A program made the translations under genes and the position numbers. Shown here piece after piece: positions 1-64,000 of a stretch of 64,000 nucleotides of DNA. How positions within the stretch are numbered: position 1 is the first letter of the stretch; each line of letters begins with the position of its first letter. The stretch is taken from IMG/VR virus record IMGVR_UViG_3300035070_003528, positions 37,466 to 101,465 of that record, one strand, 5' to 3'. Under the pieces are notes generated by a model, which was given only the letters and a program-made list of their open reading frames with translations, was not told the DNA's origin and made no database searches. The DNA comes from a virus.

Positions 1-130
1 ATTAAAAAACCACTCAGCGGCAATGTACAAACCGGCAGTAGCATTAGATACAGCAACAGCAAAGCGATAGCCAGTAAATTCAGCTATCGCTTTTTCATAT
101 TTTTCTATTGTTGGGCCAGATGTAAGCCAA

Positions 131-364
131 TTACTTCTCAGGACTTTTTCGACTGCGCTTACGTCTTGATCCGTTATCGTCGGCTGTGCGTAATGAATCG
201 GTAATGTCGGTGTCGTCAATTTCTTCCTCGTGTTCAACAATGGTATAAACTATTCCTTTTTCGTCGTATTCGCACCTCCGGGTGTGAAGTATGGCTTGTT
301 CGTAACTCCACCCTAATCCAATGCCATCTTCGTGACTATCTAATTTTACTGTGTAAGTTGTCAT
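131..364 (-). CDS. hypothetical protein
   Basis: Last complete ORF of the minus-strand operon; co-oriented and closely spaced. Confidence 0.6.
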   Translation of the reverse strand: MTTYTVKLDSHEDGIGLGWSYEQAILHTRRCEYDEKGIVYTIVEHEEEIDDTDITDSLRTADDNGSRRKRSRKSPEK

Positions 365-378
365 AATTCTATAGTTCC

Positions 379-648
379 TTAGTCCTGAGTTTTGTATGCT
401 TGTATATCAGAAACGTCTAACACGTGCAAGGTTTGCCCGTCTACTTCTAAAGAAAGAGCATCAGAGGCGTTGTAATAAATCACAGTGCCTATTGTAATAG
501 CTATATCTCCCAAATCGACGACTTCCCCACTAATGAGATACCCATGCTTCGTTGAGTTAACCATTACAATACCAGAGTCTAATTCTTTTTCAAATGATTT
601 GTCGGGCTTAATTAAAACCCGATCTCCATAAGCGAAAATTGTTGCCAT
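379..648 (-). CDS. groES: GroES/Cpn10-like co-chaperonin
   Basis: 89 aa with GDRVLIKP...SGIV...GEVVDLG...DIQA, the Cpn10 pattern. Confidence 0.8.
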   Translation of the reverse strand: MATIFAYGDRVLIKPDKSFEKELDSGIVMVNSTKHGYLISGEVVDLGDIAITIGTVIYYNASDALSLEVDGQTLHVLDVSDIQAYKTQD

Positions 649-1580
649 TAAATATCTCTCCTAATCATTTCTACTAATTCTATTTGTGTAAATCTCTCGG
701 CTTGTTGTGACGATAACATGCCGTCATACCCGTATGGTAATTCGCCGAATCTACCTTGAGCGAGATGCAGGTACTTCCCATGTAAATCAGTAACGGCCGA
801 CATACTCAATTCTTCATCGCAAGTCATTTGTTCGTGTAATTTCTCACCGGGGCGAATACCGATTATTTTAACCGTCGCTTTTTTATTATACGCAATTTGA
901 TACGCATCTGCCAATTCCGCAATAGTACACGATTTCAAGTTGGGGATTATTTTACATCCACTGTAATCAGTTGCCATCAGCACATAATCAACTGCATCGG
1001 TAATTTGGTAAAAATAACGAGTCATAGTCGGTTCAGTTATTTCCAAAACAGAAATATCTTTCTTCATCTCACTATGCCATTTTTCAATCAGACTTCCTGT
1101 GCTTTTCCACACGTTGCCAAATCTAAGCACAGTTCCGCCTGAGTTTAGTACCATTTGTTCTGCGACTGCCTTACTTTGTCCGTATACATTAACGGGAGCA
1201 GCAGCCTTATCCGTACTGATGAAAACAAAATTACGGGTATCGTACTCAGAGAATACATCTAGTACATTTTGAGTGCCATCGATATTTACACCAATTACTT
1301 CACGGGTATTCACCTGCGCCATGCTAATATGCTTGTATGCAGCAGCGTGAATAACATCGGGCCAATTTGCTTTGCCAATTACATCTTTTACAGATTCTTT
1401 ATTACGAATATCACCGTTGATCATCGTAACGTCACTGCCCCATTTGCGAGACAGCGTTTCTTGGTCTGCCCATCGTCGGCTAATACCGTAGATGTGATTA
1501 TAAATGCCCCGGCGCAACACCTCGTCAACAACGTGACGGCCGAGGAACCCAGTGATACCTGTGATTACTAAATCAGTCAT
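648..1580 (-). CDS. UDP-GlcNAc 4,6-dehydratase (PseB/CapD, polysaccharide biosynthesis SDR family)
   Basis: ITGITGFLG Rossmann motif, HAAAYKH, ISTDKA, YGQSK, RFGNV, MTRYF and GIRPGEKLHE. Confidence 0.92.
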   Translation of the reverse strand: MTDLVITGITGFLGRHVVDEVLRRGIYNHIYGISRRWADQETLSRKWGSDVTMINGDIRNKESVKDVIGKANWPDVIHAAAYKHISMAQVNTREVIGVNIDGTQNVLDVFSEYDTRNFVFISTDKAAAPVNVYGQSKAVAEQMVLNSGGTVLRFGNVWKSTGSLIEKWHSEMKKDISVLEITEPTMTRYFYQITDAVDYVLMATDYSGCKIIPNLKSCTIAELADAYQIAYNKKATVKIIGIRPGEKLHEQMTCDEELSMSAVTDLHGKYLHLAQGRFGELPYGYDGMLSSQQAERFTQIELVEMIRRDI

Positions 1581-1950
1581 CGCTCGATACGGCCTCTAGG
1601 TGTGTGTTCATAATTAATGCATTAAGTTCAGGGACATACGCAACTGGGTAATCTATCTCATCTAACTCTTCAAGGTTTACCGTAAGGTAACTTAGAATAT
1701 CTGAGAATACGTCCTCTAGCCATTTCATGGTTGCTTCATCAATGTTATAATTTTCGTCGCGATACCGATAAGTAATATTTCCCCATCCAATCCATCCATC
1801 AAGAATGGACTCGCGGTCGGTTCTGTAGGGAAATGTTATGGTGTTTTTTAACGCTGAAATAAATCTAAAATCGTTGCTACTAATATCAAATATCTCAGCG
1901 GCACGATTAATATTTAATCCGATATTAATTGTATCGTGCGGGCTAATCAT
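1573..1950 (-). CDS. hypothetical protein
   Basis: Overlaps its neighbours at both ends within the operon. Confidence 0.65.
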   Translation of the reverse strand: MISPHDTINIGLNINRAAEIFDISSNDFRFISALKNTITFPYRTDRESILDGWIGWGNITYRYRDENYNIDEATMKWLEDVFSDILSYLTVNLEELDEIDYPVAYVPELNALIMNTHLEAVSSDD

Positions 1951-3056
1951 TTACCACCAATTACCTCTGCGATATGTTGTGCATTTGATAAATTGTCATA
2001 CACATCATAATACCGTTCTTTTTCGCATAGCGCGATAGTTCTATAGTCATCTAAATTCGCCGCGATTTTATCCAACGCGGCCAACCATCCTGCTTCATTT
2101 GATTTATCACACGTTGTCAAAATGCCCTGGTCAACAAATATACCAGATTTGCAATCAAAGAAATCTCGATATACTTCTGATTTTGTCGCAACGAATGGAA
2201 TGCCCATTGCAATATATTCCATCACCTTGAGCCTACTTCGTCGTTGATCGTATGGCATAGCCAATGGGGCGAGTCCAATATCAAAGCTACTTAATATACG
2301 AGGCCAATCGAAGAACATTACATAGTGACGAAACCATAGCTGATCATCTGGTAATCCAAGTTGTTTAATCAATCTATTGTCGCCAACCAGCCCAAATTGC
2401 CAATCATCGTGCTTAGATAAAAACTTGTGTAACGCACGTTCAACGCCACTGCGTGAGAAGCTAGTGAGATGGCTAAGACTTCCTCCCCACCCAACAGTCA
2501 ACTTGCTACCTTTAACATGGGGAATATCGTATCGGTGCGATTCGATGTAATTTGGCAAGTATTTCATTGGCGCAAACTTATTCCAGTCTGAACACAGCAC
2601 ACGACTTGGGGTAATGCCACCTGTAACATATTTCAATCCGTCACGAAACTGGTCAACAGGATGCTTATCTAATGTACGAACGTATTTATGCCCACCTGTG
2701 TTGACCTCTACTTCACCTTTGCCCCAGAACTTAAAGGCAGCGTTCTCTTCACCGATGTACTGATAGGCATCATCAAACGATACATAAACTTTTTTGCCTC
2801 GGCTCATCCAGTATGTAGCAACTTTGATGCTTTCATCGAGCAGTACACGTTGGATGATAATAATGTCAGTTTCGTTACACGCCAGTTTGCATCGTGCGTT
2901 ATTGGTCATCCAGTCTTGAACATAAATCCAAGAAATGTCATACCCAATTGATCTCAGTGCGTTTGCGGGAACAGAAAACGTGTAATTCGACGAATTATAT
3001 TCAGCGAAATTGTCTGCAAATACTAGGGCTAATTTAAATTTATTCTTGCTGGTCAT
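1947..3056 (-). CDS. glycosyltransferase, GT4/GT-B
   Basis: VGWGGS..H and FDIGLAPL...RSRLKVMEYIAMGIPFVAT. Confidence 0.88.
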   Translation of the reverse strand: MTSKNKFKLALVFADNFAEYNSSNYTFSVPANALRSIGYDISWIYVQDWMTNNARCKLACNETDIIIIQRVLLDESIKVATYWMSRGKKVYVSFDDAYQYIGEENAAFKFWGKGEVEVNTGGHKYVRTLDKHPVDQFRDGLKYVTGGITPSRVLCSDWNKFAPMKYLPNYIESHRYDIPHVKGSKLTVGWGGSLSHLTSFSRSGVERALHKFLSKHDDWQFGLVGDNRLIKQLGLPDDQLWFRHYVMFFDWPRILSSFDIGLAPLAMPYDQRRSRLKVMEYIAMGIPFVATKSEVYRDFFDCKSGIFVDQGILTTCDKSNEAGWLAALDKIAANLDDYRTIALCEKERYYDVYDNLSNAQHIAEVIGGK

Positions 3057-4203
3057 TTTTTAATTCGTTATACCGCCGGTCTACCCAATTATTATCATGT
3101 TTCATTTCTAGTGCTTTCCTAAATGCAAACAGTGCTTCATTGCGGTCGCCAATAGCCAGATAGCACTCGCCGACAAATCCATAGGTTGCCCAGTTATTCG
3201 GCTCTTTTTGCAATGCCCAATTAATGCAATGATGAACAAATGCATTATTATTCGATTCTATTGCCTTGTGTGCTGAAACGATAAAAGCTGGGTATTCCGC
3301 ATCATTGACGTATTTAATTGCCTGTAATTCATTTACCAGCGATTGTTTAACGCCGGTAAATGAGCAAGCCAGCATCAAAGTGACAAGTTGTTCGTCTATG
3401 TTCGCCTGTGGTACGAATTGAAGTTTTTTCAGTGTTGCGGCAAGTTCTTCTATTACAATGTTATCGCTGCCTCGTAAATCATTGGGATTAAGCAAACTCA
3501 TAGCCGTTTCTGGATAACGAGTTGCCAAGAACACACGACTGCGACCTTCTTTATACTGTCGCTGCATGAACGATTCCAATGTGTGTTTATGATAATGGAG
3601 ATTGATTGCCGTTGGATCAAATGAAGTTGCATACCCCTGCTTGCGTAGTTCGTGACCAAACGCAACATCTTCCCAGGCGGCTGTGGGGAACTCTTCTGGA
3701 AATCCACCGAAATTAAGGAAATCATCGCGATTCATCGAGAAGTTCGTTGTTAGCAAAAACCCAGTAGCGTCTGTTTTCCAGCCGGTGTTAGTTCGTAGAT
3801 TAGACCAATTCGCTTGCATCCCCATACGATCTAGCCACTGCATGAAACGAGTATCTAGCACGTCTGGATGAAATGGGCTGTATCCTTGTAATGCCGTATG
3901 TTTATTGTAATAATGGTGGATTTGATGACGTAGAATTAAATCTCGTTGCGGGAAGCAATCGTCCCCAACAAAAAGAACAGTATCCCCAACTGCCTCACGT
4001 GCGCCTACGTTACGCGCAACTGCTGGGCCACGATTAGTTTCATTATTGATTACACGCACAAATGGAGAGTTGTATTCAATATATTCTCCGCCATCGTTTA
4101 CAACAATAACCTCAAATTCTTTCGCTGTTTGATGGTCGTATTTATCTAAATGAGCGTACAAAATATGCTTGTTGTTGTATGTTGGGATAATTACACTAAT
4201 CAT
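3040..4203 (-). CDS. glycosyltransferase GT2 with C-terminal TPR
   Basis: MISVIIPTYN, VVNDG, GPAVARNVGA, FVGDD, GGFPEEF...WEDVAFG; TPR-like C-terminus. Start moved to the ATG at 4203. Confidence 0.9.
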   Translation of the reverse strand: MISVIIPTYNNKHILYAHLDKYDHQTAKEFEVIVVNDGGEYIEYNSPFVRVINNETNRGPAVARNVGAREAVGDTVLFVGDDCFPQRDLILRHQIHHYYNKHTALQGYSPFHPDVLDTRFMQWLDRMGMQANWSNLRTNTGWKTDATGFLLTTNFSMNRDDFLNFGGFPEEFPTAAWEDVAFGHELRKQGYATSFDPTAINLHYHKHTLESFMQRQYKEGRSRVFLATRYPETAMSLLNPNDLRGSDNIVIEELAATLKKLQFVPQANIDEQLVTLMLACSFTGVKQSLVNELQAIKYVNDAEYPAFIVSAHKAIESNNNAFVHHCINWALQKEPNNWATYGFVGECYLAIGDRNEALFAFRKALEMKHDNNWVDRRYNELKNDQQE

Positions 4204-4208
4204 AATGC

Positions 4209-4757
4209 TTACTTGCCCCCTTTCATTGCCGTTTTCACACAAAACGGAGCACATACACCATTGCTGAAATGACTCGCTGCTTCTAATGCCAGCAAAATAC
4301 GAGACTGCGGCTCATTTGATGCGCTGGAAAATAAACTTCCTAGAGCAAAGTTAGCCCCGCACCCCACCGCCGCATAATCATCCATATGTATATTAACCTG
4401 ATAATCAACCTCTATGTTATAAATCTCTCCACGGTATCCAACAATAAACTGTCCTCCAGATTCTTGCCCGTCCCGTATGGTCGAGAATCCCCCAGACGAT
4501 AGACATTCTCTGACACAATCAACAAAAGCTGTTGCCATATATTCTGTGTCATCCATTCCATCTGGCTGATTTGGGGCGTTTAGTTTATACTGTAATAGCT
4601 GTCCCATTCTGAATGATGTGGTATACCCGATAATAAACTCTCCTTTAACAAACACCTTCTCTAATTTGGACGAAAATATTTCCCATCCATTAGCGGCAGC
4701 AGAGTCAGCACCAACATAAACTGTTCCGTTCTCTTTTATTGCAACAATGCACGTCAT
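4209..4757 (-). CDS. HslV/proteasome-beta-like Ntn hydrolase
   Basis: N-terminal M-T-C-I-V with a Thr nucleophile, GADS, and AVGCGANFALG. Confidence 0.8.
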   Translation of the reverse strand: MTCIVAIKENGTVYVGADSAAANGWEIFSSKLEKVFVKGEFIIGYTTSFRMGQLLQYKLNAPNQPDGMDDTEYMATAFVDCVRECLSSGGFSTIRDGQESGGQFIVGYRGEIYNIEVDYQVNIHMDDYAAVGCGANFALGSLFSSASNEPQSRILLALEAASHFSNGVCAPFCVKTAMKGGK

Positions 4758-5893
4758 AATGTTCTCTTTATTTCCTTAACCACAACGGTCGTTGCCTTGC
4801 CAAGATTCTCTCCGAATTCATCACGAATAAACTTAGCCACTTGTTTTGTGTCAAATTCCGCAATGTGCTCTTGAATATTCGCCAACATATTAGGGAAAGT
4901 TTGCTGTGTTGCACTCAATGCCGCAACTGGAGCTAGTGGTTGTAGAATATCGTATCCGTTTTGCTGGTATTCAATTACAACTGCACCTAACGCAACTGCT
5001 TCTAACATAATCGTGCTATGCTGACCAACTACAATTGTGTTGCCATTACGGCATAGAATCAGATTCTCCGGCGCGTTGTATGTCGTTAGTTTCTGGGGTA
5101 AATCACCGTATGTTCCTGCTTCTAGCTCAAACGGATGTGGGCGAAACACGAAATCGAAACCAAGTTTTGTGGCAAAGTTGTGAAGGAAACTTGCATCTTG
5201 TGCTATGTTTCCAATGTATTCCTCTTGAAGTGTCGGGACAAAAAGCACGGTTTGCCGCCCACCGGATAGAGCATGTGCTTCTTCTCTACTCATGTTAACA
5301 TATTTATCTAAATGGACAGGCCCAGATACAACCAGTTGGCTATTTTTCAACCCGGCAGCGATGTATTGCTTTTTAGTTGTGCTACTCCAAACAAACAGCT
5401 TGTCAACAAATTCACTTGCTGACTGTTGTTTATTCATGGTAATCTGATCTCTGTCGCGCAATACACCCTCTTGAAAAGCGAATACTGGTACACCTGTTTC
5501 TTGTGCAAGGTAAGCAAGCGGTTTAGCAAAGAAGTTGTTACTGTGGAGAATCAAAACGGCCGTTGCGCTTGAAATTACATTGCGATAGGTTACGATTAAT
5601 TCAGCCGCCTCTCTAACTGAGTATACTTGCCACCAAGGAGCAACCCCAGGCAACAATGGCATGTCTCTAAGCGTTCTCTCGACAATGCTGTCAACCAATT
5701 TGTCGTCACCGGGTTTAAATGATGTATACGAATGAATGTACGGTTGACCAGACGCATTCATGTACAACAGCGGCGGGTCGATGTTGATGGCATTATTGGT
5801 TATCAACCAGCGCACATCTCGATCTGCCAATGCGTCAAATACCGGCTGTAATTTTTTCTTATGGTGTTCTCTACCACTGAATACTAAGATCAA
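4754..5893 (-). CDS. GT-B fold sugar transferase/epimerase-like protein
   Basis: FQEG, G-P-x-x-D, FRPHPFE and STIMLEAVALG motifs typical of capsule-synthesis GT-B enzymes. Confidence 0.7.
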   Translation of the reverse strand: MILVFSGREHHKKKLQPVFDALADRDVRWLITNNAINIDPPLLYMNASGQPYIHSYTSFKPGDDKLVDSIVERTLRDMPLLPGVAPWWQVYSVREAAELIVTYRNVISSATAVLILHSNNFFAKPLAYLAQETGVPVFAFQEGVLRDRDQITMNKQQSASEFVDKLFVWSSTTKKQYIAAGLKNSQLVVSGPVHLDKYVNMSREEAHALSGGRQTVLFVPTLQEEYIGNIAQDASFLHNFATKLGFDFVFRPHPFELEAGTYGDLPQKLTTYNAPENLILCRNGNTIVVGQHSTIMLEAVALGAVVIEYQQNGYDILQPLAPVAALSATQQTFPNMLANIQEHIAEFDTKQVAKFIRDEFGENLGKATTVVVKEIKRTL

Positions 5894-6108
5894 CTAATTC
5901 CTCCAATCTTATGTTCTAGATCGGCTGTAACCTCAAGCCAATTTTCCGGCACTGAATTGTTTGGCGCATATTCCCACACAATAAACTCTGTTCTGTACCC
6001 CCTGCCGCATTTTTTGCACCTGAATATTTTGTAATGCGACACAGAAATAGTTTCGCCACAAACGCAGTCAACAAAACATTGGGTATCTTCGCTGCTGTAA
6101 TTAATCAT
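5890..6108 (-). CDS. small zinc-ribbon protein
   Basis: CVCG...CKKCG; overlaps the next gene. Confidence 0.55.
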   Translation of the reverse strand: MINYSSEDTQCFVDCVCGETISVSHYKIFRCKKCGRGYRTEFIVWEYAPNNSVPENWLEVTADLEHKIGGIS

Positions 6109-6288
6109 AGTACCCCACTAAATACTAGTATCATAATATTTTTTCTATGAACAGCCAGCCAATATGCAATTGGTTCGATCTTTGCTTATTAAATGTTTGA
6201 GCATTTTTGAAGTGATAAAGTCTAAATTTATTTGATAAGCGAAGAACAACTTTGCCTATCTTGAAAATCTTTTTCAGTCTAAGATTGC

Positions 6289-7200
6289 TCATTGTAAGAC
6301 TCCTGAAAAAAAACTAGCTTTCTCTGTATTTGCAATATCATAATAAGTAATCTTTACATTTTCTGGAAATTGACGAACCAAGTTTTCGTCATAAGTTGGG
6401 AGTAATACCTCCTCGCAGTTATGTAATCCAATAGCATCCTGTAATTCAATTTGTTCGTGCTGTGCTAGTTGTGGGAATGTTTTCATAAACTTACGCCATT
6501 CTGTGTTGTTAGGAAACCCGATAACCAGTTTTTTGTCACCGAGTTCAATAGACTGGAACATAACCAATGCCTTCCAATCAAATCGACTGTCGTAATACAT
6601 TCCAATTGTTTTCTTTCGCAATTCAGTTGGGCGAGGACGAGTTGGCACATCAAGCCCAGCAGAAACAACTTTCTTTATTTTATTCTTCAATAGAAATTGA
6701 CGCTCTTGTTCGTGACTAACAACTAGGCTTATTTTGTTATACCAACGCAGAAAATCCATATGCTGGCGGTCTAGTATACTACTGGTTTTAACGGCCGTCG
6801 CTTTACCAACGTGTTCAACTGCTTGCCAAATAACTGGATTGTGTAAATCGAACGAGACAATCAGTTCGTCAAAATTAATCATATCCAGAATGCTAGTAAT
6901 ATCATTGTGTGGATAATACCAAAAGCGCAGTCGATCAATACCCAGAACTTTCCACGCTGGCAATGAAGTAGTATCAATATTGATACCATCTAACACACCG
7001 GGCATAGCGATTTCATTGAATGATTTATCCCGTTCGGCCGTTGTGCTACTACGTGAAACAATTGGGATAATACTAATACCGAGTTTGGTAAATGGGTCAG
7101 AAAGTTGTGCTGACGCGATTACAATTCGCTCTGATGTTGGGGTGCGCAATATCTCAGCCAGCAGTAATTCAGACGAACGGGTTACGATGAATAACTTCAA
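6289..7200 (-). CDS. hypothetical protein, possibly degenerate GT-B fold
   Basis: Large alpha/beta ORF in the sugar cluster; TTG start overlaps the upstream stop and follows a GGAGG RBS. Confidence 0.6.
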   Translation of the reverse strand: MKLFIVTRSSELLLAEILRTPTSERIVIASAQLSDPFTKLGISIIPIVSRSSTTAERDKSFNEIAMPGVLDGINIDTTSLPAWKVLGIDRLRFWYYPHNDITSILDMINFDELIVSFDLHNPVIWQAVEHVGKATAVKTSSILDRQHMDFLRWYNKISLVVSHEQERQFLLKNKIKKVVSAGLDVPTRPRPTELRKKTIGMYYDSRFDWKALVMFQSIELGDKKLVIGFPNNTEWRKFMKTFPQLAQHEQIELQDAIGLHNCEEVLLPTYDENLVRQFPENVKITYYDIANTEKASFFSGVLQ

Positions 7201-8384
7201 ATTCGCTCCTCCCATGTGCTAATGTAACTAGCAACGGCCGTTTTGCCCACTGCTCCGCGATTGATGTCAAGCACACTGTTGTTCCAATTGTGTTGCATAA
7301 TAACGTTCTGTAACTCAGCTATGTTTTTTGTTGGCAACACGTCATTGAACTGCAACTCATCAAGTTTGCTTACAATCGCACGTGCGACTCGTTCTGTTGC
7401 AGGTGCATCTAATCCACATGCCGCAATGTACTCTACATCTGGGTCTGGCTCGAAAAACGCTGTTGTTGCATACTCTAGTAATTCACTAACACTGAGGCAA
7501 CTTGGACGATTGGCGTATCCATCGTCCTCTGGTTCGCCAAATGAAACAACTGGTTTGTTTTGTAACATTGCGTCGAGTTCCGTAATACAACCAACCCGAT
7601 TTACCACAGCGTCACACGCTGCAATTACATTAAACACAGTGTCTTGGGTAACGCAGACGTAGTTACGCTCGTCGCACCAGCGTTGTATTTCAATGACATC
7701 TTCCATTGGGTGCGGTTTTACAAGTATTTGCCAAGATGGATTCTCGTCGTGCAGAGCATCAACGGCCGTCATGAAGCGTTGGCGTTCTCTCATTTCGTTT
7801 TGCGCAAATACCAGCGGGTCTTCTCTTCCGCTGATTTTTGTAACGCCTAGGTCATGCCAGTCGCTTTTGTTAAACTGTGTGTCTTGAAACGCGAATTTTG
7901 CTTGTGGAAATGATGTGAATACACCAACAACCGGGTCATCTCCAAGTCCGTATTTGGCACGTACTTTGTCGCAATCGTCAATTAGATTCGTGTGGGTGTA
8001 ATGCACATCGAAACGGGGGCAACCAGTTACAACTGCGTCGGTTGTAGTAAATTGTTTGGCAACGTGTTCGTTCCACGATAGGAATAAATCAATTTTTCCA
8101 TCTTGACTGTTTACAAACCACTGCTCTTGTTCGACAGTGTTCGGCCGTCCTTCTGTTGGCATTACAATACTGTATGGCGCACGACGAATAATTTCTTCAT
8201 TACGAAAACCAATTGCATGGTTCAGTATCACAACATGAGGCTTGAATAATTCCATTGTTTCTCGCCACAAGTCGATTGAAACAGCTATTACATCATAATT
8301 ACGTAACTCAACCAAGCGTTTTTTGACCAACAAACATGGAATTGTGTCTCGATAACGACTGTCTACAAAAATTGCTACTCTCAT
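7197..8384 (-). CDS. surface carbohydrate biosynthesis protein (GT-B fold)
   Basis: VDSRYRD, PTEG, VTGCPRFD, VKPHPME and ELDAMLQNKPVV. Confidence 0.75.
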   Translation of the reverse strand: MRVAIFVDSRYRDTIPCLLVKKRLVELRNYDVIAVSIDLWRETMELFKPHVVILNHAIGFRNEEIIRRAPYSIVMPTEGRPNTVEQEQWFVNSQDGKIDLFLSWNEHVAKQFTTTDAVVTGCPRFDVHYTHTNLIDDCDKVRAKYGLGDDPVVGVFTSFPQAKFAFQDTQFNKSDWHDLGVTKISGREDPLVFAQNEMRERQRFMTAVDALHDENPSWQILVKPHPMEDVIEIQRWCDERNYVCVTQDTVFNVIAACDAVVNRVGCITELDAMLQNKPVVSFGEPEDDGYANRPSCLSVSELLEYATTAFFEPDPDVEYIAACGLDAPATERVARAIVSKLDELQFNDVLPTKNIAELQNVIMQHNWNNSVLDINRGAVGKTAVASYISTWEERI

Positions 8385-8545
8385 GCAATCATGTACTCCA
8401 TCAACGTAGGCAGGGGCAAAACAGTCGTATGCTTATCCCCGTGGTGTCGGCCTACAAAGATTAGACTAGCACCACTGGTTGACCACACGAACGAAACAAT
8501 TGGTGTGTTGCAGTCCTTGCAGCGAAGCAATACGCTAGTTGCCAT
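8381..8545 (-). CDS. 54-aa putative Zn-binding protein (not in the ORF track)
   Basis: MATSVLLRCKDCNTP...RHHGDKH; start and stop overlap both neighbours. Confidence 0.6.
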   Translation of the reverse strand: MATSVLLRCKDCNTPIVSFVWSTSGASLIFVGRHHGDKHTTVLPLPTLMEYMIA

Positions 8546-8745
8546 TAAGAAAAGAAAATTCGGTTCAGAGTTGCTTTTAGCTGGGACAGGAATTGACCAA
8601 GTTGTTCCTGGTTGCCAGTGTCAACATTACGGCCGTGATTCAACACGACTTCCCACACTCGTTGGGCATCTGCCAAAGACACCGGTTCTCCCTGTGCCAT
8701 TTTTGCGAATGCTGCTGTTTGTAATTCTAGGTTAAGATTGTTCAT
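8545..8745 (-). CDS. hypothetical protein
   Basis: AAGGAG RBS; first gene after the promoter at 8825-8852. Confidence 0.7.
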   Translation of the reverse strand: MNNLNLELQTAAFAKMAQGEPVSLADAQRVWEVVLNHGRNVDTGNQEQLGQFLSQLKATLNRIFFS

Positions 8746-8756
8746 AATTCTCCTTA

Positions 8757-8784
8757 AAATAAAAAATGCGCCACTGTGGGCGCA
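8757..8784 (-). terminator. intrinsic terminator-like hairpin upstream of the sugar operon
   Basis: TGCGCC-CACAGT-GGCGCA followed by TTTTTTATTTT on the minus strand. Confidence 0.65.
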
Positions 8785-8824
8785 AATTAAAAAGCAACTA
8801 GCCCATCAGGTGGTTCTAGTTGCC

Positions 8825-8852
8825 ATTATATCATCGTTATACGAAATGTCAA
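8825..8852 (-). promoter_or_regulatory. sigma70-type promoter
   Basis: TTGACA-N16-TATAAT on the minus strand. Confidence 0.7.
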
Positions 8853-9361
8853 CGATTGAATATTTGTTGCAATGCGTTTCCTATTTTTTGCGCAGCTTGT
8901 TGTAAATAACTATCTGCGCGAGTAACCGAATAGCGACTCTCGCCGGTTCGTCGTATATCTATTCCAATCTCAGCCCCTATTTCTGTCACGTTGCGCCAAC
9001 CGTGCTGCCTATGAAATGCGGCTTGCTTTGCATTATCATGCACATATGGTGAATATGTAGCTGGATTATCGACGGTTGTAGACGATCCAAACGGAGAATT
9101 GACCGCCCAACTTGGCCCAAGATTTTGACTACGGGGGTCAACACGGCCATTTGCGTGAACTAACCCACTGCCACGTACCCAATATGGAACAGGCGGTCTG
9201 TTTCCAGCATTTTCTGGGGGGTACACACGTGCCTCTCGTACAAAGTCGTATCCAATGCGACGAGAAATATCTTGAACTTGTAATGTCGCTTCTTGTTCAA
9301 CACGTGCGGCGAAAATAAGATTCGCTTTGTTCACAATATAAGCGCGTAAATCTACTGCCAT
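8849..9361 (-). CDS. HK97 gp10-like head/tail completion protein
   Basis: Directly after the portal; YPP...Y.R...L..SW...V.N.A.YSPYVH...QA..H...GW pattern. Confidence 0.6.
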   Translation of the reverse strand: MAVDLRAYIVNKANLIFAARVEQEATLQVQDISRRIGYDFVREARVYPPENAGNRPPVPYWVRGSGLVHANGRVDPRSQNLGPSWAVNSPFGSSTTVDNPATYSPYVHDNAKQAAFHRQHGWRNVTEIGAEIGIDIRRTGESRYSVTRADSYLQQAAQKIGNALQQIFNR

Positions 9362-10956
9362 TGTTCAAACAACTCGTTTAGTTCTTCTTCTGTGGCAATC
9401 GCTTTCAGGCCAGTCGTTATCTCATCAAATATATCCCTAGGAATAATATTTGTTTCAAACGGCCGTGCTAGAGCATCGCCCTGTCGTTCTAGATTGCGAC
9501 GAGCCACAGTACGGTATCGTTTTAGTTCTGCCCGAACCCCCTCTTGAACTGCTTTTACGTTAACTTCATTACCGATTGCCGGTTCGTCATTTCGGCTCAT
9601 TTGATTTGTTATTGATTCAGGATCTTGAAAATCGCTGAGATTACCCACTTCCGGCGGTTTTGCTTGGTCGCGCCCAGAAACATCTGCAATGCCAAAGAAC
9701 TGAGCCACGAAACTACTGTTTGTCGCCAGGGGCATCGGCAAATCGCCAAGTCCTTCCATTCCCTCTGGATCAACCAACGGTGCATCACCATCGTTCTCAC
9801 GCATTTCATTAACTGTTCGCCAACGACTGTAAATCATGCTCTCTTGAATATTTAGCGCACGGTCGTATGTGCGGGGGTCTTCGTACATAGCATAAACTTC
9901 GTCATTGGGATAAAACCGCTTAATGACTTGGTTTTGGATATGATCTTGGAGCATGATAAACAGGGGATAATATACCTGCTCTTTGAGAATCTTATCCATT
10001 TCCTTAAGGCCTTCTCCAGATGTCAATCCATTACTATGAATTGGGAAGCCGAAGAAAATCGTATCTATTTCATCACGATTCATCTGCTGCGCCAAGATGG
10101 TTTGTAGTTCATTTTGTGTAAAACCAAGCGACTTTGTATCAATCTGTCCCGCACGGGTTACGGCAATTGTACTTCCCTCGTCCTGCCAATCCCGTTTAAT
10201 CTGTGCTTTGGCTACCTCGAAGTCTGCGGGTGAAAGGTCTGGATCTAGGCTAACTAAGGTCAGTGGCAATCCGCGATTTTCATTAAACAGCTTATCCTGA
10301 GACTTTTGTAAACCAAGTTGGATTTGCGCCGGAGCAATAGCAGCTAAAAACGGTGGCAAACTGCGCCAGTAGTCGGACGGATCGGCATATCGTATCCACA
10401 GAATATAACGACCGTCTATTATGATTGGTTTAGCATCGTTCTCTCTGGGGAAGTAGGCGAATTTGGTGACGTAGTTATTTTTATCTTTAATTGGTTCTAT
10501 TTGGTGAGAATTAATAGGCCAAATTTCGACAAGTTCATCGGAGTTATCCGTGTTAGGAGCAAGAAACGCAAATGCGCCCTTGCGACTGGTTTGCAGATGA
10601 CTCATTAAATAACCAAGCAAATAACTTTTGGTCATCCACGGGTTTGGGTTATGGTATATATCGAGGAACGGATGATCTAAGTCGTCAATCATCTTGCGCG
10701 ACTCGCCTTTTCGTTTCATCCTGAATTTTGCTGCCCAAACATTTCTGTTTATTAGCTGAATATCAGCGTACACCCAGCCAATGATACTCAATAAACGAAT
10801 AAGTTCTTCTTCTGTGTACGCATCCCAATTCACTGCCTGACTGTCATAAATGCTTACATCACTGCCAATATATCGTGGCACAGATTGTGTTAGTGCGGCT
10901 TTTGAGAACCGACTTACCATCCAATTGCCAACTGTTCCAAGAAAACTATCTGCCAT
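9352..10956 (-). CDS. phage portal protein (HK97-like)
   Basis: HPFLDIYHNPNPWMT, VEIWPI and TVNEMRE; follows terL. Confidence 0.92.
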   Translation of the reverse strand: MADSFLGTVGNWMVSRFSKAALTQSVPRYIGSDVSIYDSQAVNWDAYTEEELIRLLSIIGWVYADIQLINRNVWAAKFRMKRKGESRKMIDDLDHPFLDIYHNPNPWMTKSYLLGYLMSHLQTSRKGAFAFLAPNTDNSDELVEIWPINSHQIEPIKDKNNYVTKFAYFPRENDAKPIIIDGRYILWIRYADPSDYWRSLPPFLAAIAPAQIQLGLQKSQDKLFNENRGLPLTLVSLDPDLSPADFEVAKAQIKRDWQDEGSTIAVTRAGQIDTKSLGFTQNELQTILAQQMNRDEIDTIFFGFPIHSNGLTSGEGLKEMDKILKEQVYYPLFIMLQDHIQNQVIKRFYPNDEVYAMYEDPRTYDRALNIQESMIYSRWRTVNEMRENDGDAPLVDPEGMEGLGDLPMPLATNSSFVAQFFGIADVSGRDQAKPPEVGNLSDFQDPESITNQMSRNDEPAIGNEVNVKAVQEGVRAELKRYRTVARRNLERQGDALARPFETNIIPRDIFDEITTGLKAIATEEELNELFEQWQ

Positions 10957-10971
10957 TATTAATCTCCGCGA

Positions 10972-12576
10972 TTACTCGATATGGATAAGACCAAATGAAA
11001 GAGGTACAACGCAGAACTCAATAGCAGCAAGGCACAGCACGAATGCCATAGCTAGGTCATCGTGCATCCCCTTCGGTGCTTTATTTGTTCCGCTCTCTAC
11101 CACACTCATTTGATCGTAAGTTTCTTCATCGTAAAATATACAATCACCAGCCTTTAGGCGTTTTGCCGCTTCGTGAAAAGCCAGTGGTTTACTTGCGCTA
11201 TTTTGTGTCCAACCCGTTTTTCTACTACGTTCAGATGCCGCCCAGCCTTTCAACAGGCGCAAGTTACTGTTGTCCTGTAGCCAATTTTTCACGGTTCTCC
11301 CATGCTCATTTAGCTCGAACAACACAGCGGCACTATTATAAAATCTTCCAATAAGGTCAATATAAAATGAAAATAAAGTTGGTTCAATGTGTTCGTTAAG
11401 AACAGCTACTTGCTCTTTTGTGCTTATTTTCATTACGCTTAATGCGCTGTCATCGCTTGCAGCTAGTCCTTCTGCTGGATCGGCCGTGACGACATACCGT
11501 TCCTCTGGAATAGGCAGTTCGTAAATACGCAATCCTGGCACAATGGGCAACTCGTTTTCTTGCCCCATTTCATCAAATTCTTCTATTCCGTCACCAACAA
11601 GGCCGTCACCGCCCACGAACACAATTGGCTTGCGGGGTTGGTAGCACTTGTCTAGCCAAGTTTTTTTAAACCGTTTATTCACGCTTTTTGGTGCAAGTGC
11701 TTCTTCTGGATGGGCAGGGAATGTTTCGTAAATATAATCCAACGTCCCGTCCATGTTTTCAGACAGTTCTTTTTGTTTCTCGTACCATTCTAATGTGCGA
11801 CCTGGAACAACATCGTATGGAATAAAACTAGGCGTGTATTCCGTCTGCCCTCGCATTGCCCCTTTGTACAATTCTGTAAACGTACTTTGCGGTCTGCTCT
11901 TGTCCGTTTTACTGACAAGAAACAACTTTCCTTTTAACCCAACTGTTGGGGCAAGGTTCAGCAGCACTTGTTGAAGTGAAATATTACTGCGATACAATAG
12001 TGCGGCTTCATCAATTAGTACATGTGTTGCGGAATAAGAATCCCCTTTGTGAGAGGAAAGCGCAAAACAAACAGAACCGTTGGCTAATCTCCATTCTGTC
12101 TTTGTGTCACGTACTGTTTCGCTACGCATCCAAAACGGTAGCGATTCGTAAATCCCTTTTATCTTCTCCAGTAATTCTTGCGCCTCTATTTCACCGCGAG
12201 ACAGGATTAAAATAAAAGCTTTGGGGCGAAATAACATCTCGTACACAAAATAAACCAATGCCAGTGTGGTCATGCCAACCTGTCGCGCCTTTAGGCACAC
12301 AACACGATTGAGGGTATAGAATTTGCGAAGCGCATCAAGCTGGTTATCGTACTCTACATCGGTATCCCACAGCACAAACGGGACAGATCGTTTCTCGTCA
12401 TTGGAAAACACATAGACATAGTTAATAATCCAGTAAACTAGACCGAATGGCGTAGTTAGACTATCTGCCATGCACCTGTCTAGTTCTCTGATTATTTCCG
12501 GCTTACCATACCCGTTTGGGTCGCCGTCTGGACGTTCCGATACGTATTTTATGCCATCGAATGCATTGTTTCGCAT
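10972..12576 (-). CDS. terL: terminase large subunit
   Basis: Walker A LKARQVGMTT, Walker B LIDEAA, and RNase H-like ADPAEG..DDS and GMHDDLAMA. Confidence 0.95.
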   Translation of the reverse strand: MRNNAFDGIKYVSERPDGDPNGYGKPEIIRELDRCMADSLTTPFGLVYWIINYVYVFSNDEKRSVPFVLWDTDVEYDNQLDALRKFYTLNRVVCLKARQVGMTTLALVYFVYEMLFRPKAFILILSRGEIEAQELLEKIKGIYESLPFWMRSETVRDTKTEWRLANGSVCFALSSHKGDSYSATHVLIDEAALLYRSNISLQQVLLNLAPTVGLKGKLFLVSKTDKSRPQSTFTELYKGAMRGQTEYTPSFIPYDVVPGRTLEWYEKQKELSENMDGTLDYIYETFPAHPEEALAPKSVNKRFKKTWLDKCYQPRKPIVFVGGDGLVGDGIEEFDEMGQENELPIVPGLRIYELPIPEERYVVTADPAEGLAASDDSALSVMKISTKEQVAVLNEHIEPTLFSFYIDLIGRFYNSAAVLFELNEHGRTVKNWLQDNSNLRLLKGWAASERSRKTGWTQNSASKPLAFHEAAKRLKAGDCIFYDEETYDQMSVVESGTNKAPKGMHDDLAMAFVLCLAAIEFCVVPLSFGLIHIE

Positions 12577-12608
12577 AACGACATAATATCACAAACGTTG
12601 TCAATAGT

Positions 12609-13217
12609 CTATTGGTCTACTATTTTGTACTCACCCTCTATGCTCTCGTCATTTAATTGTGGCCTTGGTGGACTCAGTTCGGCAGCGTGTTGCTTATGAA
12701 CCTCAAGATAATAATCAAACGAGAACCGAGTTTGGTCTATCTCGACCTTTTTGGGAACTTCGATAGGAACCAAGCTGGCCTGTTTAGTCATCAGCCTGTC
12801 CAATGCTTTGAGCAGCGTATCTTTTGCTTTTACATAATGCCCAATGTCATTAATTGTTAGCCCATCATCATCTAAAAAATCAGCTAAGGTTCCTAATTCC
12901 TCAATATCTTCTAGCACATTGTTTATTTGTTCGTCAGTTTGGTCTAACTGTCTGACCAGAATCCCCTCTGCGAGTCTTTCTCTATTCTCTTTTGTTTCTT
13001 GTCGCACCGCGAGAAGATCTCGATAAGCAGTCATATTTGAATAAGCAGGCATATGTTCAGCAAACCACGGTAATTTACGTGCTTCTTCTGATATACGCTG
13101 GTATGTCCAGTCATCATTAGGCCGAGCCATCATCATTTCCATGATCATAGTTCGTCTTTCGTCAATTATTTTTTCACTCATTGTATTTGCGGTTGCCCCG
13201 CGTCTTTTTCTTGGCAC
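12609..13217 (-). CDS. terS: terminase small subunit (putative)
   Basis: N-terminal HTH-like segment plus coiled coil, directly upstream of terL. Confidence 0.65.
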   Translation of the reverse strand: MPRKRRGATANTMSEKIIDERRTMIMEMMMARPNDDWTYQRISEEARKLPWFAEHMPAYSNMTAYRDLLAVRQETKENRERLAEGILVRQLDQTDEQINNVLEDIEELGTLADFLDDDGLTINDIGHYVKAKDTLLKALDRLMTKQASLVPIEVPKKVEIDQTRFSFDYYLEVHKQHAAELSPPRPQLNDESIEGEYKIVDQ

Positions 13218-13296
13218 TTTATTACTATTCCTTTTTTATTGTAATCGTCTATGATTTATTGTAATACATAACGAACACCCCTATCAAGGACAATGT

Positions 13297-13587
13297 ATGA
13301 TTAGTATACCAGAAAAGTTCTTATGCCCTAATTGTCTATCGTCACACAAGTTGGACGAAAACATGTTATTTGTTATAGACAGTCTGGAAATGCTAGACAA
13401 TCCGGATTGGCATCCAATAATTTGCCCAACATGCGGCATCGATTTTATTATCACAGACGAATTTCGTTGTTTTATCCCAGATGAACCGACGATTGTTTCG
13501 GCTGAAACACAAAACGAGTTACTTGCCATGAAAACAGTTGTTGCGGTAATGGGCGTATGGCGAACAAAAAAACCGGAGGCAAATTAA
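13297..13587 (+). CDS. zinc-ribbon protein
   Basis: CPNC...CPTC; stop overlaps the methyltransferase start. Confidence 0.65.
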   Translation: MISIPEKFLCPNCLSSHKLDENMLFVIDSLEMLDNPDWHPIICPTCGIDFIITDEFRCFIPDEPTIVSAETQNELLAMKTVVAVMGVWRTKKPEAN

Positions 13588-14030
13588 TGAATGTACTATC
13601 GCTTTTTGACGGAATGAGTTGTGGGCAAATCGCGCTACATCGCGCTGGGATTAAATTTGATAAATACTATGCCAGTGAAATAGATAAATATGCAATCGCC
13701 GTGACTCAGCACAACTATCCCAGCACAACCCAATTGGGTGATGTTACAAAATGGAGAGAGTGGGATATTGATTGGGAGTCGATTGGGTTAATTATTGGGG
13801 GATCTCCATGCCAAGGGCTTTCCCAATCTGGGGCTGGGGCTGGATTAAAAGACGAGCGTAGTGCATTGTTTTTTGTGTTTATGGATATACTGCGCCACGT
13901 ACAATCATTAAATAGCAATGTGGTATTTTTGCTGGAAAATGTTGTGCCTCGTAAAAAAGAGTGGGCAGAGAACATGACGGAAGCATTATTTTTGGCGTAT
14001 ATGGGCAGCAATTGGGAAAGAGTTGACTAG
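13587..14030 (+). CDS. dcm: C5 cytosine DNA methyltransferase, N-terminal half (motifs I-VI)
   Basis: VLSLFDGMSCG, SEID, GDV, GGSPCQ and LLENV; GGAGG RBS before the ATG at 13587. Confidence 0.9.
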   Translation: MNVLSLFDGMSCGQIALHRAGIKFDKYYASEIDKYAIAVTQHNYPSTTQLGDVTKWREWDIDWESIGLIIGGSPCQGLSQSGAGAGLKDERSALFFVFMDILRHVQSLNSNVVFLLENVVPRKKEWAENMTEALFLAYMGSNWERVD

Positions 14031-14058
14031 TATCGGCATCTAATTTATAATTACTGGT

Positions 14059-14706
14059 ATGATTATAACTAAGAAAGTATTCGCAACCGTATCCGGCAGA
14101 AATAAAAAGCACTATGAGGAAAAGGGATACAATCTCCCTTACAAAAAAGATAATCGGGGAAGAACCGGTATACCAAAGGGTACGCAAATCGAAGTCGATG
14201 TATTAGATATACATCCATCGAGCCAGATTAAGATACAATATAAATGCGATGATTGCGGAAACATTTCGGAAGTTCCGGCTCAATCGATTTTTTGGAGAAA
14301 AAACAGCCAGTATAACAAAACCGGAGAAACAGTATGTAGGTCATGTGCAAACAAGAGGATGTCTGGAGAAAACAGCGGAAACTATAAACACGGTAATATT
14401 CGCTATCCAGAATATGTATCAAATGCCAGAAAAAGGGGCATTGAGTTCTCGTTATCCGTAGAAGAATTCGAGGAAATAACAAGCCAAGAATGTCATTATT
14501 GCGGGGGGGTTTCTGTCGATAGAAACCCCAAGAGTCGGGGGCAGGGGATTGACAGAAGAGACAGTAATCGCGGATACGAATACTCCAACTGTGTTCCATG
14601 TTGCGCGACGTGCAATTTTGTCAAAAATTCTATGCCATACAACGAATTTATTCAATACATTAAGGACTTATACACAAAGACAAAGGACTATGAAATTCAA
14701 GAATAA
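14059..14706 (+). mobile_element. free-standing HNH/His-Me finger homing endonuclease inside the methyltransferase gene
   Basis: CDDCG, CRSC and CHYCG...GIDRRDSNRGYEYSNCVPCCATCNFVK. Confidence 0.85.
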
Positions 14707-15379
14707 AACAACCGGAGAAATGGTCGAGTGGAACTATATCGGCATAAACTCAGCATTGCTTTCCGCACAATCGAGAAAGAGGCTGTATTGGACTAATATC
14801 CCCAATGTTGAGCAACCAGAAGACAAAAATATATACTTGATTGACATCATCGAATCTGGACGGACAGATTCGATGAAAAGCTATTGCATTGATGCAAACT
14901 ATTTTAAAGGTGGAAACCTAAAACAATATTTCGAGAAATCTCGCAGACAGCTTGTTTTTCAAGACAAGTCGCCCACTATTGTTTCCACAATATATAAAGA
15001 GAATCCCAAAAGTGTGCTACACAGAAAAAAGTTAGGCTTGCTAATTGGCGAACAAGTTCCAACAACATTCAGCCGACATGAAAAACTGTCTGGAAAAATA
15101 TTGGATAAATCCCTTCCGTTAGAATCTAGCAATTGGAGAGGGTTAAATAGAAACCAAAGACAAACCGCAATTGCAAATATGATTGAATCTGGGGATGTTG
15201 TTATTAGAAAATTAACTCCAATTGAATGTGAAAGATTGCAGACAGTAGATGATAACCATACCCAGTTTGGTGATTTTGGCGGTAAGATCAAAAAAATAAG
15301 TAATACCCAGCGGTACAAAATGCTAGGTAACGGATTTACCGTAAGCGTTATTTCTCACATCTTATCTCTTATGATATAG
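14690..15379 (+). CDS. dcm: C5 cytosine DNA methyltransferase, C-terminal half (motifs VIII-X and TRD)
   Basis: INSALLSAQSRKRLYW, RKLTPIECERLQT and QRYKMLGNGF; own AGGA RBS and ATG at 14690. Confidence 0.88.
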   Translation: MKFKNKTTGEMVEWNYIGINSALLSAQSRKRLYWTNIPNVEQPEDKNIYLIDIIESGRTDSMKSYCIDANYFKGGNLKQYFEKSRRQLVFQDKSPTIVSTIYKENPKSVLHRKKLGLLIGEQVPTTFSRHEKLSGKILDKSLPLESSNWRGLNRNQRQTAIANMIESGDVVIRKLTPIECERLQTVDDNHTQFGDFGGKIKKISNTQRYKMLGNGFTVSVISHILSLMI

Positions 15380-15425
15380 TGGGTGGATATTGTTTTGTAA
15401 CGAATAGATAAAGGCCGGTAGGATA

Positions 15426-16076
15426 ATGATGGGAAAAATTTTATATATCTACAAGATAACAAATATAATAAATGGGAAAATCTATGTGGGAAAACACTCT
15501 GCAAAAAATATAGAGAATTCATATATGGGGTCTGGTATAGCTATCAGAAGAGCTATAAAAAAGTACAGACTAGATAATTTTCGCAAGGAAATTCTTTGTA
15601 TTTGTGAAAACGAAAAAAAATTAAATGAAATGGAAATTTTCTGGATAGCCAAAACGGGTTCTTTTAATGATGGCTACAATATGACCAAGGGTGGCGAAGG
15701 GGCGCTTGGGTATAAACCAACAGAGGATGTCATTAAAAGAGCCGCCGAGTCCAGAGCTAGATATTACGAAGAAAATCAAAGCGCCCGTGAAATCTTATCC
15801 GAAAAAGCAAGAGAAAGAATCGGTGAGAAAAATCCGTTTTGGGGTAAGCGCCTATCTCAAGCGCATATCAAAAAAATGACTCAAGCAAGAATTAGAGCAA
15901 TAACCGGAAGAAATAACCCGTCTGCCGTTAGGGTAAAATGTATAGAAAAAGATATTGTTTTTGATACAGCAAAAGAAGCGGCAGAGTATTGTGGATTAAA
16001 ATATTCGACCACAATACTCAAGGCCGCAAAGGGCCAGCTAAAAACAGCAGGAGGATACAAATGGGAACTGGTCTAA
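15426..16076 (+). mobile_element. GIY-YIG homing endonuclease (Seg/I-TevI-like, NUMOD3 and NUMOD1-like tails)
   Basis: YIYKITNIINGKIYVGKH, YMGSG, E..WI, GYNMTKGGEG, GEKNPFWGK and TAGGYKW. Confidence 0.92.
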
Positions 16077-16078
16077 CC

Positions 16079-16141
16079 AACGGATGGACTGTTGATGTAA
16101 TAGCTCATATCTTTTCGCACATGGAGAATCATGCTAATTAA
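16079..16141 (+). pseudogene. orphaned original 3' end of the C5 methyltransferase
   Basis: Translates as NGWTVDVIAHIFSHMENHAN*, a second copy of the motif X tail. Confidence 0.8.
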
Positions 16142-17012
16142 TTTCGCGTATAACCCCCATCTCGTTAACAAGCCACCGAAGCTACCGTATGTAGCTCATC
16201 GTGCGAATTGGCGCAGGATAAATGGTGGATTTATTAACAAACGAGGTAGGCCAGAGACATTAGCGAAATTAATTAAACAGGGATACCCGTATACATCAGC
16301 GCATCGTCGGTATCGCCACAAGCGGAACTTCATTAAAGGTCAGGTTCTTTCTCTGGATTTCGATCATGATGGATTTGATACGTTGCTCAATGATACGTTC
16401 ATCAATACCTATGCTTATTTTATCTACAACACGCCTAGTAGTACGGCCGATAATCCCCGTTCTCGCGCTGTGTTTGTGCTACCCCATGCAGTTGATCAAC
16501 CAATTTTGTTTGGAGCAATGGCACAGGGATTGGTGGAAATGTATGGTGATGCAGACGAGAGTTGCAAAGACCCTGCTCGTATTTTTTTCGGCAGTTTAGA
16601 TTGTAACATCGTCACGATTGGAAATGTTCTACCAAACGAGTTGATGGAAGAAATCGCATCGGATGTATTGAAGCGAGAACAAGAACACCAGAGTTACGAG
16701 CCTATTGTTAATAACATCTCATCAGAAACAGTACGTGATGCTGTTATGCGTCAAATAGAAAGAATTCAATTCGCTGCCCCAGGTGAAAAACATGGCACAC
16801 GGCTTGCTGTCGGAACTACCGTTGGCGGCTATGTTGCTGCTGGTTACTTGTCTTATCAAGAAGCAAGTAGCTATTTGTTACAAGCCGCTATAAGTAATAC
16901 ATCTGCCCCACGTCTTGCCGAGAAAGATGTACTTGATGGACTTTCTTACGGCATGTCAAATCCCCTTTGTATACCCCCAAAAACGTTCGCTGATTACGGC
17001 ATCGAAATTTAG
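16131..17012 (+). CDS. AEP/prim-pol-like primase (VirE-N-like with helical C-terminal domain)
   Basis: LSLDFD, YNTPSS...PRSRAVF and DESCKDPARIFFG. Confidence 0.75.
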   Translation: MLINFAYNPHLVNKPPKLPYVAHRANWRRINGGFINKRGRPETLAKLIKQGYPYTSAHRRYRHKRNFIKGQVLSLDFDHDGFDTLLNDTFINTYAYFIYNTPSSTADNPRSRAVFVLPHAVDQPILFGAMAQGLVEMYGDADESCKDPARIFFGSLDCNIVTIGNVLPNELMEEIASDVLKREQEHQSYEPIVNNISSETVRDAVMRQIERIQFAAPGEKHGTRLAVGTTVGGYVAAGYLSYQEASSYLLQAAISNTSAPRLAEKDVLDGLSYGMSNPLCIPPKTFADYGIEI

Positions 17013-17072
17013 TACCCCCTAGCTCGGTTAGCAGTATTATGTTACTATGGGTAAAAAAGCTATGGTAATATA

Positions 17073-17627
17073 ATGTGCATGGATGAAACCAAAACCAAGC
17101 TGGGGGAAATTGAGCGTCATTTAGAACAAACCGCCCAGAGACAAATAGAAATACTCAAGACAATCAGTCGCCTGGACAAGCAAAATAGCGAAACCCTCAG
17201 CGACGTTGCGCTGGTTCTCCGTGAGCAAGCGCGTAATAACCTAGATACAAGTAGGCTGTTAAACGATTTGTCCAGTGAGGTTGCTGGTCTTGCGTTTGAG
17301 ATTGAGGAACTAAAAAGCTGGCGCAGATTAACAACCGGTGGTCACAGCTATGATTGGATTAGCGAAAGTCGCGCAGAACAAAGCCGTATGGCATACCGTG
17401 CGCTCAAAGATAGTTTTAACGAAACAGAATTAAGAGAAATCATTATGAATCTATCTATAGATCCGGCAGAAATTACTGGTGGCAGTTTGGCAGAGATGGC
17501 AATGTGGCTAGTTGAGCATTGCCGACGAAACGGCAAGTTCTGGAACCTTGTGAAAGAAGGACGAGTTGCTAGACCAATGGGGTTGTGGCCTGTCAGTACC
17601 GGAGAACTTGGAGGCAGCACATCATGA
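17073..17627 (+). CDS. coiled-coil protein with C-terminal effector-associated (EAD7-like) domain
   Basis: The C-terminal LKDSFNETELREIIMNLSIDPAEITG...AMWLVEHCRRNGK...L......RP resembles the EAD death-like pattern. Confidence 0.65.
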   Translation: MCMDETKTKLGEIERHLEQTAQRQIEILKTISRLDKQNSETLSDVALVLREQARNNLDTSRLLNDLSSEVAGLAFEIEELKSWRRLTTGGHSYDWISESRAEQSRMAYRALKDSFNETELREIIMNLSIDPAEITGGSLAEMAMWLVEHCRRNGKFWNLVKEGRVARPMGLWPVSTGELGGSTS

Positions 17628-17750
17628 CAACCTTTCTCGCCCAAAGCGTTGAATACGTTCGTAGAACTAATGAGTTAATAAAAATACACAATGAGAAAAC
17701 AAAAATACGTGTAGAATATTTACAAAAAGACTTAAAAACAAAGGAAAAGA

Positions 17751-20321
17751 ATGTTAACAAGAAATAAAATTGGTTTCCATGTCGGCCCAGATGCCCCAGG
17801 GAGCAACTTGACTGGAATTGGTAACTGGATGAGACAACTTCATGCCGCTGGAATACCGATGGTATTGAAATCAGTAGACAACTACGGCCCTATTTATGAA
17901 GCAGATAAAATAGTTGATCCAAACAATACTGTTGACCACACATTTGTTTTTAGACTGTCTGATTCAGACTTTTATTCATTCGACACGCCACCTTATAAAG
18001 ATCCTCAGTATATAAACGATCCGGAAGGTGGGGCTGTTCTACATTGGAACATGACAAAGCAAAAACTTCCTCCTGAATTCAATAAAGAACGAGTGTGGCT
18101 TGAGCTAACTAATGAAGTTGATCGCAATTTGTGTACTTGGTTAGACGAGTTTGCCCTTAAAATAGCGCAACTAGCGAATGCCGAGGGGTATAAAGTTGCG
18201 TTATTTGGCTGGGCTGGGGGCGAACCAGAACCGCAGGGCTGGGAGGAAATGCTGGACTTCCTCCGATATTGTGGGGATAATCGCGATAAATGCGCGATTG
18301 CAATACATGAATATAGCTTTATTGTCACAGATATATTCGATCAATGGCCGTTCAAAGTTGGTAGATTCCAATATCTTTTCGCAATTTGTGATAAATTTGG
18401 GATAAATCGGCCAACTACGTTGATTACAGAATGGGGATGGACTTTAAATGACGCACCTGGGTCTACAACTGCCCTAATAGATATTGAAGCAGTTTCAAAT
18501 GTGTATAATCAGTATGACAATATACTAGGGGCAGCGATCTGGTATCTTGGCCCAGGATTTAACATTGCAGATAAGGTTCAAAAACTTATCCAGCCAGTCA
18601 CGGACTGGACAATTAATTCATTCGTTGAAATAGACGAAATTAATCCACCTATAGACGAATTGCCGTCAATAAATGGATGGGAGCAATATATGGAAACAAG
18701 TAAGATAGCAGTAGACGTAACTGTAGAAATAGAAGACAAGGAAACATTCATTGGATTGGTGCGCGGAATTGGAAGCGCAAATGCCACAGGTGCTCAGTAC
18801 AGATGGCTATACAACGATGGAACATACAATGTATACACCGACTGGGTTGGTCTATCAGCAAGCAGCATACCACAATTAGATATACGAGGACTGGAATTCT
18901 TGGTTAGTACAAGTCGGATGTTAACCAAAACGGTTCCAGTAGAAATCGAATGCCCAAACCCTAATCCGCTCCCTGTTGTTGAGTTTCCGCTCGTTGTGGA
19001 CTATTCTCACTGGCAGGGAGCAACAAACCACGTGGCTTTGAAAACAGCAGGCGTTTATAAGTTTATGTCAAAAATTACTGAACATACTGTTTATGTTGAC
19101 ACCGAATTTCTGTCTAGATACCAAAATGCGGTTGCTGCTGGATATAAAAAAGAAGACATCGCGCCGTATCATTTTTACCGATTCAACAAAAGCCCGGTTG
19201 ATCAAGCCAATCACTTCGTCAATACATATAAATCACTTGTGGGCAATCCAGCCTGTGCATTTGTAGCAGATGTAGAAGACGTTGATAACACTGCCGTTGG
19301 CAAACAAGGCGAATTGAAGCTGTTTCTAGATATTGTAGAATACTTAACTGGGTTCAAGCCTATTATTTATACCGGTAGCTGGTGGTGGACGGCCGCTCGA
19401 TGGGGTGGTGCTGTTCCTTGGGCGAAAAACTATGCAATGGTAGAAGCCGAGTACCCGCTAGACCCAGTAAATGACTTCGTTGATTTCAATGCAGCGCACA
19501 ACTGGACTAAAACACACAGCCCAGCATTGTCATCTGACTTCACGATTCATAGCTTCTGGCAATTTACAAGCAAGGCAAATGGGATTGCGTTCGGTGTGAG
19601 TAGTAAATACCTCGATGTTCAATCGTTCAATGGCAATCTTGACGAACTACGTGCTGTTTATACAAAAAAAGGAACTGTGTTAACTGACCCGCGTCCAAAT
19701 ACCAATAAAATAGACATGCTACAGTATATTAGAGGGCAAAATGGCATTCAATACGAGATGCGCTTTCCAAATGGAAACCAAGAACGCTATCAAGTTCAGT
19801 GGGACGTTGCCAATCCGCAAATATGGTACATCGTCAAGGGCGAAAATCAAGGGCATTACGAGCGTTGGTCTTACGATGACAATTACATCTACCTAGAAAT
19901 GGACACCTCTCCAGCAAACGCCCCCGATGGGCAGGCTGTGTATTACACCATTGACAAAAACGGCCGTTCGCCAAAATATCGTCGATTCATGTCTGTTGGA
20001 GAGGTATTTAATGACGGTGGACATGTCGTCACATTCAGAAACGTGTCAAATTGTGCAATAAATACCAGTGACCCCCGCAGTGGAAACGCTGCAAATAACA
20101 CAACGTTTATTCGTGGGGCATATACAGATACTTTCTATAACAATATTGTACTAACGGATGTAATTGAGTGTTTGGAAAATACTGAGGGTCAATTCTGGGG
20201 TAAAGGATTTGGACGAGTTCGCTGGCAAAGTACCTGGGGAGAAGCCGAGATCAGTGAAATTCATTCACCCGGCTCTCGTCCAGATGTGTTGCGCCAGCAT
20301 ATTACTTGCCTTGGTCAATAA
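17751..20321 (+). CDS. modular lysin: clan GH-A-like TIM barrel, GH25 muramidase and an unknown C-terminal domain
   Basis: LTNE, AIHEY and ITEWGW (GH-A); VDYSHWQG, ADVED, IIYTG and WQFTS (GH25). Confidence 0.85.
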   Translation: MLTRNKIGFHVGPDAPGSNLTGIGNWMRQLHAAGIPMVLKSVDNYGPIYEADKIVDPNNTVDHTFVFRLSDSDFYSFDTPPYKDPQYINDPEGGAVLHWNMTKQKLPPEFNKERVWLELTNEVDRNLCTWLDEFALKIAQLANAEGYKVALFGWAGGEPEPQGWEEMLDFLRYCGDNRDKCAIAIHEYSFIVTDIFDQWPFKVGRFQYLFAICDKFGINRPTTLITEWGWTLNDAPGSTTALIDIEAVSNVYNQYDNILGAAIWYLGPGFNIADKVQKLIQPVTDWTINSFVEIDEINPPIDELPSINGWEQYMETSKIAVDVTVEIEDKETFIGLVRGIGSANATGAQYRWLYNDGTYNVYTDWVGLSASSIPQLDIRGLEFLVSTSRMLTKTVPVEIECPNPNPLPVVEFPLVVDYSHWQGATNHVALKTAGVYKFMSKITEHTVYVDTEFLSRYQNAVAAGYKKEDIAPYHFYRFNKSPVDQANHFVNTYKSLVGNPACAFVADVEDVDNTAVGKQGELKLFLDIVEYLTGFKPIIYTGSWWWTAARWGGAVPWAKNYAMVEAEYPLDPVNDFVDFNAAHNWTKTHSPALSSDFTIHSFWQFTSKANGIAFGVSSKYLDVQSFNGNLDELRAVYTKKGTVLTDPRPNTNKIDMLQYIRGQNGIQYEMRFPNGNQERYQVQWDVANPQIWYIVKGENQGHYERWSYDDNYIYLEMDTSPANAPDGQAVYYTIDKNGRSPKYRRFMSVGEVFNDGGHVVTFRNVSNCAINTSDPRSGNAANNTTFIRGAYTDTFYNNIVLTDVIECLENTEGQFWGKGFGRVRWQSTWGEAEISEIHSPGSRPDVLRQHITCLGQ

Positions 20322-20721
20322 AAACCTTGCACAACTCGTACTGCGGAGATGGCAATTCGTTATCAATTCCCTGATCCCAAATCGCAAAGCACGTATCGCG
20401 TTGTTCCTCTGTATACGGCCCCATCGGAGGTAAATCTTGCAAAAACGGCCGTGTCGGCGGAACAATTGCTTGCGGTGTAGCAACGGATTGTAATTCTGTG
20501 AAGAAGGCTGTCGCCGTTGCGTTGAAATCAATCGATTGAGGTGTCCATGTCGGTAATGGCGTAATAGTTGGCACGGTAATAACATCCCCTTGGGTGTTAA
20601 TCACCGATGGCGCAACAGGCTGTCTATTAACCACAACGGATAACCCATTTTGGCTCATAAGCATATACCCAACAACTAAAACAAGAATAACGAGAATTGG
20701 AGTTGATTTATTCATCTCCAT
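20302..20721 (-). CDS. membrane-anchored Pro/Thr-rich protein
   Basis: N-terminal hydrophobic helix, PT-rich linker and a Cys pair. Confidence 0.7.
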   Translation of the reverse strand: MEMNKSTPILVILVLVVGYMLMSQNGLSVVVNRQPVAPSVINTQGDVITVPTITPLPTWTPQSIDFNATATAFFTELQSVATPQAIVPPTRPFLQDLPPMGPYTEEQRDTCFAIWDQGIDNELPSPQYELCKVFIDQGK

Positions 20722-20816
20722 ATGATAATCAATTGCTTTTATTTAATAAACAGTACATTCGTGCCATTCGTATTGCGCTGAAAAGATATATAATATTGAA
20801 AACAAAGGAGATATTT

Positions 20817-21032
20817 ATGATACTTAAAATTACAGATCAAACAGGACACAGTGTTGCAGATACAGATACGGATTACGACCTAGCCGTGGACTTGTTCAAG
20901 AAAGCAGTAGATCGCGGCATGTGGGGCAAGGGAATCAAGGACGGCCGTAGCGAATTCGTTTCTGTCACGACATTGGATGAAATTCTTGATTATGACGAAG
21001 TAATTATGTTGCCTCGTCAAGTTGGTGGATAG
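20817..21032 (+). CDS. small ubiquitin-like protein ending in Gly-Gly (71 aa)
   Basis: AAGGAG RBS before the ATG at 20817; LKITDQTGHS strand pair, a helix, then terminal strand EVIMLPRQVGG*. Confidence 0.7.
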   Translation: MILKITDQTGHSVADTDTDYDLAVDLFKKAVDRGMWGKGIKDGRSEFVSVTTLDEILDYDEVIMLPRQVGG

Positions 21033-21035
21033 ATT

Positions 21036-21857
21036 ATGCAGAATTCGTATCTAGATGGACTCACGCAATGGGAGTTGATACAACTTGTCGCTACATCTAC
21101 TTATCAAGAAAATTCGCTACGACAGCAAACCTTGGAAGCGTGGCGGGAGATGGCGTACTATGCCCATGACAATTTCAAAGAATTCCTAACCGGCGTACTA
21201 AGTAGTGCGATAGAAGAACGTACTTATATATCAATTAGAGTGGAAATCGTTATTCATGGCAATGCTTTTTATGATTCGTATTACATACGAAGAGTGCCTG
21301 ATATTTCCTACTCATCCTCTTATCTAGAAATATTTGTTAGCTCAAATCGTTCTCGGGAATTCGCGGTTTCTTTTTCTCCGCCAAGCGAAGATATATTATT
21401 TTATCCATCGAAGATGTATGAATATATTAGTCGGGTTATCGCTGCAATTGAAGCACACATTGCAAATAATGATAATTGGCGCAGATTCGCAGAAGGGGTA
21501 CATAGAACACAAAATGCGTGGCAATGGACTATTGATGACCCTGTAAAAAAAGTAAATAAACGGGCAGAAAAACTACTGCTCTCTCATTGCACGAAAAAAC
21601 AGCGCAAACAATATAAGGCAAATCAGTATTTTGTTGTGATTGGTGGCGAAACTGGCACAATGTATCGAATTAGACGTGCATCCCAAATAAACATCGACGT
21701 GTTTGTTGACGGTGAAATTGAATACAAACTCTGCACCGTTGCCGATCCTAGAAAAAACAGTGGGCTACCAATAGAGGATCAGTTACTTGCACAGAAAACT
21801 ATGATAGAATTACAGGAAAATCATTTTCTGGAGATAGCGAAACGATGGGAACTGTAA
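21036..21857 (+). CDS. uncharacterised partner of the GG-ending protein
   Basis: C-terminal domain AEKLLLS...YFVVIGGETGTMYRI...LC...LP..DQLLAQK...E..FL..A. Confidence 0.75.
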   Translation: MQNSYLDGLTQWELIQLVATSTYQENSLRQQTLEAWREMAYYAHDNFKEFLTGVLSSAIEERTYISIRVEIVIHGNAFYDSYYIRRVPDISYSSSYLEIFVSSNRSREFAVSFSPPSEDILFYPSKMYEYISRVIAAIEAHIANNDNWRRFAEGVHRTQNAWQWTIDDPVKKVNKRAEKLLLSHCTKKQRKQYKANQYFVVIGGETGTMYRIRRASQINIDVFVDGEIEYKLCTVADPRKNSGLPIEDQLLAQKTMIELQENHFLEIAKRWEL

Positions 21858-21930
21858 TATTTATCATACTGTGTTTCATTTTGTTAGTTGCAAACATATT
21901 GGCAATAAATTACGCATTTAAGAGGCAATC

Positions 21931-22128
21931 GTGAAGCAAATTTTGATTAAATACCACCCGCTGTGGCAAGAAGTATACAACTATGAGTTCAATCAGGCTT
22001 GCCAACGGTTTAAAAACAGTCGTGGATACTGGCCTCAAGAAACGTACAATTATGTTCTCAATTCGGTTGAGGCGGAAGCGCGAAGTAACGCAGAAGCAGT
22101 TATTAGGGCGTTGAATGAAGACTCGTGA
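21931..22128 (+). CDS. hypothetical protein
   Basis: GAGG RBS with GTG start; operonic. Confidence 0.6.
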   Translation: MKQILIKYHPLWQEVYNYEFNQACQRFKNSRGYWPQETYNYVLNSVEAEARSNAEAVIRALNEDS

Positions 22129-22324
22129 GATGGTTCTGCAATGGGTAGAAGAAAACCCGTTGTGCAACAAAGAAACTATTGTTGCACATATAAAGGGCAA
22201 GCCAAGTCTGCTTGTTCGCAATGTCATAGCAGACTTGTTTAAAGAAAATGTACTTTACTGCACTCGCGCTGGGAAAATATTTATTCCAGTGCCAATAAAC
22301 TCTGCGTTTAAGGAGATTTTATGA
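22115..22324 (+). CDS. small winged-helix protein
   Basis: Three short helices followed by a beta-hairpin. Confidence 0.5.
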   Translation: MKTREMVLQWVEENPLCNKETIVAHIKGKPSLLVRNVIADLFKENVLYCTRAGKIFIPVPINSAFKEIL

Positions 22325-22632
22325 ATTCGCTCGTGCGTATGCAGAAATTAGACGAATTACACACGCGGATGAAATCAATTTTGGCCGCAAAAGGTAATGA
22401 TTATGCAAATGATGACGTACTCAGTAACTTCAAACTAGCTGGAGCAATATGTCAAATGACGGCAGAAAAACAGTGTTTGTCACTTATTGCAACAAAAGTC
22501 GCTAGATTGGGTGTGCTATTAGACGGAAAGCAGGTGCATAACGAAGCAATTGACGACAGTGTGATAGATTTAATAAATTACGGCTTTTTATTACTATGTT
22601 TACTGGAGGACAATGATGAAACTGCTAATTAA
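22321..22632 (+). CDS. nucleotide-modification-associated all-helical domain (DUF1599/Nmad-like)
   Basis: KGNDYA...NF...KVARL...EAIDDSVIDLINY. Confidence 0.75.
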   Translation: MNSLVRMQKLDELHTRMKSILAAKGNDYANDDVLSNFKLAGAICQMTAEKQCLSLIATKVARLGVLLDGKQVHNEAIDDSVIDLINYGFLLLCLLEDNDETAN

Positions 22633-22987
22633 TACCTTAGATAATCAATGGCATGACGCAGATGAGGTGATTTTACATGCTGTTATGCAGATTTTGACAG
22701 ATTTTGTTGAAAAAGAGCAACCGGACACACTAGATTTCTCAGGCGATCAGAATTACGCCCATGCCTGGAATGTCATCACAGAAGTATATGATTGGTGGAA
22801 AAACGGCCGTATTGCCCGACACGGCCCCCTTGACGACCTAGATTTGACAGATTTAGACCTAAATGACATATCTGATGACGACAGGGGCTTGTTTAGTGCT
22901 AGTAATGCCCTTCGTATGCGTTGGTATGAAGAAGATACGACAATGATACAGCGCGTTGTGTCTATCCGTGATTATTTGTGGACTTGA
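22613..22987 (+). CDS. hypothetical protein
   Basis: Operonic; W.D.D...LHA....L.DFVE.E and YDWW pattern. Confidence 0.7.
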   Translation: MMKLLINTLDNQWHDADEVILHAVMQILTDFVEKEQPDTLDFSGDQNYAHAWNVITEVYDWWKNGRIARHGPLDDLDLTDLDLNDISDDDRGLFSASNALRMRWYEEDTTMIQRVVSIRDYLWT

Positions 22988-23066
22988 TGTAACGCCATGA
23001 CTATGACAAATGTCACTGTTTCATGTGCTAATTTAGGTTATAATAGACAAAACAAAGGAGGTAAAC

Positions 23067-23120
23067 ATGGAACTGTTGATTGAACTGATTACGTTGCTCG
23101 GTAATTATTGGGCAGGCTAG
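23067..23120 (+). CDS. 17-aa peptide MELLIELITLLGNYWAG
   Basis: AAGGAGGT RBS, upstream TATAAT and a downstream terminator. Confidence 0.6.
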   Translation: MELLIELITLLGNYWAG

Positions 23121-23131
23121 TAGAATAACAA

Positions 23132-23162
23132 AAAGGACTCTGTTAATAGCAGGGTCTTTTTT
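23132..23162 (+). terminator. intrinsic terminator
   Basis: AAAGGACTCTG-TTAATAG-CAGGGTCTTT followed by a T run. Confidence 0.7.
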
Positions 23163-23166
23163 GTTA

Positions 23167-23211
23167 ATAGCACTTAAGCACTATTCCCCTATCTGTCATT
23201 TATTATATAAT
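23167..23211 (+). promoter_or_regulatory. ATAGCAC-box promoter (plus-strand copy)
   Basis: ATAGCAC to TATAAT with the same 45-nt span as the minus-strand copies. Confidence 0.65.
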
Positions 23212-23403
23212 ATTCAAATGAAACGAAATAATCTAATAGCAGTAATTATTTGCACAGCAATCGGCTTTATTGGAGTTATTATTGCTGTTCTGGTGAGGTG
23301 AAATGATTAAATTGTGGTATATCAAGACATTAATCAAATGTATATTCCGGCAAATCGCTAACTCAATCAAGTTGATTACAAAGTTAATTCCGGTGAGGAT
23401 GTT

Positions 23404-25162
23404 ATGATTCCAAAGATTGATTCTGTGCAGGACGAGCTTGATTATTACATGCGCGATGACAGATGTGTGTGTTGGTCATGTACTCGTAGTAAAGAATTTG
23501 CTACCATTGTAAACAAGCTCGATAGCGATGAAGATAAAAAATGGATGATAGCGTTTTATAATTCTGTTGTCGAACAAGAAGACGCAAGTGAATTAGAAAT
23601 ATTATATTGGAAGACTAGAAATGCAACCGATCCATAAAATAATGATGTTCAAGGTAATCTGTAGACTGATTCTCATCATAATCGAAATGATGGACAAATC
23701 GGGCAACACGGTCGATATAATCCAAAAAGAACTTGATGAAACAGTTGATTTTTTAATGAAATACTACATGGGAGAATGGCACGACGATGAGAATAGTTAA
23801 GGATGATTCAGTAACAACCGTGTACGGATATTATCGGTGTCCAGAATGCGGCCGTACTTATTACGCTGGTGGTATTTTCTATCACAGTGATAATTGTTCT
23901 AAACACGGTTATTTAGAATGCGAGTATCATGTTGGGCCACGATGCAAGGAGTACAGTGATGCAGAAGACGAATGAAAAACGCGTTGTCACATGCCTAGTT
24001 TGCGATGGGGCAGGAGAATACGAACGAAATGGTAAAACGAGAACCTGCTGGCTTTGTAACGGAACTGGCGAGACAATTTTATTCGAGGTGAAAAGTAATG
24101 GGTGATATTACACGAGAAGAATGGGAAAATGACGTACTAAACACACGTTAGGGACGTTACGGCCGAAAAGGAAGAACAAAATGACAACTGGGATAACAAT
24201 AAACAACGCAAAAGCGATAGCATACAGTCTGAGTAAGGGCAAAGACAATGGTGGGATAAGCCGCAATGCGCTTGCCGATCATTTAATTCATGCCGCAAAC
24301 CAGATGGAAAAGCAAATGACTGAAATCGAATTGCTAACAAAAGCCCTTGCCATTTATGCAGACCGTGATAATTGGGCGCAAGATGCCTGTACTAGCGTAT
24401 TAACTGGTGAGGTTCGCGCTGATGGTTGGGAGTTAGAAGAAGATGTGACGGTGCTTCTAGACGATTATTTTGTATGGAGTTACGATGGTTCTGCCGGGTA
24501 CGATATAGCACAACGTGTCTTGAATAAAATAAAGGATAAATAAGAATGAAGAATGGAATGACAGAAATATTTAGAATATTTTGCGACGATAGACAAATAA
24601 ACCATTGGCGAGAACCGTTCTGGCATTATTGCCAAGCGAACAATATACAAGACACGACTGAGGCCATGACGGCCGCATGGGACGAATTCTTACTGATGCT
24701 CTATCATTTTTAGTGACAAATGGAGAATGATATGAAAATTAATGATGTTGTAGCTACAAATGAGAATAATTTCCGTATAATATACAACAAGCCAAAAACG
24801 CGCCTGGTTATCCAAGATGGTTTGATTTATATTGACAGCAGTCAGGAGATGCCAAATGCATGGCGTAGATTATGGTACTGGGTTTTGCTTGGCTGGAAGT
24901 GGGAGTCGTTAAATCAATCAGAAGACAAGGTAATGGTGAAGGAATGAGCGACGACAAAGAAGCAGCATTTATTGTCGATGACGTAATTCAGTTGGCAGAA
25001 GCAGTCCTTAGTAATTGGTATTATAATAATCCGAATGGAGCCGATAGAGGCGATTACTGCTGGAGAAGACAGTATTTGCGTAATGGTCTCATTTTTAATG
25101 AAGACCACGATCCGAGTTGCCCAGTTATAATTGCAGACGCGGTATTAACTGGGTACAAGTAA
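23404..25162 (+). other. run of small hypothetical ORFs (23404-23637, 23787-23975, 23959-24105, 24181-24543, 24720-24947, 24944-25162)
   Basis: Tightly packed or overlapping ORFs; 23959-24105 has two CxxCxGxG DnaJ-type zinc motifs. Confidence 0.65.
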
Positions 25163-25208
25163 ATAGCCACACCTTTTTCAGCATGTCACGAAAAAGATGT
25201 GGCTATTT
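25161..25208. terminator. bidirectional terminator between convergent arms
   Basis: Inverted repeat AAATAGCCACA-c-CTTTTTC...GAAAAAG-a-TGTGGCTATTT. Confidence 0.65.
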
Positions 25209-25229
25209 CATTACTATCAGTGGTTGTAA

Positions 25230-25733
25230 TTAATCGAAGTTTCTCTCGCCGTGCAATCTGTCATATTCATCCATAAATCTCTGCCTTTCTTCTAAGCACT
25301 CATTGCAATAACATGGATTGTCTTCGTTATCATACCATTCGTCTTCTTCTTCATCGTATAAATAAGCTGTACAGATGTCGTGATCGTAATAATAATCAGC
25401 CGGTGTTTCAGACGATCTAGCCATTTCTAGAAATTCAGATACATAATCATGAGAGCATTGAGCGGTTTCATCGAATACAAAATTTTCGTTTATCGCTTTA
25501 ATATCAAAATCCCTTTGCTTTCTGTAATACCAAGTAGACATGTCGTATTTTACAGTAGCTCCATTAGCCAGGGCATAGTCTACACTTAGATTTGCTGTAA
25601 AATCAATAAACTCTTGTAAATTATCCCATGTAACTAGGGGCTGATTCCATCGATTAACTAACCCGTCTGGTATATTTTCAAAATCATAAAACACGAAACA
25701 CACAACAATATATTCTCGTTCTTTCATATACAT
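25230..25733 (-). CDS. acidic hypothetical protein
   Basis: Coupled to the upstream gene; D/E/Y-rich with CYCNEC. Confidence 0.7.
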   Translation of the reverse strand: MYMKEREYIVVCFVFYDFENIPDGLVNRWNQPLVTWDNLQEFIDFTANLSVDYALANGATVKYDMSTWYYRKQRDFDIKAINENFVFDETAQCSHDYVSEFLEMARSSETPADYYYDHDICTAYLYDEEEDEWYDNEDNPCYCNECLEERQRFMDEYDRLHGERNFD

Positions 25734-26758
25734 TAGAATGGAATTCCTTGTGCTGTTAGCTCGTTATTATAATCTTCAATTGCTGCTTGTAACTCTCGCT
25801 CTTGTGCAAGTTCTTCATCAGAATAAAAAACCTCAACTAGATCGCCGAGTTGTTCGCGGCCAAGCTGCCCAACTTTTATTGCCATGTAATCCACTGGATC
25901 TGTTATGCCCATTGCCAGAGAATATAGTTCTGTATCAAAGCCATCATCCAGCACATCTTTATTGGTCATGTGGTTTCTATTGTCGTTTACAAACCATTTG
26001 CTTATTTGGTTTTCTGTAAACTCCTCTTCTTTGATATAGCTAGCATCAATGTCCAGCACATATCCGGCGCATTCTGCCATCAATTCAATGAATTTGTTCT
26101 TTTTGTATTTAACGTATTCTTGAAGGTTGTCTAGATTTACTGCCCCATGAGGCCATGTGCTTGCGAACCAACGCATTTTATTAGCTAGGCGCACATTGAA
26201 TCTTTCCCCATTGGGTATTTTAAAAACTGGGTAGAATACAATAATTTTAATCCCGTTAGAGTCGTCCTCTTTTTTTGATTTAGTCAAATTCCATTCTCTG
26301 CTGGAGGTTCTTTTTCTTACAGTGAAGATGTTTTCTTTTTCTACCAGTTCTCTTATCTGCTGCTGGACATCAACCTCAACAAAACAAAAGTCACTGTGAT
26401 CCGGGTCTTCTTCCGTGACTATTATTGACATTCCGTCTGTTTGCGGGACGCGCATGAAGTTTATTTTGCTTCTACGTATTTTCTTGGACAGTCGCGCCCA
26501 ATCAATATCGTCGTTAATAACACATCGGAACAGTTGCCGTGCGTTCTCTAGATTTCGTCTAACCAACATGGCCCTAAAGCTCCACTGGCGTTCGTGACAA
26601 ACATCACAGCCATAATTGTAATAACCACAGTATTTTGGCTTAGTGTGTTCAATACCCAGAAGATCAGTGTACTCAACGTAACTTTTCCCGCATTCTTTAA
26701 TCAATTTTTCTATTTGTTCAGTAGTTTTTTCGCTTTTCATATCTTTATCCTTTTGCAA
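25733..26758 (-). CDS. Zn-finger protein, paralog of 43034-43984
   Basis: CG...CGY...C..C, R.SSR.W, FYP, FASTW..G.V.LDN.QEY..YKKNK and DPxDYM are shared with 43034-43984. Confidence 0.8.
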   Translation of the reverse strand: MQKDKDMKSEKTTEQIEKLIKECGKSYVEYTDLLGIEHTKPKYCGYYNYGCDVCHERQWSFRAMLVRRNLENARQLFRCVINDDIDWARLSKKIRRSKINFMRVPQTDGMSIIVTEEDPDHSDFCFVEVDVQQQIRELVEKENIFTVRKRTSSREWNLTKSKKEDDSNGIKIIVFYPVFKIPNGERFNVRLANKMRWFASTWPHGAVNLDNLQEYVKYKKNKFIELMAECAGYVLDIDASYIKEEEFTENQISKWFVNDNRNHMTNKDVLDDGFDTELYSLAMGITDPVDYMAIKVGQLGREQLGDLVEVFYSDEELAQERELQAAIEDYNNELTAQGIPF

Positions 26759-27180
26759 AATAGTTATGTGACTATCTTATCAATTTCGTATATCCATGTC
26801 AATAACCAAAATATACGGGATAAAAACAATTAAACTACCCACATATGGGTAAATAAAGGAGAAGACCCCCGTAATTGGGGGTCAGGATAAAGAGAGGGGG
26901 TGCTTCATAACTATTTTACTCTTTAATTGTATAGTAGCCGCCCATATTTCTTAATAGTACGTTACTACCATACAATAATTACAGTATACAGAAGTGGTTC
27001 TTTAATGTCAATAAAAAAGAAATGTGTCCGTTTTGCTTTCATTAGTAAGAGTAATAGTGAAAGCAAAACGGACACATTTCATTGTTTTAGCACTTTGTTA
27101 CCATTTACACGGCCGTCGTTGTCCCTATATAATTAACCTATGTGTAAATACGGTAGTCTCAAACAAGGTCAGTCATCGTC

Positions 27181-27468
27181 ATGAAAAGTAGAACAATAAT
27201 AGAAAAGTTTTGTAAAGAACATGATATTGAGATCGTTTCGTTGGATTACACTCGTGAATACACGGCCGTTCCAGAAGAACTTGTTCCCGTTGGCTGGGTA
27301 ATTGTCTGTCATCCAGTTAGTAACAAAGACGATGTATTTGAGTACAATGGTTCTTGCGATGATATTGTTTGGCAATTAAATGAATTGATTGATTATGACG
27401 ACTGGTCAGATGAATTAGCTGGGCATTTGTTTGATACGTGTTTCGGTGAAATTGATGAACGATTATAA
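27181..27468 (+). CDS. acidic hypothetical protein
   Basis: Protein-like ORF whose stop overlaps a further small ORF. Confidence 0.55.
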   Translation: MKSRTIIEKFCKEHDIEIVSLDYTREYTAVPEELVPVGWVIVCHPVSNKDDVFEYNGSCDDIVWQLNELIDYDDWSDELAGHLFDTCFGEIDERL

Positions 27469-28168
27469 AATTTATTACGAGATTAGATAAAAGCATTAGA
27501 GCAGTTAATAACGGCCGTTGAGCAACATATGTGGCCTGTGATTGGTCAGTTTAACGATGTCGATGAGCAGATTGATGCGCTGTATAACTGGCTGTGTTCG
27601 CAATCTCGTAGTATTCGGGAGAAATGATGTTATTTAATTGGGTTATTGCCAGTGTTATATAAGCCAGTATTTCGTGAAAATGGTTTATGGCGGAATAAAT
27701 CGAGTCCCTTGTATCGCTACACGAAAAACAAAGTCAAGGGGAGGCGGCTTCGCATAGCCACACAAAAACAATCTACACAATACCTGTTCACTATGCGCAA
27801 TGAATTCCCCTGGTAGCACAACCCCTATGATCATAAACTTATTTTAACCGGCGAGTGATGGTCTATACATTGCCACAATCACCCACTACTGAGCACAGAA
27901 CACAAACGGCCGTATAATATTCCTTCCCCATGTTGCTGCTTAACTCGCCAATTAATTAACACAATAGAATAATATTTATTATTTATTATTAAACATTGTT
28001 ATTAGAATCAATTCTGCACCTTACAGGTTGATGCCAGACGGCCGTAACTTACCACACATAGGGTTACTACCACAAAGCACGTTACGGCCGTTAGAACCGC
28101 ACCTATAACGGTATTAATGTGGCTATACGAATGCAACTTACTATTTCGCATAGTCACATTACCTGGCA

Positions 28169-28198
28169 AAAAAATAGACCATCGTTAGACAGTCTATT
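28169..28198 (-). terminator. terminator closing the early gene block
   Basis: AATAGAC...GTCTATT followed by a T run on the minus strand. Confidence 0.55.
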
Positions 28199-29975
28199 AA
28201 GATTCTATTCTATTGTATGTTACGGCAGCTGGTTATAATTACTCCTCATTAATTGCATTGTGCCATTGTCAAAACGTATATCGTTTGAGTATTCTATTAA
28301 CTTTTCTTTAGTCAAAAACCCAGTTGTCATTACCATATGATTATGATCAACATAACGATAATATCCATTAATGAGCACAATGTTGTCGCTATTTAATACC
28401 TCAGCTTTAATATCTTTTAACGCACGTGGTGTGTAGTTTATCATCATTTACCCCTTGACCTTACGGCCGTTTATCCGAAATACATTTGGTTTAATCTCTA
28501 TCCACTCCAGATAGCCAGTATGGTATAAAATGTTAGCCAGATCGTATTCGTCTTCGTTTAGTTGAGTATTTAGTTTGCCGCTTAATACCCTGGCTGAAAA
28601 AATAGAGATAGCATGACACCGTGTTTTATAATCTGTCACATGCCCCCACTTTGCAACATGCTAGAAATAGAATACTTGTAACTACGGATAGAATACAGAA
28701 TGATACAAAAATGGTTAACATTATTTCACCTTATTAATTGACTGAATTATAAAACAGAATACCAACGAATTTTTACAGAGTACGCACCTTTGAACATACG
28801 GCCGTTATCGTGATATTCTGCCGGGATTGTAACGAATAAAACACTGTCATTTTCCCGCATAGCTTCAAAAACACGGACATCGAATAAATTAATTTGAGTG
28901 CCATTGTATAATTCTACTGATACTTGACCGGCTAATTTTTGGATTTTATTAAGTGTCATCTCATCACCTCATTAATTGACTGAATTATCTAACTACTGGA
29001 ATAATACCATAGTTATATAACACTGTCAAGTAAATGAGGTACCATTTTCTATAGCAACTTTGTTCTAATTTACGGCCGTTCATTCTAGGTTATCAATATC
29101 TTGAGCGGCATTAATAACCATTGCCAGCAAACTATTTTGATCTAACAATGATTTATATTTTGGCGTATCTGTCATGCGGAGGACATTGTCGTAATTTTCC
29201 ATTCTAACAATGTCCCTGGCAATGCTTCCCTTGCAATCTAATAACCATTTGATAAATTGTGTCTTTGTCATTATATATCCATCTCCGCGTTGAAAATGCT
29301 GTCAACGGTAGGTTGGTTAGCTACGCCGGTATATCTTTCTATTTCACCTAACATGTAGATAATATACTCTGCGTCAACCGGCCGTATGTTACCATAATTT
29401 ACGCCACGCTTGATATATCTTGCTAATATATTTTTGTCTAAAATTGCATCAAATTGTTTATTGTTCATTTTTGCCCTCATTTTGCTATAAGAAACCATGT
29501 TTACATAATAGGTTTCAATTTATTCTGAACGTTCAATATGTTCAGTTTGAAATAAATTTGGAAAAGTGCCTATATAGGGGAAGAGGTTCAATCAATAACC
29601 TACTCCCCTATATAGCTATACAAGTTACCTGTTAGAAATTGACATCATTTTTAGGGTAACTGAATCCCATTGCCCGCCTAACTTTTGCAATCTTTTTATT
29701 TTGTTCCTTAACGGCCGTTTTATGATTTTGCATACCATATACTCTGGAGTCAATATAACTTGCCTTTCTAATAAGTTGCTGGGCCACATATTCCATTAAA
29801 TCAGCAACATTTTGCAAATCGACAGAATTATAATTTTTAATTGTTTCTTGCAATTCTGCCAATGATGTATTTTCTAAAATTGTACATAGTTCTTTTGTGT
29901 CCATAATTCCACCTCATTTTATTATTGGTTCTATATCCTATCTTGCATTATAACATATGATAGGATCGTATTATG

Positions 29976-30569
29976 TCAATAAATACGGCCGTCTACGGTA
30001 AATGTCCACTCATTAGCTTGACACATATCGATAAAACTTTCTTCACTGGTGATATAATCGTACTCATTTTCTAATTGAGTATAAATCCAGCGCATAAAAT
30101 CGCGTAATGTCTCAATTAAATCATTTTCGTCATTGCCGTTTACACTGCTATCATTGTCGTGATCCACGTCAACAACTGTGCATAATTCATGATAGTAATG
30201 GCCGCTATGTTTAACGCTGGCAGATAATTGGTAAAAATTACGCTTTTGAATACTCGCCAATGTCTTTACAATTCTATTTAATTCACTGTCAAGAGGTGCA
30301 TAATCCGCTACCAGTTTAACGCATTGCTTTTTGTAGCTATAACCACCCTCGAAACACGCCCCATCACCTTGGGAGCAAAAACCAGAAAAGTAAATATTAT
30401 CTACGTCAATTCCCATTAAACCGCCAATAGTTTTGGCATCATCATAAATACAATCATACCAGGGATAATCAATACCATTGGCGATATAATCATCTAATGC
30501 CTCGCTTTTTGCAGCGTCGCTTAATTCGCTAAATTCATAAACATTATAAGTTTTTGTAATTTTTTTCAT
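29976..30569 (-). CDS. conserved phage early protein of unknown function
   Basis: VYEFSELSDAAK, IYFSGFCSQGDGACF, WIY..LE.EYDY..S.E and NEWTFT.DG. Confidence 0.8.
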   Translation of the reverse strand: MKKITKTYNVYEFSELSDAAKSEALDDYIANGIDYPWYDCIYDDAKTIGGLMGIDVDNIYFSGFCSQGDGACFEGGYSYKKQCVKLVADYAPLDSELNRIVKTLASIQKRNFYQLSASVKHSGHYYHELCTVVDVDHDNDSSVNGNDENDLIETLRDFMRWIYTQLENEYDYITSEESFIDMCQANEWTFTVDGRIY

Positions 30570-32502
30570 TATTTCACCTCAATTATGATTTCACCCACGT
30601 ACTCCCGCAATTTTCACAAGTCCACAATTCCACTTCATTATAAACAACATTATTATTATCATCACGCCACAAACGGCCGTCTTTACGTTCTGGTAATTTT
30701 TGCATACCAATAAAAGTATGTTTACATTTTTTATTGCATTGTGGGCAAATTGCTATCATTGTCGATCTCTCCATTCTCTAGTTGACCGTTGCGAAACATA
30801 AACAGTATAATCTGTATTGCGATAAACTAAACGATAATCCTTGATCCATTGGCGACATTCTTTATATGTTCCCTCGTCAATGGTTTCTACTTTCCCACTA
30901 GAGTCTTTAATGTTGATATATGCCATTATAACCAGCCTATTGCAATTGCTTGCCTAACAGACAATCCGCGCGGGAAATATCCCATTTTCAATTTACTAAC
31001 GATCTCAACGGCCGTATTTTCATCCGTTCCAACTGCTAACAATTTTTGAAAAGTTGTCATGATGCCTTTACCTCAGATAATACGCTATCGTAAGTAAACC
31101 AGCCACTAATAAACATATGATACAAATTGCTATAATACGCTGCTTTGTTCGGGTACAATCTGATTTTAAACCGGACAATAATTTCTAACTTATTTTCTTT
31201 GGACATTGTTTCACCTCATTAATTTATATTAATACCAGAGTCTACACCCTTTCCCTCTGGTATATTATCCATTGCCCGATTATTACATGTTGCCATGTTT
31301 TGGTCGATCTAATCTTTTCAGATAGCAAGCCAATTAATTAAAATTGACACTAGACTGATTGTCTAATCAAGGGTGCAATGGTACTTATAATCTTATTATT
31401 GCCTACAATCTCCGTTATAGGCAATGTATAAAATTATAAATTATCCGTAACGATCGTACTTGCGAGTACGTGAATTTTCATAGCTTCCACCATTGTAACT
31501 AGTTGCAGTGTCACTGCTATAATCTGCCGGTTTACGCAATGCCAACATTGCCACGATTGCCAATAAAATAATCCCGCTTACAATTAATACTGCCATCTTA
31601 TCACCTCATTTGTTTGTTTGTTTATTTGTTGTCTCAACTGCCAATACTATAGCAAAAGTTATATAACAACAATAGTGCCAAATGTCATATAAAATTCATG
31701 ACAAAAAACACTTGACAAATTACAAAAAAGTTATCTCAAAAAATATAGACATTTGTCTGGTATATTATTAAAGTTTAAAAATGCACTCACTGATTGCGTA
31801 GTGAATAGTATCCTCCAGATAATCCCGCAAAAGGTGACGATCTGCCAAGTGATGTCCGTTATTGAATTGTAGCGTAAAATTTTCTGCCAATAGATCCAAT
31901 AAAGAGTTTACGCGTTCTGTCATGCGTTCTTTACTTGGCATATGGTTATAACTTACCATTTTAGCATATGCGTCAATAACATAATCAAATAAAGTTTTGT
32001 CTAATCTAACGCTAAAATCTTGCCAACCACAATAAAATCCATTTTCATCCATACAATGAAAACTATTGCTAAAATACACATAACTGCCGTTTGTGGCGTT
32101 ATAGTTCCATGATGCATCAATACCAGATCCATGAGGCAACCCATTGGTAAATTCTACAATACTGTCATTCTCAACGTTTACACTCTTCATTATTTCACCT
32201 CTTTAATTAGCTAATAAAAGTAAAGGCCTTACAAGTTTCATCGTCAAGGAGTTTTACAACAACTCCGCTAAAAAAAGTATCGTTTATATATCCATCAAAT
32301 TCTAGCATATAATCTGGCGGATTAGGATTATAGAACGAATTGTGAATATTAATAAACTCATCCAAATAATGGCGAGTGCCATAATGGATAAAATACTGTC
32401 TGGTATAATCCGCATTATAGTATAATTTTTGCTCTCTATTTGCCCCATAAAAGGTAACTGTACCATTCTGCCGTTCGACTGTTTTATACGCTTTTTTGAT
32501 CA

Positions 32503-32766
32503 TTATTTCACCTCGTTGAAAATATTATCTAATACATCATTATTAATATGTTGCTGCAAACTATCGTACAATTCTGTCATAACATAGTCAATCCATACGG
32601 CCGTAACTTCATTACGCGTTACTACGTTGAGACGTTCGCAAATTGAAGAAATGTGATGCTTAACCGTGTTTACACTGATATACAATTCATTTGCTATTGT
32701 CTGATTGTCGCAACCTTTTACAATGAGAGCGACAACCTGTTTTTGTTTTGGTGTCAAGTTTAGCAT
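32503..32766 (-). CDS. LuxR-type HTH regulator
   Basis: LTPKQKQVVALIVKGCDNQTIANELYISVNTVKHHISSICERLNV. Confidence 0.9.
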   Translation of the reverse strand: MLNLTPKQKQVVALIVKGCDNQTIANELYISVNTVKHHISSICERLNVVTRNEVTAVWIDYVMTELYDSLQQHINNDVLDNIFNEVK

Positions 32767-33740
32767 TATTTTAACTCCAGTGTTCTGAGAACATTCCCAT
32801 CACGATCTACCATGTGCAGGGTGCCGCCAAAGAAATCATAGCGGACATTACAAAACGGCCGTTCAAGCAACTTGATGCAATGCCATTCATTAATTGGTAG
32901 AAAATAGTAAACATGTAAAATCGCGGATTCTAGTTCATCAAAATATTTATCATCTATATTAAACATTAGTCTGACTGCCCCCCTACCATATGACGATAAT
33001 CCCAACTATCGATCAGAAATACATTATTGTCATTAATGGCATAACGATATCTCCCGATCTTATAATCATAATCATCATTGGTACGATACCTTGTTTTGGG
33101 ATAATTTGCCATTAGCCAAATAATATCATCCTCATTTTGAAAATACACGTCATAAGATCCATTATATTGATTAGTGGCAGATACCAGCCGCTTAATACGT
33201 TCACTAACTGGAGTTAACGTTACGCCACCAAAACGATCTTCATTAACGCGTACTTTAATTTTACCCGGCAATCTATCACATGCTGCTTTATATTCTGCGC
33301 CCATTATTTCACCTCGTTTGTTACCGTATAATTTTCATATAACAGATTATCATTACTAACAATATTATAGGTAACATTGTAATAGTTATGGAATTCCCCA
33401 TTTTCTCTATCATATGGCAACGATTGTAATTCTTCACACAAATAGCTATTGCAAAATTCCAATTGTAAGGGAGTATAATCTTTAAAATACTCCTCCTCTG
33501 TATCTCCAGGACGAACGGTAAGGAAAGATAGCAAGCCTAATAAAGAGTCTAAACTTTCTGCGCTATCCATCGGGGAAGGACTATAGTCATCCCCTGAAAA
33601 TAATTCTACCCCATGCAAAGTCATAGAATATTTATAATAGGATCGTTGTAGAATTCCTGTTCCTTTATAAGATGGGTAGTCAAAAATTGTTAACACGATA
33701 TTATGATCTGGAATACTTAAGATTGCTAGAATGTTATTCA

Positions 33741-34145
33741 TTATTCGCTCCAGGCTAACAAAGTTTGCAGCACGTCATTATAAAATAGATCGTTTGCAGC
33801 AACTAATAGATCCCACCATGTGCTTGGCTGGACTTCCTCCAATGCGCGATCCATATATTCGCTATATTTATCAATGATTTTGACAAGATTATGTGTATAT
33901 GGATCGGTCTCTGGGTAAAAATCGTCAACGTCGTCATATTCCACATGCTCCAGCAATTGAGACAATACGCTCTCGATTGCATTATATGCATAATCGTTAG
34001 GCATTGCGTCAAAATGACACTCGAAAATAATATCTTGATACTTATCTCGTTTGTTATCTGTCAACGCGTAAAATTTAGATCCATTTTCACGCGTGCATAA
34101 CTCCAGAGCATTGTACAATTTTTGCAGTCTTTTAATTTGTTTCAT
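33741..34145 (-). CDS. acidic helical protein, possible Ocr-like DNA mimic
   Basis: First gene after a consensus promoter; D/E-rich and helical. Confidence 0.5.
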   Translation of the reverse strand: MKQIKRLQKLYNALELCTRENGSKFYALTDNKRDKYQDIIFECHFDAMPNDYAYNAIESVLSQLLEHVEYDDVDDFYPETDPYTHNLVKIIDKYSEYMDRALEEVQPSTWWDLLVAANDLFYNDVLQTLLAWSE

Positions 34146-34202
34146 TTTATCACCTCATTAGAATAATACGGCCGGTTAATTTTTTGTGCCGCTATTTTCC
34201 CC

Positions 34203-34230
34203 ATTATAATGCTCTTATATAACTTGTCAA
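34203..34230 (-). promoter_or_regulatory. consensus sigma70 promoter of the early block
   Basis: TTGACA-N16-TATAAT with GTTATATA in the spacer. Confidence 0.75.
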
Positions 34231-34489
34231 GCGAATTGTGGCACTTTATGACCATGTTCCTAAGATTGCCAGGAGGTGATAGCAAGGGAAATATGGGGAA
34301 AATATACCAGCCTACCTATTATATAATACAAAAAATTTATGGCACAAAAGTATTAACACTTTTTCACGATATACGGCCGTGCTGCAAACTGGTAAGATAG
34401 AGACGGTTCATTAATAATTTATGGCGACGGCCGTTATAGTCCGGCACAACTTCCGGTAACTTCCGGACGGCCGTTACAATAACGCATGC

Positions 34490-34660
34490 GCATAGTCAAC
34501 GTGTAGAATGTTTGCACAGTAGTTTGTACCTTGACTATACGAAAGTGTATTAATGACGCTATGCCAAAGGTCGCTATACGAAAATATCGTATTCTAACAT
34601 AGTGTCATTAGTACACTATGTCAAAAATGGCTATGCGAAATCCGGTGATACGAAAAACTC
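34490..34660. repeat. inverted repeats with CTATRCGAA copies
   Basis: CGCATAGTCAA/TTGACTATACG repeat; an 18/20 inverted repeat at 34544-34563/34598-34617; CTATRCGAA at 34535, 34574 and 34631. Confidence 0.7.
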
Positions 34661-35234
34661 CCTATATAGAGAAGTGGAGTCATATAAAAATAAAACATAT
34701 AGAGACAAGTGCGGCGACTGAATGGCGTTGTTGAGAAATAAAAAAATCATGCGCCGTTTTTGAAATAAATAAAATAACATTTCCCCTCAGAATTTTCCCC
34801 AATAACAAAAAATTAATTGAATACAAGTTACAAACGAGCACCAGCAGACTGTTTAAGATTTATAGATTGATTTCTGACAGGTTTTTGCGTGATGTACGTG
34901 GAAGCACCCATGAATTAACCTGCGACGATCTCATGGCATTCTATGGCGATTTTACTGGATGTTTGAGATTTGGTAGCTGGGGATTTTGTGTATTAATCTG
35001 GATGAGGTGGCTGAGGCTTTGTGGCTGGTGTTGGATTTATTTGTCGGCTAATTGTGGGATAGAATTGTTGGCAATGGGGAAATAAATGAAAATAAAAAGT
35101 CTAGACTTTCTGGGTAAGTGTCTAGACTTTTTTCAATTTAATTGCCAGCCACCATCGTTTTGATTTTTAACCGAAAACGGCTATGGCTGGAAACCGTTTT
35201 TCTGAGATGGCGATATGGGTGTATATCATGTTAA

Positions 35235-36461
35235 CTAAACCATTTCTATTTCCCATGTTGGGTGCTCAAGCGCAGTTTTTATTATGTGGCAATTGCCGCA
35301 AATGTATGCCATATTATCCAGAGTTGATAATCCCCCCTTCGATGCGGGGATTATATGATCTATATGCATTGGAAGCCGATAGCCATTCCACGTTGATATA
35401 CCACATGTTGCACACTTCTCGTCTGGATTTACTTTTCTAAAAGCTCTCTTGGCAGACTTCCAATCTCTGTACACCTGCCCAGACGTTTCTTTTTTTCCGT
35501 TGCTGCCGCAAGTTTTACATCTTCCGGCACTTCTAACAAGTTTCTGATAATTTCTGTTGTCCGAAGCTCCACAATGAATGCATTTAACAACAAGCTCTAT
35601 CTTCTTATAGTGACCGTTGCGTTTCTCTTCGATAATTTCTAGCGCACCAACAATTTCTCCGATCTTACTCTTCGCGCTCAGTAACTTACCGGCCCCGCAC
35701 TTTGTGCATGAGGGACTTCTGCCATCTCTGAATAAGTCATGCACGTCTGTTGATTTTTGATGTCCACACTCTATGCACTCCACCATGACCCGGTGTCTCC
35801 CGGTGTTACTTCTTGTTACTGAGCTTATTACTTTTTGTACTCCAGAAATTCGATCAAGAAATCTTTTGGGGTCCAGAAATCTTTTGTCAGGCTCTGACTT
35901 AAGAAGACTTGCCTTTATCCTCTCGCAGTTACCGCACTTTTGTTTAGTTCTATAAATAAAATCAACCCCAACAATCTTTTCTTGGGAACATCGTTTGCAT
36001 TTAATCGGAATTCTTATTTTCCCTTGGGTATAATCAGAGAATCCGGTAACAATAAAATCGCCAAATTCTTCTCCGGTCATATCGTGACTTTTGTATCCAC
36101 TACGACAAGCCGAGCACGATCCAGAAGACCTAGGAAAAGAAGTTGGATCAGACTGAGTTACCTTGCCGCAATTCGTGCATTTTATATCAATCTTTCTCTC
36201 GCTATTGACTAGGTATGCATGAGAAATCGTCTTCTGGAACCCGACCACTGTCCCAATCTCAATGCAAGCTACACCTCCGGCACGACACTGTTTACACACC
36301 CCAGGAGTTGAAAGGAAGCCATATTTATTTCTGAGGTCATTATAACCGCAAGTTGTACACGTTACGGGCAGAAAATAAGCCCCGTCTTTTACGATGGTTT
36401 TTCCAATAACTTTTAATGGGCCAGATATTTGACCTATGTATTCTTTCATTGTTTTCTCCAA
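35235..36461 (-). CDS. HNH endonuclease with tandem zinc-ribbon repeats
   Basis: About five CxxCG..CxxC repeats, then CATCG...HIDHIIPASKGG...NMAYICGNCHIIKT. Confidence 0.88.
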   Translation of the reverse strand: MEKTMKEYIGQISGPLKVIGKTIVKDGAYFLPVTCTTCGYNDLRNKYGFLSTPGVCKQCRAGGVACIEIGTVVGFQKTISHAYLVNSERKIDIKCTNCGKVTQSDPTSFPRSSGSCSACRSGYKSHDMTGEEFGDFIVTGFSDYTQGKIRIPIKCKRCSQEKIVGVDFIYRTKQKCGNCERIKASLLKSEPDKRFLDPKRFLDRISGVQKVISSVTRSNTGRHRVMVECIECGHQKSTDVHDLFRDGRSPSCTKCGAGKLLSAKSKIGEIVGALEIIEEKRNGHYKKIELVVKCIHCGASDNRNYQKLVRSAGRCKTCGSNGKKETSGQVYRDWKSAKRAFRKVNPDEKCATCGISTWNGYRLPMHIDHIIPASKGGLSTLDNMAYICGNCHIIKTALEHPTWEIEMV

Positions 36462-36488
36462 TAGTTAATTTAATAATTCGACCCTTGT

Positions 36489-36518
36489 ATTATACTAAAA
36501 CAACTATGCGAAAGTCAA
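36489..36518 (-). promoter_or_regulatory. promoter carrying TTCGCATAG in its spacer
   Basis: TTGACT-N18-TATAAT. Confidence 0.6.
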
Positions 36519-36756
36519 CGACAATAGAAAAAGCCCACCATTTCTGATGAGCTTTTCCGTCTTACTATTGGAGTAGGGCGAGGTGTCGAATCATGCCCCG
36601 ATTAATATTACCACCAATCGACTAATTAATCAATCTATTAATACCCCTGGAATCTCTGGAACAACCATCCAGAAACTTACTTCATCATCCACTACATAAT
36701 CGTCTAGCGCAACAAATAAAACATCGGTATGTAATTTTGGCAATGACTCATTTGTA

Positions 36757-36996
36757 TTAATCCTTATCGCTCTCCATCAGTTCCTCCCGCACAGCCCAAC
36801 ACTCATCTACTGTTGGTAACGCTGGGATGCGCATCCAATGTGTTACGCGACTGTCCTTAATGTTCATTTTGTTCGTCATAGAATGCCATTGTCCATCATA
36901 ATACCCATGATGGACGTACTGGTTGTGAACGAGTTCCAGAAACATGATCTCATTATTGTTTTCTGGCATTTCATCGAATACATTAATCCACGTCAT
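36757..36996 (-). CDS. DUF551-like protein
   Basis: WINVFDEMPE...VTHWMRIPALP. Confidence 0.75.
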   Translation of the reverse strand: MTWINVFDEMPENNNEIMFLELVHNQYVHHGYYDGQWHSMTNKMNIKDSRVTHWMRIPALPTVDECWAVREELMESDKD

Positions 36997-37919
36997 TACA
37001 AATAACCCTTTAGCATATTAGCTGCTGTCGATCCAACGTTAAGCACATTTTTTTGCTGCGCCTTATCTAGATGACTAATGTCGTTATCTTTCAAGAAATC
37101 AACTTGAGCATCTTCGAGTAACAGTTTGATATATTTGCCAATTTGCTTCGGAGACTCAATCTGCCCCTCTTTGCTGAAAACGGATAGCAATCGGCCGTCT
37201 GTTAGATAGGACTTGAACTCTGCATTTAAACGAGAAACTTCTGTATCGAACACTTTTTCTACTTTTATTTTCTCGCCGAACTTCGGATGCTTCTTTTTAA
37301 GAACAAACGGACTACCATATGCGTCAATATAAACAGAATCATATGGCAGGATTACGACACCTTCTGCTAGATTATCTTCTTTATCAGATAACATGGTATC
37401 AAATTCTAGGTCAACCAAGAGGGCATCGTCTAGATTATCAGCGATGAACAGCAGTGGTACACGCAAATTAACTGCCCCGTATTCTTCGAGCACCGTGTCA
37501 AAGGCGCAAAATGACAACCAATCGCCATCAATAGACATGCCGAAATAAATCAATTTTTTCTCAGACCCATAATCAATTCGCTTCTGAATACCTTGTCCAT
37601 GCAGTTCACCGTATAGCCGAATTTCAATACAATCCTCTGTCGCCCATTCGAGAAGATTGCCAAGAAACTCAGCATGAGTCTCATAAAGACATTGGATATT
37701 TGCGCCTTGAAAAGATCCATTCATATCCAAATAGTTATTTCTGCTCCCCGCACGAACGGTTCCATCGGGGAAGAATGCCCATTGAAAGTTACTGCCATCA
37801 ATTTTTTCGGTAATCGCATACCGTTCATCAGGCAATTGTGGGTAATACTCAATCATCTCAGAAATATATTTTTCCTGGTAACTATTTTCAATGCTGCACC
37901 ATTTAATAAACTCATTCAT
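36996..37919 (-). CDS. RNA ligase, Rnl2 family
   Basis: Nucleotidyltransferase motifs TEKIDGSNF, YGELHG, EGVVI and LKKK, plus an Rnl2-type C-terminal domain. Confidence 0.88.
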   Translation of the reverse strand: MNEFIKWCSIENSYQEKYISEMIEYYPQLPDERYAITEKIDGSNFQWAFFPDGTVRAGSRNNYLDMNGSFQGANIQCLYETHAEFLGNLLEWATEDCIEIRLYGELHGQGIQKRIDYGSEKKLIYFGMSIDGDWLSFCAFDTVLEEYGAVNLRVPLLFIADNLDDALLVDLEFDTMLSDKEDNLAEGVVILPYDSVYIDAYGSPFVLKKKHPKFGEKIKVEKVFDTEVSRLNAEFKSYLTDGRLLSVFSKEGQIESPKQIGKYIKLLLEDAQVDFLKDNDISHLDKAQQKNVLNVGSTAANMLKGYL

Positions 37920-39129
37920 CGTTATCCTCTAATCCACTATCGAATCCATCCCATTCGACCCGTGGCATATCGCGTTCTTCTTCAATCAATCCTTCTGTGC
38001 CATCTGCGTATTCAACACGACAACGAAATATACGCATAGTCATATCGTGGTTATATCCAATAAATCTAGCCCAGATATATCGTTTAATTCGTTTCATTTT
38101 CATCCACCATCTTTTTTAGGTTACTTGATTTGCAGAATACAATACTATCTCCAACTCGCACAGCCCAATGACCATACGAATAATGCGACACAACTCCAAC
38201 GCATCCACGATAATCCTTTGTATCGTAGGTATCTGGCGGCTCGTTCACGACAACAGTATCGCCAACAGAAATCATCATTTCATTTTCTCCCCTAGTACCA
38301 CGCTGCCCAACAGCAGGATAACAATCTCTACCCATGCGTCGTTGATAGCGAGGTAATAAAATCCAGATAAAATAATAATAAGTAATACAAATTGTAATAC
38401 ATTTCTCATACCAATTTCTCCGTAGACAACATTGCCCAATCCAGGTAATTTCTTTCAACAAGTTGGTGGATGACCCAGGCGACTTTACGATTGATTACTT
38501 GTGCAGAATACCATGATCCACCCCGCATCCAACGATAAAGAAAACCGTGTTCTAATTCAAGTAGCTGGAAAGTTGTATTCCCAATAGTATGAATAGAACT
38601 ATCCAATTGGAAGAATTTCCATTTTGTCATTCGTAGCTGTTTTGTACTTGTCATATCATTCACCTATGTAAAGAGTACCGCCCTCGAATTTACAACTAAC
38701 AATAGCGTTTGATCTGAAAAGGCGCAACAGGTTTTTCGCATCAGTTCTTGTTATCTCGTAGTAATACCGCTCATCATGAAACGGGTAAATTACCAGCTTT
38801 ATGTCTCGTACCTGATTATCGTAAATAAACTCGCGTAAATGATCTACTCTCATTAGATTTGCACCTCGTACCGATTCTCTCCGGTTTTAACTACCTCAAA
38901 TTCTACTTGTTTTTTTGACTTGATGTAATAACTACCATCACGCTCAACAACAGCCCGATTGCCATACAGAATTTTATTACTCTTAACCATCGGGATCATT
39001 GTTTGCGATTTACTGGCCGTCCAACCCAACGCATAAGCTACTTTCATTGGGACGATTACATTACCTGCGATTTTTGCGTTTACGTTGTTTGTGTTAATTG
39101 TCATTTTTATCACCTCACTTGATGCAGTT

Positions 39130-39174
39130 ATTATATAACAATCGACATAAATCGCAATACTACTTTAGTGCTAT
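39130..39174 (-). promoter_or_regulatory. ATAGCAC-box promoter (other copies at 39928-39972, 46359-46404, 47239-47283, 56646-56690)
   Basis: ATAGCACT, then ATTG/ATTC at the -35 position, then GTTATA and TATAAT, over a fixed 45-46-nt span. Confidence 0.7.
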
Positions 39175-40103
39175 AGCCCGTTTCTGCCTTTACCATTCCC
39201 CGTAGGTGCGTAGATGGCTTCTGCCGATGCCACCGTACCCATCCTCTGCGAACGCGCCAGACTCCGCTCGCGCATCTTTGGAGACCTGTGCCAAGATTCG
39301 CTTGTGTCGCTTCGAGTTCTCTGGAGTATGCGAAATGGTAACCCCATATTTTTCTGCCGCTGCGGACATCTCTGCTGGAATTTCCGTATCTCCCAGAATA
39401 TAAATGGTCTTATTTTTGAAGCCACAGAATTCAACTACGGCTGATAATGACATAACCGACGTGCTGCTAAATGGGGCAACTTCTTCCCCTATCCCTTCTA
39501 GGGAAATCACACTTCCGATGGATTCTTGGCGACAGCGTGTCGCTTGCTGATTTAATTCATTCAGGTCTTTATCGTTCATTTCAATTTCCTTTTACCCCTT
39601 TCACCGGCTGCGAGGGCTGACCGGGCTATTTATTTTTCAGACTACCGACCAAATGCTTTTTCCCAAAATTTTTCAACACCTTGTCTTGCTGTGGCGGCGA
39701 ACGGGACATCGAAATATTCTGCCTCAATATCGCCGCGCAATTGCGTAGTCTCAATTCCAAATTGGGTGTTCAATGAATCCCACACAGTCCAATCTTCGCT
39801 AGCCCTTGCGGCTTCCATTTCTGTTTTAAGGTTTTTGATACTGTCGATTTCTTTATTGTATAGACGGATGAGCAAATCGTATTTTTTCATTTCTATTTCC
39901 TTTGCCTCTCGGCTGTTTGATATGATTATTATATAACTTTCGGCATTGTTGACAATACTACTTTAGTGCTATATGCATATCGGCGACACAACTGTCATCA
40001 GCTTGACCGGATTTGCGTTACCTTCAATGATTTCCCGCGATTTGAGCGCAAATAGGTCTAATCACCCATAACGGCCGTTGCGTTCGTTAGAGGGTCGAAG
40101 TAA

Positions 40104-40523
40104 TCAATGTTTCGTTGGTAGAATACTCGCGCAAATCCAAAACCCACCATAACAGCCATTGTGAATATTATGAGTCTCGATAGTAAATACACCTTCATTA
40201 GTTTTTATATGAAGAAATTGCTGTTCATGTACATCGTATTCATGATCGACATTTGGCGCATCAAGAATCTCCCCGCTAATTAACCGAGTGCCAACGAAAG
40301 ATTGTAAATCGTCATCGGTATGCATATAACGAGTTTCGCAGCAATCTTGCCCCTCGTCACTGATTTGTAACTGTACTTCACCAAAGTTTAGAATCAACCT
40401 ACTGTCATTGAAATCTATCTCAGTTATCTCTTTTCCAATGCATGAATTAAATGCGTCAACAGTTTCTTTGTTACCAGATGTCATCCCAATTAAAACACCA
40501 AATCCAAAATCACTTTTACTCAT
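40104..40523 (-). CDS. QDCCE-motif phage protein, paralog of 45429-45809
   Basis: GKEI..I, QDCCE, DDL..FVG, I.T..G and NG.Y. Confidence 0.75.
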   Translation of the reverse strand: MSKSDFGFGVLIGMTSGNKETVDAFNSCIGKEITEIDFNDSRLILNFGEVQLQISDEGQDCCETRYMHTDDDLQSFVGTRLISGEILDAPNVDHEYDVHEQQFLHIKTNEGVFTIETHNIHNGCYGGFWICASILPTKH

Positions 40524-41088
40524 TATATCCTCCTAATCATTCTCTGGTATTACGTTCTTTGGGCATTGTACGACAGTCCATACACTGTTTATTAATTACC
40601 ACCCATTCACCTTTTCGTCCAATAAAATGGCTGATGACCTTAGTTTCATTACACTTGGAACAAACGGCCGTGATACAATACTTCTCCAACAGATTGTGAA
40701 CGGCATCGGCGTTACGTTTGCGACTACACTTGTTGCAGACCGGATATTTCCCATCTACGAAACCATCATGATCTGCATATTCGATACTGTAATAAGATTT
40801 CTTGCACTTTTCACAGACCTTGCTACCATCTGGCTTAACGAGTAATTTATTACTATACCATTCACCGGCTTTGTTGTACTCTACTAAATTAAATGTCATT
40901 GCTCTCTCCAGTTCCTCAGCCACTCACGGCCGAGATAACTCATTCTATCATAATCATGACCTGGATAAAATACAACCCCAGTCGCGCGTTCAAGTTTTTT
41001 GATTCTATGTTTGACAGATACACCTAAAACAAATTCGGCATGTTTGATATGAGTCTCATCGACTAATTTGATTGTTTCGACAAGTTGG

Positions 41089-41499
41089 TTAATTGTTAGC
41101 ACAATACTCCAGTACAGCCATTAATTTATCAGCCGTTTTTGTATACTCTTTATTAATTCTACGCGCTTCTGATAAATCATTGGGACTGAACAACCGTGTT
41201 TCCATGTATTTTACAATATTGTCGTGAACATCTTGACCAAACACCGCCGCTGCTGGCTTGTTGCATTTACGGCCGTTACATTCGTTATGCGCGACGATAC
41301 AGTTATTAATATCTTTTGGATCTGCACCGGCCGATCTGCATTCGTAATGGTCAATGGTGGGAGATTCGTTAATTGGCTTTCCGCACAGATGACAAACCAA
41401 TTGTCCATAGTGATTGACATTAGCCATAATCACCAATAACCGGCGAGTACCTCTAATCCGATGTGTCTCTGGCATCCGCGCTGGCATATTATTCACCAT
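41089..41499 (-). CDS. HNH endonuclease
   Basis: CHLCG...TIDH...NCIVAHNECNGRK. Confidence 0.8.
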   Translation of the reverse strand: MVNNMPARMPETHRIRGTRRLLVIMANVNHYGQLVCHLCGKPINESPTIDHYECRSAGADPKDINNCIVAHNECNGRKCNKPAAAVFGQDVHDNIVKYMETRLFSPNDLSEARRINKEYTKTADKLMAVLEYCANN

Positions 41500-42415
41500 T
41501 AATCACTGTATAAATTTCTTTACCAGACATACCTAGAGTAACGTACTTGATTCTATCTACAATTTGCTCTGCCGTAGTACCGTATCTATTAAGACAAATT
41601 GCAAACTCCTGCTCATCGGTAATTCCGTACTTATCGCAAATCTGCCTATGAGTTAATTTAGTTTCGTCAATAATCTGCTCAATCAATTCAATTGTAATCA
41701 TATCATTCACCTAATTCATCCACACTAAACACAGCTTGAATCGCATTAGCAATATCTTGAATTGTTTTACTATCATCACCCCCACGGCGAGGATAAGCAA
41801 CCATCATTAGGACATATTTCATTACCCGCAAATTATTGTACTTTTCTTCTGGAGTATCACCTGGGATACTATTTTGAATTAATGACCAATAACTTTCCAT
41901 TATGCCACCTCTCGCTTTAATTCAAAGTTTGTCATTTCATCGCCTCATTTGTTTACAATCTAGTCAAATAAATCAGATTCATCAAAATCGCGCCAATCGT
42001 CGTCAACCATATCAGATAGTTGCGCAATGTGGGCAAGCCCAACATCTCGCAAAGATTCTGGCAGCACAATAGCAGTCATTACATCGACCCAATGCTCGTG
42101 TCCAGCTTCGGCATCATCGCGGCTATGGTAATTCTGAACAATAACGAATTTGCCATCGTTATAATTTGGATGAGACACGGCCGTTTCGTATGGAGCATCT
42201 GAATCAGTTACCATTGCCGTGCTTACAATCAAGTCATCTGTTTCATAACGACCAATTTTGCGCTCTTCATAATTATCCATCATGTCAAAAAAGTCAAACA
42301 TTTCTACCTCACTTGTTTATTTGCTAAGATAGACATAGGATACAATACTTATATAACACTGTCTATAATACCAAAGTGCTATATTCATATCTATTTTATT
42401 GTGGATATAACTGAG

Positions 42416-43024
42416 CTATATCTCTTGCCATCTAAGATAATCATAGACAGTGCATGGTATTTCGTTTCCGCCCATGAAGTCAATATGAAATTCGTCGTGG
42501 CACTGAACACAAAGAGTGATACCGTTCTCTAGAATTTTTCTATACCTTGGATATTTAGCGTATGAATATAGATGATGCGCAACAAGACGCTCTCCCTTCC
42601 TGTCACATGCGCGACATGTGTACCAATCTCTCTTGAACACCCTCCTTCTCCACCTGTCATACTCCTGGCTCTTCCTATGGTTATTCCCGTAATTCCAATA
42701 AGCAGTACGATGATATTTCTGCGACAATTTATGGTCACTCCCCAATGCCTTAGTTAAAAACTCGCAGATTTCGATTTCGGCATTCCACATCTTACTGTAC
42801 TCATCGTTAATACTATCTTCGAGAGATAGTAGAAGATCCTCCAGCCTGTGTTGCATATCATCTGCTTCTTGGATTAACTGATTTGCCCTATCTGCGCCAA
42901 ATACACAGTCGTCATAAAACCCACACTCCTCTCTAGCCTCGTCCAGCAGCACAGGAATACCTATTATTAGCCCATTTATTCTTGATATTTCGCGTTGATA
43001 TTTAATTAACATTTTCTCGTGCAT
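42416..43024 (-). CDS. HNH endonuclease
   Basis: WRRRVFKRDWYTCRAC...AHHLYS...NGITLCVQCHDEFH. Confidence 0.85.
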   Translation of the reverse strand: MHEKMLIKYQREISRINGLIIGIPVLLDEAREECGFYDDCVFGADRANQLIQEADDMQHRLEDLLLSLEDSINDEYSKMWNAEIEICEFLTKALGSDHKLSQKYHRTAYWNYGNNHRKSQEYDRWRRRVFKRDWYTCRACDRKGERLVAHHLYSYAKYPRYRKILENGITLCVQCHDEFHIDFMGGNEIPCTVYDYLRWQEI

Positions 43025-43033
43025 GATATTTTC

Positions 43034-43984
43034 CTAATATGACAGAATTGCGTCTAGTTTCTGCTGATTAACTTCTGGGTAGAAAATATATGCAATACCA
43101 AGATTTTCCAATTCATCTCTGTCTAAACTATCTAGCTTCATTTGCATATAGTCGGTTGGATCTACGATGTCCATTGCAATTGAAAACAATCTAGCATCAT
43201 CATTATCAAACATACCGGCCGTGTCCGTTATGTGATTATCCACACTATTTGTAGTCCATCCTGCTATTTGATTGGTAGTGAAAGTTTCTTTAGCCAAACT
43301 GCTTTTCTCGATGTCGAGCCGATAGCCAAACTCAAGTGCCAGTTCCACGTACTTGTTCTTTTTGTATCTAATGTATTCTTGTATGTTGTCTAATGTTACA
43401 CGTCCTTTACTCCATGTACTAGCAAAGTATTTTAATTTGTTCATTAACTGTACGTTGAATGATCCGTCTTGCGGGGGATGAAGAAATGGGTAAAAGAAAA
43501 TAACCGTTGATGATTCCGAGTTATCCTGTACCTTCTTTTTCTTTAACGGCCAATTCCGACTACTGCTGCGTTGTCCACAGGCAAACAGCATGTGTTCTTC
43601 TGTCAACTCATTTATGGCACTAATGTCAGAAACTTCAATAAAATCAATATCTGCAATCGAAGGGTCGCCACTAGAGTAAACAATAGACACATCGTTGCTA
43701 ATTGGGACTTTTATGTAATTTATTCCATTCCTTCTGAAATTTTTGTGCATTCTCCCCCAGTCTGTTTTGACATTAATTTCAGCGCGGAAAAATAATCCAT
43801 CATGACTATTGATCACACTTCTAACAGAACTGCCTCTCTTGTTTAGTTCTATACCATAGCACGTCCGACACTCCATATAGCCGCACAGTAATCTTTTTAG
43901 CTGTTCTACGCCATTGGTATCCGTGACAGCAGTAACTCCACGTCCACAGTTATCTATTCTTTTTTGTCTATCTATTTGGTTCAT
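43034..43984 (-). CDS. Zn-finger protein, paralog of 25733-26758
   Basis: Colinear similarity along the whole length. Confidence 0.8.
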   Translation of the reverse strand: MNQIDRQKRIDNCGRGVTAVTDTNGVEQLKRLLCGYMECRTCYGIELNKRGSSVRSVINSHDGLFFRAEINVKTDWGRMHKNFRRNGINYIKVPISNDVSIVYSSGDPSIADIDFIEVSDISAINELTEEHMLFACGQRSSSRNWPLKKKKVQDNSESSTVIFFYPFLHPPQDGSFNVQLMNKLKYFASTWSKGRVTLDNIQEYIRYKKNKYVELALEFGYRLDIEKSSLAKETFTTNQIAGWTTNSVDNHITDTAGMFDNDDARLFSIAMDIVDPTDYMQMKLDSLDRDELENLGIAYIFYPEVNQQKLDAILSY

Positions 43985-44040
43985 TTTAATATCCTTTTCA
44001 CACAGAGTCCAGGCTGTGTAAGTTCGCTTTTCGTGTATAC

Positions 44041-44070
44041 ATTATAAAACAATTAACTATGCGAAGTCAA
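44041..44070 (-). promoter_or_regulatory. promoter overlapping TTCGCATAG
   Basis: TTGACT-N18-TATAAT. Confidence 0.6.
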
Positions 44071-44411
44071 TACAGATCGGGGATTCCGCAAAATAGTTGG
44101 CAATTTATTAGTATAACCGAATAATAATTGAATAAATGAAAAACCAGCCGAATGAATCTTGGACTGGCTGGTCTTTCTGAGGATATTATGCTAGTAGGAC
44201 GAGGTAATACTGTATGCCCTACTGATGTCTATGGTATCATCTTATGCTGTCAAGGTCAAACCTCTGTCCGAAACAGTCTGTAATTAAGAGACAATACAGA
44301 CTGTTTCTGACAGGTCACATTGTACTAATCGTGCGACTAATCCAAAAAAACAACACTGCTGACGACTTCGCCAATTGCATAAATATCATATAGACAGTTC
44401 TGTATCAACGA

Positions 44412-44822
44412 TTAATTAGTAAACCGAAACGCATAACCAACCAATCCACTAAGCAGCGCCTGTATGCCGGTTGCGCCAGTAATGTAATCAACCACACATC
44501 CGCCACGGGATTCAATTTCATCTACCCATTGTCCTAGTTGAATAAGTGCAGTTTCGTAATCGTCGTCATGAACCAGTACGGCAAGACAGTTGTGTTTGTG
44601 GTACGCGTCTTTCACGGGGGCTGAATAATATTCGTCATCTGGGAAAATGGGTTTATAGACCACGGAGCCAGTTGGGTTAAAATTAACATACCCGTTACCC
44701 TTGATATACCCCACGCACGGACGACAAAAACCAACCTCGCCAGCTTCCTCAAGTATCAATTTGTGCTTCAATGCAAATCGTTCTAGTTTGTCTTTAAGTT
44801 CATCGTTCATATTTCGCCTCAC
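44412..44822 (-). CDS. hypothetical protein
   Basis: GEVGFCRPCVG...AYHKHNCLAVL; RBS present. Confidence 0.7.
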   Translation of the reverse strand: MRRNMNDELKDKLERFALKHKLILEEAGEVGFCRPCVGYIKGNGYVNFNPTGSVVYKPIFPDDEYYSAPVKDAYHKHNCLAVLVHDDDYETALIQLGQWVDEIESRGGCVVDYITGATGIQALLSGLVGYAFRFTN

Positions 44823-45099
44823 TTATTTATTTGTTAAAACTTAATATCTTTTAGGTTCTGCAAAATAAAATATCTGTTACTCATCTTAAAATCCGATTAC
44901 AAAATATGGCTTTGACAAATCCAATTCTTTGACATCAAAACTCACATCATCTTTATCCGCTGAACCTAACGAACGATCGCGAACAACATTATCAATAGCA
45001 CCATTCTCGGATTCTGCTTGAACAATGTAGTGGGAATTGATAAAATAATTAGGGAAATGAATAATAACTTCGTAAATTTTCATAATACACCCCGTTCCA

Positions 45100-45432
45100 T
45101 CATTTCGTCATCCTATTAATAATTCGACTCACATTAACAATCTTACTATCCACATCTGGTTGCCAGTCATTCATCCGGTCTGAATCCCAATCTAATTCCA
45201 GTCGGTAATTGGTTTGATAACCCCGTTTATTCATCTCAGATACCAATTGGCGGTGACGGTTGATTAGATAAATGCCCTTGTCGTTGAAGAACTTTACGTG
45301 ACCTGTACCAAGTTTATAGTGACTGCAATTGTTACCAGCGGCTAGGTTTCTCGTTCTCAGCATCTCACGGTACTCGGCTAAAAGCAGTTTACTTGGTAAT
45401 TTCTCTACTGGAATACAATTAATTCGCGTCAT
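45100..45432 (-). CDS. denV: pyrimidine-dimer DNA glycosylase (T4 endonuclease V-like)
   Basis: MTRIN..P...L....LLAEYRE, YKLGTGHVKFF.DK..YL..R and EM..RGY. Confidence 0.9.
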   Translation of the reverse strand: MTRINCIPVEKLPSKLLLAEYREMLRTRNLAAGNNCSHYKLGTGHVKFFNDKGIYLINRHRQLVSEMNKRGYQTNYRLELDWDSDRMNDWQPDVDSKIVNVSRIINRMTK

Positions 45433-45809
45433 GATAATTTAGTAAAACTAACCGATTCAGAATAATATCCATTTGAAGTTCCGTACCAGCGAATGGTTAC
45501 ATATCCCTTAATTGTAGCCAGTTTGTAAAACGTCCATGTTTCGCTGTCCTCTCTGTCTTCATCGGTATCGGAATTCTCTGGTCTGTCTGCATCAGAAATT
45601 TCCTCCGCCATTAGAATTGGAGAGCCAACCAAATCATCTAAACTTCCGATAATATCTTCTACACAAACGTATTCACAACAATCTTGCTCGTGCCATAATT
45701 TGTATACCTCACCATCGGCCGTGGTGAATACGATTTCTTCGTCGTCTTTGTTTTCGACACCCACAAGGGTTTTGCCAAGTAATTCATTAAAATCGTTGTA
45801 TTTGTACAT
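45429..45809 (-). CDS. QDCCE-motif phage protein
   Basis: HEQDCCE.V..EDI.G.LDDLVGSPILMAEE and TWTFYKLATIKGYVTIRWYGTSNGYYSE. Confidence 0.8.
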   Translation of the reverse strand: MYKYNDFNELLGKTLVGVENKDDEEIVFTTADGEVYKLWHEQDCCEYVCVEDIIGSLDDLVGSPILMAEEISDADRPENSDTDEDREDSETWTFYKLATIKGYVTIRWYGTSNGYYSESVSFTKLS

Positions 45810-45810
45810 T

Positions 45811-48800
45811 TTATTTCTCCTGCTCTAGATTTGCTACCATATTAACCCAATGGATTACTTCTTCTTTCGTTTGGTATCCAATAACAGTATCGCCATCAAA
45901 TTCAATCATATTCCCAGAAGGATTAAACACGGCGATTTCATAAGGACACTCGGCAGAACTGTAGACGAATGCACCGCTAATAATAGAAATTTCGTATCCA
46001 TTTTCAAAGCAAACTCTCGCACGATTAGTCCAGGTATCGGACATGTTTTTGATGTCGGTCACTTTGTCCATTACATTAGTTAGTATAATTTCCATCTTAA
46101 TCTCCTATTTCACCTCACAAAATAAATTCGTAATCTAAGCCAAGCTCGTCCCAGTGTTCATCATCAAGCTTGATTAACGCATCTTGACATTTGGTTAGCA
46201 TCCAGAGCGCATCAAATAGTTGCGATTCCATTTCTTCCTCACTGTGATACTCGTTAAGGAACTTTTTGAGTACACTAACCTTATCGCGTAAGTTGATTTG
46301 TTTTGGTTCTTTAATAATCATCACTGTCTCCATTCGTTTAATTAACTAATATGATGGTATTATATTATATAACCCAATTACTTGGAATAGTCCAAAAGTG
46401 CTATTTAAAACAAAGAGCTCACCTCCTATTTTAAAATGTGAGGTGAGCTAATGAGGTGAGTCGGCGGGGAGCCAACGGGGTTATTGTATATTAATCAACG
46501 CGTTCGGTCAAGTGCGCCCTAACCAATTCCCCCACTCGTGTATGTTCTGGGAATCGTGATAGGAACACATTGATGTCAGACTGGATTTGCGAACGAAATG
46601 TTGTCAGCAACTCGATGGCACGTGATTCGTGTGCAGGACGGCCGTAGTTTTCGACAAATGATAGGTAGAGCAGTATGTGATCGCTCATCGCGTTCCCTCC
46701 AGAAATAGTCGCTGTTCAATTTCGTCGAACACAATTGGTGGATTAATCAGCATCTCTAATTCAGCGATACGAGCCAATGCAATTTTATACTGCTTATAAA
46801 CATACAGATCGCTCACTTGCTTGGTTCCGCTATACCAATGGGCGCACATTCTGTTTTCGTATGAATGCGTTAATTCGATGTCTTTGTCAAGTTCGTCTGC
46901 GATTACCATTTTACTAATTCCCCCTCTTCTATACCGTATTCATCAATATCATCATCGTACCAAGTAACCCATTCTCCGCTCTCCCAAATATCAAGACCAT
47001 TAGCATTCGCGTAATCCGGTTTAATATTTTCTTCGAGTTGGAAAGCATCATACACACTTAGGATCTGCATTACAGAAAATCCGTCTTCAATGCTGTCTAC
47101 CGAAATTCTAATTGGGGTTCCAGGAATCTGAGGAATATGCCATACACTAAGATCCCCCTCTTTAATAACTTTGTTTACTAATACATTTGAATTTTTGTTT
47201 GTCATTTTATCACCTCGTTTGATATTTGATATGCGATTATTATATAACAAATGAGGCGTGTGGCAATGGTACTAAAGTGCTATATTATAGGCCTTCTGGA
47301 CGAGGTAGCGATTCCAGGTGGATTAATGCATGTGCGTACATTTCTGTTTCCCAAGTGTACAAATCTATTATCTCTTGGTCTGCCCCACTTTCTATGTACT
47401 CGGCACATTCTGTGACACTGTCGTCTACACCGGTATTTAAATAACTGTATACAAAATCACGAGCAGATCTAATAAGCCCATACGATGTATTGTCTAATTG
47501 CTTCCCGATCCACATTTCGCTTTTATCGTCATAAAGATTGGCAAACACAAATTCGCATAGTCCAATAAATTCATTTACTAATTCATTATCCATTTTTTTA
47601 CGTCGCGCCTTTTTTACATTTCTCTTGCTGCTACACTTGATACAATAATATTCAGGTATACCTGTGCGCCTAATTCTAGTTGTTGCCCAGCTTCGACGAA
47701 CGTATTTTTCAATGCCGCACATATCACAAACAGCCTTAATTTTCTTATGGCTTCTGTTCTTTGTATTTTCTGTCATTTCTGTGCGAAAGTCAAATGGCAT
47801 AATAAATGCGTTCCTACCTCTGGTGAGTGACGTAATTAGTACAATTTTATCATATAAATGTCCAATAATGGTGTTTTATTTTACACTATAAATGAGCAAC
47901 GAGTGAGCAATAAATGTCCATATGATTGATCATAATAAATGATCATTATCTCACCCAAATCTGTCCTACCGGCACATTAATATCAGCTACATCAACTTCA
48001 TCAGTATCAGTCTTTTGTGCTATTGCTATTTGCTGGCACACTCGGTTATATTTCTGCACGAAATACTCTATAGCACGGCGATGGTCGTAAACAATACGGC
48101 CGTTTTCGTCAGTGGCGCATTGCCACATCATCCAAAAACCTTTGTCGAATGGAGAGTCGTCAGTAACCTCTATATAGGCATCCTGTGGTTCTTCGATATT
48201 TTCATTCAATGTGTTCATAATAATTCCTGGTTATAGAAATAAAAAATGACTTTTCTACTAAATAATTCGAGAAAAATCATTCTACTAATTTGTTGCGGTG
48301 TTGGCAAGAATGATAGATATTTTATTGATATTTTATGGCAAGATTAGCAAGTCGCAACTGAGTTCATCAGCTAGCTGTTTAGCACGAGTATAGTGAATAG
48401 ATTGACGATTACGGCCGATATACACCACTGTTTTCCTGACCCCATTTTCGACAGAATTTCTAATGTTTCCCACGCCATGTACGAAGTTAATTCTCTTGCG
48501 CACTGCCCATGATTTCATCGTGTTTCTGTACGGGAAGCCGTGCTCAACAAACACATTGCTAACGAACTGATCGTAGAACAGCACCTTGTCCATCTCAACC
48601 TGAATCTGTTGCTTCGTACCGATAGTTTCATCGACAAATAGAGCTACGTTACTCAGTGGTTTAATCATCATTGCCTTGTTATTCATACGGCCTCGTAATC
48701 AATTCCATCAGACGGCGGAAGGTGGTACTAGTTTTTATACAGCCATTTTGGAATATCAGTTCTCTCACCAGTTTGAAGTTGACGAATATGCTCCAATCTG

Positions 48801-49224
48801 TCCTTGATTTCGTTGTCAAAAAGACCATAAAAAACGTACTTGTACAACTCCCCATTAATCTTAATGCATTGTTCGTATTCCCCAATTATTCCACCCATAT
48901 CATCTCCTGTAAAAATTTAAGGTTCTGCGCTCACTTGACTGTGCAAGTGTGCAAATTGTACGATTTTGACACTTTTTTTTGAATCGTAATGCAAAAAGTT
49001 GCGTACAATTTTTACAACTTTACAGTCAAATACACTCCGTCTTCTCGCTCGTCCAATACTGCCCCATAGACAACCAGCCGGACTAGATTGCTGAAACTCA
49101 TCTTCAATTTCAGCCCCTCAAGCGAATTCATTAGGCTGGTTCGTTTCTCATCGAAATGGGGTTGCTCTTTTGGTGGAACCGATATGCTACTTTTCACTGC
49201 ACTGCGTTGTTTTACTACGTTCAT
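45811..49224 (-). other. run of small hypothetical ORFs (45811-46095, 46115-46333, 46491-46688, 46685-46909, 47285-47800, 47946-48218, 48333-48686, 49012-49224)
   Basis: Co-oriented ORFs with RBSs; 47285-47800 has CxxC zinc motifs. Confidence 0.65.
46903..47205 (-). CDS. P22 gp17-like (superinfection-exclusion-associated) protein
   Basis: VWHIPQIPG.P....V.S......YDAFQLEENIKPDYANANGL; start moved to MTNK after GAGGTG. Confidence 0.75.
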   Translation of the reverse strand: MTNKNSNVLVNKVIKEGDLSVWHIPQIPGTPIRISVDSIEDGFSVMQILSVYDAFQLEENIKPDYANANGLDIWESGEWVTWYDDDIDEYGIEEGELVKW

Positions 49225-49296
49225 AATATTTTCTCCTGATTTTTAATTTCGATTATTATATGACTTTTCTATATAACTTTCAATGGTGCTTAATGG

Positions 49297-50028
49297 CTAT
49301 TTTAATACAAACAATCGCTCTATCCCTATTTTCCCACCAGTGTTCTTTGTAAGGCTGCTCTTTATTTCCATTTCCCATACACCAACAAAGTCTTTTGGCA
49401 TGTTGTATTCAGACACAAATACCGTATGCCCATCGTTTGACTTATTCCTGCACCACACGTAAAAGTCATCGTGTGGAAAATTCTTGCTGTATTTTGTTGT
49501 GTTTTTGTATGGTGGATCGCAATAAATTATACTATTTGATGGGATATTCAGATTTCTAAAATCGGAGCATATCAGCTCAACGTTGTTGATCTTTGGGGAT
49601 TGGGCGACCACGCTTCTATATGCCTCATTTACGTAATCGCGCTTGCCGGTACTATCCCGCCTCCAGCCTCCGAACCATTTACCACCATACGACAGGGCAA
49701 ATCCATAATATCCCTTCATTCCTTTTCCAATAGAAGATACTGGAGAAAACGTTTTCATTAAATTGTATATCATCTCCTTCCCGTTAGTGTCTTTTTGGGG
49801 AAGAAGATGATAATTGTCCCTAATTAGTTTTAACGCCTCTATTAAATACTCATTTACATCAGACCCAATCCTATTCCCTGTAACCATTTCGGTTAAATTC
49901 GCACCACCAACAAACGGTTCAACAACCCATTGGTTTTCATGTCTGGCATTTAATAGTATTGGTAAGATATATTTTGCTATTCGCTTCTTACTTCCCATGT
50001 ATTTCATAATTACACCTTTGTTAAGCAA
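49297..50028 (-). CDS. dam: DNA adenine methyltransferase (D12/Dam class)
   Basis: KYMGSK, EPFVGG, YCDPPY and FVSEY. Confidence 0.9.
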   Translation of the reverse strand: MLNKGVIMKYMGSKKRIAKYILPILLNARHENQWVVEPFVGGANLTEMVTGNRIGSDVNEYLIEALKLIRDNYHLLPQKDTNGKEMIYNLMKTFSPVSSIGKGMKGYYGFALSYGGKWFGGWRRDSTGKRDYVNEAYRSVVAQSPKINNVELICSDFRNLNIPSNSIIYCDPPYKNTTKYSKNFPHDDFYVWCRNKSNDGHTVFVSEYNMPKDFVGVWEMEIKSSLTKNTGGKIGIERLFVLK

Positions 50029-51596
50029 TCAGTAAAATGCGAACTGAAATACTTTTTAACTATTCTAAAATTGTTGTCGAGTATGCTCACGTGCTTGCGT
50101 AACGGTTGTCCGGCTTCTTCATAATGACTTGGATGACCACGACGGATACGGCCGCAAGCCTGTTCTATTGTTACGCCAGCAATCCAGCCGTACAGCCGCT
50201 TGTTTCTATTCATTATTTCTTTTCCCACGGTATCCATTGGTAAAAATGGCGTTTTTTGCACAATGTTAAACGAAACGTCCCAGGCATCTACTCCGGTGGA
50301 GAACGACCAACTTAAACAAATCGTTCCTGGTTGTTTTTTCTTTTGCAATTCCCACGCTTCTAATTTCTGTTCGGTTGTGTGTCGTACATCTGGCATCCAA
50401 ATACGATCTCCATATCTAAACGATAGCATATCACCAAACCTTTTGGCCGTTTCGATGCTAACAAAGTGAATCAAACCGTTCGCATCCGGAGGAAACTGAT
50501 CGATTATGTTACGCATTAACTCAACCTGTTTCCCGTATGCACTGTCGCCAGACTTATGAGACATGCGCGGTGCGTCACCATAGTAGTACACAGGTTGCGC
50601 CTCTGGGGGGAATACCGGTGGGACAATATGGCTTTCCCAATTACCTGCACCAATACCCAATAGTTGTGCGAATTCCTTGTGATTGCCCATCGTAGCACTA
50701 GCCAGCGTAATGTGTGTGTCGTCGTGTGTATCGAATAACGACCAGAAAAAAGGTGCTGGGGTTAGCGGGAAAATCTGTAATACGCCCTCTGGTGTCATAT
50801 GAATAAAGAAGTCGTCTTGATTTTCGTTATACGCATTGTAAACCAATTTGGTTGATGATTGAATATTCAATGCCGCTTTTAGGCGAAATAGCTTATTCTG
50901 AGACAGCGTTTGTAGTGTCGTTAGATAAACAATTTCTTCATCCAACTTGTTTAGTATCACTTCCATCCAACCAAGCACTAGCATTTTGCGCACGACCTGT
51001 GGTTCTGGCATGTTTGGCAATGGATCTAGTCCAAATTTACTCAACGTTGCCGGTGACATTTCGTATGTCATATGAGACATAATTGCCTGTGGAAGATGGT
51101 GAGCCTCATCTGCGTACAGGTGAGTAACGGCCGCATTGTCTTTTTTGTGCCAACTGGCCTTAAAGAAATACTGATAACTCAGTGCCTGTCGCTGTGCTGC
51201 GCGGGTTTTATCCCTCTGCACAATATATTCGCAACGCCCACGAGCAGCAGATGGGCAACTCAACATATCATGGGCGAACACACAGCTATCTGCGCGAAAC
51301 ACACCTTGCAGAAAGTCGCAATCGTAATTGTTTAATCCATACAGCACTTCGACAGATGAATAATCACGGCCGTATTGCGCCTGTAGACCTCGTGTGAATG
51401 TCAACGCTCGTACAGATTCCCCGCGAGAACCAAGTGCAACCGCAATCCCACTCTTGCCACTGCCACACGGAGCGTCTAACAACGTCACTTTCTTCGCGCT
51501 GTTACGAATAGACTGAACAGCCTCATACTGCCCAGGTCGCCAGTCGTCATATGGTAAACCAAGTTGTTTTGGAGATGGAAATGGAATCATAACCAA
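50010..51596 (-). CDS. DinG/XPD-like SF2 helicase
   Basis: RPGQ, APCGSGKS, Fe-S Cys cluster, DEAH, SAT and QACGRIRR. Confidence 0.88.
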   Translation of the reverse strand: MVMIPFPSPKQLGLPYDDWRPGQYEAVQSIRNSAKKVTLLDAPCGSGKSGIAVALGSRGESVRALTFTRGLQAQYGRDYSSVEVLYGLNNYDCDFLQGVFRADSCVFAHDMLSCPSAARGRCEYIVQRDKTRAAQRQALSYQYFFKASWHKKDNAAVTHLYADEAHHLPQAIMSHMTYEMSPATLSKFGLDPLPNMPEPQVVRKMLVLGWMEVILNKLDEEIVYLTTLQTLSQNKLFRLKAALNIQSSTKLVYNAYNENQDDFFIHMTPEGVLQIFPLTPAPFFWSLFDTHDDTHITLASATMGNHKEFAQLLGIGAGNWESHIVPPVFPPEAQPVYYYGDAPRMSHKSGDSAYGKQVELMRNIIDQFPPDANGLIHFVSIETAKRFGDMLSFRYGDRIWMPDVRHTTEQKLEAWELQKKKQPGTICLSWSFSTGVDAWDVSFNIVQKTPFLPMDTVGKEIMNRNKRLYGWIAGVTIEQACGRIRRGHPSHYEEAGQPLRKHVSILDNNFRIVKKYFSSHFTDCLTKV

Positions 51597-51964
51597 TCCT
51601 CTATTAGCACTCGTTTAATAATTTCAACCAACATTCGTATTTCCATCATGGCTAGTTTATCGTCTACTGCGATACGGCCGTTTGCGATCCCATCATATCT
51701 ATCAGCCAGCTTCCGTAACCATCGTGCTGTTTGGCTCATTCGGTCATCCATTGCTATTACCTCCAATAGAATCAAGATAACCGGCAATTTCCTCACATGC
51801 TGTTGCTAGCTCTCTCCAGTCATTGGCATCCATATACCAGTCAATCTTGCGAGTTCCATTTTGGTCGACCCTCCAAACGAACCCTTTCATTAACGCATTA
51901 TCGTCATCAATGTCAAGCTCAAATTTACCAAGTGCCTCCAACCATTGTTCGGTAACTTTATTCA

Positions 51965-52312
51965 TTAAAACACCTTTTCGTATGGGATTTTAGCAACCTT
52001 AACACGTTGATTAAACACACGGCCGGTGCTGGTTCTTTCTGTGCTAACATCTGGTGCATCGACACCGTCCAGCAATTCTTTCCACAATGACCAGTCGCTT
52101 GTTTCGTAGATGTATCCAGAAGTACGTTCCTTATCTTTCCAACCCCAGAACTCAACAAACAGCGCATGTGGATGATCGCTACCAGCCCAACGAATTTGTT
52201 TAATGTTGGTACTACGGGGCAATGATTCTGTCCCATTTACTTCCAAGTTAAATTTAATTGCACTTGGATATTGATCTTCGATTACTTTTTTTGCTTCTTT
52301 GTTTGAAAACAT
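51965..52312 (-). CDS. KTSC-domain protein
   Basis: STNI..I.W...LFVEF...YIY...W.ELL...S.GR.FN..VK. Confidence 0.65.
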   Translation of the reverse strand: MFSNKEAKKVIEDQYPSAIKFNLEVNGTESLPRSTNIKQIRWAGSDHPHALFVEFWGWKDKERTSGYIYETSDWSLWKELLDGVDAPDVSTERTSTGRVFNQRVKVAKIPYEKVF

Positions 52313-52643
52313 ATTAACCTCCGAATAAAAAATCCTTACTGAATTAATAAGGATTTTATCACAAGTTATATAATTGGTCTATAATACAAATAGGCTATTT
52401 TTTCTTGCGAAAACTACTGTATTTCATCTTGAACTTCTTTTTATCTTTGTCAACGTATTTAATGTCGGCATATGTTGTGGGCAAACCCATCGCTTTACTC
52501 GCGTGTTGCACCTCGAACAAAAACTCTGATTTACCAGCCAATCCACGAGCGATGTTTTCGTACCAATCCTCTCGTGAATAGAACAAGGTGATACGGCGAG
52601 TACCCGTGAATGCGTGATGGAATTCAGCTACGTACAGTTCCAT

Positions 52644-53156
52644 TTAACGATGATCTCCATCGCCTTTAATAACCCCACGCTGCTGACGACTGCCAAGTTT
52701 AAGGTGTAACTCGGTTATAACTGTTTCAATATCTGTGCCAAGGTTCTGAAATTGAGTAAACATGAAATCGCGCAATACACCCAATGCAACCAACGCCCTG
52801 TCTTGTTTTTTGTATGCGCTGCTTTCTCCATCGCGCATGATTTTCTTAGCAATCCCAGCCAGTGTGCCGATTGCGATCATGGCATCTGAAATATATACTT
52901 CCTCGCCTGTCCATGACAGATGACGGTCGAATGACGAGCCATACAATAGCGAAAGCTCGTAGCTGATTTGATTGCCATACCAAAAAACATCAAGCATTTC
53001 TTCGACCATTCGGTCTCTGTCACCCCGTTGCATCTCAAAAATATACTCACTAAATAGTTCATCGACAAATCCAAGTACAGGATAAGCAAGGTTGTTACCC
53101 GCATTTTGGTACACTGCGTAATCCGTCAATCTCATTGCTTCTTCATATAAATTCAT
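52644..53156 (-). CDS. MazG-like nucleotide pyrophosphohydrolase
   Basis: YPVLGFVDE, EEMLDVFWY, KKIMRD and C-terminal KL.SRQQRGVIKGDGDHR. Confidence 0.8.
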   Translation of the reverse strand: MNLYEEAMRLTDYAVYQNAGNNLAYPVLGFVDELFSEYIFEMQRGDRDRMVEEMLDVFWYGNQISYELSLLYGSSFDRHLSWTGEEVYISDAMIAIGTLAGIAKKIMRDGESSAYKKQDRALVALGVLRDFMFTQFQNLGTDIETVITELHLKLGSRQQRGVIKGDGDHR

Positions 53157-53932
53157 AATGTGTCAATCCTTTTTTGCCCAGCTTCACAGTAGGCCGTTAC
53201 TATTTCACTACAAATGTAATTCCGTTTATTCTTAATACACATTTTTGCTGTTGTCATCCCGCCACCAAATGGGTCGTATACTAAATCACCTTCATTGCTC
53301 CAGCTAATAATATGATCCTCTGCCAGTTGCTCTGGGAATTGCGCGGTGTTTACAGTTCGGTCATCTTCGTTAATAAATCCTACACTATATTTCCAAATGT
53401 TGGTTCGTTTGGATGAGGTTGGTGATTTTTTATAAATCCGCTTATTATTCGCCCCTGATTTCCCAAGTCTCTGACCCTTGCTGTATGTGTTATTCGCTCT
53501 TTTTGGCACAATATCCTTTATAGGATTGAATGTTTTTATTTTGCCTTTTGTTAACACGAACATATATTCAAATGCCTGATTGTAACAATATCTAGACCCA
53601 GATGATCCTACACCATTTTTTTCGTAAATCATCGTGTCTAGCACATTAAATCCACACTCACTCAAATACAATACCTGTTTAAAGCTACTTAGTGTTTCGC
53701 ATCCATTTATTGTCTGGTCGGCGACAACCCATACAACAGTTCCTCCGACAGAAGTTTTTTCGTACAAGAGATTTGATATATTACGAAATTCGCCCCATGT
53801 CATGTTGTGGTAATTCCTAGCGTTATCGTAATTTGGGCTAGTTAAAACAAGATCTATAAAATTATCATCCATTCTAGATAGGGTATCAATACAGTTTTCG
53901 TTGTAGAGTTTATTAATCTCGATACCAGACAT
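53153..53932 (-). CDS. N4-C/N6-A DNA methyltransferase (beta class)
   Basis: LVLTSPNY, AQFPE and SNEGDLVYDPFGGGMTT. Confidence 0.85.
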   Translation of the reverse strand: MSGIEINKLYNENCIDTLSRMDDNFIDLVLTSPNYDNARNYHNMTWGEFRNISNLLYEKTSVGGTVVWVVADQTINGCETLSSFKQVLYLSECGFNVLDTMIYEKNGVGSSGSRYCYNQAFEYMFVLTKGKIKTFNPIKDIVPKRANNTYSKGQRLGKSGANNKRIYKKSPTSSKRTNIWKYSVGFINEDDRTVNTAQFPEQLAEDHIISWSNEGDLVYDPFGGGMTTAKMCIKNKRNYICSEIVTAYCEAGQKRIDTL

Positions 53933-54472
53933 TTACACCTCATCTCCCCAAGCATCCCAACCTGGATGAACCTGCCTTGCAAATAATTCAATTCTTGGCA
54001 AATCACCAGCAAGCTCAACGATTTTATCTCTAAATGCATTAGGTTTTTTAGAATGCTTATCTACTCTATGCTCAACCACGCTGCGAACGGATGCTGATAC
54101 TCGTTTGGCTTTGCCTCGTGTGGCTATTAGACAATTCTCAGACCCGGCACGAGTCCAGAAGCCCATTCCAAAGAATGGCTTCCAACGAGTCGTTTTCTTA
54201 ACCCAGGCAAACCCTGTCATTGTTTTTAGCTCAAATCCCCACGCATCCACAACAGCCAATGCTTCTTTTGGCATACTTGCTACCCACCACATAAACAATA
54301 CACAATCATCGGCCGCGATGCTTTGTACTGGCAGGGCGCAAATTTCATCAACACCCGAAACCGTGTACTGCTGGGACGCACCACTAATCATACTACCACC
54401 AGTTCGTTTGTTATTAAATGACCAACCTGGATCTGCGTAAATAATGTTATACTTTTTATCAGGAAACATCAA
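53933..54472 (-). CDS. MT-A70 family adenine methyltransferase
   Basis: IIYADPGW, LFMW, AWGF, GMGFWTR..SE, HSKKP and RIELFAR...GWDAWGDEV. Confidence 0.9.
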   Translation of the reverse strand: MMFPDKKYNIIYADPGWSFNNKRTGGSMISGASQQYTVSGVDEICALPVQSIAADDCVLFMWWVASMPKEALAVVDAWGFELKTMTGFAWVKKTTRWKPFFGMGFWTRAGSENCLIATRGKAKRVSASVRSVVEHRVDKHSKKPNAFRDKIVELAGDLPRIELFARQVHPGWDAWGDEV

Positions 54473-55067
54473 TCTTCCTTTGTGTAAATCATGACATCAC
54501 TCGTTGCAAATAGATATAAGCCAATCCCAATCGGAACGATTAGTAACCATGCGTAATTTTTCTTATCAGGTTGCACATTATTATTATCACCAATAATCAC
54601 TGTGCTATCATTGGCTTCGATGTCATGGCTAAATAATCGAATTTCGCCACCAGATGTACCGTAGGATGATACGGCCGTTAGCCCACAAAATACTAGGGCG
54701 AAACAAATTAACCCAATTAATAGATACTTTTTCAATCCCAATCCTCTATTTCCCATTCTTCGTCTTCATTGTAAAAATTAATTAAATCACTTTCGTCATA
54801 ATGAAGCACATGCATACGCACTTGTAAATCTTCGTCTGACATATTACCGTCATAGGCATTTTGCAGTCTATCGTGCGCCCGTCTTCCTGTTTCCGCAAAT
54901 GAGACACCTGATTTTTGTTGAATTATAATAAACACAACACCAATTACCATCAAGCAGATTACAAACAATACGCCAAGAGCAATATACTCAGCGCCAAATG
55001 AAGTGGTCATCATGGTAATTGCAATGAGCAATAAAAATACGGTGAAGAAAATCGTGGCTGTTTTCAT
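54469..55067 (-). other. two small membrane proteins (54469-54756 and 54732-55067)
   Basis: Hydrophobic TM segments; overlapping ORFs. Confidence 0.65.
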
Positions 55068-55124
55068 TGTATCATTATACCAAAGTTATATACAAAAGAA
55101 TACGTTACTATCGTAATGTTGCAT

Positions 55125-55160
55125 AAAAAAATCCCCTGACCCATACGGTATCAGAGGATT
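55125..55160 (-). terminator. terminator ending the RNA cassette
   Basis: AATCCTCTGA...TCAGGGGATT followed by a T run. Confidence 0.7.
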
Positions 55161-55428
55161 AGTCGCAGTCCAGGTCGCTGTGTGTGAATCAACAAAGCTG
55201 GTAATATCGTCATATCCAGAGTTGAATCACAATACCCCTCGATGCTGCGATCTTGCGAATTCTTCCATTGGGGCTGACTTGTGGTGCAATGCATTCATCA
55301 CAACGCTACCTCTCGGCATTTCGCTCAGATGTCTCTCCATCAGTCACCTTGCGTATAAACCGACACTCTCAGGTGTGGCAGCTTCACCTATTCCAATAAA
55401 GACGTATTAGTGCCAATAGGCTTATCAG

Positions 55429-55502
55429 TCTGAATGGCAAGAATCGAACTTGCGACATCTCGGCCCCAAACCGAGCACTCTACCTAACTGAGTTACATTC
55501 AG
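55429..55502 (-). tRNA. tRNA-Pro (UGG), no encoded CCA
   Basis: CTGAATG/CATTCAG acceptor, CTCGG-TT TGG GG-CCGAG anticodon arm and GCAAG TTCGATT CTTGC T arm. Confidence 0.92.
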
Positions 55503-55504
55503 AA

Positions 55505-55587
55505 AGCATGGGTACGGACTTTTACCGTGAATCTCAACACAGCCACCCACGAGACTGTTTCGCTCTCTGAGGCAGAGATACCTCACT
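55505..55587 (-). ncRNA. degenerate tRNA-like element
   Basis: T-arm-like ACGG-TAAAAGT-CCGT followed by an acceptor-like strand; non-canonical middle. Confidence 0.4.
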
Positions 55588-55588
55588 G

Positions 55589-55664
55589 TGGGCAATACAA
55601 GAATCGAACTTGCAATTCACTGCCGTATACAACAGTGCGTTGTTGCCATTACAACTAATTACCC
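55589..55664 (-). tRNA. tRNA-Val-like with a 10-nt anticodon loop
   Basis: GGGTAAT/ATTGCCC-A acceptor, GTTG/CAAC D stem, CACTG-TTGTATACGG-CAGTG and a TTCGATT T loop. Confidence 0.75.
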
Positions 55665-55740
55665 AGAGTGCCGGTTTTAGATTAGGGACAAAACCGGCTT
55701 AAAAGAACCACATCATGGGGCGTTAGACGCTTGCCATGTG

Positions 55741-55815
55741 TACGCACCCCAGGAGTTGAACCTAGCTACTTACCGCTTATAAGACGGCTTGATACAACCG
55801 GTATTCTTGATGCGT
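55741..55815 (-). tRNA. tRNA-Ile (UAU) with an atypical D arm
   Basis: ACGCATC/GGTGCGT-A acceptor, GCCGT-CT TAT AA-GCGGT and CTAGG TTCAACT CCTGG. Confidence 0.75.
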
Positions 55816-55954
55816 AAATGAATGAATTTCCAGTCTACTCCCTGTCCGTATCATTATCGCTGTTAATTCAGCACGTCCGATGGTTTTACTTGGGTCGGGT
55901 TCAAGTTGCGATTTTATTTTTATTAAGCAGTTAGAATCACGTAACTAACTTCTG

Positions 55955-56031
55955 AGCGGATAGCAGGAATCGAACCCGCATGTTTCCAATTACCCTTTCG
56001 TCTGGGTAGAAACCAGAGGGGATATATCCGC
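55955..56031 (-). ncRNA. tRNA-like RNA lacking a normal D arm (UCU loop)
   Basis: GCGGATA/TATCCGC acceptor and canonical GGTTCGATTCC; the TCTGG-TTTCTAC-CCAGA hairpin begins only 7 nt after the acceptor strand. Confidence 0.7.
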
Positions 56032-56189
56032 TTGTAATGGGCTGGTTGCAGCCAGCCCATTCATTCTTGCCACAACTCACAGGATTTGGGCAGCACACTG
56101 GCAATTATGGCTCATGTGGCTATATAACTATTTTACGGAATTGACTTACTGTGTCAAGCGTCGATTATTCTATAGATACCACTTAATTT

Positions 56190-56304
56190 TACTGGGGGCT
56201 AGTCGCTACTCTAGCTTCTATGTTCGCTTTTCGTTCCTAGACCAACTGTACGTACCATTTATTGCAGGTAGTCGGGTGTCTGCGATTTTCCACGCCGTCC
56301 CAGT
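56190..56304 (-). ncRNA. about 115-nt tRNA-mimic-like RNA
   Basis: ACTGGG/CCCAGT end stem, D-loop-like GGCGTGGAAAATCGCAGACAC and terminal GCTAG-AGTAGCGA-CTAGC hairpin. Confidence 0.5.
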
Positions 56305-56455
56305 TTATTCGACTTACCAGTTTGAGGTTAAAAACCTTGGCAAGTTCTGTTTATTAATGGAACGCGAGGACATCCGAAGATTGTTGGCCCGTAGACTATT
56401 TTATCTCCCACTTGTTGTTTTGAGATTAGGGAGCCTCGCATAATTAATTCTATTC

Positions 56456-56555
56456 ATATGCCGACAGGACTTTTACCTGCTATATACATCCCTCTAATTT
56501 AATCGGATGCCTTCGCTCATGCAGACTATAAACTGAGATATAGAATGACGACATA
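56456..56555 (-). ncRNA. 100-nt tRNA-like RNA
   Basis: TATGTCG/CGGCATA 7-bp stem, GCAGG-TAAAAGT-CCTGT arm and two internal hairpins. Confidence 0.5.
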
Positions 56556-56710
56556 GATTTGTTAAAGATGACGGCCGGTTTATGTGGGACATTACTCCTC
56601 GTTCAGATTAGTAAGTCACCGGTCGTCTATTAGGTTATGTCTGTTATTATATATAACTTTGCGTTGATTGCAATAGTTACAAAGTGCTATTTCAAATAAT
56701 CTAGAAAAAA

Positions 56711-57454
56711 TCACACAAATTCAATGTCATCTACATCGTAAGTGTAGTGAATTTGATCTAGGTACGCCAAGAATTGAACACCACTATTATGTTTTATACC
56801 ATATGATTTATGAAAATCCTTATGTTGTTTGACACACAGAGTTATTCCATTCGTTTTGTTGTATTTCATATGGGGGGTGAATGTGTACGAGTTTATATGA
56901 TGGGCGTTTATTTTTCCACCAGCACTGCATACAACGCATTTGTAATCATCCCTAATAAAGATATACGATCTCCAGTCTTTATTTTCTTTGGTATCTCTCT
57001 TTGCTATACGATCTTCGTCAGTTAGTAGAGGATTCCATAATGGGTTATCTTTTCCAAACGACTTGCACCCATTCTTCTTTACAGCACACCCGCACGATGC
57101 AACAGTCCCCCTTCGTAGATTTTGCTTCTCGGCGATATGCGTGTTCCCGCAATCGCAAATGGCGTTCCAGTATGAAGATTTACTATCAGAGCGAGAAAAT
57201 CCAGTAACCGTCAGCATCCCATAACGTTCTCCGGTAATATCAATTAATCGGCTTAGGTGATCTGCGCATCTTCTGCAATAACTATGCATCCTCAGAGTTA
57301 TTGATGATTTTCTAATTTCGTACGATTGCCTACAGTTAGGGCATAAAACACAAATGGGTTTCCCTGACCAATTACTCAGTGAATCAAACTTTCGCCTATC
57401 AGCTTCCGTAGGGAATAATATCGTCTTGGGTAATTCGTTTCTTTTGGATGACAT
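56711..57454 (-). mobile_element. free-standing HNH homing endonuclease coupled to nrdJ
   Basis: DITGERYGMLTV, CDCG, SCGC and RDDYKCVVC...AHHINS...NGITLC..HK.FH. Confidence 0.85.
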
Positions 57455-59034
57455 TACAATTCACATACGCCGCTAGGGCAATCTTGTAGCAAGCTATCTT
57501 CTTCCTTTACATCTTCAAGAACTTGAAACTGTCTGCTACCGTCACGGTAAACCGTAATCCCCTTGCATCCAGATTCCCAAGCGTAGACAAACGCATTAAT
57601 AATATCTTGCACTGTCGCACTGTTTGGCATATTAATTGTTTTAGAAACGGCACTGTCGCAATTTCTTTGTACGGTAGCTTGTACATCTATGTGTTGTTTC
57701 CATGTTGGGACTTTTGCCTCGTCATCATTTAAACAAGAAACAAAAAACGGCTCATTACGAAGTGGGTGTGTAAATAAATATGTTTCGCCACGCTCGTCAG
57801 TTCGTTGGTATACTGGGGAGAATATTGGCTCAATACCATGTGAACATTCAGAAATAAATCCAATACTTCCAGTTGGTGCAATACTAACAGTTGTTATGTT
57901 TCTACGGCCAAGTTTTTGGCAATGATCTGGGATGCCGCGCTCTGCTCCCAGTTGCTCCGATGTCGAATAAGAGACCTGTTGAATGACACCCATAACCCTA
58001 TCTAGAAAATCAAGGCTAGGTTGTTCGCCATATTTCATTCTTAATTTTAGTAGCGAGTCTGCATATCCCATAATTCCTATACCAATTGGGCGATGGTTTT
58101 TATACCATTCCTCAAATTTCGGAGTAGGAAAGACATTTTTACTGCCAACATTATCAAGAAAGCGCGAAATGACCGTTACGACACGAGATAAACGCGCATA
58201 ATCAAAATTCCCGTTATCATCATAAAAATATTCGTGAGATATATTAATACTACCCAAATTACAGCTACCGTAGCTTGGTATAGGCTGCTCCCCGCAAGGA
58301 TTTGTAGCCTCTATTTTACACCCGCATGATTGATATGGGGTATTATTATTGATAGTAGTATGGAATAACAGGCCTGGATCTCCATTGTTCCATGCGTTTT
58401 TTGCTAAGTTGATTAATTGTAATCGTTCGCCATTGTCTCCGCTTCGGGCTTCTGTCATCCATTCGTCTGTAGCCATCACTGATTGATTAAAGTTGCCAGC
58501 GAATTTTTCGTCTTTATTTTGTTTTAGATTTATAAATTTATCTAAATCCTTGTGGTCAGAGCGCAATGTATACATAAGGGCCATTCTTCTGAACCCACCC
58601 TGAGTAATCATTTCTAGATAATCACTCACACGCAATGCCCAATTATTAGGGCCATATGCAAAACCGTGCGTACTCCCAGATACAGGGCTACCCTCTGGTC
58701 TTATATTAGTTCCAGTAAAGCCACACCCTCCACCCCGTTTGCCAACAGCCGCAACGTCGCCGAGAACGCTAACATGGTTTTCTAGATTATCTTCATCTGG
58801 GCCAACAACAAAACACGCAAACAAGCCACCATTGGCTGTACCAGAGTTAACTAAACAAGGAGAGTTTGGCAACCAAATGCGCCTGGAGAGATGTTCCGTT
58901 ACCTCCTGCTTGTACCAATTTGATTCCCCATCGCAAACATGATTGACAACCCGTTTTACAAGGTCGTCCCATGTCTCACCAGGGCGCAAGTATCTTTGCT
59001 CTAACAATCTTTGAACATCTTTTGAAAGTGTCAT
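57454..59034 (-). CDS. nrdJ: class II (adenosylcobalamin) ribonucleotide reductase
   Basis: PNSPCLVN, ACFV, GGGCG, TNPCGEQ, CNLGSIN, APTGS, SKTIN, KGITVYRDGSR and C-terminal CPSGVCEL; no NrdB gene adjacent. Confidence 0.92.
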   Translation of the reverse strand: MTLSKDVQRLLEQRYLRPGETWDDLVKRVVNHVCDGESNWYKQEVTEHLSRRIWLPNSPCLVNSGTANGGLFACFVVGPDEDNLENHVSVLGDVAAVGKRGGGCGFTGTNIRPEGSPVSGSTHGFAYGPNNWALRVSDYLEMITQGGFRRMALMYTLRSDHKDLDKFINLKQNKDEKFAGNFNQSVMATDEWMTEARSGDNGERLQLINLAKNAWNNGDPGLLFHTTINNNTPYQSCGCKIEATNPCGEQPIPSYGSCNLGSINISHEYFYDDNGNFDYARLSRVVTVISRFLDNVGSKNVFPTPKFEEWYKNHRPIGIGIMGYADSLLKLRMKYGEQPSLDFLDRVMGVIQQVSYSTSEQLGAERGIPDHCQKLGRRNITTVSIAPTGSIGFISECSHGIEPIFSPVYQRTDERGETYLFTHPLRNEPFFVSCLNDDEAKVPTWKQHIDVQATVQRNCDSAVSKTINMPNSATVQDIINAFVYAWESGCKGITVYRDGSRQFQVLEDVKEEDSLLQDCPSGVCEL

Positions 59035-59037
59035 ATC

Positions 59038-59565
59038 CTATCCTTTTGTACTGGGTATTATGGAATCGAATAGCAAATGTAATATATCTGCCAAAAAAAT
59101 TCCGGTGATAAATAAACAAAACGCACCAAATCCAAAATAGGCAATAAAAAAACCAGCAGCAATTTGCAGTGGTATTGCTAGGATTTGTGCGATTACACAA
59201 TGAAACAACAGACGATTTGGGTTATCATCTCTGAATTGTGGTGCTAGTAGAATAGCAGGACTGAGGATAAAAATCAACCTGACTATTGTGCCGTAAACGG
59301 CATGTGATTTGCCACGGTGCTTCATGCTAATTGCGTATGGATACCACAAAGTTTGCCAATAAACATGCAGAAACCCAGTGTATTTGCGTAAATAATACAA
59401 CGAGATATTTCCATTATCTACGTCAGTATCTGGGGAACAGAATATCTGATAGAAAAATCCAGCGGCGAGTGCTAGGACATTATGAAACCCAAATATAAAG
59501 AGGGTTAGAGAGAGATACACCCCGTGAAAAACAGTTACTCTCGTGTGGGTGTGACCATCAGCCAT
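59038..59565 (-). CDS. DUF2227-like metal-binding membrane protein
   Basis: G.TH, SPDTD, W.PY....KHRGKSH and D.LH...D, with TM helices. Confidence 0.75.
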   Translation of the reverse strand: MADGHTHTRVTVFHGVYLSLTLFIFGFHNVLALAAGFFYQIFCSPDTDVDNGNISLYYLRKYTGFLHVYWQTLWYPYAISMKHRGKSHAVYGTIVRLIFILSPAILLAPQFRDDNPNRLLFHCVIAQILAIPLQIAAGFFIAYFGFGAFCLFITGIFLADILHLLFDSIIPSTKG

Positions 59566-59893
59566 TCATTAAATCTGTTAGAAGATTAATTCCCCATACA
59601 TTTCTAAAAAAGGACAAGTTTTCTGAACCGTGACTATTATAGTAAATCTCAACAAAATCTTCTTTCAGACAAATACTACCTCGCCCGTCATCATACCTAC
59701 CGTATCCCGCATTAACGATATTTAGTATGCTACTCTTGCACTTGTCTATTGGACAAATGATAGTATTACGATCAATAACATACCAATCCATCCCGCGCAA
59801 AAGGGGAATGATTCGGTTAAATCTGTCTTCTGCCGATCTTGAGTCTCGGTCTTCTTTATCTTTTAGCCTATTTAAAATATCATTTACTTTCAT
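59558..59893 (-). CDS. hypothetical protein
   Basis: Operonic, with an overlap. Confidence 0.6.
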   Translation of the reverse strand: MKVNDILNRLKDKEDRDSRSAEDRFNRIIPLLRGMDWYVIDRNTIICPIDKCKSSILNIVNAGYGRYDDGRGSICLKEDFVEIYYNSHGSENLSFFRNVWGINLLTDLMNG

Positions 59894-59902
59894 TGATTTT
59901 CT

Positions 59903-60688
59903 CTATTCTCCCACAAACTTAATCTTTTCGTCTTTGTATTTATCGATACCAGACTTAATATAAATACTAATATCGCTAACGACACTACGCTTGATCCCGG
60001 CGTAGTTTTTTGTCCTAGCCACCACTTTCCCTTCTATTGTTTCATCAAAGCACCAGTTTCCATCATTGTCCTTCACTTTCACCTTACCGGACAGCAGCAT
60101 GGCTAGAACCTGCTTCTTCTCTCCATGTATGGGAATGTATTTGCGCAGTGTGTTAAAATCTCTGTCGTTTAACACGTGCGAAATATTGTTTGTCAGGCCA
60201 TGAATCGTCTTTCCATATGAATAGAAGTATACAGATACGCCAGGAATGCGATAATGCCACTCGAAAAACATATTTTCAGCAACGATTGTAAAATTGACAT
60301 GAGACACATTGGTTAACGAACGCAAAATTGCTTCTATACAGAACTTTGCTGATGTCCCTGTTGCTATTTCATCATCAACGAACAGTACCTCAGTTGCTTT
60401 ATTTATTTCATATCTGTCGTCGTGAACCGTATTGTCTCTATAAACTGGAATTGCAATATGTGGGGGAAACGGCCGTTCTGCATACTCGTAAACCATCTTT
60501 GCTATTTCCCCCATCACCAGCCCACTATTTCCCGCCATCACAACTAAATCGAATTCACGCTTGTTAATCAATGAGTACAATCTGGCCGCATATCGCTCCA
60601 GCCTATCAACCGCAATAGAACTGCGATTATATCGTTTTGACAATTTTTTCAATCTTTTTTGATAATCACCTGGGAATTTTCTAAGCAT
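59903..60688 (-). CDS. phosphoribosyltransferase-fold protein
   Basis: PRPP motif VLFVDDEIATGTS and AGNSG; start moved to MLRKF after AAGGA. Confidence 0.75.
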   Translation of the reverse strand: MLRKFPGDYQKRLKKLSKRYNRSSIAVDRLERYAARLYSLINKREFDLVVMAGNSGLVMGEIAKMVYEYAERPFPPHIAIPVYRDNTVHDDRYEINKATEVLFVDDEIATGTSAKFCIEAILRSLTNVSHVNFTIVAENMFFEWHYRIPGVSVYFYSYGKTIHGLTNNISHVLNDRDFNTLRKYIPIHGEKKQVLAMLLSGKVKVKDNDGNWCFDETIEGKVVARTKNYAGIKRSVVSDISIYIKSGIDKYKDEKIKFVGE

Positions 60689-60936
60689 CGTACTTTCCTT
60701 GTAAATCACTTTACACAATTGCGATAAAATAGTGCTATTATAAAACCATGTCAGAAGTAATCGCATGGTTAGGTAGACCAATAGACGGAATGACAGTGGC
60801 AACTTTGCTGCTCGTTTTATCCGTTGGAGCAAACATTGCATTCGCATCTCGCCATAGACGCTAGATAATCAACCACATATAAAACAATAATAAAAAATAA
60901 ACTGTCATTAGAATTAGTATTCGCCTTAGATACGGA

Positions 60937-61770
60937 TCATCCATCCTGTATATCATACACCATATCATTTGGTGTCTTTTTGTAATATCCATGCTCTCGC
61001 AATATGTTGTCATAGTTGTAAACTGTTGTTCTTGACACGCCCAATGATTCAGCGAATGCCGACATATTCTTTAATGCGTTTTTATCCTGTCGTAATGCGG
61101 CTAGGAATTTACGATGTTTTGCACTGGGCTTGAACGGCCGTGGTTCAGGTGCAGGCGTTGATTTCGCTTCTGCGGCTACGGTACGCTGCTCTGGCATTGT
61201 TTTGGGCTTGTGACGACCAAGTAGACCTTTTTCCTCTAAAAACCGCTCTTGCGTCGTTCTAGAAGCCACAATCACTGCGCCGGGTATTGTCATGAAGCTG
61301 AGAATAAATATGCTGAACGATATTGCGATTGGCTCGAACAGGTAGGTAACAATACTTTGCGTATCACCGGCAACGACGGCCGTATATAATATCCCAATAT
61401 CAACTTTATCAACAAACGACAGTACCCCATTAACAAGCACAATAACCAGTAGATACATACCAAATGATAACACTGGGACAACTGGGCTAACTGAACCTTT
61501 TACTGTTGTTCCTGCGTACCGTTCCCGAAGATTACGAAATTCGATAAATGTGCTAATTGATGCAAAGCCAAGCACTTCGATTACGGCCGCGAACACCAGT
61601 GCCAGATACCACGGAACGCCCAGTATTCCCGACACATGCACATAGGCGAAATAAGCTGGAATGATGGCCGCAAACCACGGAACGATACCAGATGCAAAAT
61701 TAACTAAATAATATTCAGCCTCACCTCGTAACTGATCTGCGGCTTTAAGAAAATCTATTAGTTTTTTCAT
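60937..61770 (-). CDS. membrane protein with C-terminal HTH
   Basis: About 4 TM helices, a Pro-rich linker and AFAESLGVSRTTVYNY. Confidence 0.75.
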   Translation of the reverse strand: MKKLIDFLKAADQLRGEAEYYLVNFASGIVPWFAAIIPAYFAYVHVSGILGVPWYLALVFAAVIEVLGFASISTFIEFRNLRERYAGTTVKGSVSPVVPVLSFGMYLLVIVLVNGVLSFVDKVDIGILYTAVVAGDTQSIVTYLFEPIAISFSIFILSFMTIPGAVIVASRTTQERFLEEKGLLGRHKPKTMPEQRTVAAEAKSTPAPEPRPFKPSAKHRKFLAALRQDKNALKNMSAFAESLGVSRTTVYNYDNILREHGYYKKTPNDMVYDIQDG

Positions 61771-61776
61771 AAAAAA

Positions 61777-62913
61777 TTAGAATCTCATTGGAACAATACC
61801 AAATACGATATTATCATTATTACTGGGACGAACTAACATCCACATCTCATTACGATGAAGCGAAAAAACAATGTTGGGGGCAGACAATAGGTTTTTAAAT
61901 ATCAGCCCAATTTTCTTCACCGAATTCATATTAATAATCCAAGAGTTGGGGTCGCCACTGAATGGAATATGCAAATCAGCACTTTCTACATCGCCGTCTG
62001 CTGATTTTCCTGACAGAACAAGCATATCTTTTTCGTCGTCAAATGTAAACGATACGGCCGATATTGTGTAAATCTCGTTCTTGCCGCGATAATCAACTGT
62101 AGCGAACGCATTTAGCCTGTCCAATATCATGACTGTGTCTACGGTAGCCGAATTATCAGGGCGTACCTTTAGTTCCTCGATCATCTGCTTACCTGGGTAC
62201 GAATCTTGGTCTGCCATTAAAGGGCTGAATACAAAAAAGCTATAATTAAATAACCATGCTTTGCCATCAACAATGCGTAACATCGGACTCGTGTCCCAAT
62301 ACAATCGCAATGCGTATGTCATAAAATCTGCCGGAGCAAGAGCGTCTATAGGTGGGTGAGAGTTATTCTCGATAGAACTATATCCCATGATATATCCATC
62401 AACTGCGACCATCTCAACCCGTTCGCCGATACTGATGTACACACCAGATAGTTTTGGATTCATCTGCATAGATCCAGATACCGCAGCATTGCACACAGAC
62501 AATACGGATGAATAATTCTCAATCACAACCGCATCGGATTCAGATGGCATCTTTATGAACTTGCAGAACGAATAGTCCTCTTGGTATCTTAACGTAGTGC
62601 TATCTACCCCAACCGAGAATTTCAATGATGCGGTTGTGCTACTGATTTTAACCCGTTCGCCATTGAGGGAAACGGAAAGGAATTTATGCAGTTCACGGAG
62701 ATTGATGAATTTGTTGATAATGCTCTCATAGCCGTCATCAAGTTCACATAACCGTGCGCCGCCTAGTTTGGTTTGGAAACTCCCAGATATACACCAAATG
62801 GCATGATCTATTTCAACAAAAACTCCAGTCCCGTTTCCTTTGTGGCCTTCCCCGACCAGAGGTAGTACGGATTTTACTACGCTTCGTAATGCGTCAATTT
62901 GAACACTAAACAT
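61777..62913 (-). CDS. dnaN: DNA polymerase III beta sliding clamp-like protein
   Basis: 378 aa; LSGVYI...VAVDGY, YP linker and terminal IVPMRF. Confidence 0.75.
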   Translation of the reverse strand: MFSVQIDALRSVVKSVLPLVGEGHKGNGTGVFVEIDHAIWCISGSFQTKLGGARLCELDDGYESIINKFINLRELHKFLSVSLNGERVKISSTTASLKFSVGVDSTTLRYQEDYSFCKFIKMPSESDAVVIENYSSVLSVCNAAVSGSMQMNPKLSGVYISIGERVEMVAVDGYIMGYSSIENNSHPPIDALAPADFMTYALRLYWDTSPMLRIVDGKAWLFNYSFFVFSPLMADQDSYPGKQMIEELKVRPDNSATVDTVMILDRLNAFATVDYRGKNEIYTISAVSFTFDDEKDMLVLSGKSADGDVESADLHIPFSGDPNSWIINMNSVKKIGLIFKNLLSAPNIVFSLHRNEMWMLVRPSNNDNIVFGIVPMRF

Positions 62914-63723
62914 CTAATCCTCCATGTCGTCAATCATGTTTCTAATGGTTACATTATTTTGTCGTCCACCACGGCCGTTTACTGGAATATCTCTACCAAT
63001 AGGTCTCTGGCGCTGATTATTGGGTTGATTGCTTGGTTGATTCGGTCGGTGACGATTTTCTGGTTTGTTATTAGACGGAATCGGCAGATTCGATTCACGA
63101 CGATTTTGCGCATTGGGTTTACCCCGATTCCGGTCATTGCTCGGTCTATTTGACTGCGGTTTAGGAGAACCGCCAACAGCGCGACCTAGTCCACTAACCA
63201 TTTTTAACCATGCTGGTGGTTTTCCGCCCAATAGTGTAATCAATGCGGAGAGATTGTCAAAGAACGCACTGATGATGTGGCCTAATATTTCTTCCGCAAA
63301 TACAATGCCGATGTCTAGTAGAATACCACCGCCTACCAACAAACCTGTCAATACTTTTTGATATTCCTCATTCTGAAACCCACCAGTTGGTAATTCGCCA
63401 GCAGAAGCACGATCAAATCGCGCACCTACGTTAGTAAGTGCATCAAACCCACTTACAATCCAAAAGGCGGCAAGCCACCACATGCGCTGATTTTGTTCTT
63501 CTGGTGTATCGGCATTGAATGAACTAGCCATATACAAGAAAAACGTGGGCAGAAATTGAACAGCAATACCAGCCATTACGCCAAACGTTTTATCGACCAC
63601 AAGTAATTCTGTGAAGCGAATAGTTTGCCCCAAACTCCACACAAAACTACCGTAGGCGACCACGAACATCAGGACACCAATGACAATAAACCAAAACACT
63701 CTCTTAGCTGCGCTATCTCTCAT
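62914..63723 (-). CDS. membrane protein with an N/Q/P/R-rich disordered tail
   Basis: About 4 TM segments, a low-complexity C-terminus and an AGGAG RBS. Confidence 0.75.
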   Translation of the reverse strand: MRDSAAKRVFWFIVIGVLMFVVAYGSFVWSLGQTIRFTELLVVDKTFGVMAGIAVQFLPTFFLYMASSFNADTPEEQNQRMWWLAAFWIVSGFDALTNVGARFDRASAGELPTGGFQNEEYQKVLTGLLVGGGILLDIGIVFAEEILGHIISAFFDNLSALITLLGGKPPAWLKMVSGLGRAVGGSPKPQSNRPSNDRNRGKPNAQNRRESNLPIPSNNKPENRHRPNQPSNQPNNQRQRPIGRDIPVNGRGGRQNNVTIRNMIDDMED

Positions 63724-64000
63724 GTTATCTCCTGTGAAAAAATAACCACCATGCTATTAACATGGCGGCTAAACAAAACCAAATCGCGCCAAACAGCAAA
63801 AGCTCTCTATATTACACGCTCTCGTAAGTTCCTTTCACTTTTGCGAAACTTACATCATAATTTTCTTTTACTTCATTAAACGTTTCTACCGCACTACGGC
63901 CGTCTGCTTTCAGTCGCCCAATTTCGGCAATCAGTTCTTCATTAAAATTATCACCCAGCAACAACGCTAGTTTCTGATTGTTCTGCCACACTGCTCGTTG

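Follow-up and report, generated by a model that had tools for sequence, protein, structure and literature searches.

The octamer ACGGCCGT occurs throughout the genome of the phage IMGVR_UViG_3300035070_003528, and the same word saturates the chromosomes of a bacterial lineage, the Promineifilaceae/Ardenticatenaceae (Chloroflexota). We lean towards the explanation that ACGGCCGT is a highly iterated palindrome (HIP) of this lineage and that the phage owes its copies to replication in these cells, where a conversion process of the host would write it. Since ACGGCCGT saturates Promineifilaceae genomes, these filamentous wastewater bacteria are the likely host of the phage.

In the window (the whole stretch of DNA that was analyzed, 64 kb), we counted exactly 42 perfect copies of ACGGCCGT, the first at 5556-5563 and the last at 63896-63903, matching the range and the minimum of 42 copies given by an earlier, sequence-only reading of this DNA. 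Dinucleotide-preserving shuffles of the window (n=100) yielded a mean of 0.44 copies and a maximum of 3. The complete phage genome (101,465 bp, 41.1% GC, 77-bp terminal overlap, completeness rating of 100%) contains 55 copies (0.54 per kb), and ACGGCCGT ranks first among all of its 8-mers. The excess over Markov expectation was 83-fold at order 0, 71-fold at order 1, 63-fold at order 2, 22-fold at order 3 and 4.7-fold at order 4, and was gone at orders 5-6, but only because 6- and 7-mers from the word itself enter those models. The enrichment over chance that the sequence-only reading had proposed, with about 0.3 copies expected, therefore withstands both the shuffles and correction at orders 0-4; its estimate of about 38% GC was slightly low, the window having 40.3%. 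The core CGGCCG is present in 102 copies versus 7.6 expected (13-fold; 1.0 per kb).

The signal lies at the level of DNA. Copies occupy frames 0, 1 and 2 (17, 19 and 9, respectively) and intergenic DNA (10), consistent with the several frames (TAV, xGR, RP) and the spacers in which they had originally been seen, and synonymous-codon shuffling within the phage genes left 3.3 +/- 1.7 coding copies versus 45 observed. Sequences flanking the 55 sites have nothing in common beyond a weak A/T preference at -1/+1, and 40 of the 55 one-mismatch variants deviate at position 1 or 8. Frames, synonymous shuffles and flanks all agree with the initial description of a DNA-level, HIP1-like highly iterated palindrome. 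By abundance, ACGGCCGT in the phage belongs to the HIP class (octamer or hexamer core at about 0.3-2.7 per kb and at least about 15-fold over expectation), and the occurrence in all frames and non-coding DNA, as a free word with deviants at the outer positions, is also that of a HIP. A REP/MITE-type repeat element (unit above 20 nt, mainly intergenic) was rejected, as the flanks are not conserved and the sites are mostly coding. A Chi-like or uptake-like oriented word was also rejected: ACGGCCGT is its own reverse complement, and therefore no orientation is possible. ACGGCCGT is a free-standing 8-mer that was put into otherwise unrelated sequence by point substitution.

The word overrides synonymous codon choice in the phage and has started to alter protein sequence. 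TAV is spelled with ACGGCCGT at 17 of 21 occurrences (81%), [NDYH]GR at 19 of 34 and xRPx at 9 of 14, for a total of 45 of 69 synonymous opportunities (65%), and the tripeptide TAV is 2.7-fold over-represented while its permutations are not. In unbiased 200-kb samples of host genomes, ACGGCCGT reached 1.5-1.8 sites/kb, 96-98% of TAV were spelled ACGGCCGTn, and TAV and NGR were 6-7-fold over-represented; the sequence-only reading, which mentioned TAV/NGR-rich proteins in Anaerolineae-type Chloroflexota, had thus been correct. About 90% of the synonymous opportunities in host genomes are filled. Compared with its hosts, the phage is therefore only partly converted, and its intermediate saturation shows the sequence of events: synonymous sites first, later weakly constrained protein positions and spacers.

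The sites are spread unevenly along the phage (Table 1), with an index of dispersion of 1.96 for the 55 sites over 101 kb. The 18 copies that the sequence-only reading had placed at 27.1-34.5 kb compare with 4.0 expected (Poisson p = 2.5e-7); this region has the lowest GC (35.7%), and 6 of its 18 sites are intergenic. Of the six sites at 5556..9466, four lie in frame 0 as TAV, one in xGR and one in xRPx. Density was 1.24 sites/kb in small ORFs, 1.0/kb in intergenic DNA and 0.35/kb in larger genes, a 3-4-fold difference (p = 3.6e-5), and synonymous opportunities were filled to 85% in small ORFs versus 57% in large genes (p = 0.049). No regular spacing of the phage sites and no fixed position relative to genes was apparent. 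The lack of ACGGCCGT in the methyltransferase, HNH/GIY-YIG and nrdJ genes was confirmed, but with only about 1.6 sites expected in these ~4.4 kb it is not significant. That such gaps mark recent acquisitions was not borne out, the site-free genes being large and constrained with few synonymous opportunities, although the somewhat lower fill of large genes makes differing residence times possible.

Table 1. Positions of ACGGCCGT sites and of genes discussed in the text, numbered along the window.
Feature	Coordinates	Strand	Sites or match
Six ACGGCCGT sites; glycosylation-cluster genes, portal gene 3' end	5556..9466	.	5556, 6791, 7234, 7762, 8629, 9459
C5 cytosine methyltransferase, two ORFs split by an inserted endonuclease-type ORF	13557..15379	+	PF00145, NCBIfam dcm
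N-terminal 312-aa domain of 856-aa GH25 lysin-like protein	17751..18686	+	GH25 domain match
Four ACGGCCGT sites	19960..22810	.	19960, 20445, 20941, 22803
Dense cluster of 18 ACGGCCGT sites; small-ORF region	27109..34474	.	27109, 27262, 27511, 27906, 28038, 28084, 28463, 28798, 29072, 29711, 29985, 30673, 31008, 32597, 32855, 34373, 34427, 34467
Four ACGGCCGT sites	40071..42184	.	40071 (intergenic), 40664, 41269, 42177
Five ACGGCCGT sites	46638..54678	.	46638, 48096, 51366, 51674, 54671
Divergent D12-class (Dam-family) DNA methyltransferase	49297..50028	-	
N6/N4-type DNA methyltransferase	53153..53932	-	PF01555, E = 8e-32
Five ACGGCCGT sites	60469..63903	.	60469, 61134, 61376, 62971, 63896

Promineifilaceae/Ardenticatenaceae MAGs carry 3,000-14,000 copies of ACGGCCGT (about 1-2 per kb), and about 50 of the 81 genomes of this lineage are saturated with it; in five genomes, 8,959-12,370 copies compare with 53-202 of the reversed word. 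In an even sample of other Chloroflexota (n=400), ACGGCCGT was enriched in only two genomes, both members of the Promineifilaceae/Ardenticatenaceae, so that the suggestion that the motif could fingerprint the host is upheld by this restricted distribution. Position 1 and position 8 each collected 105-150 host deviants in both-strand tallies, compared with 11-22 per inner position, and position -1 is A in 63% and T in 22% of the copies in G001, an Ardenticatenaceae MAG, and A in 46% and T in 25% of those in the phage. Unrelated motif-rich IMG/VR phages carry 2-4 sites/kb, and five of them gave no match to the terminase of the present phage. Host chromosomes and unrelated phages share the same word, the same adjacent A/T preference and the same decay at positions 1 and 8. 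Within the lineage the word has dialects, sister lineages using TGCCGGCA, GCGGCCGC and CACGGCCGTG. Promineifilaceae are abundant filamentous bacteria of wastewater treatment plants.

The link to these hosts is supported independently of ACGGCCGT by the N-terminal domain of the lysin-like protein. With a G001 protein this domain shares 62% identity (E = 4e-123), and by tblastn it is 44-59% identical to G001 and five other Promineifilaceae/Ardenticatenaceae genomes; among 401 evenly sampled Chloroflexota, matches with E <= 1e-30 came only from the three genomes of this lineage. Tetranucleotide usage of the phage correlates best with that of a 49%-GC member of the lineage (r = 0.85). Counting against the explanation that we favor, the phage has a much lower GC (41%) than the sampled hosts (47-57%), and the G>C skew around ACGGCCGT in host chromosomes is absent at the phage copies, which therefore do not have every host feature. 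No CRISPR spacer match was found when 20 kb of the phage was compared with the 81 lineage genomes, and INPHARED, IMG/VR and JGI metagenome contigs yielded no relatives of the phage.

Under the explanation that we favor, a sequence-directed DNA process of the host cell would turn near-cognate sequences into full ACGGCCGT on any replicating DNA, in its simplest form by biased mismatch correction or gene conversion favoring the full word, and possibly guided by a modification. Purifying selection on proteins would limit this conversion, and sites would therefore concentrate in small ORFs and intergenic DNA, while the low-GC phage would be about two-thirds converted when its hosts have reached about 90%. 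Against this explanation, a pure drive on neutral synonymous sites would not lead one to expect the higher fill of small ORFs, and near-saturation could also result from very strong selection.

Selection is the most probable of the alternatives, and we regard it as possible, if rather unlikely: ACGGCCGT would be selected in the phage as something useful in Promineifilaceae, such as a 'self' tag that tames a host nuclease or a binding site for a nucleoid or repair factor of the host. By analogy, such a tag would be a palindromic, orientation-free counterpart of Chi, and phages accumulating copies would survive better. The avoidance of palindromes that the sequence-only reading ascribed to phages is strong in this one, with 11 six-base palindromes at zero copies where 8-32 were expected. 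The rest of the genome thus obeys restriction-site avoidance, whereas CGGCCG and ACGGCCGT run in the opposite direction. A few 6-mer palindromes containing G and C escape the avoidance, and CGGCCG does so most clearly. This escape argues for selection, as do the convergence of unrelated phages on the word, the high intergenic density with the dense cluster in the small-ORF region, and the case made by Xu et al. (2018, PMC5861425) for selection on HIP1 in cyanobacteria. However, the benefit of a tag should level off as copies accumulate, whereas filling has gone on to 65% in the phage and to about 90% in the hosts, and proteins have been altered; the seemingly irregular placement of the sites also speaks against a tag, and no candidate reader protein was identified.

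By contrast, it is improbable that the sites came ready-made by mosaicism, with DNA from host chromosomes or saturated phages, rather than being written in place. At least one domain has been exchanged between the phage and the host family, and the uneven density and the difference in fill between gene classes would fit such imports. However, GC is lowest where the sites are densest, far from the 47-57% of the hosts; beyond the lysin domain, the same 20 kb gave only short, weak matches to the 81 genomes (26-43 nt, E 5e-4 to 9e-3); and the flanks of the 55 sites are mutually unrelated. Neither the phage copy of the one clearly shared domain nor the matching stretch of the host gene contains a ACGGCCGT site, and in their codon alignment third positions are saturated (35% identity).

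Slightly less probable again is that the phage makes the word itself, with its C5 methyltransferase or another of its methylases marking CGGCCG/GGCC and a short-patch repair bias raising the frequency of the site, a mechanism that has been put forward for CCWGG in E. coli (Dcm/Vsr) and, by Elhai, for HIP1. The phage does encode C5, D12-class and N6/N4 methylases, and its one-mismatch variants fall mainly at the two ends of the word, a pattern also reported for HIP1 by Elhai (2015, PMC4390886). The C5 enzyme, in which PF00145 was matched at 1-111 and 269-320 and NCBIfam dcm on both halves, is a possible candidate for the cognate enzyme of CGGCCG/GGCC. However, it is interrupted by the inserted ORF, its half with the target-recognition region has no PDB relative, and its closest host match has only 29% identity; the D12-class enzyme is only 30% identical to a host Dam-type enzyme (E = 8.5e-5), and the N6/N4-type enzyme has no close host counterpart. 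An origin in the phage is also at odds with the saturation of host chromosomes and unrelated phages, and the zero counts of TGGCCA and GGGCCC in the phage argue against blanket GGCC protection. Among the 81 Promineifilaceae/Ardenticatenaceae genomes, Dcm-type (PF00145) C5 methylases were found in 37 and Vsr in 14, both missing from most of the saturated hosts and Dcm-type enzymes from several of the most saturated; no Vsr was found in the phage. MAG incompleteness makes single absences of Dcm or Vsr less telling but leaves the distribution as a whole intact, the near-complete long-read MAGs G002, G004 and G005 being part of it. Enrichment by Dcm/Vsr short-patch repair was rejected on these counts, and the proposed tie to a methyltransferase is not supported, in that neither gene tracks ACGGCCGT and the phage methylases lack close host counterparts. 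A modification enzyme of another class may be behind ACGGCCGT. A Dam-type methylase, which looks GATC-type by sequence, was present in all five hosts checked, and N6/N4 enzymes vary among hosts.

A chance origin, a bias in codon or amino-acid usage, a longer repeat unit and an artefact of assembly can all practically be dismissed: the disappearance of the excess at orders 5-6, their one favorable point, comes from models that contain the word's own sub-words, the order 0-4 models, both kinds of shuffles and the non-conserved flanks reject them, and the recurrence of ACGGCCGT in dozens of independent assemblies, short- and long-read, argues against an artefact.

The cyanobacterial HIP1 is GCGATCGC, and the alternate HIPs are GGGATCCC, TCGATCGA, GGCGCC, GCsGC and rCCGGy (Elhai 2015, PMC4390886; Xu et al. 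2018, PMC5861425). Like ACGGCCGT, HIP1 is a GC-rich palindromic octamer present at about 0.5-2 per kb, tens to hundreds-fold over expectation, in every frame and in non-coding DNA, with no longer repeat and with deviants at positions 1 and 8; in both groups sister lineages have switched to other palindromes. Further traits of the HIP class are sites better conserved among relatives than control palindromes and, according to Xu et al. (2018), periodic spacing on a kilobase scale. By contrast, the word differs (its core CGGCCG is not listed by Elhai), as does the phylum, the carriers being Chloroflexota (Promineifilaceae) and their phages, and we therefore speak of a HIP-like phenomenon and not of HIP1 itself. 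Moreover, ACGGCCGT is found in the genome of a lytic-type phage, where its saturation is intermediate, and the reported association of cyanobacterial HIP with a cognate methylase was not reproduced here for Dcm-type enzymes. Our literature search found no paper describing the ACGGCCGT word and none on HIP imprinting of phages. HIP1 has been linked to transformation and horizontal transfer (2024 preprint, 10.1101/2024.09.10.611283; 2026 paper, PMC13756078).

The USS of Pasteurellaceae and the DUS of Neisseriaceae resemble ACGGCCGT as lineage-specific short words, at about 1 per kb in coding and non-coding DNA and with dialects, but they are non-palindromic and spread via recombination after uptake. 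They also occur in some resident phages. Spread by uptake and recombination is difficult to reconcile with a virulent-type phage of 101 kb whose DNA has hardly any similarity to host genomes. Chi (RecBCD/AddAB) is likewise an over-represented GC-rich 8-mer, one that marks 'self' and from which phages can profit; unlike ACGGCCGT, it is asymmetric and replication-oriented, occurs about once per 5 kb and does not saturate synonymous opportunities. Bhagwat and McClelland reportedly showed in 1992 that very-short-patch repair (Dcm/Vsr) raises CCWGG frequency in E. coli. Dcm/Vsr thus resembles the mechanism proposed here, a sequence-specific repair bias converting near-cognate to cognate sites genome-wide, but the effect size of ACGGCCGT is far larger, and the two genes are distributed as described above.

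HIPs are a feature of cyanobacterial genomes that has resisted explanation for about 30 years; the searchable papers treat them as cyanobacterial. ACGGCCGT represents a second, independent HIP-type system in another phylum, and its several dialects within one family make a comparative search for the responsible enzyme possible. Viral DNA, too, has the word imposed on it or demanded of it, even in a phage that has shed almost every other palindrome. It follows that the process operates on any replicon present in the cell, rather than being merely the inherited history of a chromosome. More tentatively, and with doubts somewhat greater than those we hold about selection, we propose that in Promineifilaceae the system that writes or demands the word reaches foreign DNA in trans and that the phage is a natural reporter caught part-way, because its fill is below that of the hosts, its flanks lack the G>C skew and almost all other GC-containing palindromes have been purged. 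If so, the word and the flank footprint would arise from separable processes, and HIP-type words would mark 'self' across a whole lineage; replicons that invade would have to take on this signature, and it could be used for assigning uncultured phages to hosts. For Promineifilaceae, ACGGCCGT provides a cheap and specific marker of this kind.

The palindrome ACGGCCGT occurs exactly 42 times in the window, over the range stated by the sequence-only reading, against a mean of 0.44 (maximum 3) in dinucleotide-preserving shuffles of the window. The window forms the final 64 kb of the phage record, a single contig of 101,465 bp (41.1% GC) with a completeness rating of 100% and a flag for direct terminal repeats. 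The whole record carries 55 copies, none of them in its 77-bp terminal overlap, and the word ranks first among all its 8-mers. The enrichment noticed by that reading withstood Markov correction, with an excess of 83x over base composition and of 71x, 63x, 22x and 4.7x at orders 1, 2, 3 and 4, respectively; it was gone at orders 5-6 only because such models already contain parts of the word itself. The hexamer core CGGCCG was found 102 times (about 7.6 expected), with both the A and T flanks in 55 cases (~85x expectation), one flank in 40 (~13x) and neither in 7 (~2x). One-mismatch variants numbered 55 in the phage, position 1 or 8 being changed in 40 of them, and host mismatches likewise lie mainly at these two positions, as if the full 8-mer were a stable end state and the 7-mers intermediates. 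The 12 bases on each side of the 55 phage copies were unrelated, save for a weak A-then-T preference adjoining the word, indicating that ACGGCCGT is a free word and not part of a repeat element.

In a greedy ORF map of the phage (170 ORFs covering 90% of the genome, some of whose small ORFs may be non-coding), the sites fell in frames 0, 1 and 2 in the proportions 17/19/9, with 10 more between genes. Synonymous codon shuffling within genes of the phage coding DNA yielded 3.3 +/- 1.7 copies of the word (maximum 10 in 300 trials) where 45 were observed, and 13.6 copies of CGGCCG where 86 were observed. Thr-Ala-Val (TAV) was spelled with the word at 17 of its 21 occurrences, although codon usage predicted 3.6%; the corresponding counts were 19 of 34 for [N/D/Y/H]-Gly-Arg (xGR), 9 of 14 for x-Arg-Pro-x (xRPx) and 45 of 69 (65%) for the three contexts together. 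The tripeptides themselves were also in excess: TAV occurred 21 times (7.7 expected), each of its five permutations occurring 6-10 times, and NGR, DGR and YGR were about 2x over-represented, showing that the word has begun to change protein sequence too. In the hosts described below, NGR tripeptides were 6-7x over-represented.

A scan of prokaryotes for the same enrichment, proposed by the sequence-only reading and run on one genome per species with three clustered copies as the criterion, returned mostly metagenome-assembled genomes (MAGs) of Chloroflexota. These were labelled Ardenticatenaceae, Candidatus Promineifilaceae, Ca. Leptofilum, Ca. Leptovillus, Ca. Hadersleviella or Anaerolineae, many of them from activated sludge, and by NCBI taxonomy these genera belong to Promineifilaceae, Promineifilales, Ardenticatenia, Chloroflexota. 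A minority of matches were high-GC actinomycetes with a low local density. One further contig (L207, QNER01000079.1; labelled Candidatus Parabeggiatoa, 38.5% GC, binned with a gammaproteobacterium) held 7 copies in 6.4 kb and may represent a fragment of a phage or of a Chloroflexota genome placed in the wrong bin. Five Chloroflexota genomes of 5.4-8.1 Mb contained 8,959-12,370 copies of ACGGCCGT and 53-202 of the reversed word. Among 81 species genomes of the family (Promineifilaceae/Ardenticatenaceae), copy numbers were 3,000-14,000 in about 50, 400-1,700 in about a dozen and low in the others. When 400 other Chloroflexota genomes were sampled evenly, just one showed strong enrichment (5,706 copies) and one mild enrichment (648), both of the same family. 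Many members of the phylum outside the family had 0-3 copies of ACGGCCGT vs 100-650 of the reversed word, and this near-absence suggests active avoidance, for example through EagI-type restriction systems. The family tallies (word counts, Dcm, DNA search and Vsr; n=81) include the unpublished genome G437, and the even-sample tallies (enrichment and lysin domain) include the unpublished G043, G150, G178, G232, G277 and G349; these genomes enter raw tallies only (such as 37/81, 14/81 and 3/401), the named examples and conclusions being independent of them.

The word was also frequent in other phages. An IMG/VR scan for two copies 20-50 nt apart matched many contigs, about 30 of which held 1-4 copies/kb; one locus had 49 copies in 13.2 kb where 0.33 were expected. 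Five word-rich records, one of them a complete 100-kb phage and another a provirus, had no match to the terminase of this phage, indicating that the word is common to unrelated phages. Set beside two of the hosts and the motif-rich phage loci, the phage shows the host pattern with conversion incomplete, and its saturation was judged intermediate on all measures.

Density and saturation of the word in host and phage DNA. Host figures are from unbiased 200-kb samples of the genomes G001 and G004; fill is the share of synonymous opportunities spelled with the word.
Measure	G001	G004	Motif-rich phage loci	This phage
Sites/kb	1.76	1.47	~1.6-3.7	0.54
Rank among 8-mers	top	top	not ranked	top
TAV fill	98%	96%	93%	81%
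xGR fill	88%	82%	79%	56%
xRPx fill	78%	54%	70%	64%
TAV tripeptide excess	6.9x	5.6x	8.6x	2.7x

Members of the family differ in their preferred version of the word. In the phage, position -1 is A in 46% of copies and T in 25% (63% and 22% in G001), which fits the A/T dialect of G001, G004, G439 and G456 and is unlike the CACGGCCGTG dialect of G433, G443 and G412. In tetranucleotide usage the phage was closest to G456 (49% GC; r = 0.85 vs 0.55-0.74 for the others compared). A family member of this kind, with A/T flanks and a GC content near 49%, is the predicted host. Several dialects keep the CGGCCG core (loci L301-L318): the highest-ranking 8-mer was CACGGCCG/CGGCCGTG in G433, G443 and G412 and the NotI site GCGGCCGC in G429, whose sample had zero ACGGCCGT, whereas G415 and G435 are rich in ACGGCCGA and CGGCCGCC. 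Several family members without ACGGCCGT (loci L319 and L320) are instead hyper-abundant in TGCCGGCA, which has the core GCCGGC: G422, G426, G455 and G474 carry 8,850, 4,690, 6,775 and 4,560 copies and G464 carries 924, and a 30-kb sample of G422 contained 41 TGCCGGCA and zero CGGCCG. By analogy with the alternate HIPs of cyanobacteria, this looks like a word switch inside one family. Copies in host chromosomes (samples L251-L270) lie in a zone of G>C skew of at least 16 nt per side, with G at 1.1-1.9x and C at 0.5-0.85x 5' of each half-site, mirrored on the opposite side, and a local consensus of roughly GGAA-ACGGCCGT-TTCC. By contrast, the skew was absent beyond positions -1 to -4 around copies in this phage and the motif-rich phages, so the word and the skew footprint are separable.

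Along the phage genome the sites were over-dispersed (index of dispersion 1.96, p = 0.0075). The cluster picked out by the sequence-only reading held up, with 18 sites where 4.0 were expected (p = 2.5e-7); it coincides with the lowest-GC stretch (35.7%), composed of small ORFs. ORFs under 100 aa carried 1.24 sites/kb and intergenic DNA 1.0, as against 0.35 in larger genes (p = 3.6e-5 for the excess in small ORFs and intergenic DNA). Small ORFs both offered more opportunities for the word (1.46 vs 0.62 per kb, p = 0.003) and filled more of them (85% vs 57%, p = 0.049). The longest gap, which covers the portal, terminase, methylase and lysin genes, was improbable by chance (P = 0.003) and contained only four unfilled opportunities. 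Weak constraint explains most of the site distribution, and residence times differing among genome modules are possible. The same reading had suggested that the site-free methylase, homing endonuclease and nrdJ genes may be recent acquisitions; these total ~4.4 kb, where ~1.6 sites are expected, so their emptiness is no evidence of this. Three copies fall between the two boxes of sigma-70-like promoter matches, in their spacers, and TATAAT-like hexamers directly follow several intergenic copies (27906, 34427 and 34467). Promoter-like matches abound in this AT-rich region, however (62 found vs 42 expected), and both associations may be coincidental.

Features of the phage window. Positions are those of the window, except for the host protein, whose positions are those of locus L291.
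Feature	Position	Strand	Remark
Longest site gap	9.5-20.0 kb
C5 methyltransferase, two ORFs	within 13557-16076		split by endonuclease-type ORF
Endonuclease-type ORF	14059-14706		inserted in C5 methyltransferase
GIY-YIG/NUMOD endonuclease gene	15426-16076		directly downstream of split C5 methyltransferase
GH25 lysin-like protein	17751-20321	+	856 aa
Site cluster	27.1-34.5 kb
Promoter-like match	27104-27133		word copy 27109 in spacer
Promoter-like match	29067-29096		word copy 29072 in spacer
Promoter-like match	34411-34440		word copy 34427 in spacer
G001 protein sharing lysin domain	L291:391-2277	-	628 aa

That phages usually avoid palindromes, as the sequence-only reading had stated, applies strongly here: 11 of the 64 six-base palindromes are absent from the phage and about ten more occur once. 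The missing ones are TTCGAA (32 expected), AGCGCT, CTCGAG, CTGCAG, GACGTC and TGGCCA (15.7 each), and CCCGGG, GCCGGC, GCGCGC, GGCGCC and GGGCCC (7.6 each), implying many restriction systems in the host community. CGGCCG, 13x over expectation, is by far the strongest exception, and GGCC outside it is depleted (all GGCC: 100 vs ~179 expected). The palindrome profiles of the phage and G001 were correlated (Spearman 0.45, p = 2e-4; 0.43 without CGGCCG). Evidently, host restriction pressure is intense yet spares the word.

The process behind the word operates at the DNA level, acts on unrelated replicons of one lineage, pushes sites near saturation and is restrained by protein constraint. On these grounds we lean towards a sequence-directed correction or conversion bias of the host cell, which would write the word into chromosome and phage. 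The main rival, selection for some function of the word in host cells, seems to us rather unlikely.

The methylation-linked origin put forward by the sequence-only reading found no support. Dcm-type methylases (PF00145) were present in two of the five hosts checked (G001-G005) and then in 37 of the 81 family genomes. Some genomes among the most saturated, near-complete long-read MAGs included, yielded none, although MAGs are incomplete and single gene absences are weak evidence. Vsr occurred in 14 of the 81, usually adjoining a Dcm-type gene, and a search of the phage did not find it. We therefore rejected a Dcm/Vsr model as the general cause. All five hosts carried a D12-class methylase whose score, as high as 361 bits with the E. 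coli-type model, is that of a canonical Dam, and it was set aside as a candidate GGCC enzyme; N6/N4 enzymes differ from genome to genome. The phage methylases had no close counterparts in the hosts, and no PDB relative was found for the C5 methylase half with the target-recognition region. The ORF inserted in that gene had no significant HNH match in Pfam, and two homing-type endonuclease genes lie within this one 2.5-kb stretch.

We rejected an import of sites with host DNA, since in window 1-20000 the sole place of DNA similarity to the family genomes is a lysin domain that is site-free in both copies and whose third codon positions are 35% identical between phage and G001; the exchange is therefore old and brought in zero sites. 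This match, of 65-70% nucleotide identity to many of the 81 family genomes (window 1-20000 searched), is confined to the 5' part of the GH25 lysin-like gene. Residues 5-312 of the lysin are 59% identical (tblastn; 62% in a second search, E = 4e-123) to the G001 protein, in which a proline-rich linker and then Ig-like N_BRCA1_IG domains come after the shared domain; five other family members showed 44-55% identity. Among 401 evenly sampled Chloroflexota, matches at E <= 1e-30 occurred in 3, exactly the three family members of the sample. The ~310-aa N-terminal domain had no Pfam match and is possibly specific to the family, with a role in cell-envelope binding or catalysis; judged by sequence similarity, it is a host link independent of the word. 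No CRISPR spacers against window 1-20000 were found in the 81 family genomes, the best short match adjoining an 87-nt coding tandem repeat and the others being inflated by the common word. No relatives of the phage came up in INPHARED (megablast), in IMG/VR (scanned with portal and terminase) or among JGI metagenome contigs (scanned with terminase); in tblastn its terminase matched T4-like cyanophages at just ~25-27% identity.

Among known phenomena, HIP1 and the alternate cyanobacterial HIPs (PMC4390886, PMC5861425) come nearest, and ACGGCCGT is not among Elhai's alternate HIPs (PMC4390886). In literature accessible without subscription we found no paper on ACGGCCGT, on a HIP in Chloroflexota or on HIP imprinting on phages. 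The new points are the negative results for the Dcm and Vsr families, a connection to the host through the lysin domain, the abundance of the word in a genome that otherwise strongly avoids palindromes, the crowding of sites into DNA under weak constraint and the intermediate saturation of the phage.

Follow-up and report, generated by a model that had tools for sequence, protein, structure and literature searches.

A probable stable-RNA operon of an uncultured phage, combining predicted decoding tRNAs with other structured RNA modules

In the tRNA region of bacteriophage T4 (NC_000866, 70908-72530), eight tRNAs are accompanied by a homing endonuclease gene and by two small stable RNAs, rnaC (species 1) and rnaD (species 2). 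These two, RNAC and RNAD, are described as ‘RNAs of yet unknown functions’ (PMC9697503). In engineered tRNA scaffold RNAs, and in the C4 RNA of phages P1 and P7 and the CI RNA of the satellite phage P4, a tRNA-like closing stem allows cellular tRNA enzymes to release and stabilise an RNA placed within or next to it. RNase P excises C4 and CI, which sit in the leader of the operon that they control.

The present analysis concerns a 1.5-kb gene-free stretch of an uncultured 101-kb phage, hereafter the cassette, with coordinates given as positions in the window, i.e. the whole 64,000-nucleotide stretch of DNA that was analysed. With a probability of about 0.7, the cassette belongs to the same class as the T4 tRNA region, a phage ‘stable-RNA operon’ made up of independent modules, decoding tRNAs and structured non-tRNA RNAs, with fast turnover. 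All of its elements lie on the minus strand, from 56673 down to 55125, and its transcription signals are the following (z values compare folding with that of shuffles).

56646-56673, minus strand: promoter P1, sigma-70-like (TTGCAA, 16 nt, TATAAT; 10/12 matches)
56130-56157, minus strand: promoter P2, sigma-70-like (TTGACA, 16 nt, TAAAAT; 11/12 matches)
55125-55160, minus strand: intrinsic terminator (10-bp stem, 11-nt loop, then seven U; -17.7 kcal/mol, z -3.9)

P1 adjoins an HNH ORF at 56711-57454, just downstream of that ORF, and the terminator was overlooked by a consensus scan because its loop is 11 nt long. An earlier sequence-only reading of this DNA had described a cassette that lies between a promoter and a terminator, with a second promoter inside, and holds no credible ORF, and this description stands: the two promoter-like sites and the terminator are present, the longest ORF is 56 aa on the transcribed strand and 109 aa antisense, and none of the four ORFs tested matched a PHROG family. 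The two host-type promoters would drive polycistronic transcripts that end at the one terminator. Searches with Rfam models at E ≤10 over 54900-57000 gave no match to Y RNA/YrlA, GOLLD, ROOL or tmRNA, and ARAGORN called no tmRNA.

The first group of elements comprises tRNA and tRNA-like genes:

55428-55502, minus strand: unit A, canonical tRNA-Pro(UGG), called by ARAGORN; Rfam 62.5 bits
55588-55664, minus strand: unit B, tRNA-Val-like gene with a 10-nt anticodon loop, UUGUAUACGG; Rfam tRNA 41.8 bits
55740-55815, minus strand: unit C, tRNA-Ile(UAU), an ARAGORN cloverleaf whose D stem is only 2 bp long and whose position 8 is A; z -2.5
55955-56031, minus strand: unit D, predicted tRNA-Arg(UCU) with a relocated D element

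ARAGORN called A as Pro(tgg), B as an odd ‘Tyr(gta)’ and C as Ile(tat), whereas the Rfam tRNA model RF00005, for which the gathering threshold of at least 29 bits and a cloverleaf were required, passed only the Pro and ‘Tyr’ calls in cmscan; unit C went unreported by this model and is an ARAGORN call only. Like the canonical tRNA (RF00005), all four units have an acceptor stem of 7 bp, a discriminator base and a T arm, which carries UUCGAUU or UUCAACU; in A, C and D the anticodon loop is also of 7 nt, U33 and a purine at 37 included. They differ from it in the short D stem and A8 of C, in the enlarged anticodon loop of B, and in D, where no D hairpin follows the acceptor stem and a D-loop-like segment, UAAUUGGA, is found 3′ of the anticodon arm. 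The anticodon loop of unit C, CUUAUAA, is identical to those of the Ile tRNAs of two related phages, L006 and L007. No homologues of B or C were found in cultured phages.

Unit D scored only 32.5 bits with the Rfam tRNA model in a genome search, and cmscan gave just a 24.4-bit tRNA-Sec match. Copies in cr130_1, bajarodcaudo virus 1 and Microbacterium phage Magritte can be aligned with it, and it fits exactly a layout consisting of an acceptor stem, UAUCCCC, a 5-bp stem, a 7-nt loop, a 5-bp stem, NGAAAGGGUAAU..GG, a T arm and the acceptor stem. A pattern scan placed this relocated-D family in more than 116 viral contigs. The anticodons of 72 unique full-length copies were UAU (54), UCU (11), GAU (4), CCU (2) and UCG (1), i.e. 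Ile and Arg only, all in the canonical frame CU-NNN-A, with covariation in both stems; in unit D, UCU is displayed in the loop UUUCUAC. The base after the relocated GG was A in 15/15 Arg members and U in 56/56 readable Ile members; the window copy has GGA. In canonical tRNAs, A20 is an identity element for ArgRS. Every Ile member has A as its discriminator, Arg members having G, U or A, and anticodon, A20-like base and discriminator all track amino-acid identity in this family. Unit D looks like a decoding tRNA (Arg-UCU) rather than a mimic, and so, probably, does unit C (Ile-UAU). A literature search found no report of relocated-D tRNAs in phages or bacteria. If charged and used, the family would alter the definition of a functional bacterial tRNA and would show that phage tRNAs are overlooked by standard annotation.

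In the phage, AGA is the commonest Arg codon (25%), and isoleucine is encoded by AUA, and proline by CCA, in 25% and 47% of cases, respectively. The three predicted decoding tRNAs, Pro-UGG, Ile-UAU and Arg-UCU, probably read A-ending codons favoured by the phage, which encodes a tRNA-Leu(UAA) elsewhere in its genome. The cassette tRNAs would presumably receive CCA and be charged. Unit B carries three extra anticodon-loop bases and is either a newly disabled tRNA or a non-decoding mimic. In the computed fold its anticodon loop can pair internally to give an 8-bp stem capped by UAUA, and a search of IMG/VR with its anticodon arm returned chance matches only, with no homologue bearing the same arm.

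The best-supported of the non-tRNA modules is a tRNA-framed RNA:

56190-56304, minus strand: unit G, matched over the full length of model R1 (76.7 bits, E 1e-15)

It is composed of a 7-bp closing stem, a hairpin with the loop GAAAAUCGCAGA, a variable insert and a second hairpin, with the loop AGUAGCGA, immediately next to the 3′ strand of the closing stem. In the family, as captured by model R1, the closing stem of 7 bp is followed by CG, a GCGUG/CACGC hairpin with the loop GAAA(AUC)GCAGA, an insert and a 5-bp hairpin with the loop AGUAGCGN that borders on the closing stem; the window copy has one mismatch, at the second pair of the first hairpin. Matches were found in 87 places, and G-type RNA is present in well over a hundred viral contigs, often heading genes of the replication/recombination region in phages of about 40 kb. 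Unit G had no match in Rfam 15. In the MAFFT alignment A1, 95.7% of cells pair and 10/21 pairs show both-sided change, a level reached by 0/500 shuffles. Across the 87 matches, 98.8% of cells were paired compared with about 35% in slid-partner controls, and both-sided change was seen in 7/7 closing-stem pairs and 5/5 last-hairpin pairs. This last alignment (A3) was fitted to the model, and the independent alignment A1 agrees with it. Folding as single-stranded DNA would equally give rise to such covariation.

G contains fixed blocks of 17-26 nt. The invariance of its loops argues that the frame binds something, a feature left unexplained by a ‘scaffold plus payload’ design. A loop-loop kiss between UCGC and GCGA was considered and rejected, the commoner subtype lacking AUC, and hence UCGC, yet keeping the other loop. 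G was likewise rejected as a host gene: there were three exact matches among species genomes, and 1/101 genomes of one family carried it, namely the seed. The longest complements of the inserts and spacers in the phage genome, sought as antisense targets, were 11-13 nt, about chance level.

It has to be considered whether the conserved stems and fixed G blocks act as DNA, i.e. as recombination or homing-endonuclease targets that drive module shuffling. This is very unlikely, even with a 17-20-nt block of G identical across phages of 42% to 73% G+C, HNH genes beside the cassette in the window, L006 and L007, and an insert that is swapped between otherwise identical frames, those of the window and L007 copies being nearly identical around unalignable inserts. 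A Roseovarius genome, in which the 5′ hairpin of G stands alone with an HNH ORF directly behind it, also fits such a role; in L042, the missing 3′ half of G was not found within 1.5 kb behind the HNH ORF. Against a DNA role, G-U pairs occur inside the covarying G stems and therefore point to RNA folded on one strand, every G copy is oriented with the surrounding transcription, and no endonuclease gene is consistently linked to G.

A further structured module lies between units B and A:

55503-55587, minus strand: unit X2, an 85-nt RNA found also in L006 and L007 only

X2 is predicted to form three hairpins and two pairings between loops and downstream segments, with the last hairpin and a 7-bp pseudoknot helix making up a stack like that of the acceptor and T arms. 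Among the three phages, its 26 pairs show eight compensatory changes, four of them in the pseudoknot, and 0 disruptions. Two pattern scans for X2 returned L006, L007 and chance matches, and a model search of 0.9 Mb gave no other copy; L010 and L017 were set aside as carriers, their likeness being loose and unconvincing. The segments AGAGAGCGAA and GGUAAAAGUCC, with a seeming resemblance of X2 to the conserved regions CR-II and CR-III, prompted a comparison with RNase P RNA, and this candidate was rejected as RF00010 had no match at E ≤10 in the whole phage genome.

The surroundings of G and X2 bear on the question of whether these RNAs, or at least G, act in cis, as tRNA-like signals that direct host tRNA-processing enzymes to cut the transcript at fixed points or that stabilise or regulate downstream RNA, and not as free trans-acting RNAs. 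We regard this as possible, although short of probable. Behind many of the 87 G copies, at a distance of 20-50 nt, come the ribosome-binding site and start codon of a gene, these genes being unrelated, a placement that suits a leader at least as well as a free RNA; others directly follow tRNAs or terminators, and L039 has three copies, each ahead of an ORF beginning MKRKAR. X2 starts right after the tRNA discriminator base, as A-CAGUG, in 3/3 phages, and is followed by a U-rich stretch and, in L006 and L007, by a new promoter. However, in the window, L007, L035 and L036, G stands among tRNAs with no ORF behind it, and both of its loops are near-invariant over very different phages, which would be unneeded for a mere cutting signal. 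There is also no conserved gene downstream of G, and an all-against-all comparison of the ORFs around the 87 copies, made in search of a partner protein, found no family in more than six loci.

The remainder of the cassette is made up of smaller modules and two weakly folded segments:

56570-56627, minus strand: leader hairpin, with two stems, the basal one of 10 bp, and an asymmetric loop; z -3.7
56446-56548, minus strand: unit X1, sharing GAGCGAA and a UAAAAGU-loop hairpin with X2 and nothing more; z -0.7
56364-56439, minus strand: unit H1, closed by GCGAGG/CCUCGC; z -1.8
56305-56357, minus strand: unit U3a, an 8-bp outer helix around a small hairpin, then CGAA, abutting G; z -2.4
56036-56111, minus strand: unit H2, two hairpins; z -2.7
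55816-55954, minus strand: spacer, folding no better than its shuffles (z +0.3), with no match in relatives
55665-55739, minus strand: unit H3, two hairpins; z -3.1
55165-55427, minus strand: tail, with the third GAGCGAA behind a GAUG/CAUC hairpin, plus a long imperfect hairpin; z -1.0 and -0.45

The leader hairpin is common to L006 and L007, with two compensatory changes in its basal stem and one mismatch in the window copy, and U3a is shared with L007 (2887-2945), with two compensatory changes. No homologues were found for X1, H1, H2, H3 or the tail; the tail had no match in relatives and is not conserved. X1 was not scored by the X2 model at E ≤1 and is an inserted module, being absent from the same place in L007. 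The second hairpin of H2 has a 10-bp G+C-rich stem (56036-56061) that ends 4 nt before unit D, and that of H3 a 10-bp stem (55670-55698) that ends 5 nt before unit B. These two, together with H1 and the leader hairpin, are the four strong hairpins noted earlier; all are present, and the units that hold them fold better than their shuffles. The recurrence in three units of a hairpin followed by CGAA was also confirmed, GAGCGAA occurring at 56518, 55565 and 55326, i.e. three times in the 1.57-kb cassette compared with five times in the other 62 kb of the same strand and 0 times on the opposite strand. A hammerhead or other self-cleaving ribozyme was considered for this motif and rejected, there being no Rfam match and the GAAA not being kept in L006 and L007.

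As far as comparison of sequences can tell, selection maintains G, X2, U3a and the leader hairpin as structured RNAs. The sequence-only reading had taken most tRNA-shaped units for rebuilt, non-canonical members of a family of tRNA mimics. It was right in that the cassette is an RNA-only transcription unit, that several units keep an acceptor-like stem with an adjoining hairpin, and that G and X2, under structural selection, show the compensatory changes looked for while the tRNA-shaped non-tRNA units match no Rfam family; it went too far in counting as rebuilt two units that are probably working tRNAs, D and probably C having the look of decoding tRNAs.

The gene order NrdA, HNH gene, RNA cassette is common to the window, L006 and L007, NrdA of the window being 84% identical to that of L006 and 78% to that of L007. 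L006 and L007 are 97-99% identical to each other as far as the leader hairpin, past which they have only scattered modules in common. The content of the cassette is a mosaic of independent modules with fast turnover between related phages. The suggestion that the units are parts of a larger structured RNA is not supported, given their independent occurrence in unrelated phages and their swapping between near-identical relatives.

Rapid turnover of a tRNA array might also leave decaying pseudo-tRNAs or junk, and it is conceivable, though doubtful, that the non-canonical units are functionless remains of this kind. The relatives carry more canonical tRNAs (seven in L006 and six in L007) than the window phage, which has one; the cassette is hypervariable, with HNH genes flanking or invading it; unit B, which carries a 3-nt insertion, stands alone; and the spacer and tail fold no better than shuffles and lack homologues. 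This account fails for G, D and X2, all of which show compensatory changes (G and X2 are therefore not decaying pseudo-tRNAs), G and D in addition belonging to many-member families. Nor does it suit the leader hairpin and U3a, both common to relatives. The only elements for which it can be true are B, X1, H1-H3, the spacer and the tail.

An altered anticodon loop is known to let phage tRNAs evade defences that cut tRNAs. The tRNA-shaped units could act as decoys or sponges for host defence systems, for example anticodon nucleases, that sense tRNAs or cut them, as had been proposed from the sequence. Unit B has the complete body of a tRNA (elbow, acceptor stem, A73) with a loop unable to decode, and G and X2 retain the acceptor/T-like stack. 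Such a role is nevertheless unlikely: G and X2 have no anticodon-like loop to cut and therefore cannot soak up an anticodon nuclease, unit B is conserved nowhere, and D and C have the look of working tRNAs. That no tRNA-repair or defence-related gene was seen next to the cassette is a weak argument in the same direction.

In the favoured reading of a stable-RNA operon, the hairpin stacked on a 7-bp helix at the ends of G and X2 would form an acceptor/T-arm minihelix. Judged from these shapes, host tRNA-maturing enzymes would therefore excise both RNAs, with RNase P cutting on the 5′ side and RNase Z or E on the 3′ side, and the excised RNAs would accumulate as stable small RNAs. The fixed tRNA-like frame of G would then serve processing and stability, and its freely varying insert would be the working part. 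It may further be suggested, tentatively and at less than even odds, that G represents a large undescribed class of phage RNA with a tRNA outline and an elbow formed by two invariant loops (GAAAGCAGA and AGUAGCGN), that its frame docks on a conserved host tRNA-handling machine while the swappable insert confers a phage-specific activity, that bacterial translation accepts a non-cloverleaf tRNA, as the relocated-D tRNA-Arg would imply, and that the cassette is a toolbox in which tRNA shapes have been re-engineered. Annotation of phage tRNA clusters usually relies on tRNA finders and leaves the remainder blank; in this cassette, that blank contains at least two RNA families present in no library.

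Among known systems, the D-armless tRNAs of animal mitochondria (PMC9427863 and PMC2797822) share with the relocated-D family the lack of a D hairpin at the usual place in a predicted working tRNA. The phage family differs in keeping a body of 77-78 nt, a normal T arm and a relocated, GG-containing D-loop-like segment, and would have to function with bacterial enzymes and ribosomes. Compared with C4 and CI, the two loops of G are fixed and not phage-specific as antisense loops would be, and Rfam C4-type models gave no match to G. With the T4 tRNA region, the cassette shares a one-strand cluster of tRNAs for A-ending codons (those of T4 also include Arg, Ile and Pro), a homing-endonuclease gene nearby and small RNAs in the same unit, which are stable RNAs in T4 and would by their predicted shapes be so in the cassette. 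On the other hand, the tRNAs of T4 are all cloverleaves, and T4 rnaC has a canonical T arm, which G does not. Searched with filters off, model R1 had no match in T4, scoring at most 7.6 bits in the T4 region searched and 5.4 bits over rnaC. The 8-nt motif GAGUAGCG from the loop of the last hairpin of G occurs twice in the whole T4 genome, both times inside rnaC, where the computed fold places it partly in a stem; its presence in both G and rnaC is a lead, not evidence of homology. If G is a processed stable RNA, it would provide a testable relative of the species 1 and 2 RNAs of T4.

The source record (101,465 bp, with direct terminal repeats) is rated complete, and the window corresponds to its bases 37466-101465. 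The G+C content is 41%, and the majority of genes are on the minus strand, as is the RNA cassette. The large terminase shares <30% identity with every cultured-phage counterpart, the lineage therefore being uncultured. The cassette and its surroundings comprise:

57454-59034, ribonucleotide reductase large subunit gene, upstream of the cassette
56711-57454, HNH endonuclease gene, upstream, directly between the reductase gene and the cassette
56446-56548, minus strand, unit X1
56305-56357, minus strand, U3a helix
56190-56304, minus strand, unit G, a tRNA-framed RNA
55955-56031, minus strand, unit D, tRNA-Arg
55740-55815, minus strand, unit C, tRNA-Ile
55588-55664, minus strand, unit B, Val-like
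55503-55587, minus strand, unit X2
55428-55502, minus strand, unit A, tRNA-Pro
54732-55067, small membrane-protein ORF, downstream of the cassette
Elsewhere in the genome, outside the cassette, tRNA-Leu(UAA)

The window holds at least two HNH endonuclease genes (35235-36461 and 56711-57454). The transcription signals and modular make-up of the cassette were shown by several analyses, which upheld the promoters, terminator, lack of a credible ORF and four hairpins described in the sequence-only reading. Two promoter-like sites, with 10/12 and 11/12 matches, were the top-scoring in the 2-kb region scanned, the terminator folds well beyond shuffles (z -3.9), and all four hairpins are present. The longest ORF on the transcribed strand encodes 56 aa, and none of four ORFs tested matched phage protein families. 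The recurring motif GAGCGAA is strongly enriched, with 3 copies in 1.57 kb versus 5 across the remaining 62 kb on the same strand. ARAGORN calls three tRNAs, two of which pass the Rfam threshold; other Rfam families gave zero matches to the cassette even at E up to 10. No support was found for the earlier proposals that the units act as nuclease decoys or form one large RNA.

Unit G belongs to a large RNA family absent from Rfam. The 18-mer of its first hairpin is present in 12 other viral contigs, a looser pattern recovered at least 120 stretches, and a covariance model built on 11 copies gave full-length matches at 87 places, some contigs carrying second and third copies. The consensus consists of seven variable pairs, CG, GCGUG, a loop GAAAGCAGA (or GAAAAUCGCAGA) and CACGC, followed by an insert that varies (46-114 nt among the copies listed) and a second hairpin, of 5 bp and with loop AGUAGCGN, which directly abuts the 3' side of the closing stem; the next base is most commonly A (44%). 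The order of parts is tRNA-like, running from acceptor stem through D-arm-like hairpin, a substitute for the anticodon arm and T-arm-like hairpin back to the acceptor stem. Covariation is very strong: in a MAFFT alignment, which was not fitted to the model, 95.7% of cells pair and 0/500 shuffles equalled the observed values, and in the alignment of the 87 matches, which was so fitted and is hence biased, 98.8% pair and both outer helices change on both sides at every pair. In slid-partner controls, ~35% of cells pair. Searching Rfam with G gave no match up to E = 10, blastn found zero matches in cultured phages, and no protein was consistently linked to it; searches of host genomes led to its rejection as a host gene.

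It is proposed that host tRNA enzymes would cut the transcript at every acceptor-like stem, which would free tRNAs topping up the reading of A-ending codons, plus stable small RNAs; for G, processing and stability would come from the frame and activity from the insert. Between the window and the viral contig L007, the frame of G is near-identical base for base and the inserts are unrelated. On the main rival reading, G would work in cis and serve as a leader or as a signal for cutting. For many copies, a ribosome-binding site and start codon follow 20-50 nt downstream, and genes for repressor-like, SSB, RecT-like or exonuclease proteins are often nearby; the context is variable, other copies being directly 3' of tRNAs or of terminators. 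At L039 (11779-13087, minus strand), each of three G copies is followed at 16-30 nt by a small ORF starting MKRKAR, the repeat thus taking in leader and first codons. At L031 (5854-6148, minus strand), a further phage-linked RNA, the skipping-rope RNA (Rfam RF02924, 52 bits), stands directly downstream of G. In a Roseovarius genome (L042 7098-7159; also L280), G is represented by its 5' hairpin alone, right behind a terminator and ~20 nt upstream of where an HNH endonuclease ORF begins; the 3' half was not found within 1.5 kb.

Unit D is a tRNA-Arg whose build is unusual yet widespread. A blastn search of cultured phages with 55955-56032 gave matches in a crAss-like phage, 'bajarodcaudo virus 1' and Microbacterium phage Magritte, all in unannotated stretches (Magritte's within a tRNA array) and spanning the odd middle part beyond the T arm alone. 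The common layout is acceptor stem, UAUCCCC, 5-bp stem, 7-nt loop, 5-bp stem, NGAAAGGGUAAU..GG, T arm and acceptor stem. In IMG/VR, a scan whose search pattern preset the conserved blocks by design, CCCC and GGG among them, found this relocated-D arrangement in at least 116 contigs. Among the matches listed, the 72 unique full-length copies bear Ile and Arg anticodons only (UAU 54, UCU 11, GAU 4, CCU 2, UCG 1), loops follow the frame CU-NNN-A, and positions in the acceptor and anticodon stems show 4 to 8 pair types. Identity-linked features were also shown among these matches: the base 3' of the relocated GG is A in 15/15 Arg members and U in 56/56 readable Ile members. Discriminators also go with identity, Ile members invariably having A and Arg members having G, U or A. 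In E. coli, arginyl-tRNA synthetase uses A20 as a major identity element; the relocated segment therefore behaves like a D loop in a new position. The window copy combines UCU with GGA and U73. A literature search for D-armless tRNAs returned mitochondrial examples only.

Unit X2 is a predicted pseudoknotted RNA specific to the lineage, starting directly after a tRNA discriminator base in 3/3 phages, with a different tRNA each time. Three hairpins are conserved, and the loop of the second pairs with seven bases 3' of the third, so that the UAAAAGU-loop hairpin stacks on a helix of 7 bp, an acceptor/T-like arrangement as in G. The three sequences, 90% identical, show 8 compensatory changes, including 4 within the pseudoknot helix, and 0 disrupted pairs; a putative second pairing, AUCUC/GAGAU, is invariant in them. 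The X2 model found no further copies, and X1 was likewise without score. Together, selection for structure was shown in G, D and X2, and more weakly in the leader hairpin and U3a.

Two related viral contigs, L006 and L007, share the gene order reductase, HNH gene, RNA cassette, and their reductases are 84% and 78% identical, respectively, to that of the window. Their cassettes contain 7 and 6 canonical tRNAs, respectively, besides odd units. Identity between the two contigs is 97-99% across the reductase and HNH genes and as far as the leader hairpin; past that point few modules are common and almost every module differs, marking the cassette as a hot spot of module exchange. Of its three independent versions, that of the window has four items in common with the relatives: leader hairpin, U3a helix, G (L007 only) and X2. 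Further odd units are present (L007 3186-3300 and L006 4745-4950): one is a tRNA whose anticodon loop has 9 nt and whose T loop is preceded by ~45 extra bases, another is a unit carrying two T-arm-like hairpins, and in a third a 12-bp stem closes a T arm. An additional HNH ORF lies within the L007 cassette (3640-4095). The relatives' reductases (P0003/P0005; L006 1788-3761, L007 125-2098) are ~130 aa longer than the window's (658 vs 526 aa); LAGLIDADG or intein domains (PF14528, PF14890) occur in some homologues, the insertion being absent from the window copy.

The tRNA set makes sense in light of phage codon use, as Arg-UCU (D), Ile-UAU (C), Pro-UGG (A) and Leu-UAA all read favoured A-ending codons (AGA 25% of Arg, AUA 25% of Ile, CCA 47% of Pro, UUA 22% of Leu). 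Unit C is absent from the Rfam output and its D stem has just two pairs; its anticodon loop, CUUAUAA, is identical to that of the Ile tRNAs in L006 and L007, and it has A73. It is probably a working tRNA. Unit B combines an acceptor stem of Val type with A73, D and T arms that are both intact, and the loop UUGUAUACGG, which without GUA would be a normal Val-UAC loop; in the computed fold, its arm is able to form eight pairs with a UAUA loop. No homologues were found anywhere searched, and it may be a fresh pseudogene or a mimic. The 10-nt anticodon loop (55629-55620) contains the self-complementary hexamer GUAUAC, codon GUA beside anticodon UAC, through which two molecules could pair loop to loop. 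Strong helices (56036-56061, 55670-55698 and 55515-55506) stop 4-5 nt short of the 5' ends of D, B and A, so that, once cut by RNase P, each spacer RNA would carry a stable hairpin at its end.

The G model has no match in T4. The loop motif of G's last hairpin, GAGUAGCG, occurs in just 2 copies in the 168.9-kb T4 genome, both within the 139-nt rnaC; this possible sharing is a lead only, since the motif lies partly within a stem of the computed rnaC fold. The function of T4 rnaC and rnaD is still unknown (PMC9697503). In overall make-up, the T4 tRNA region is like the cassette.
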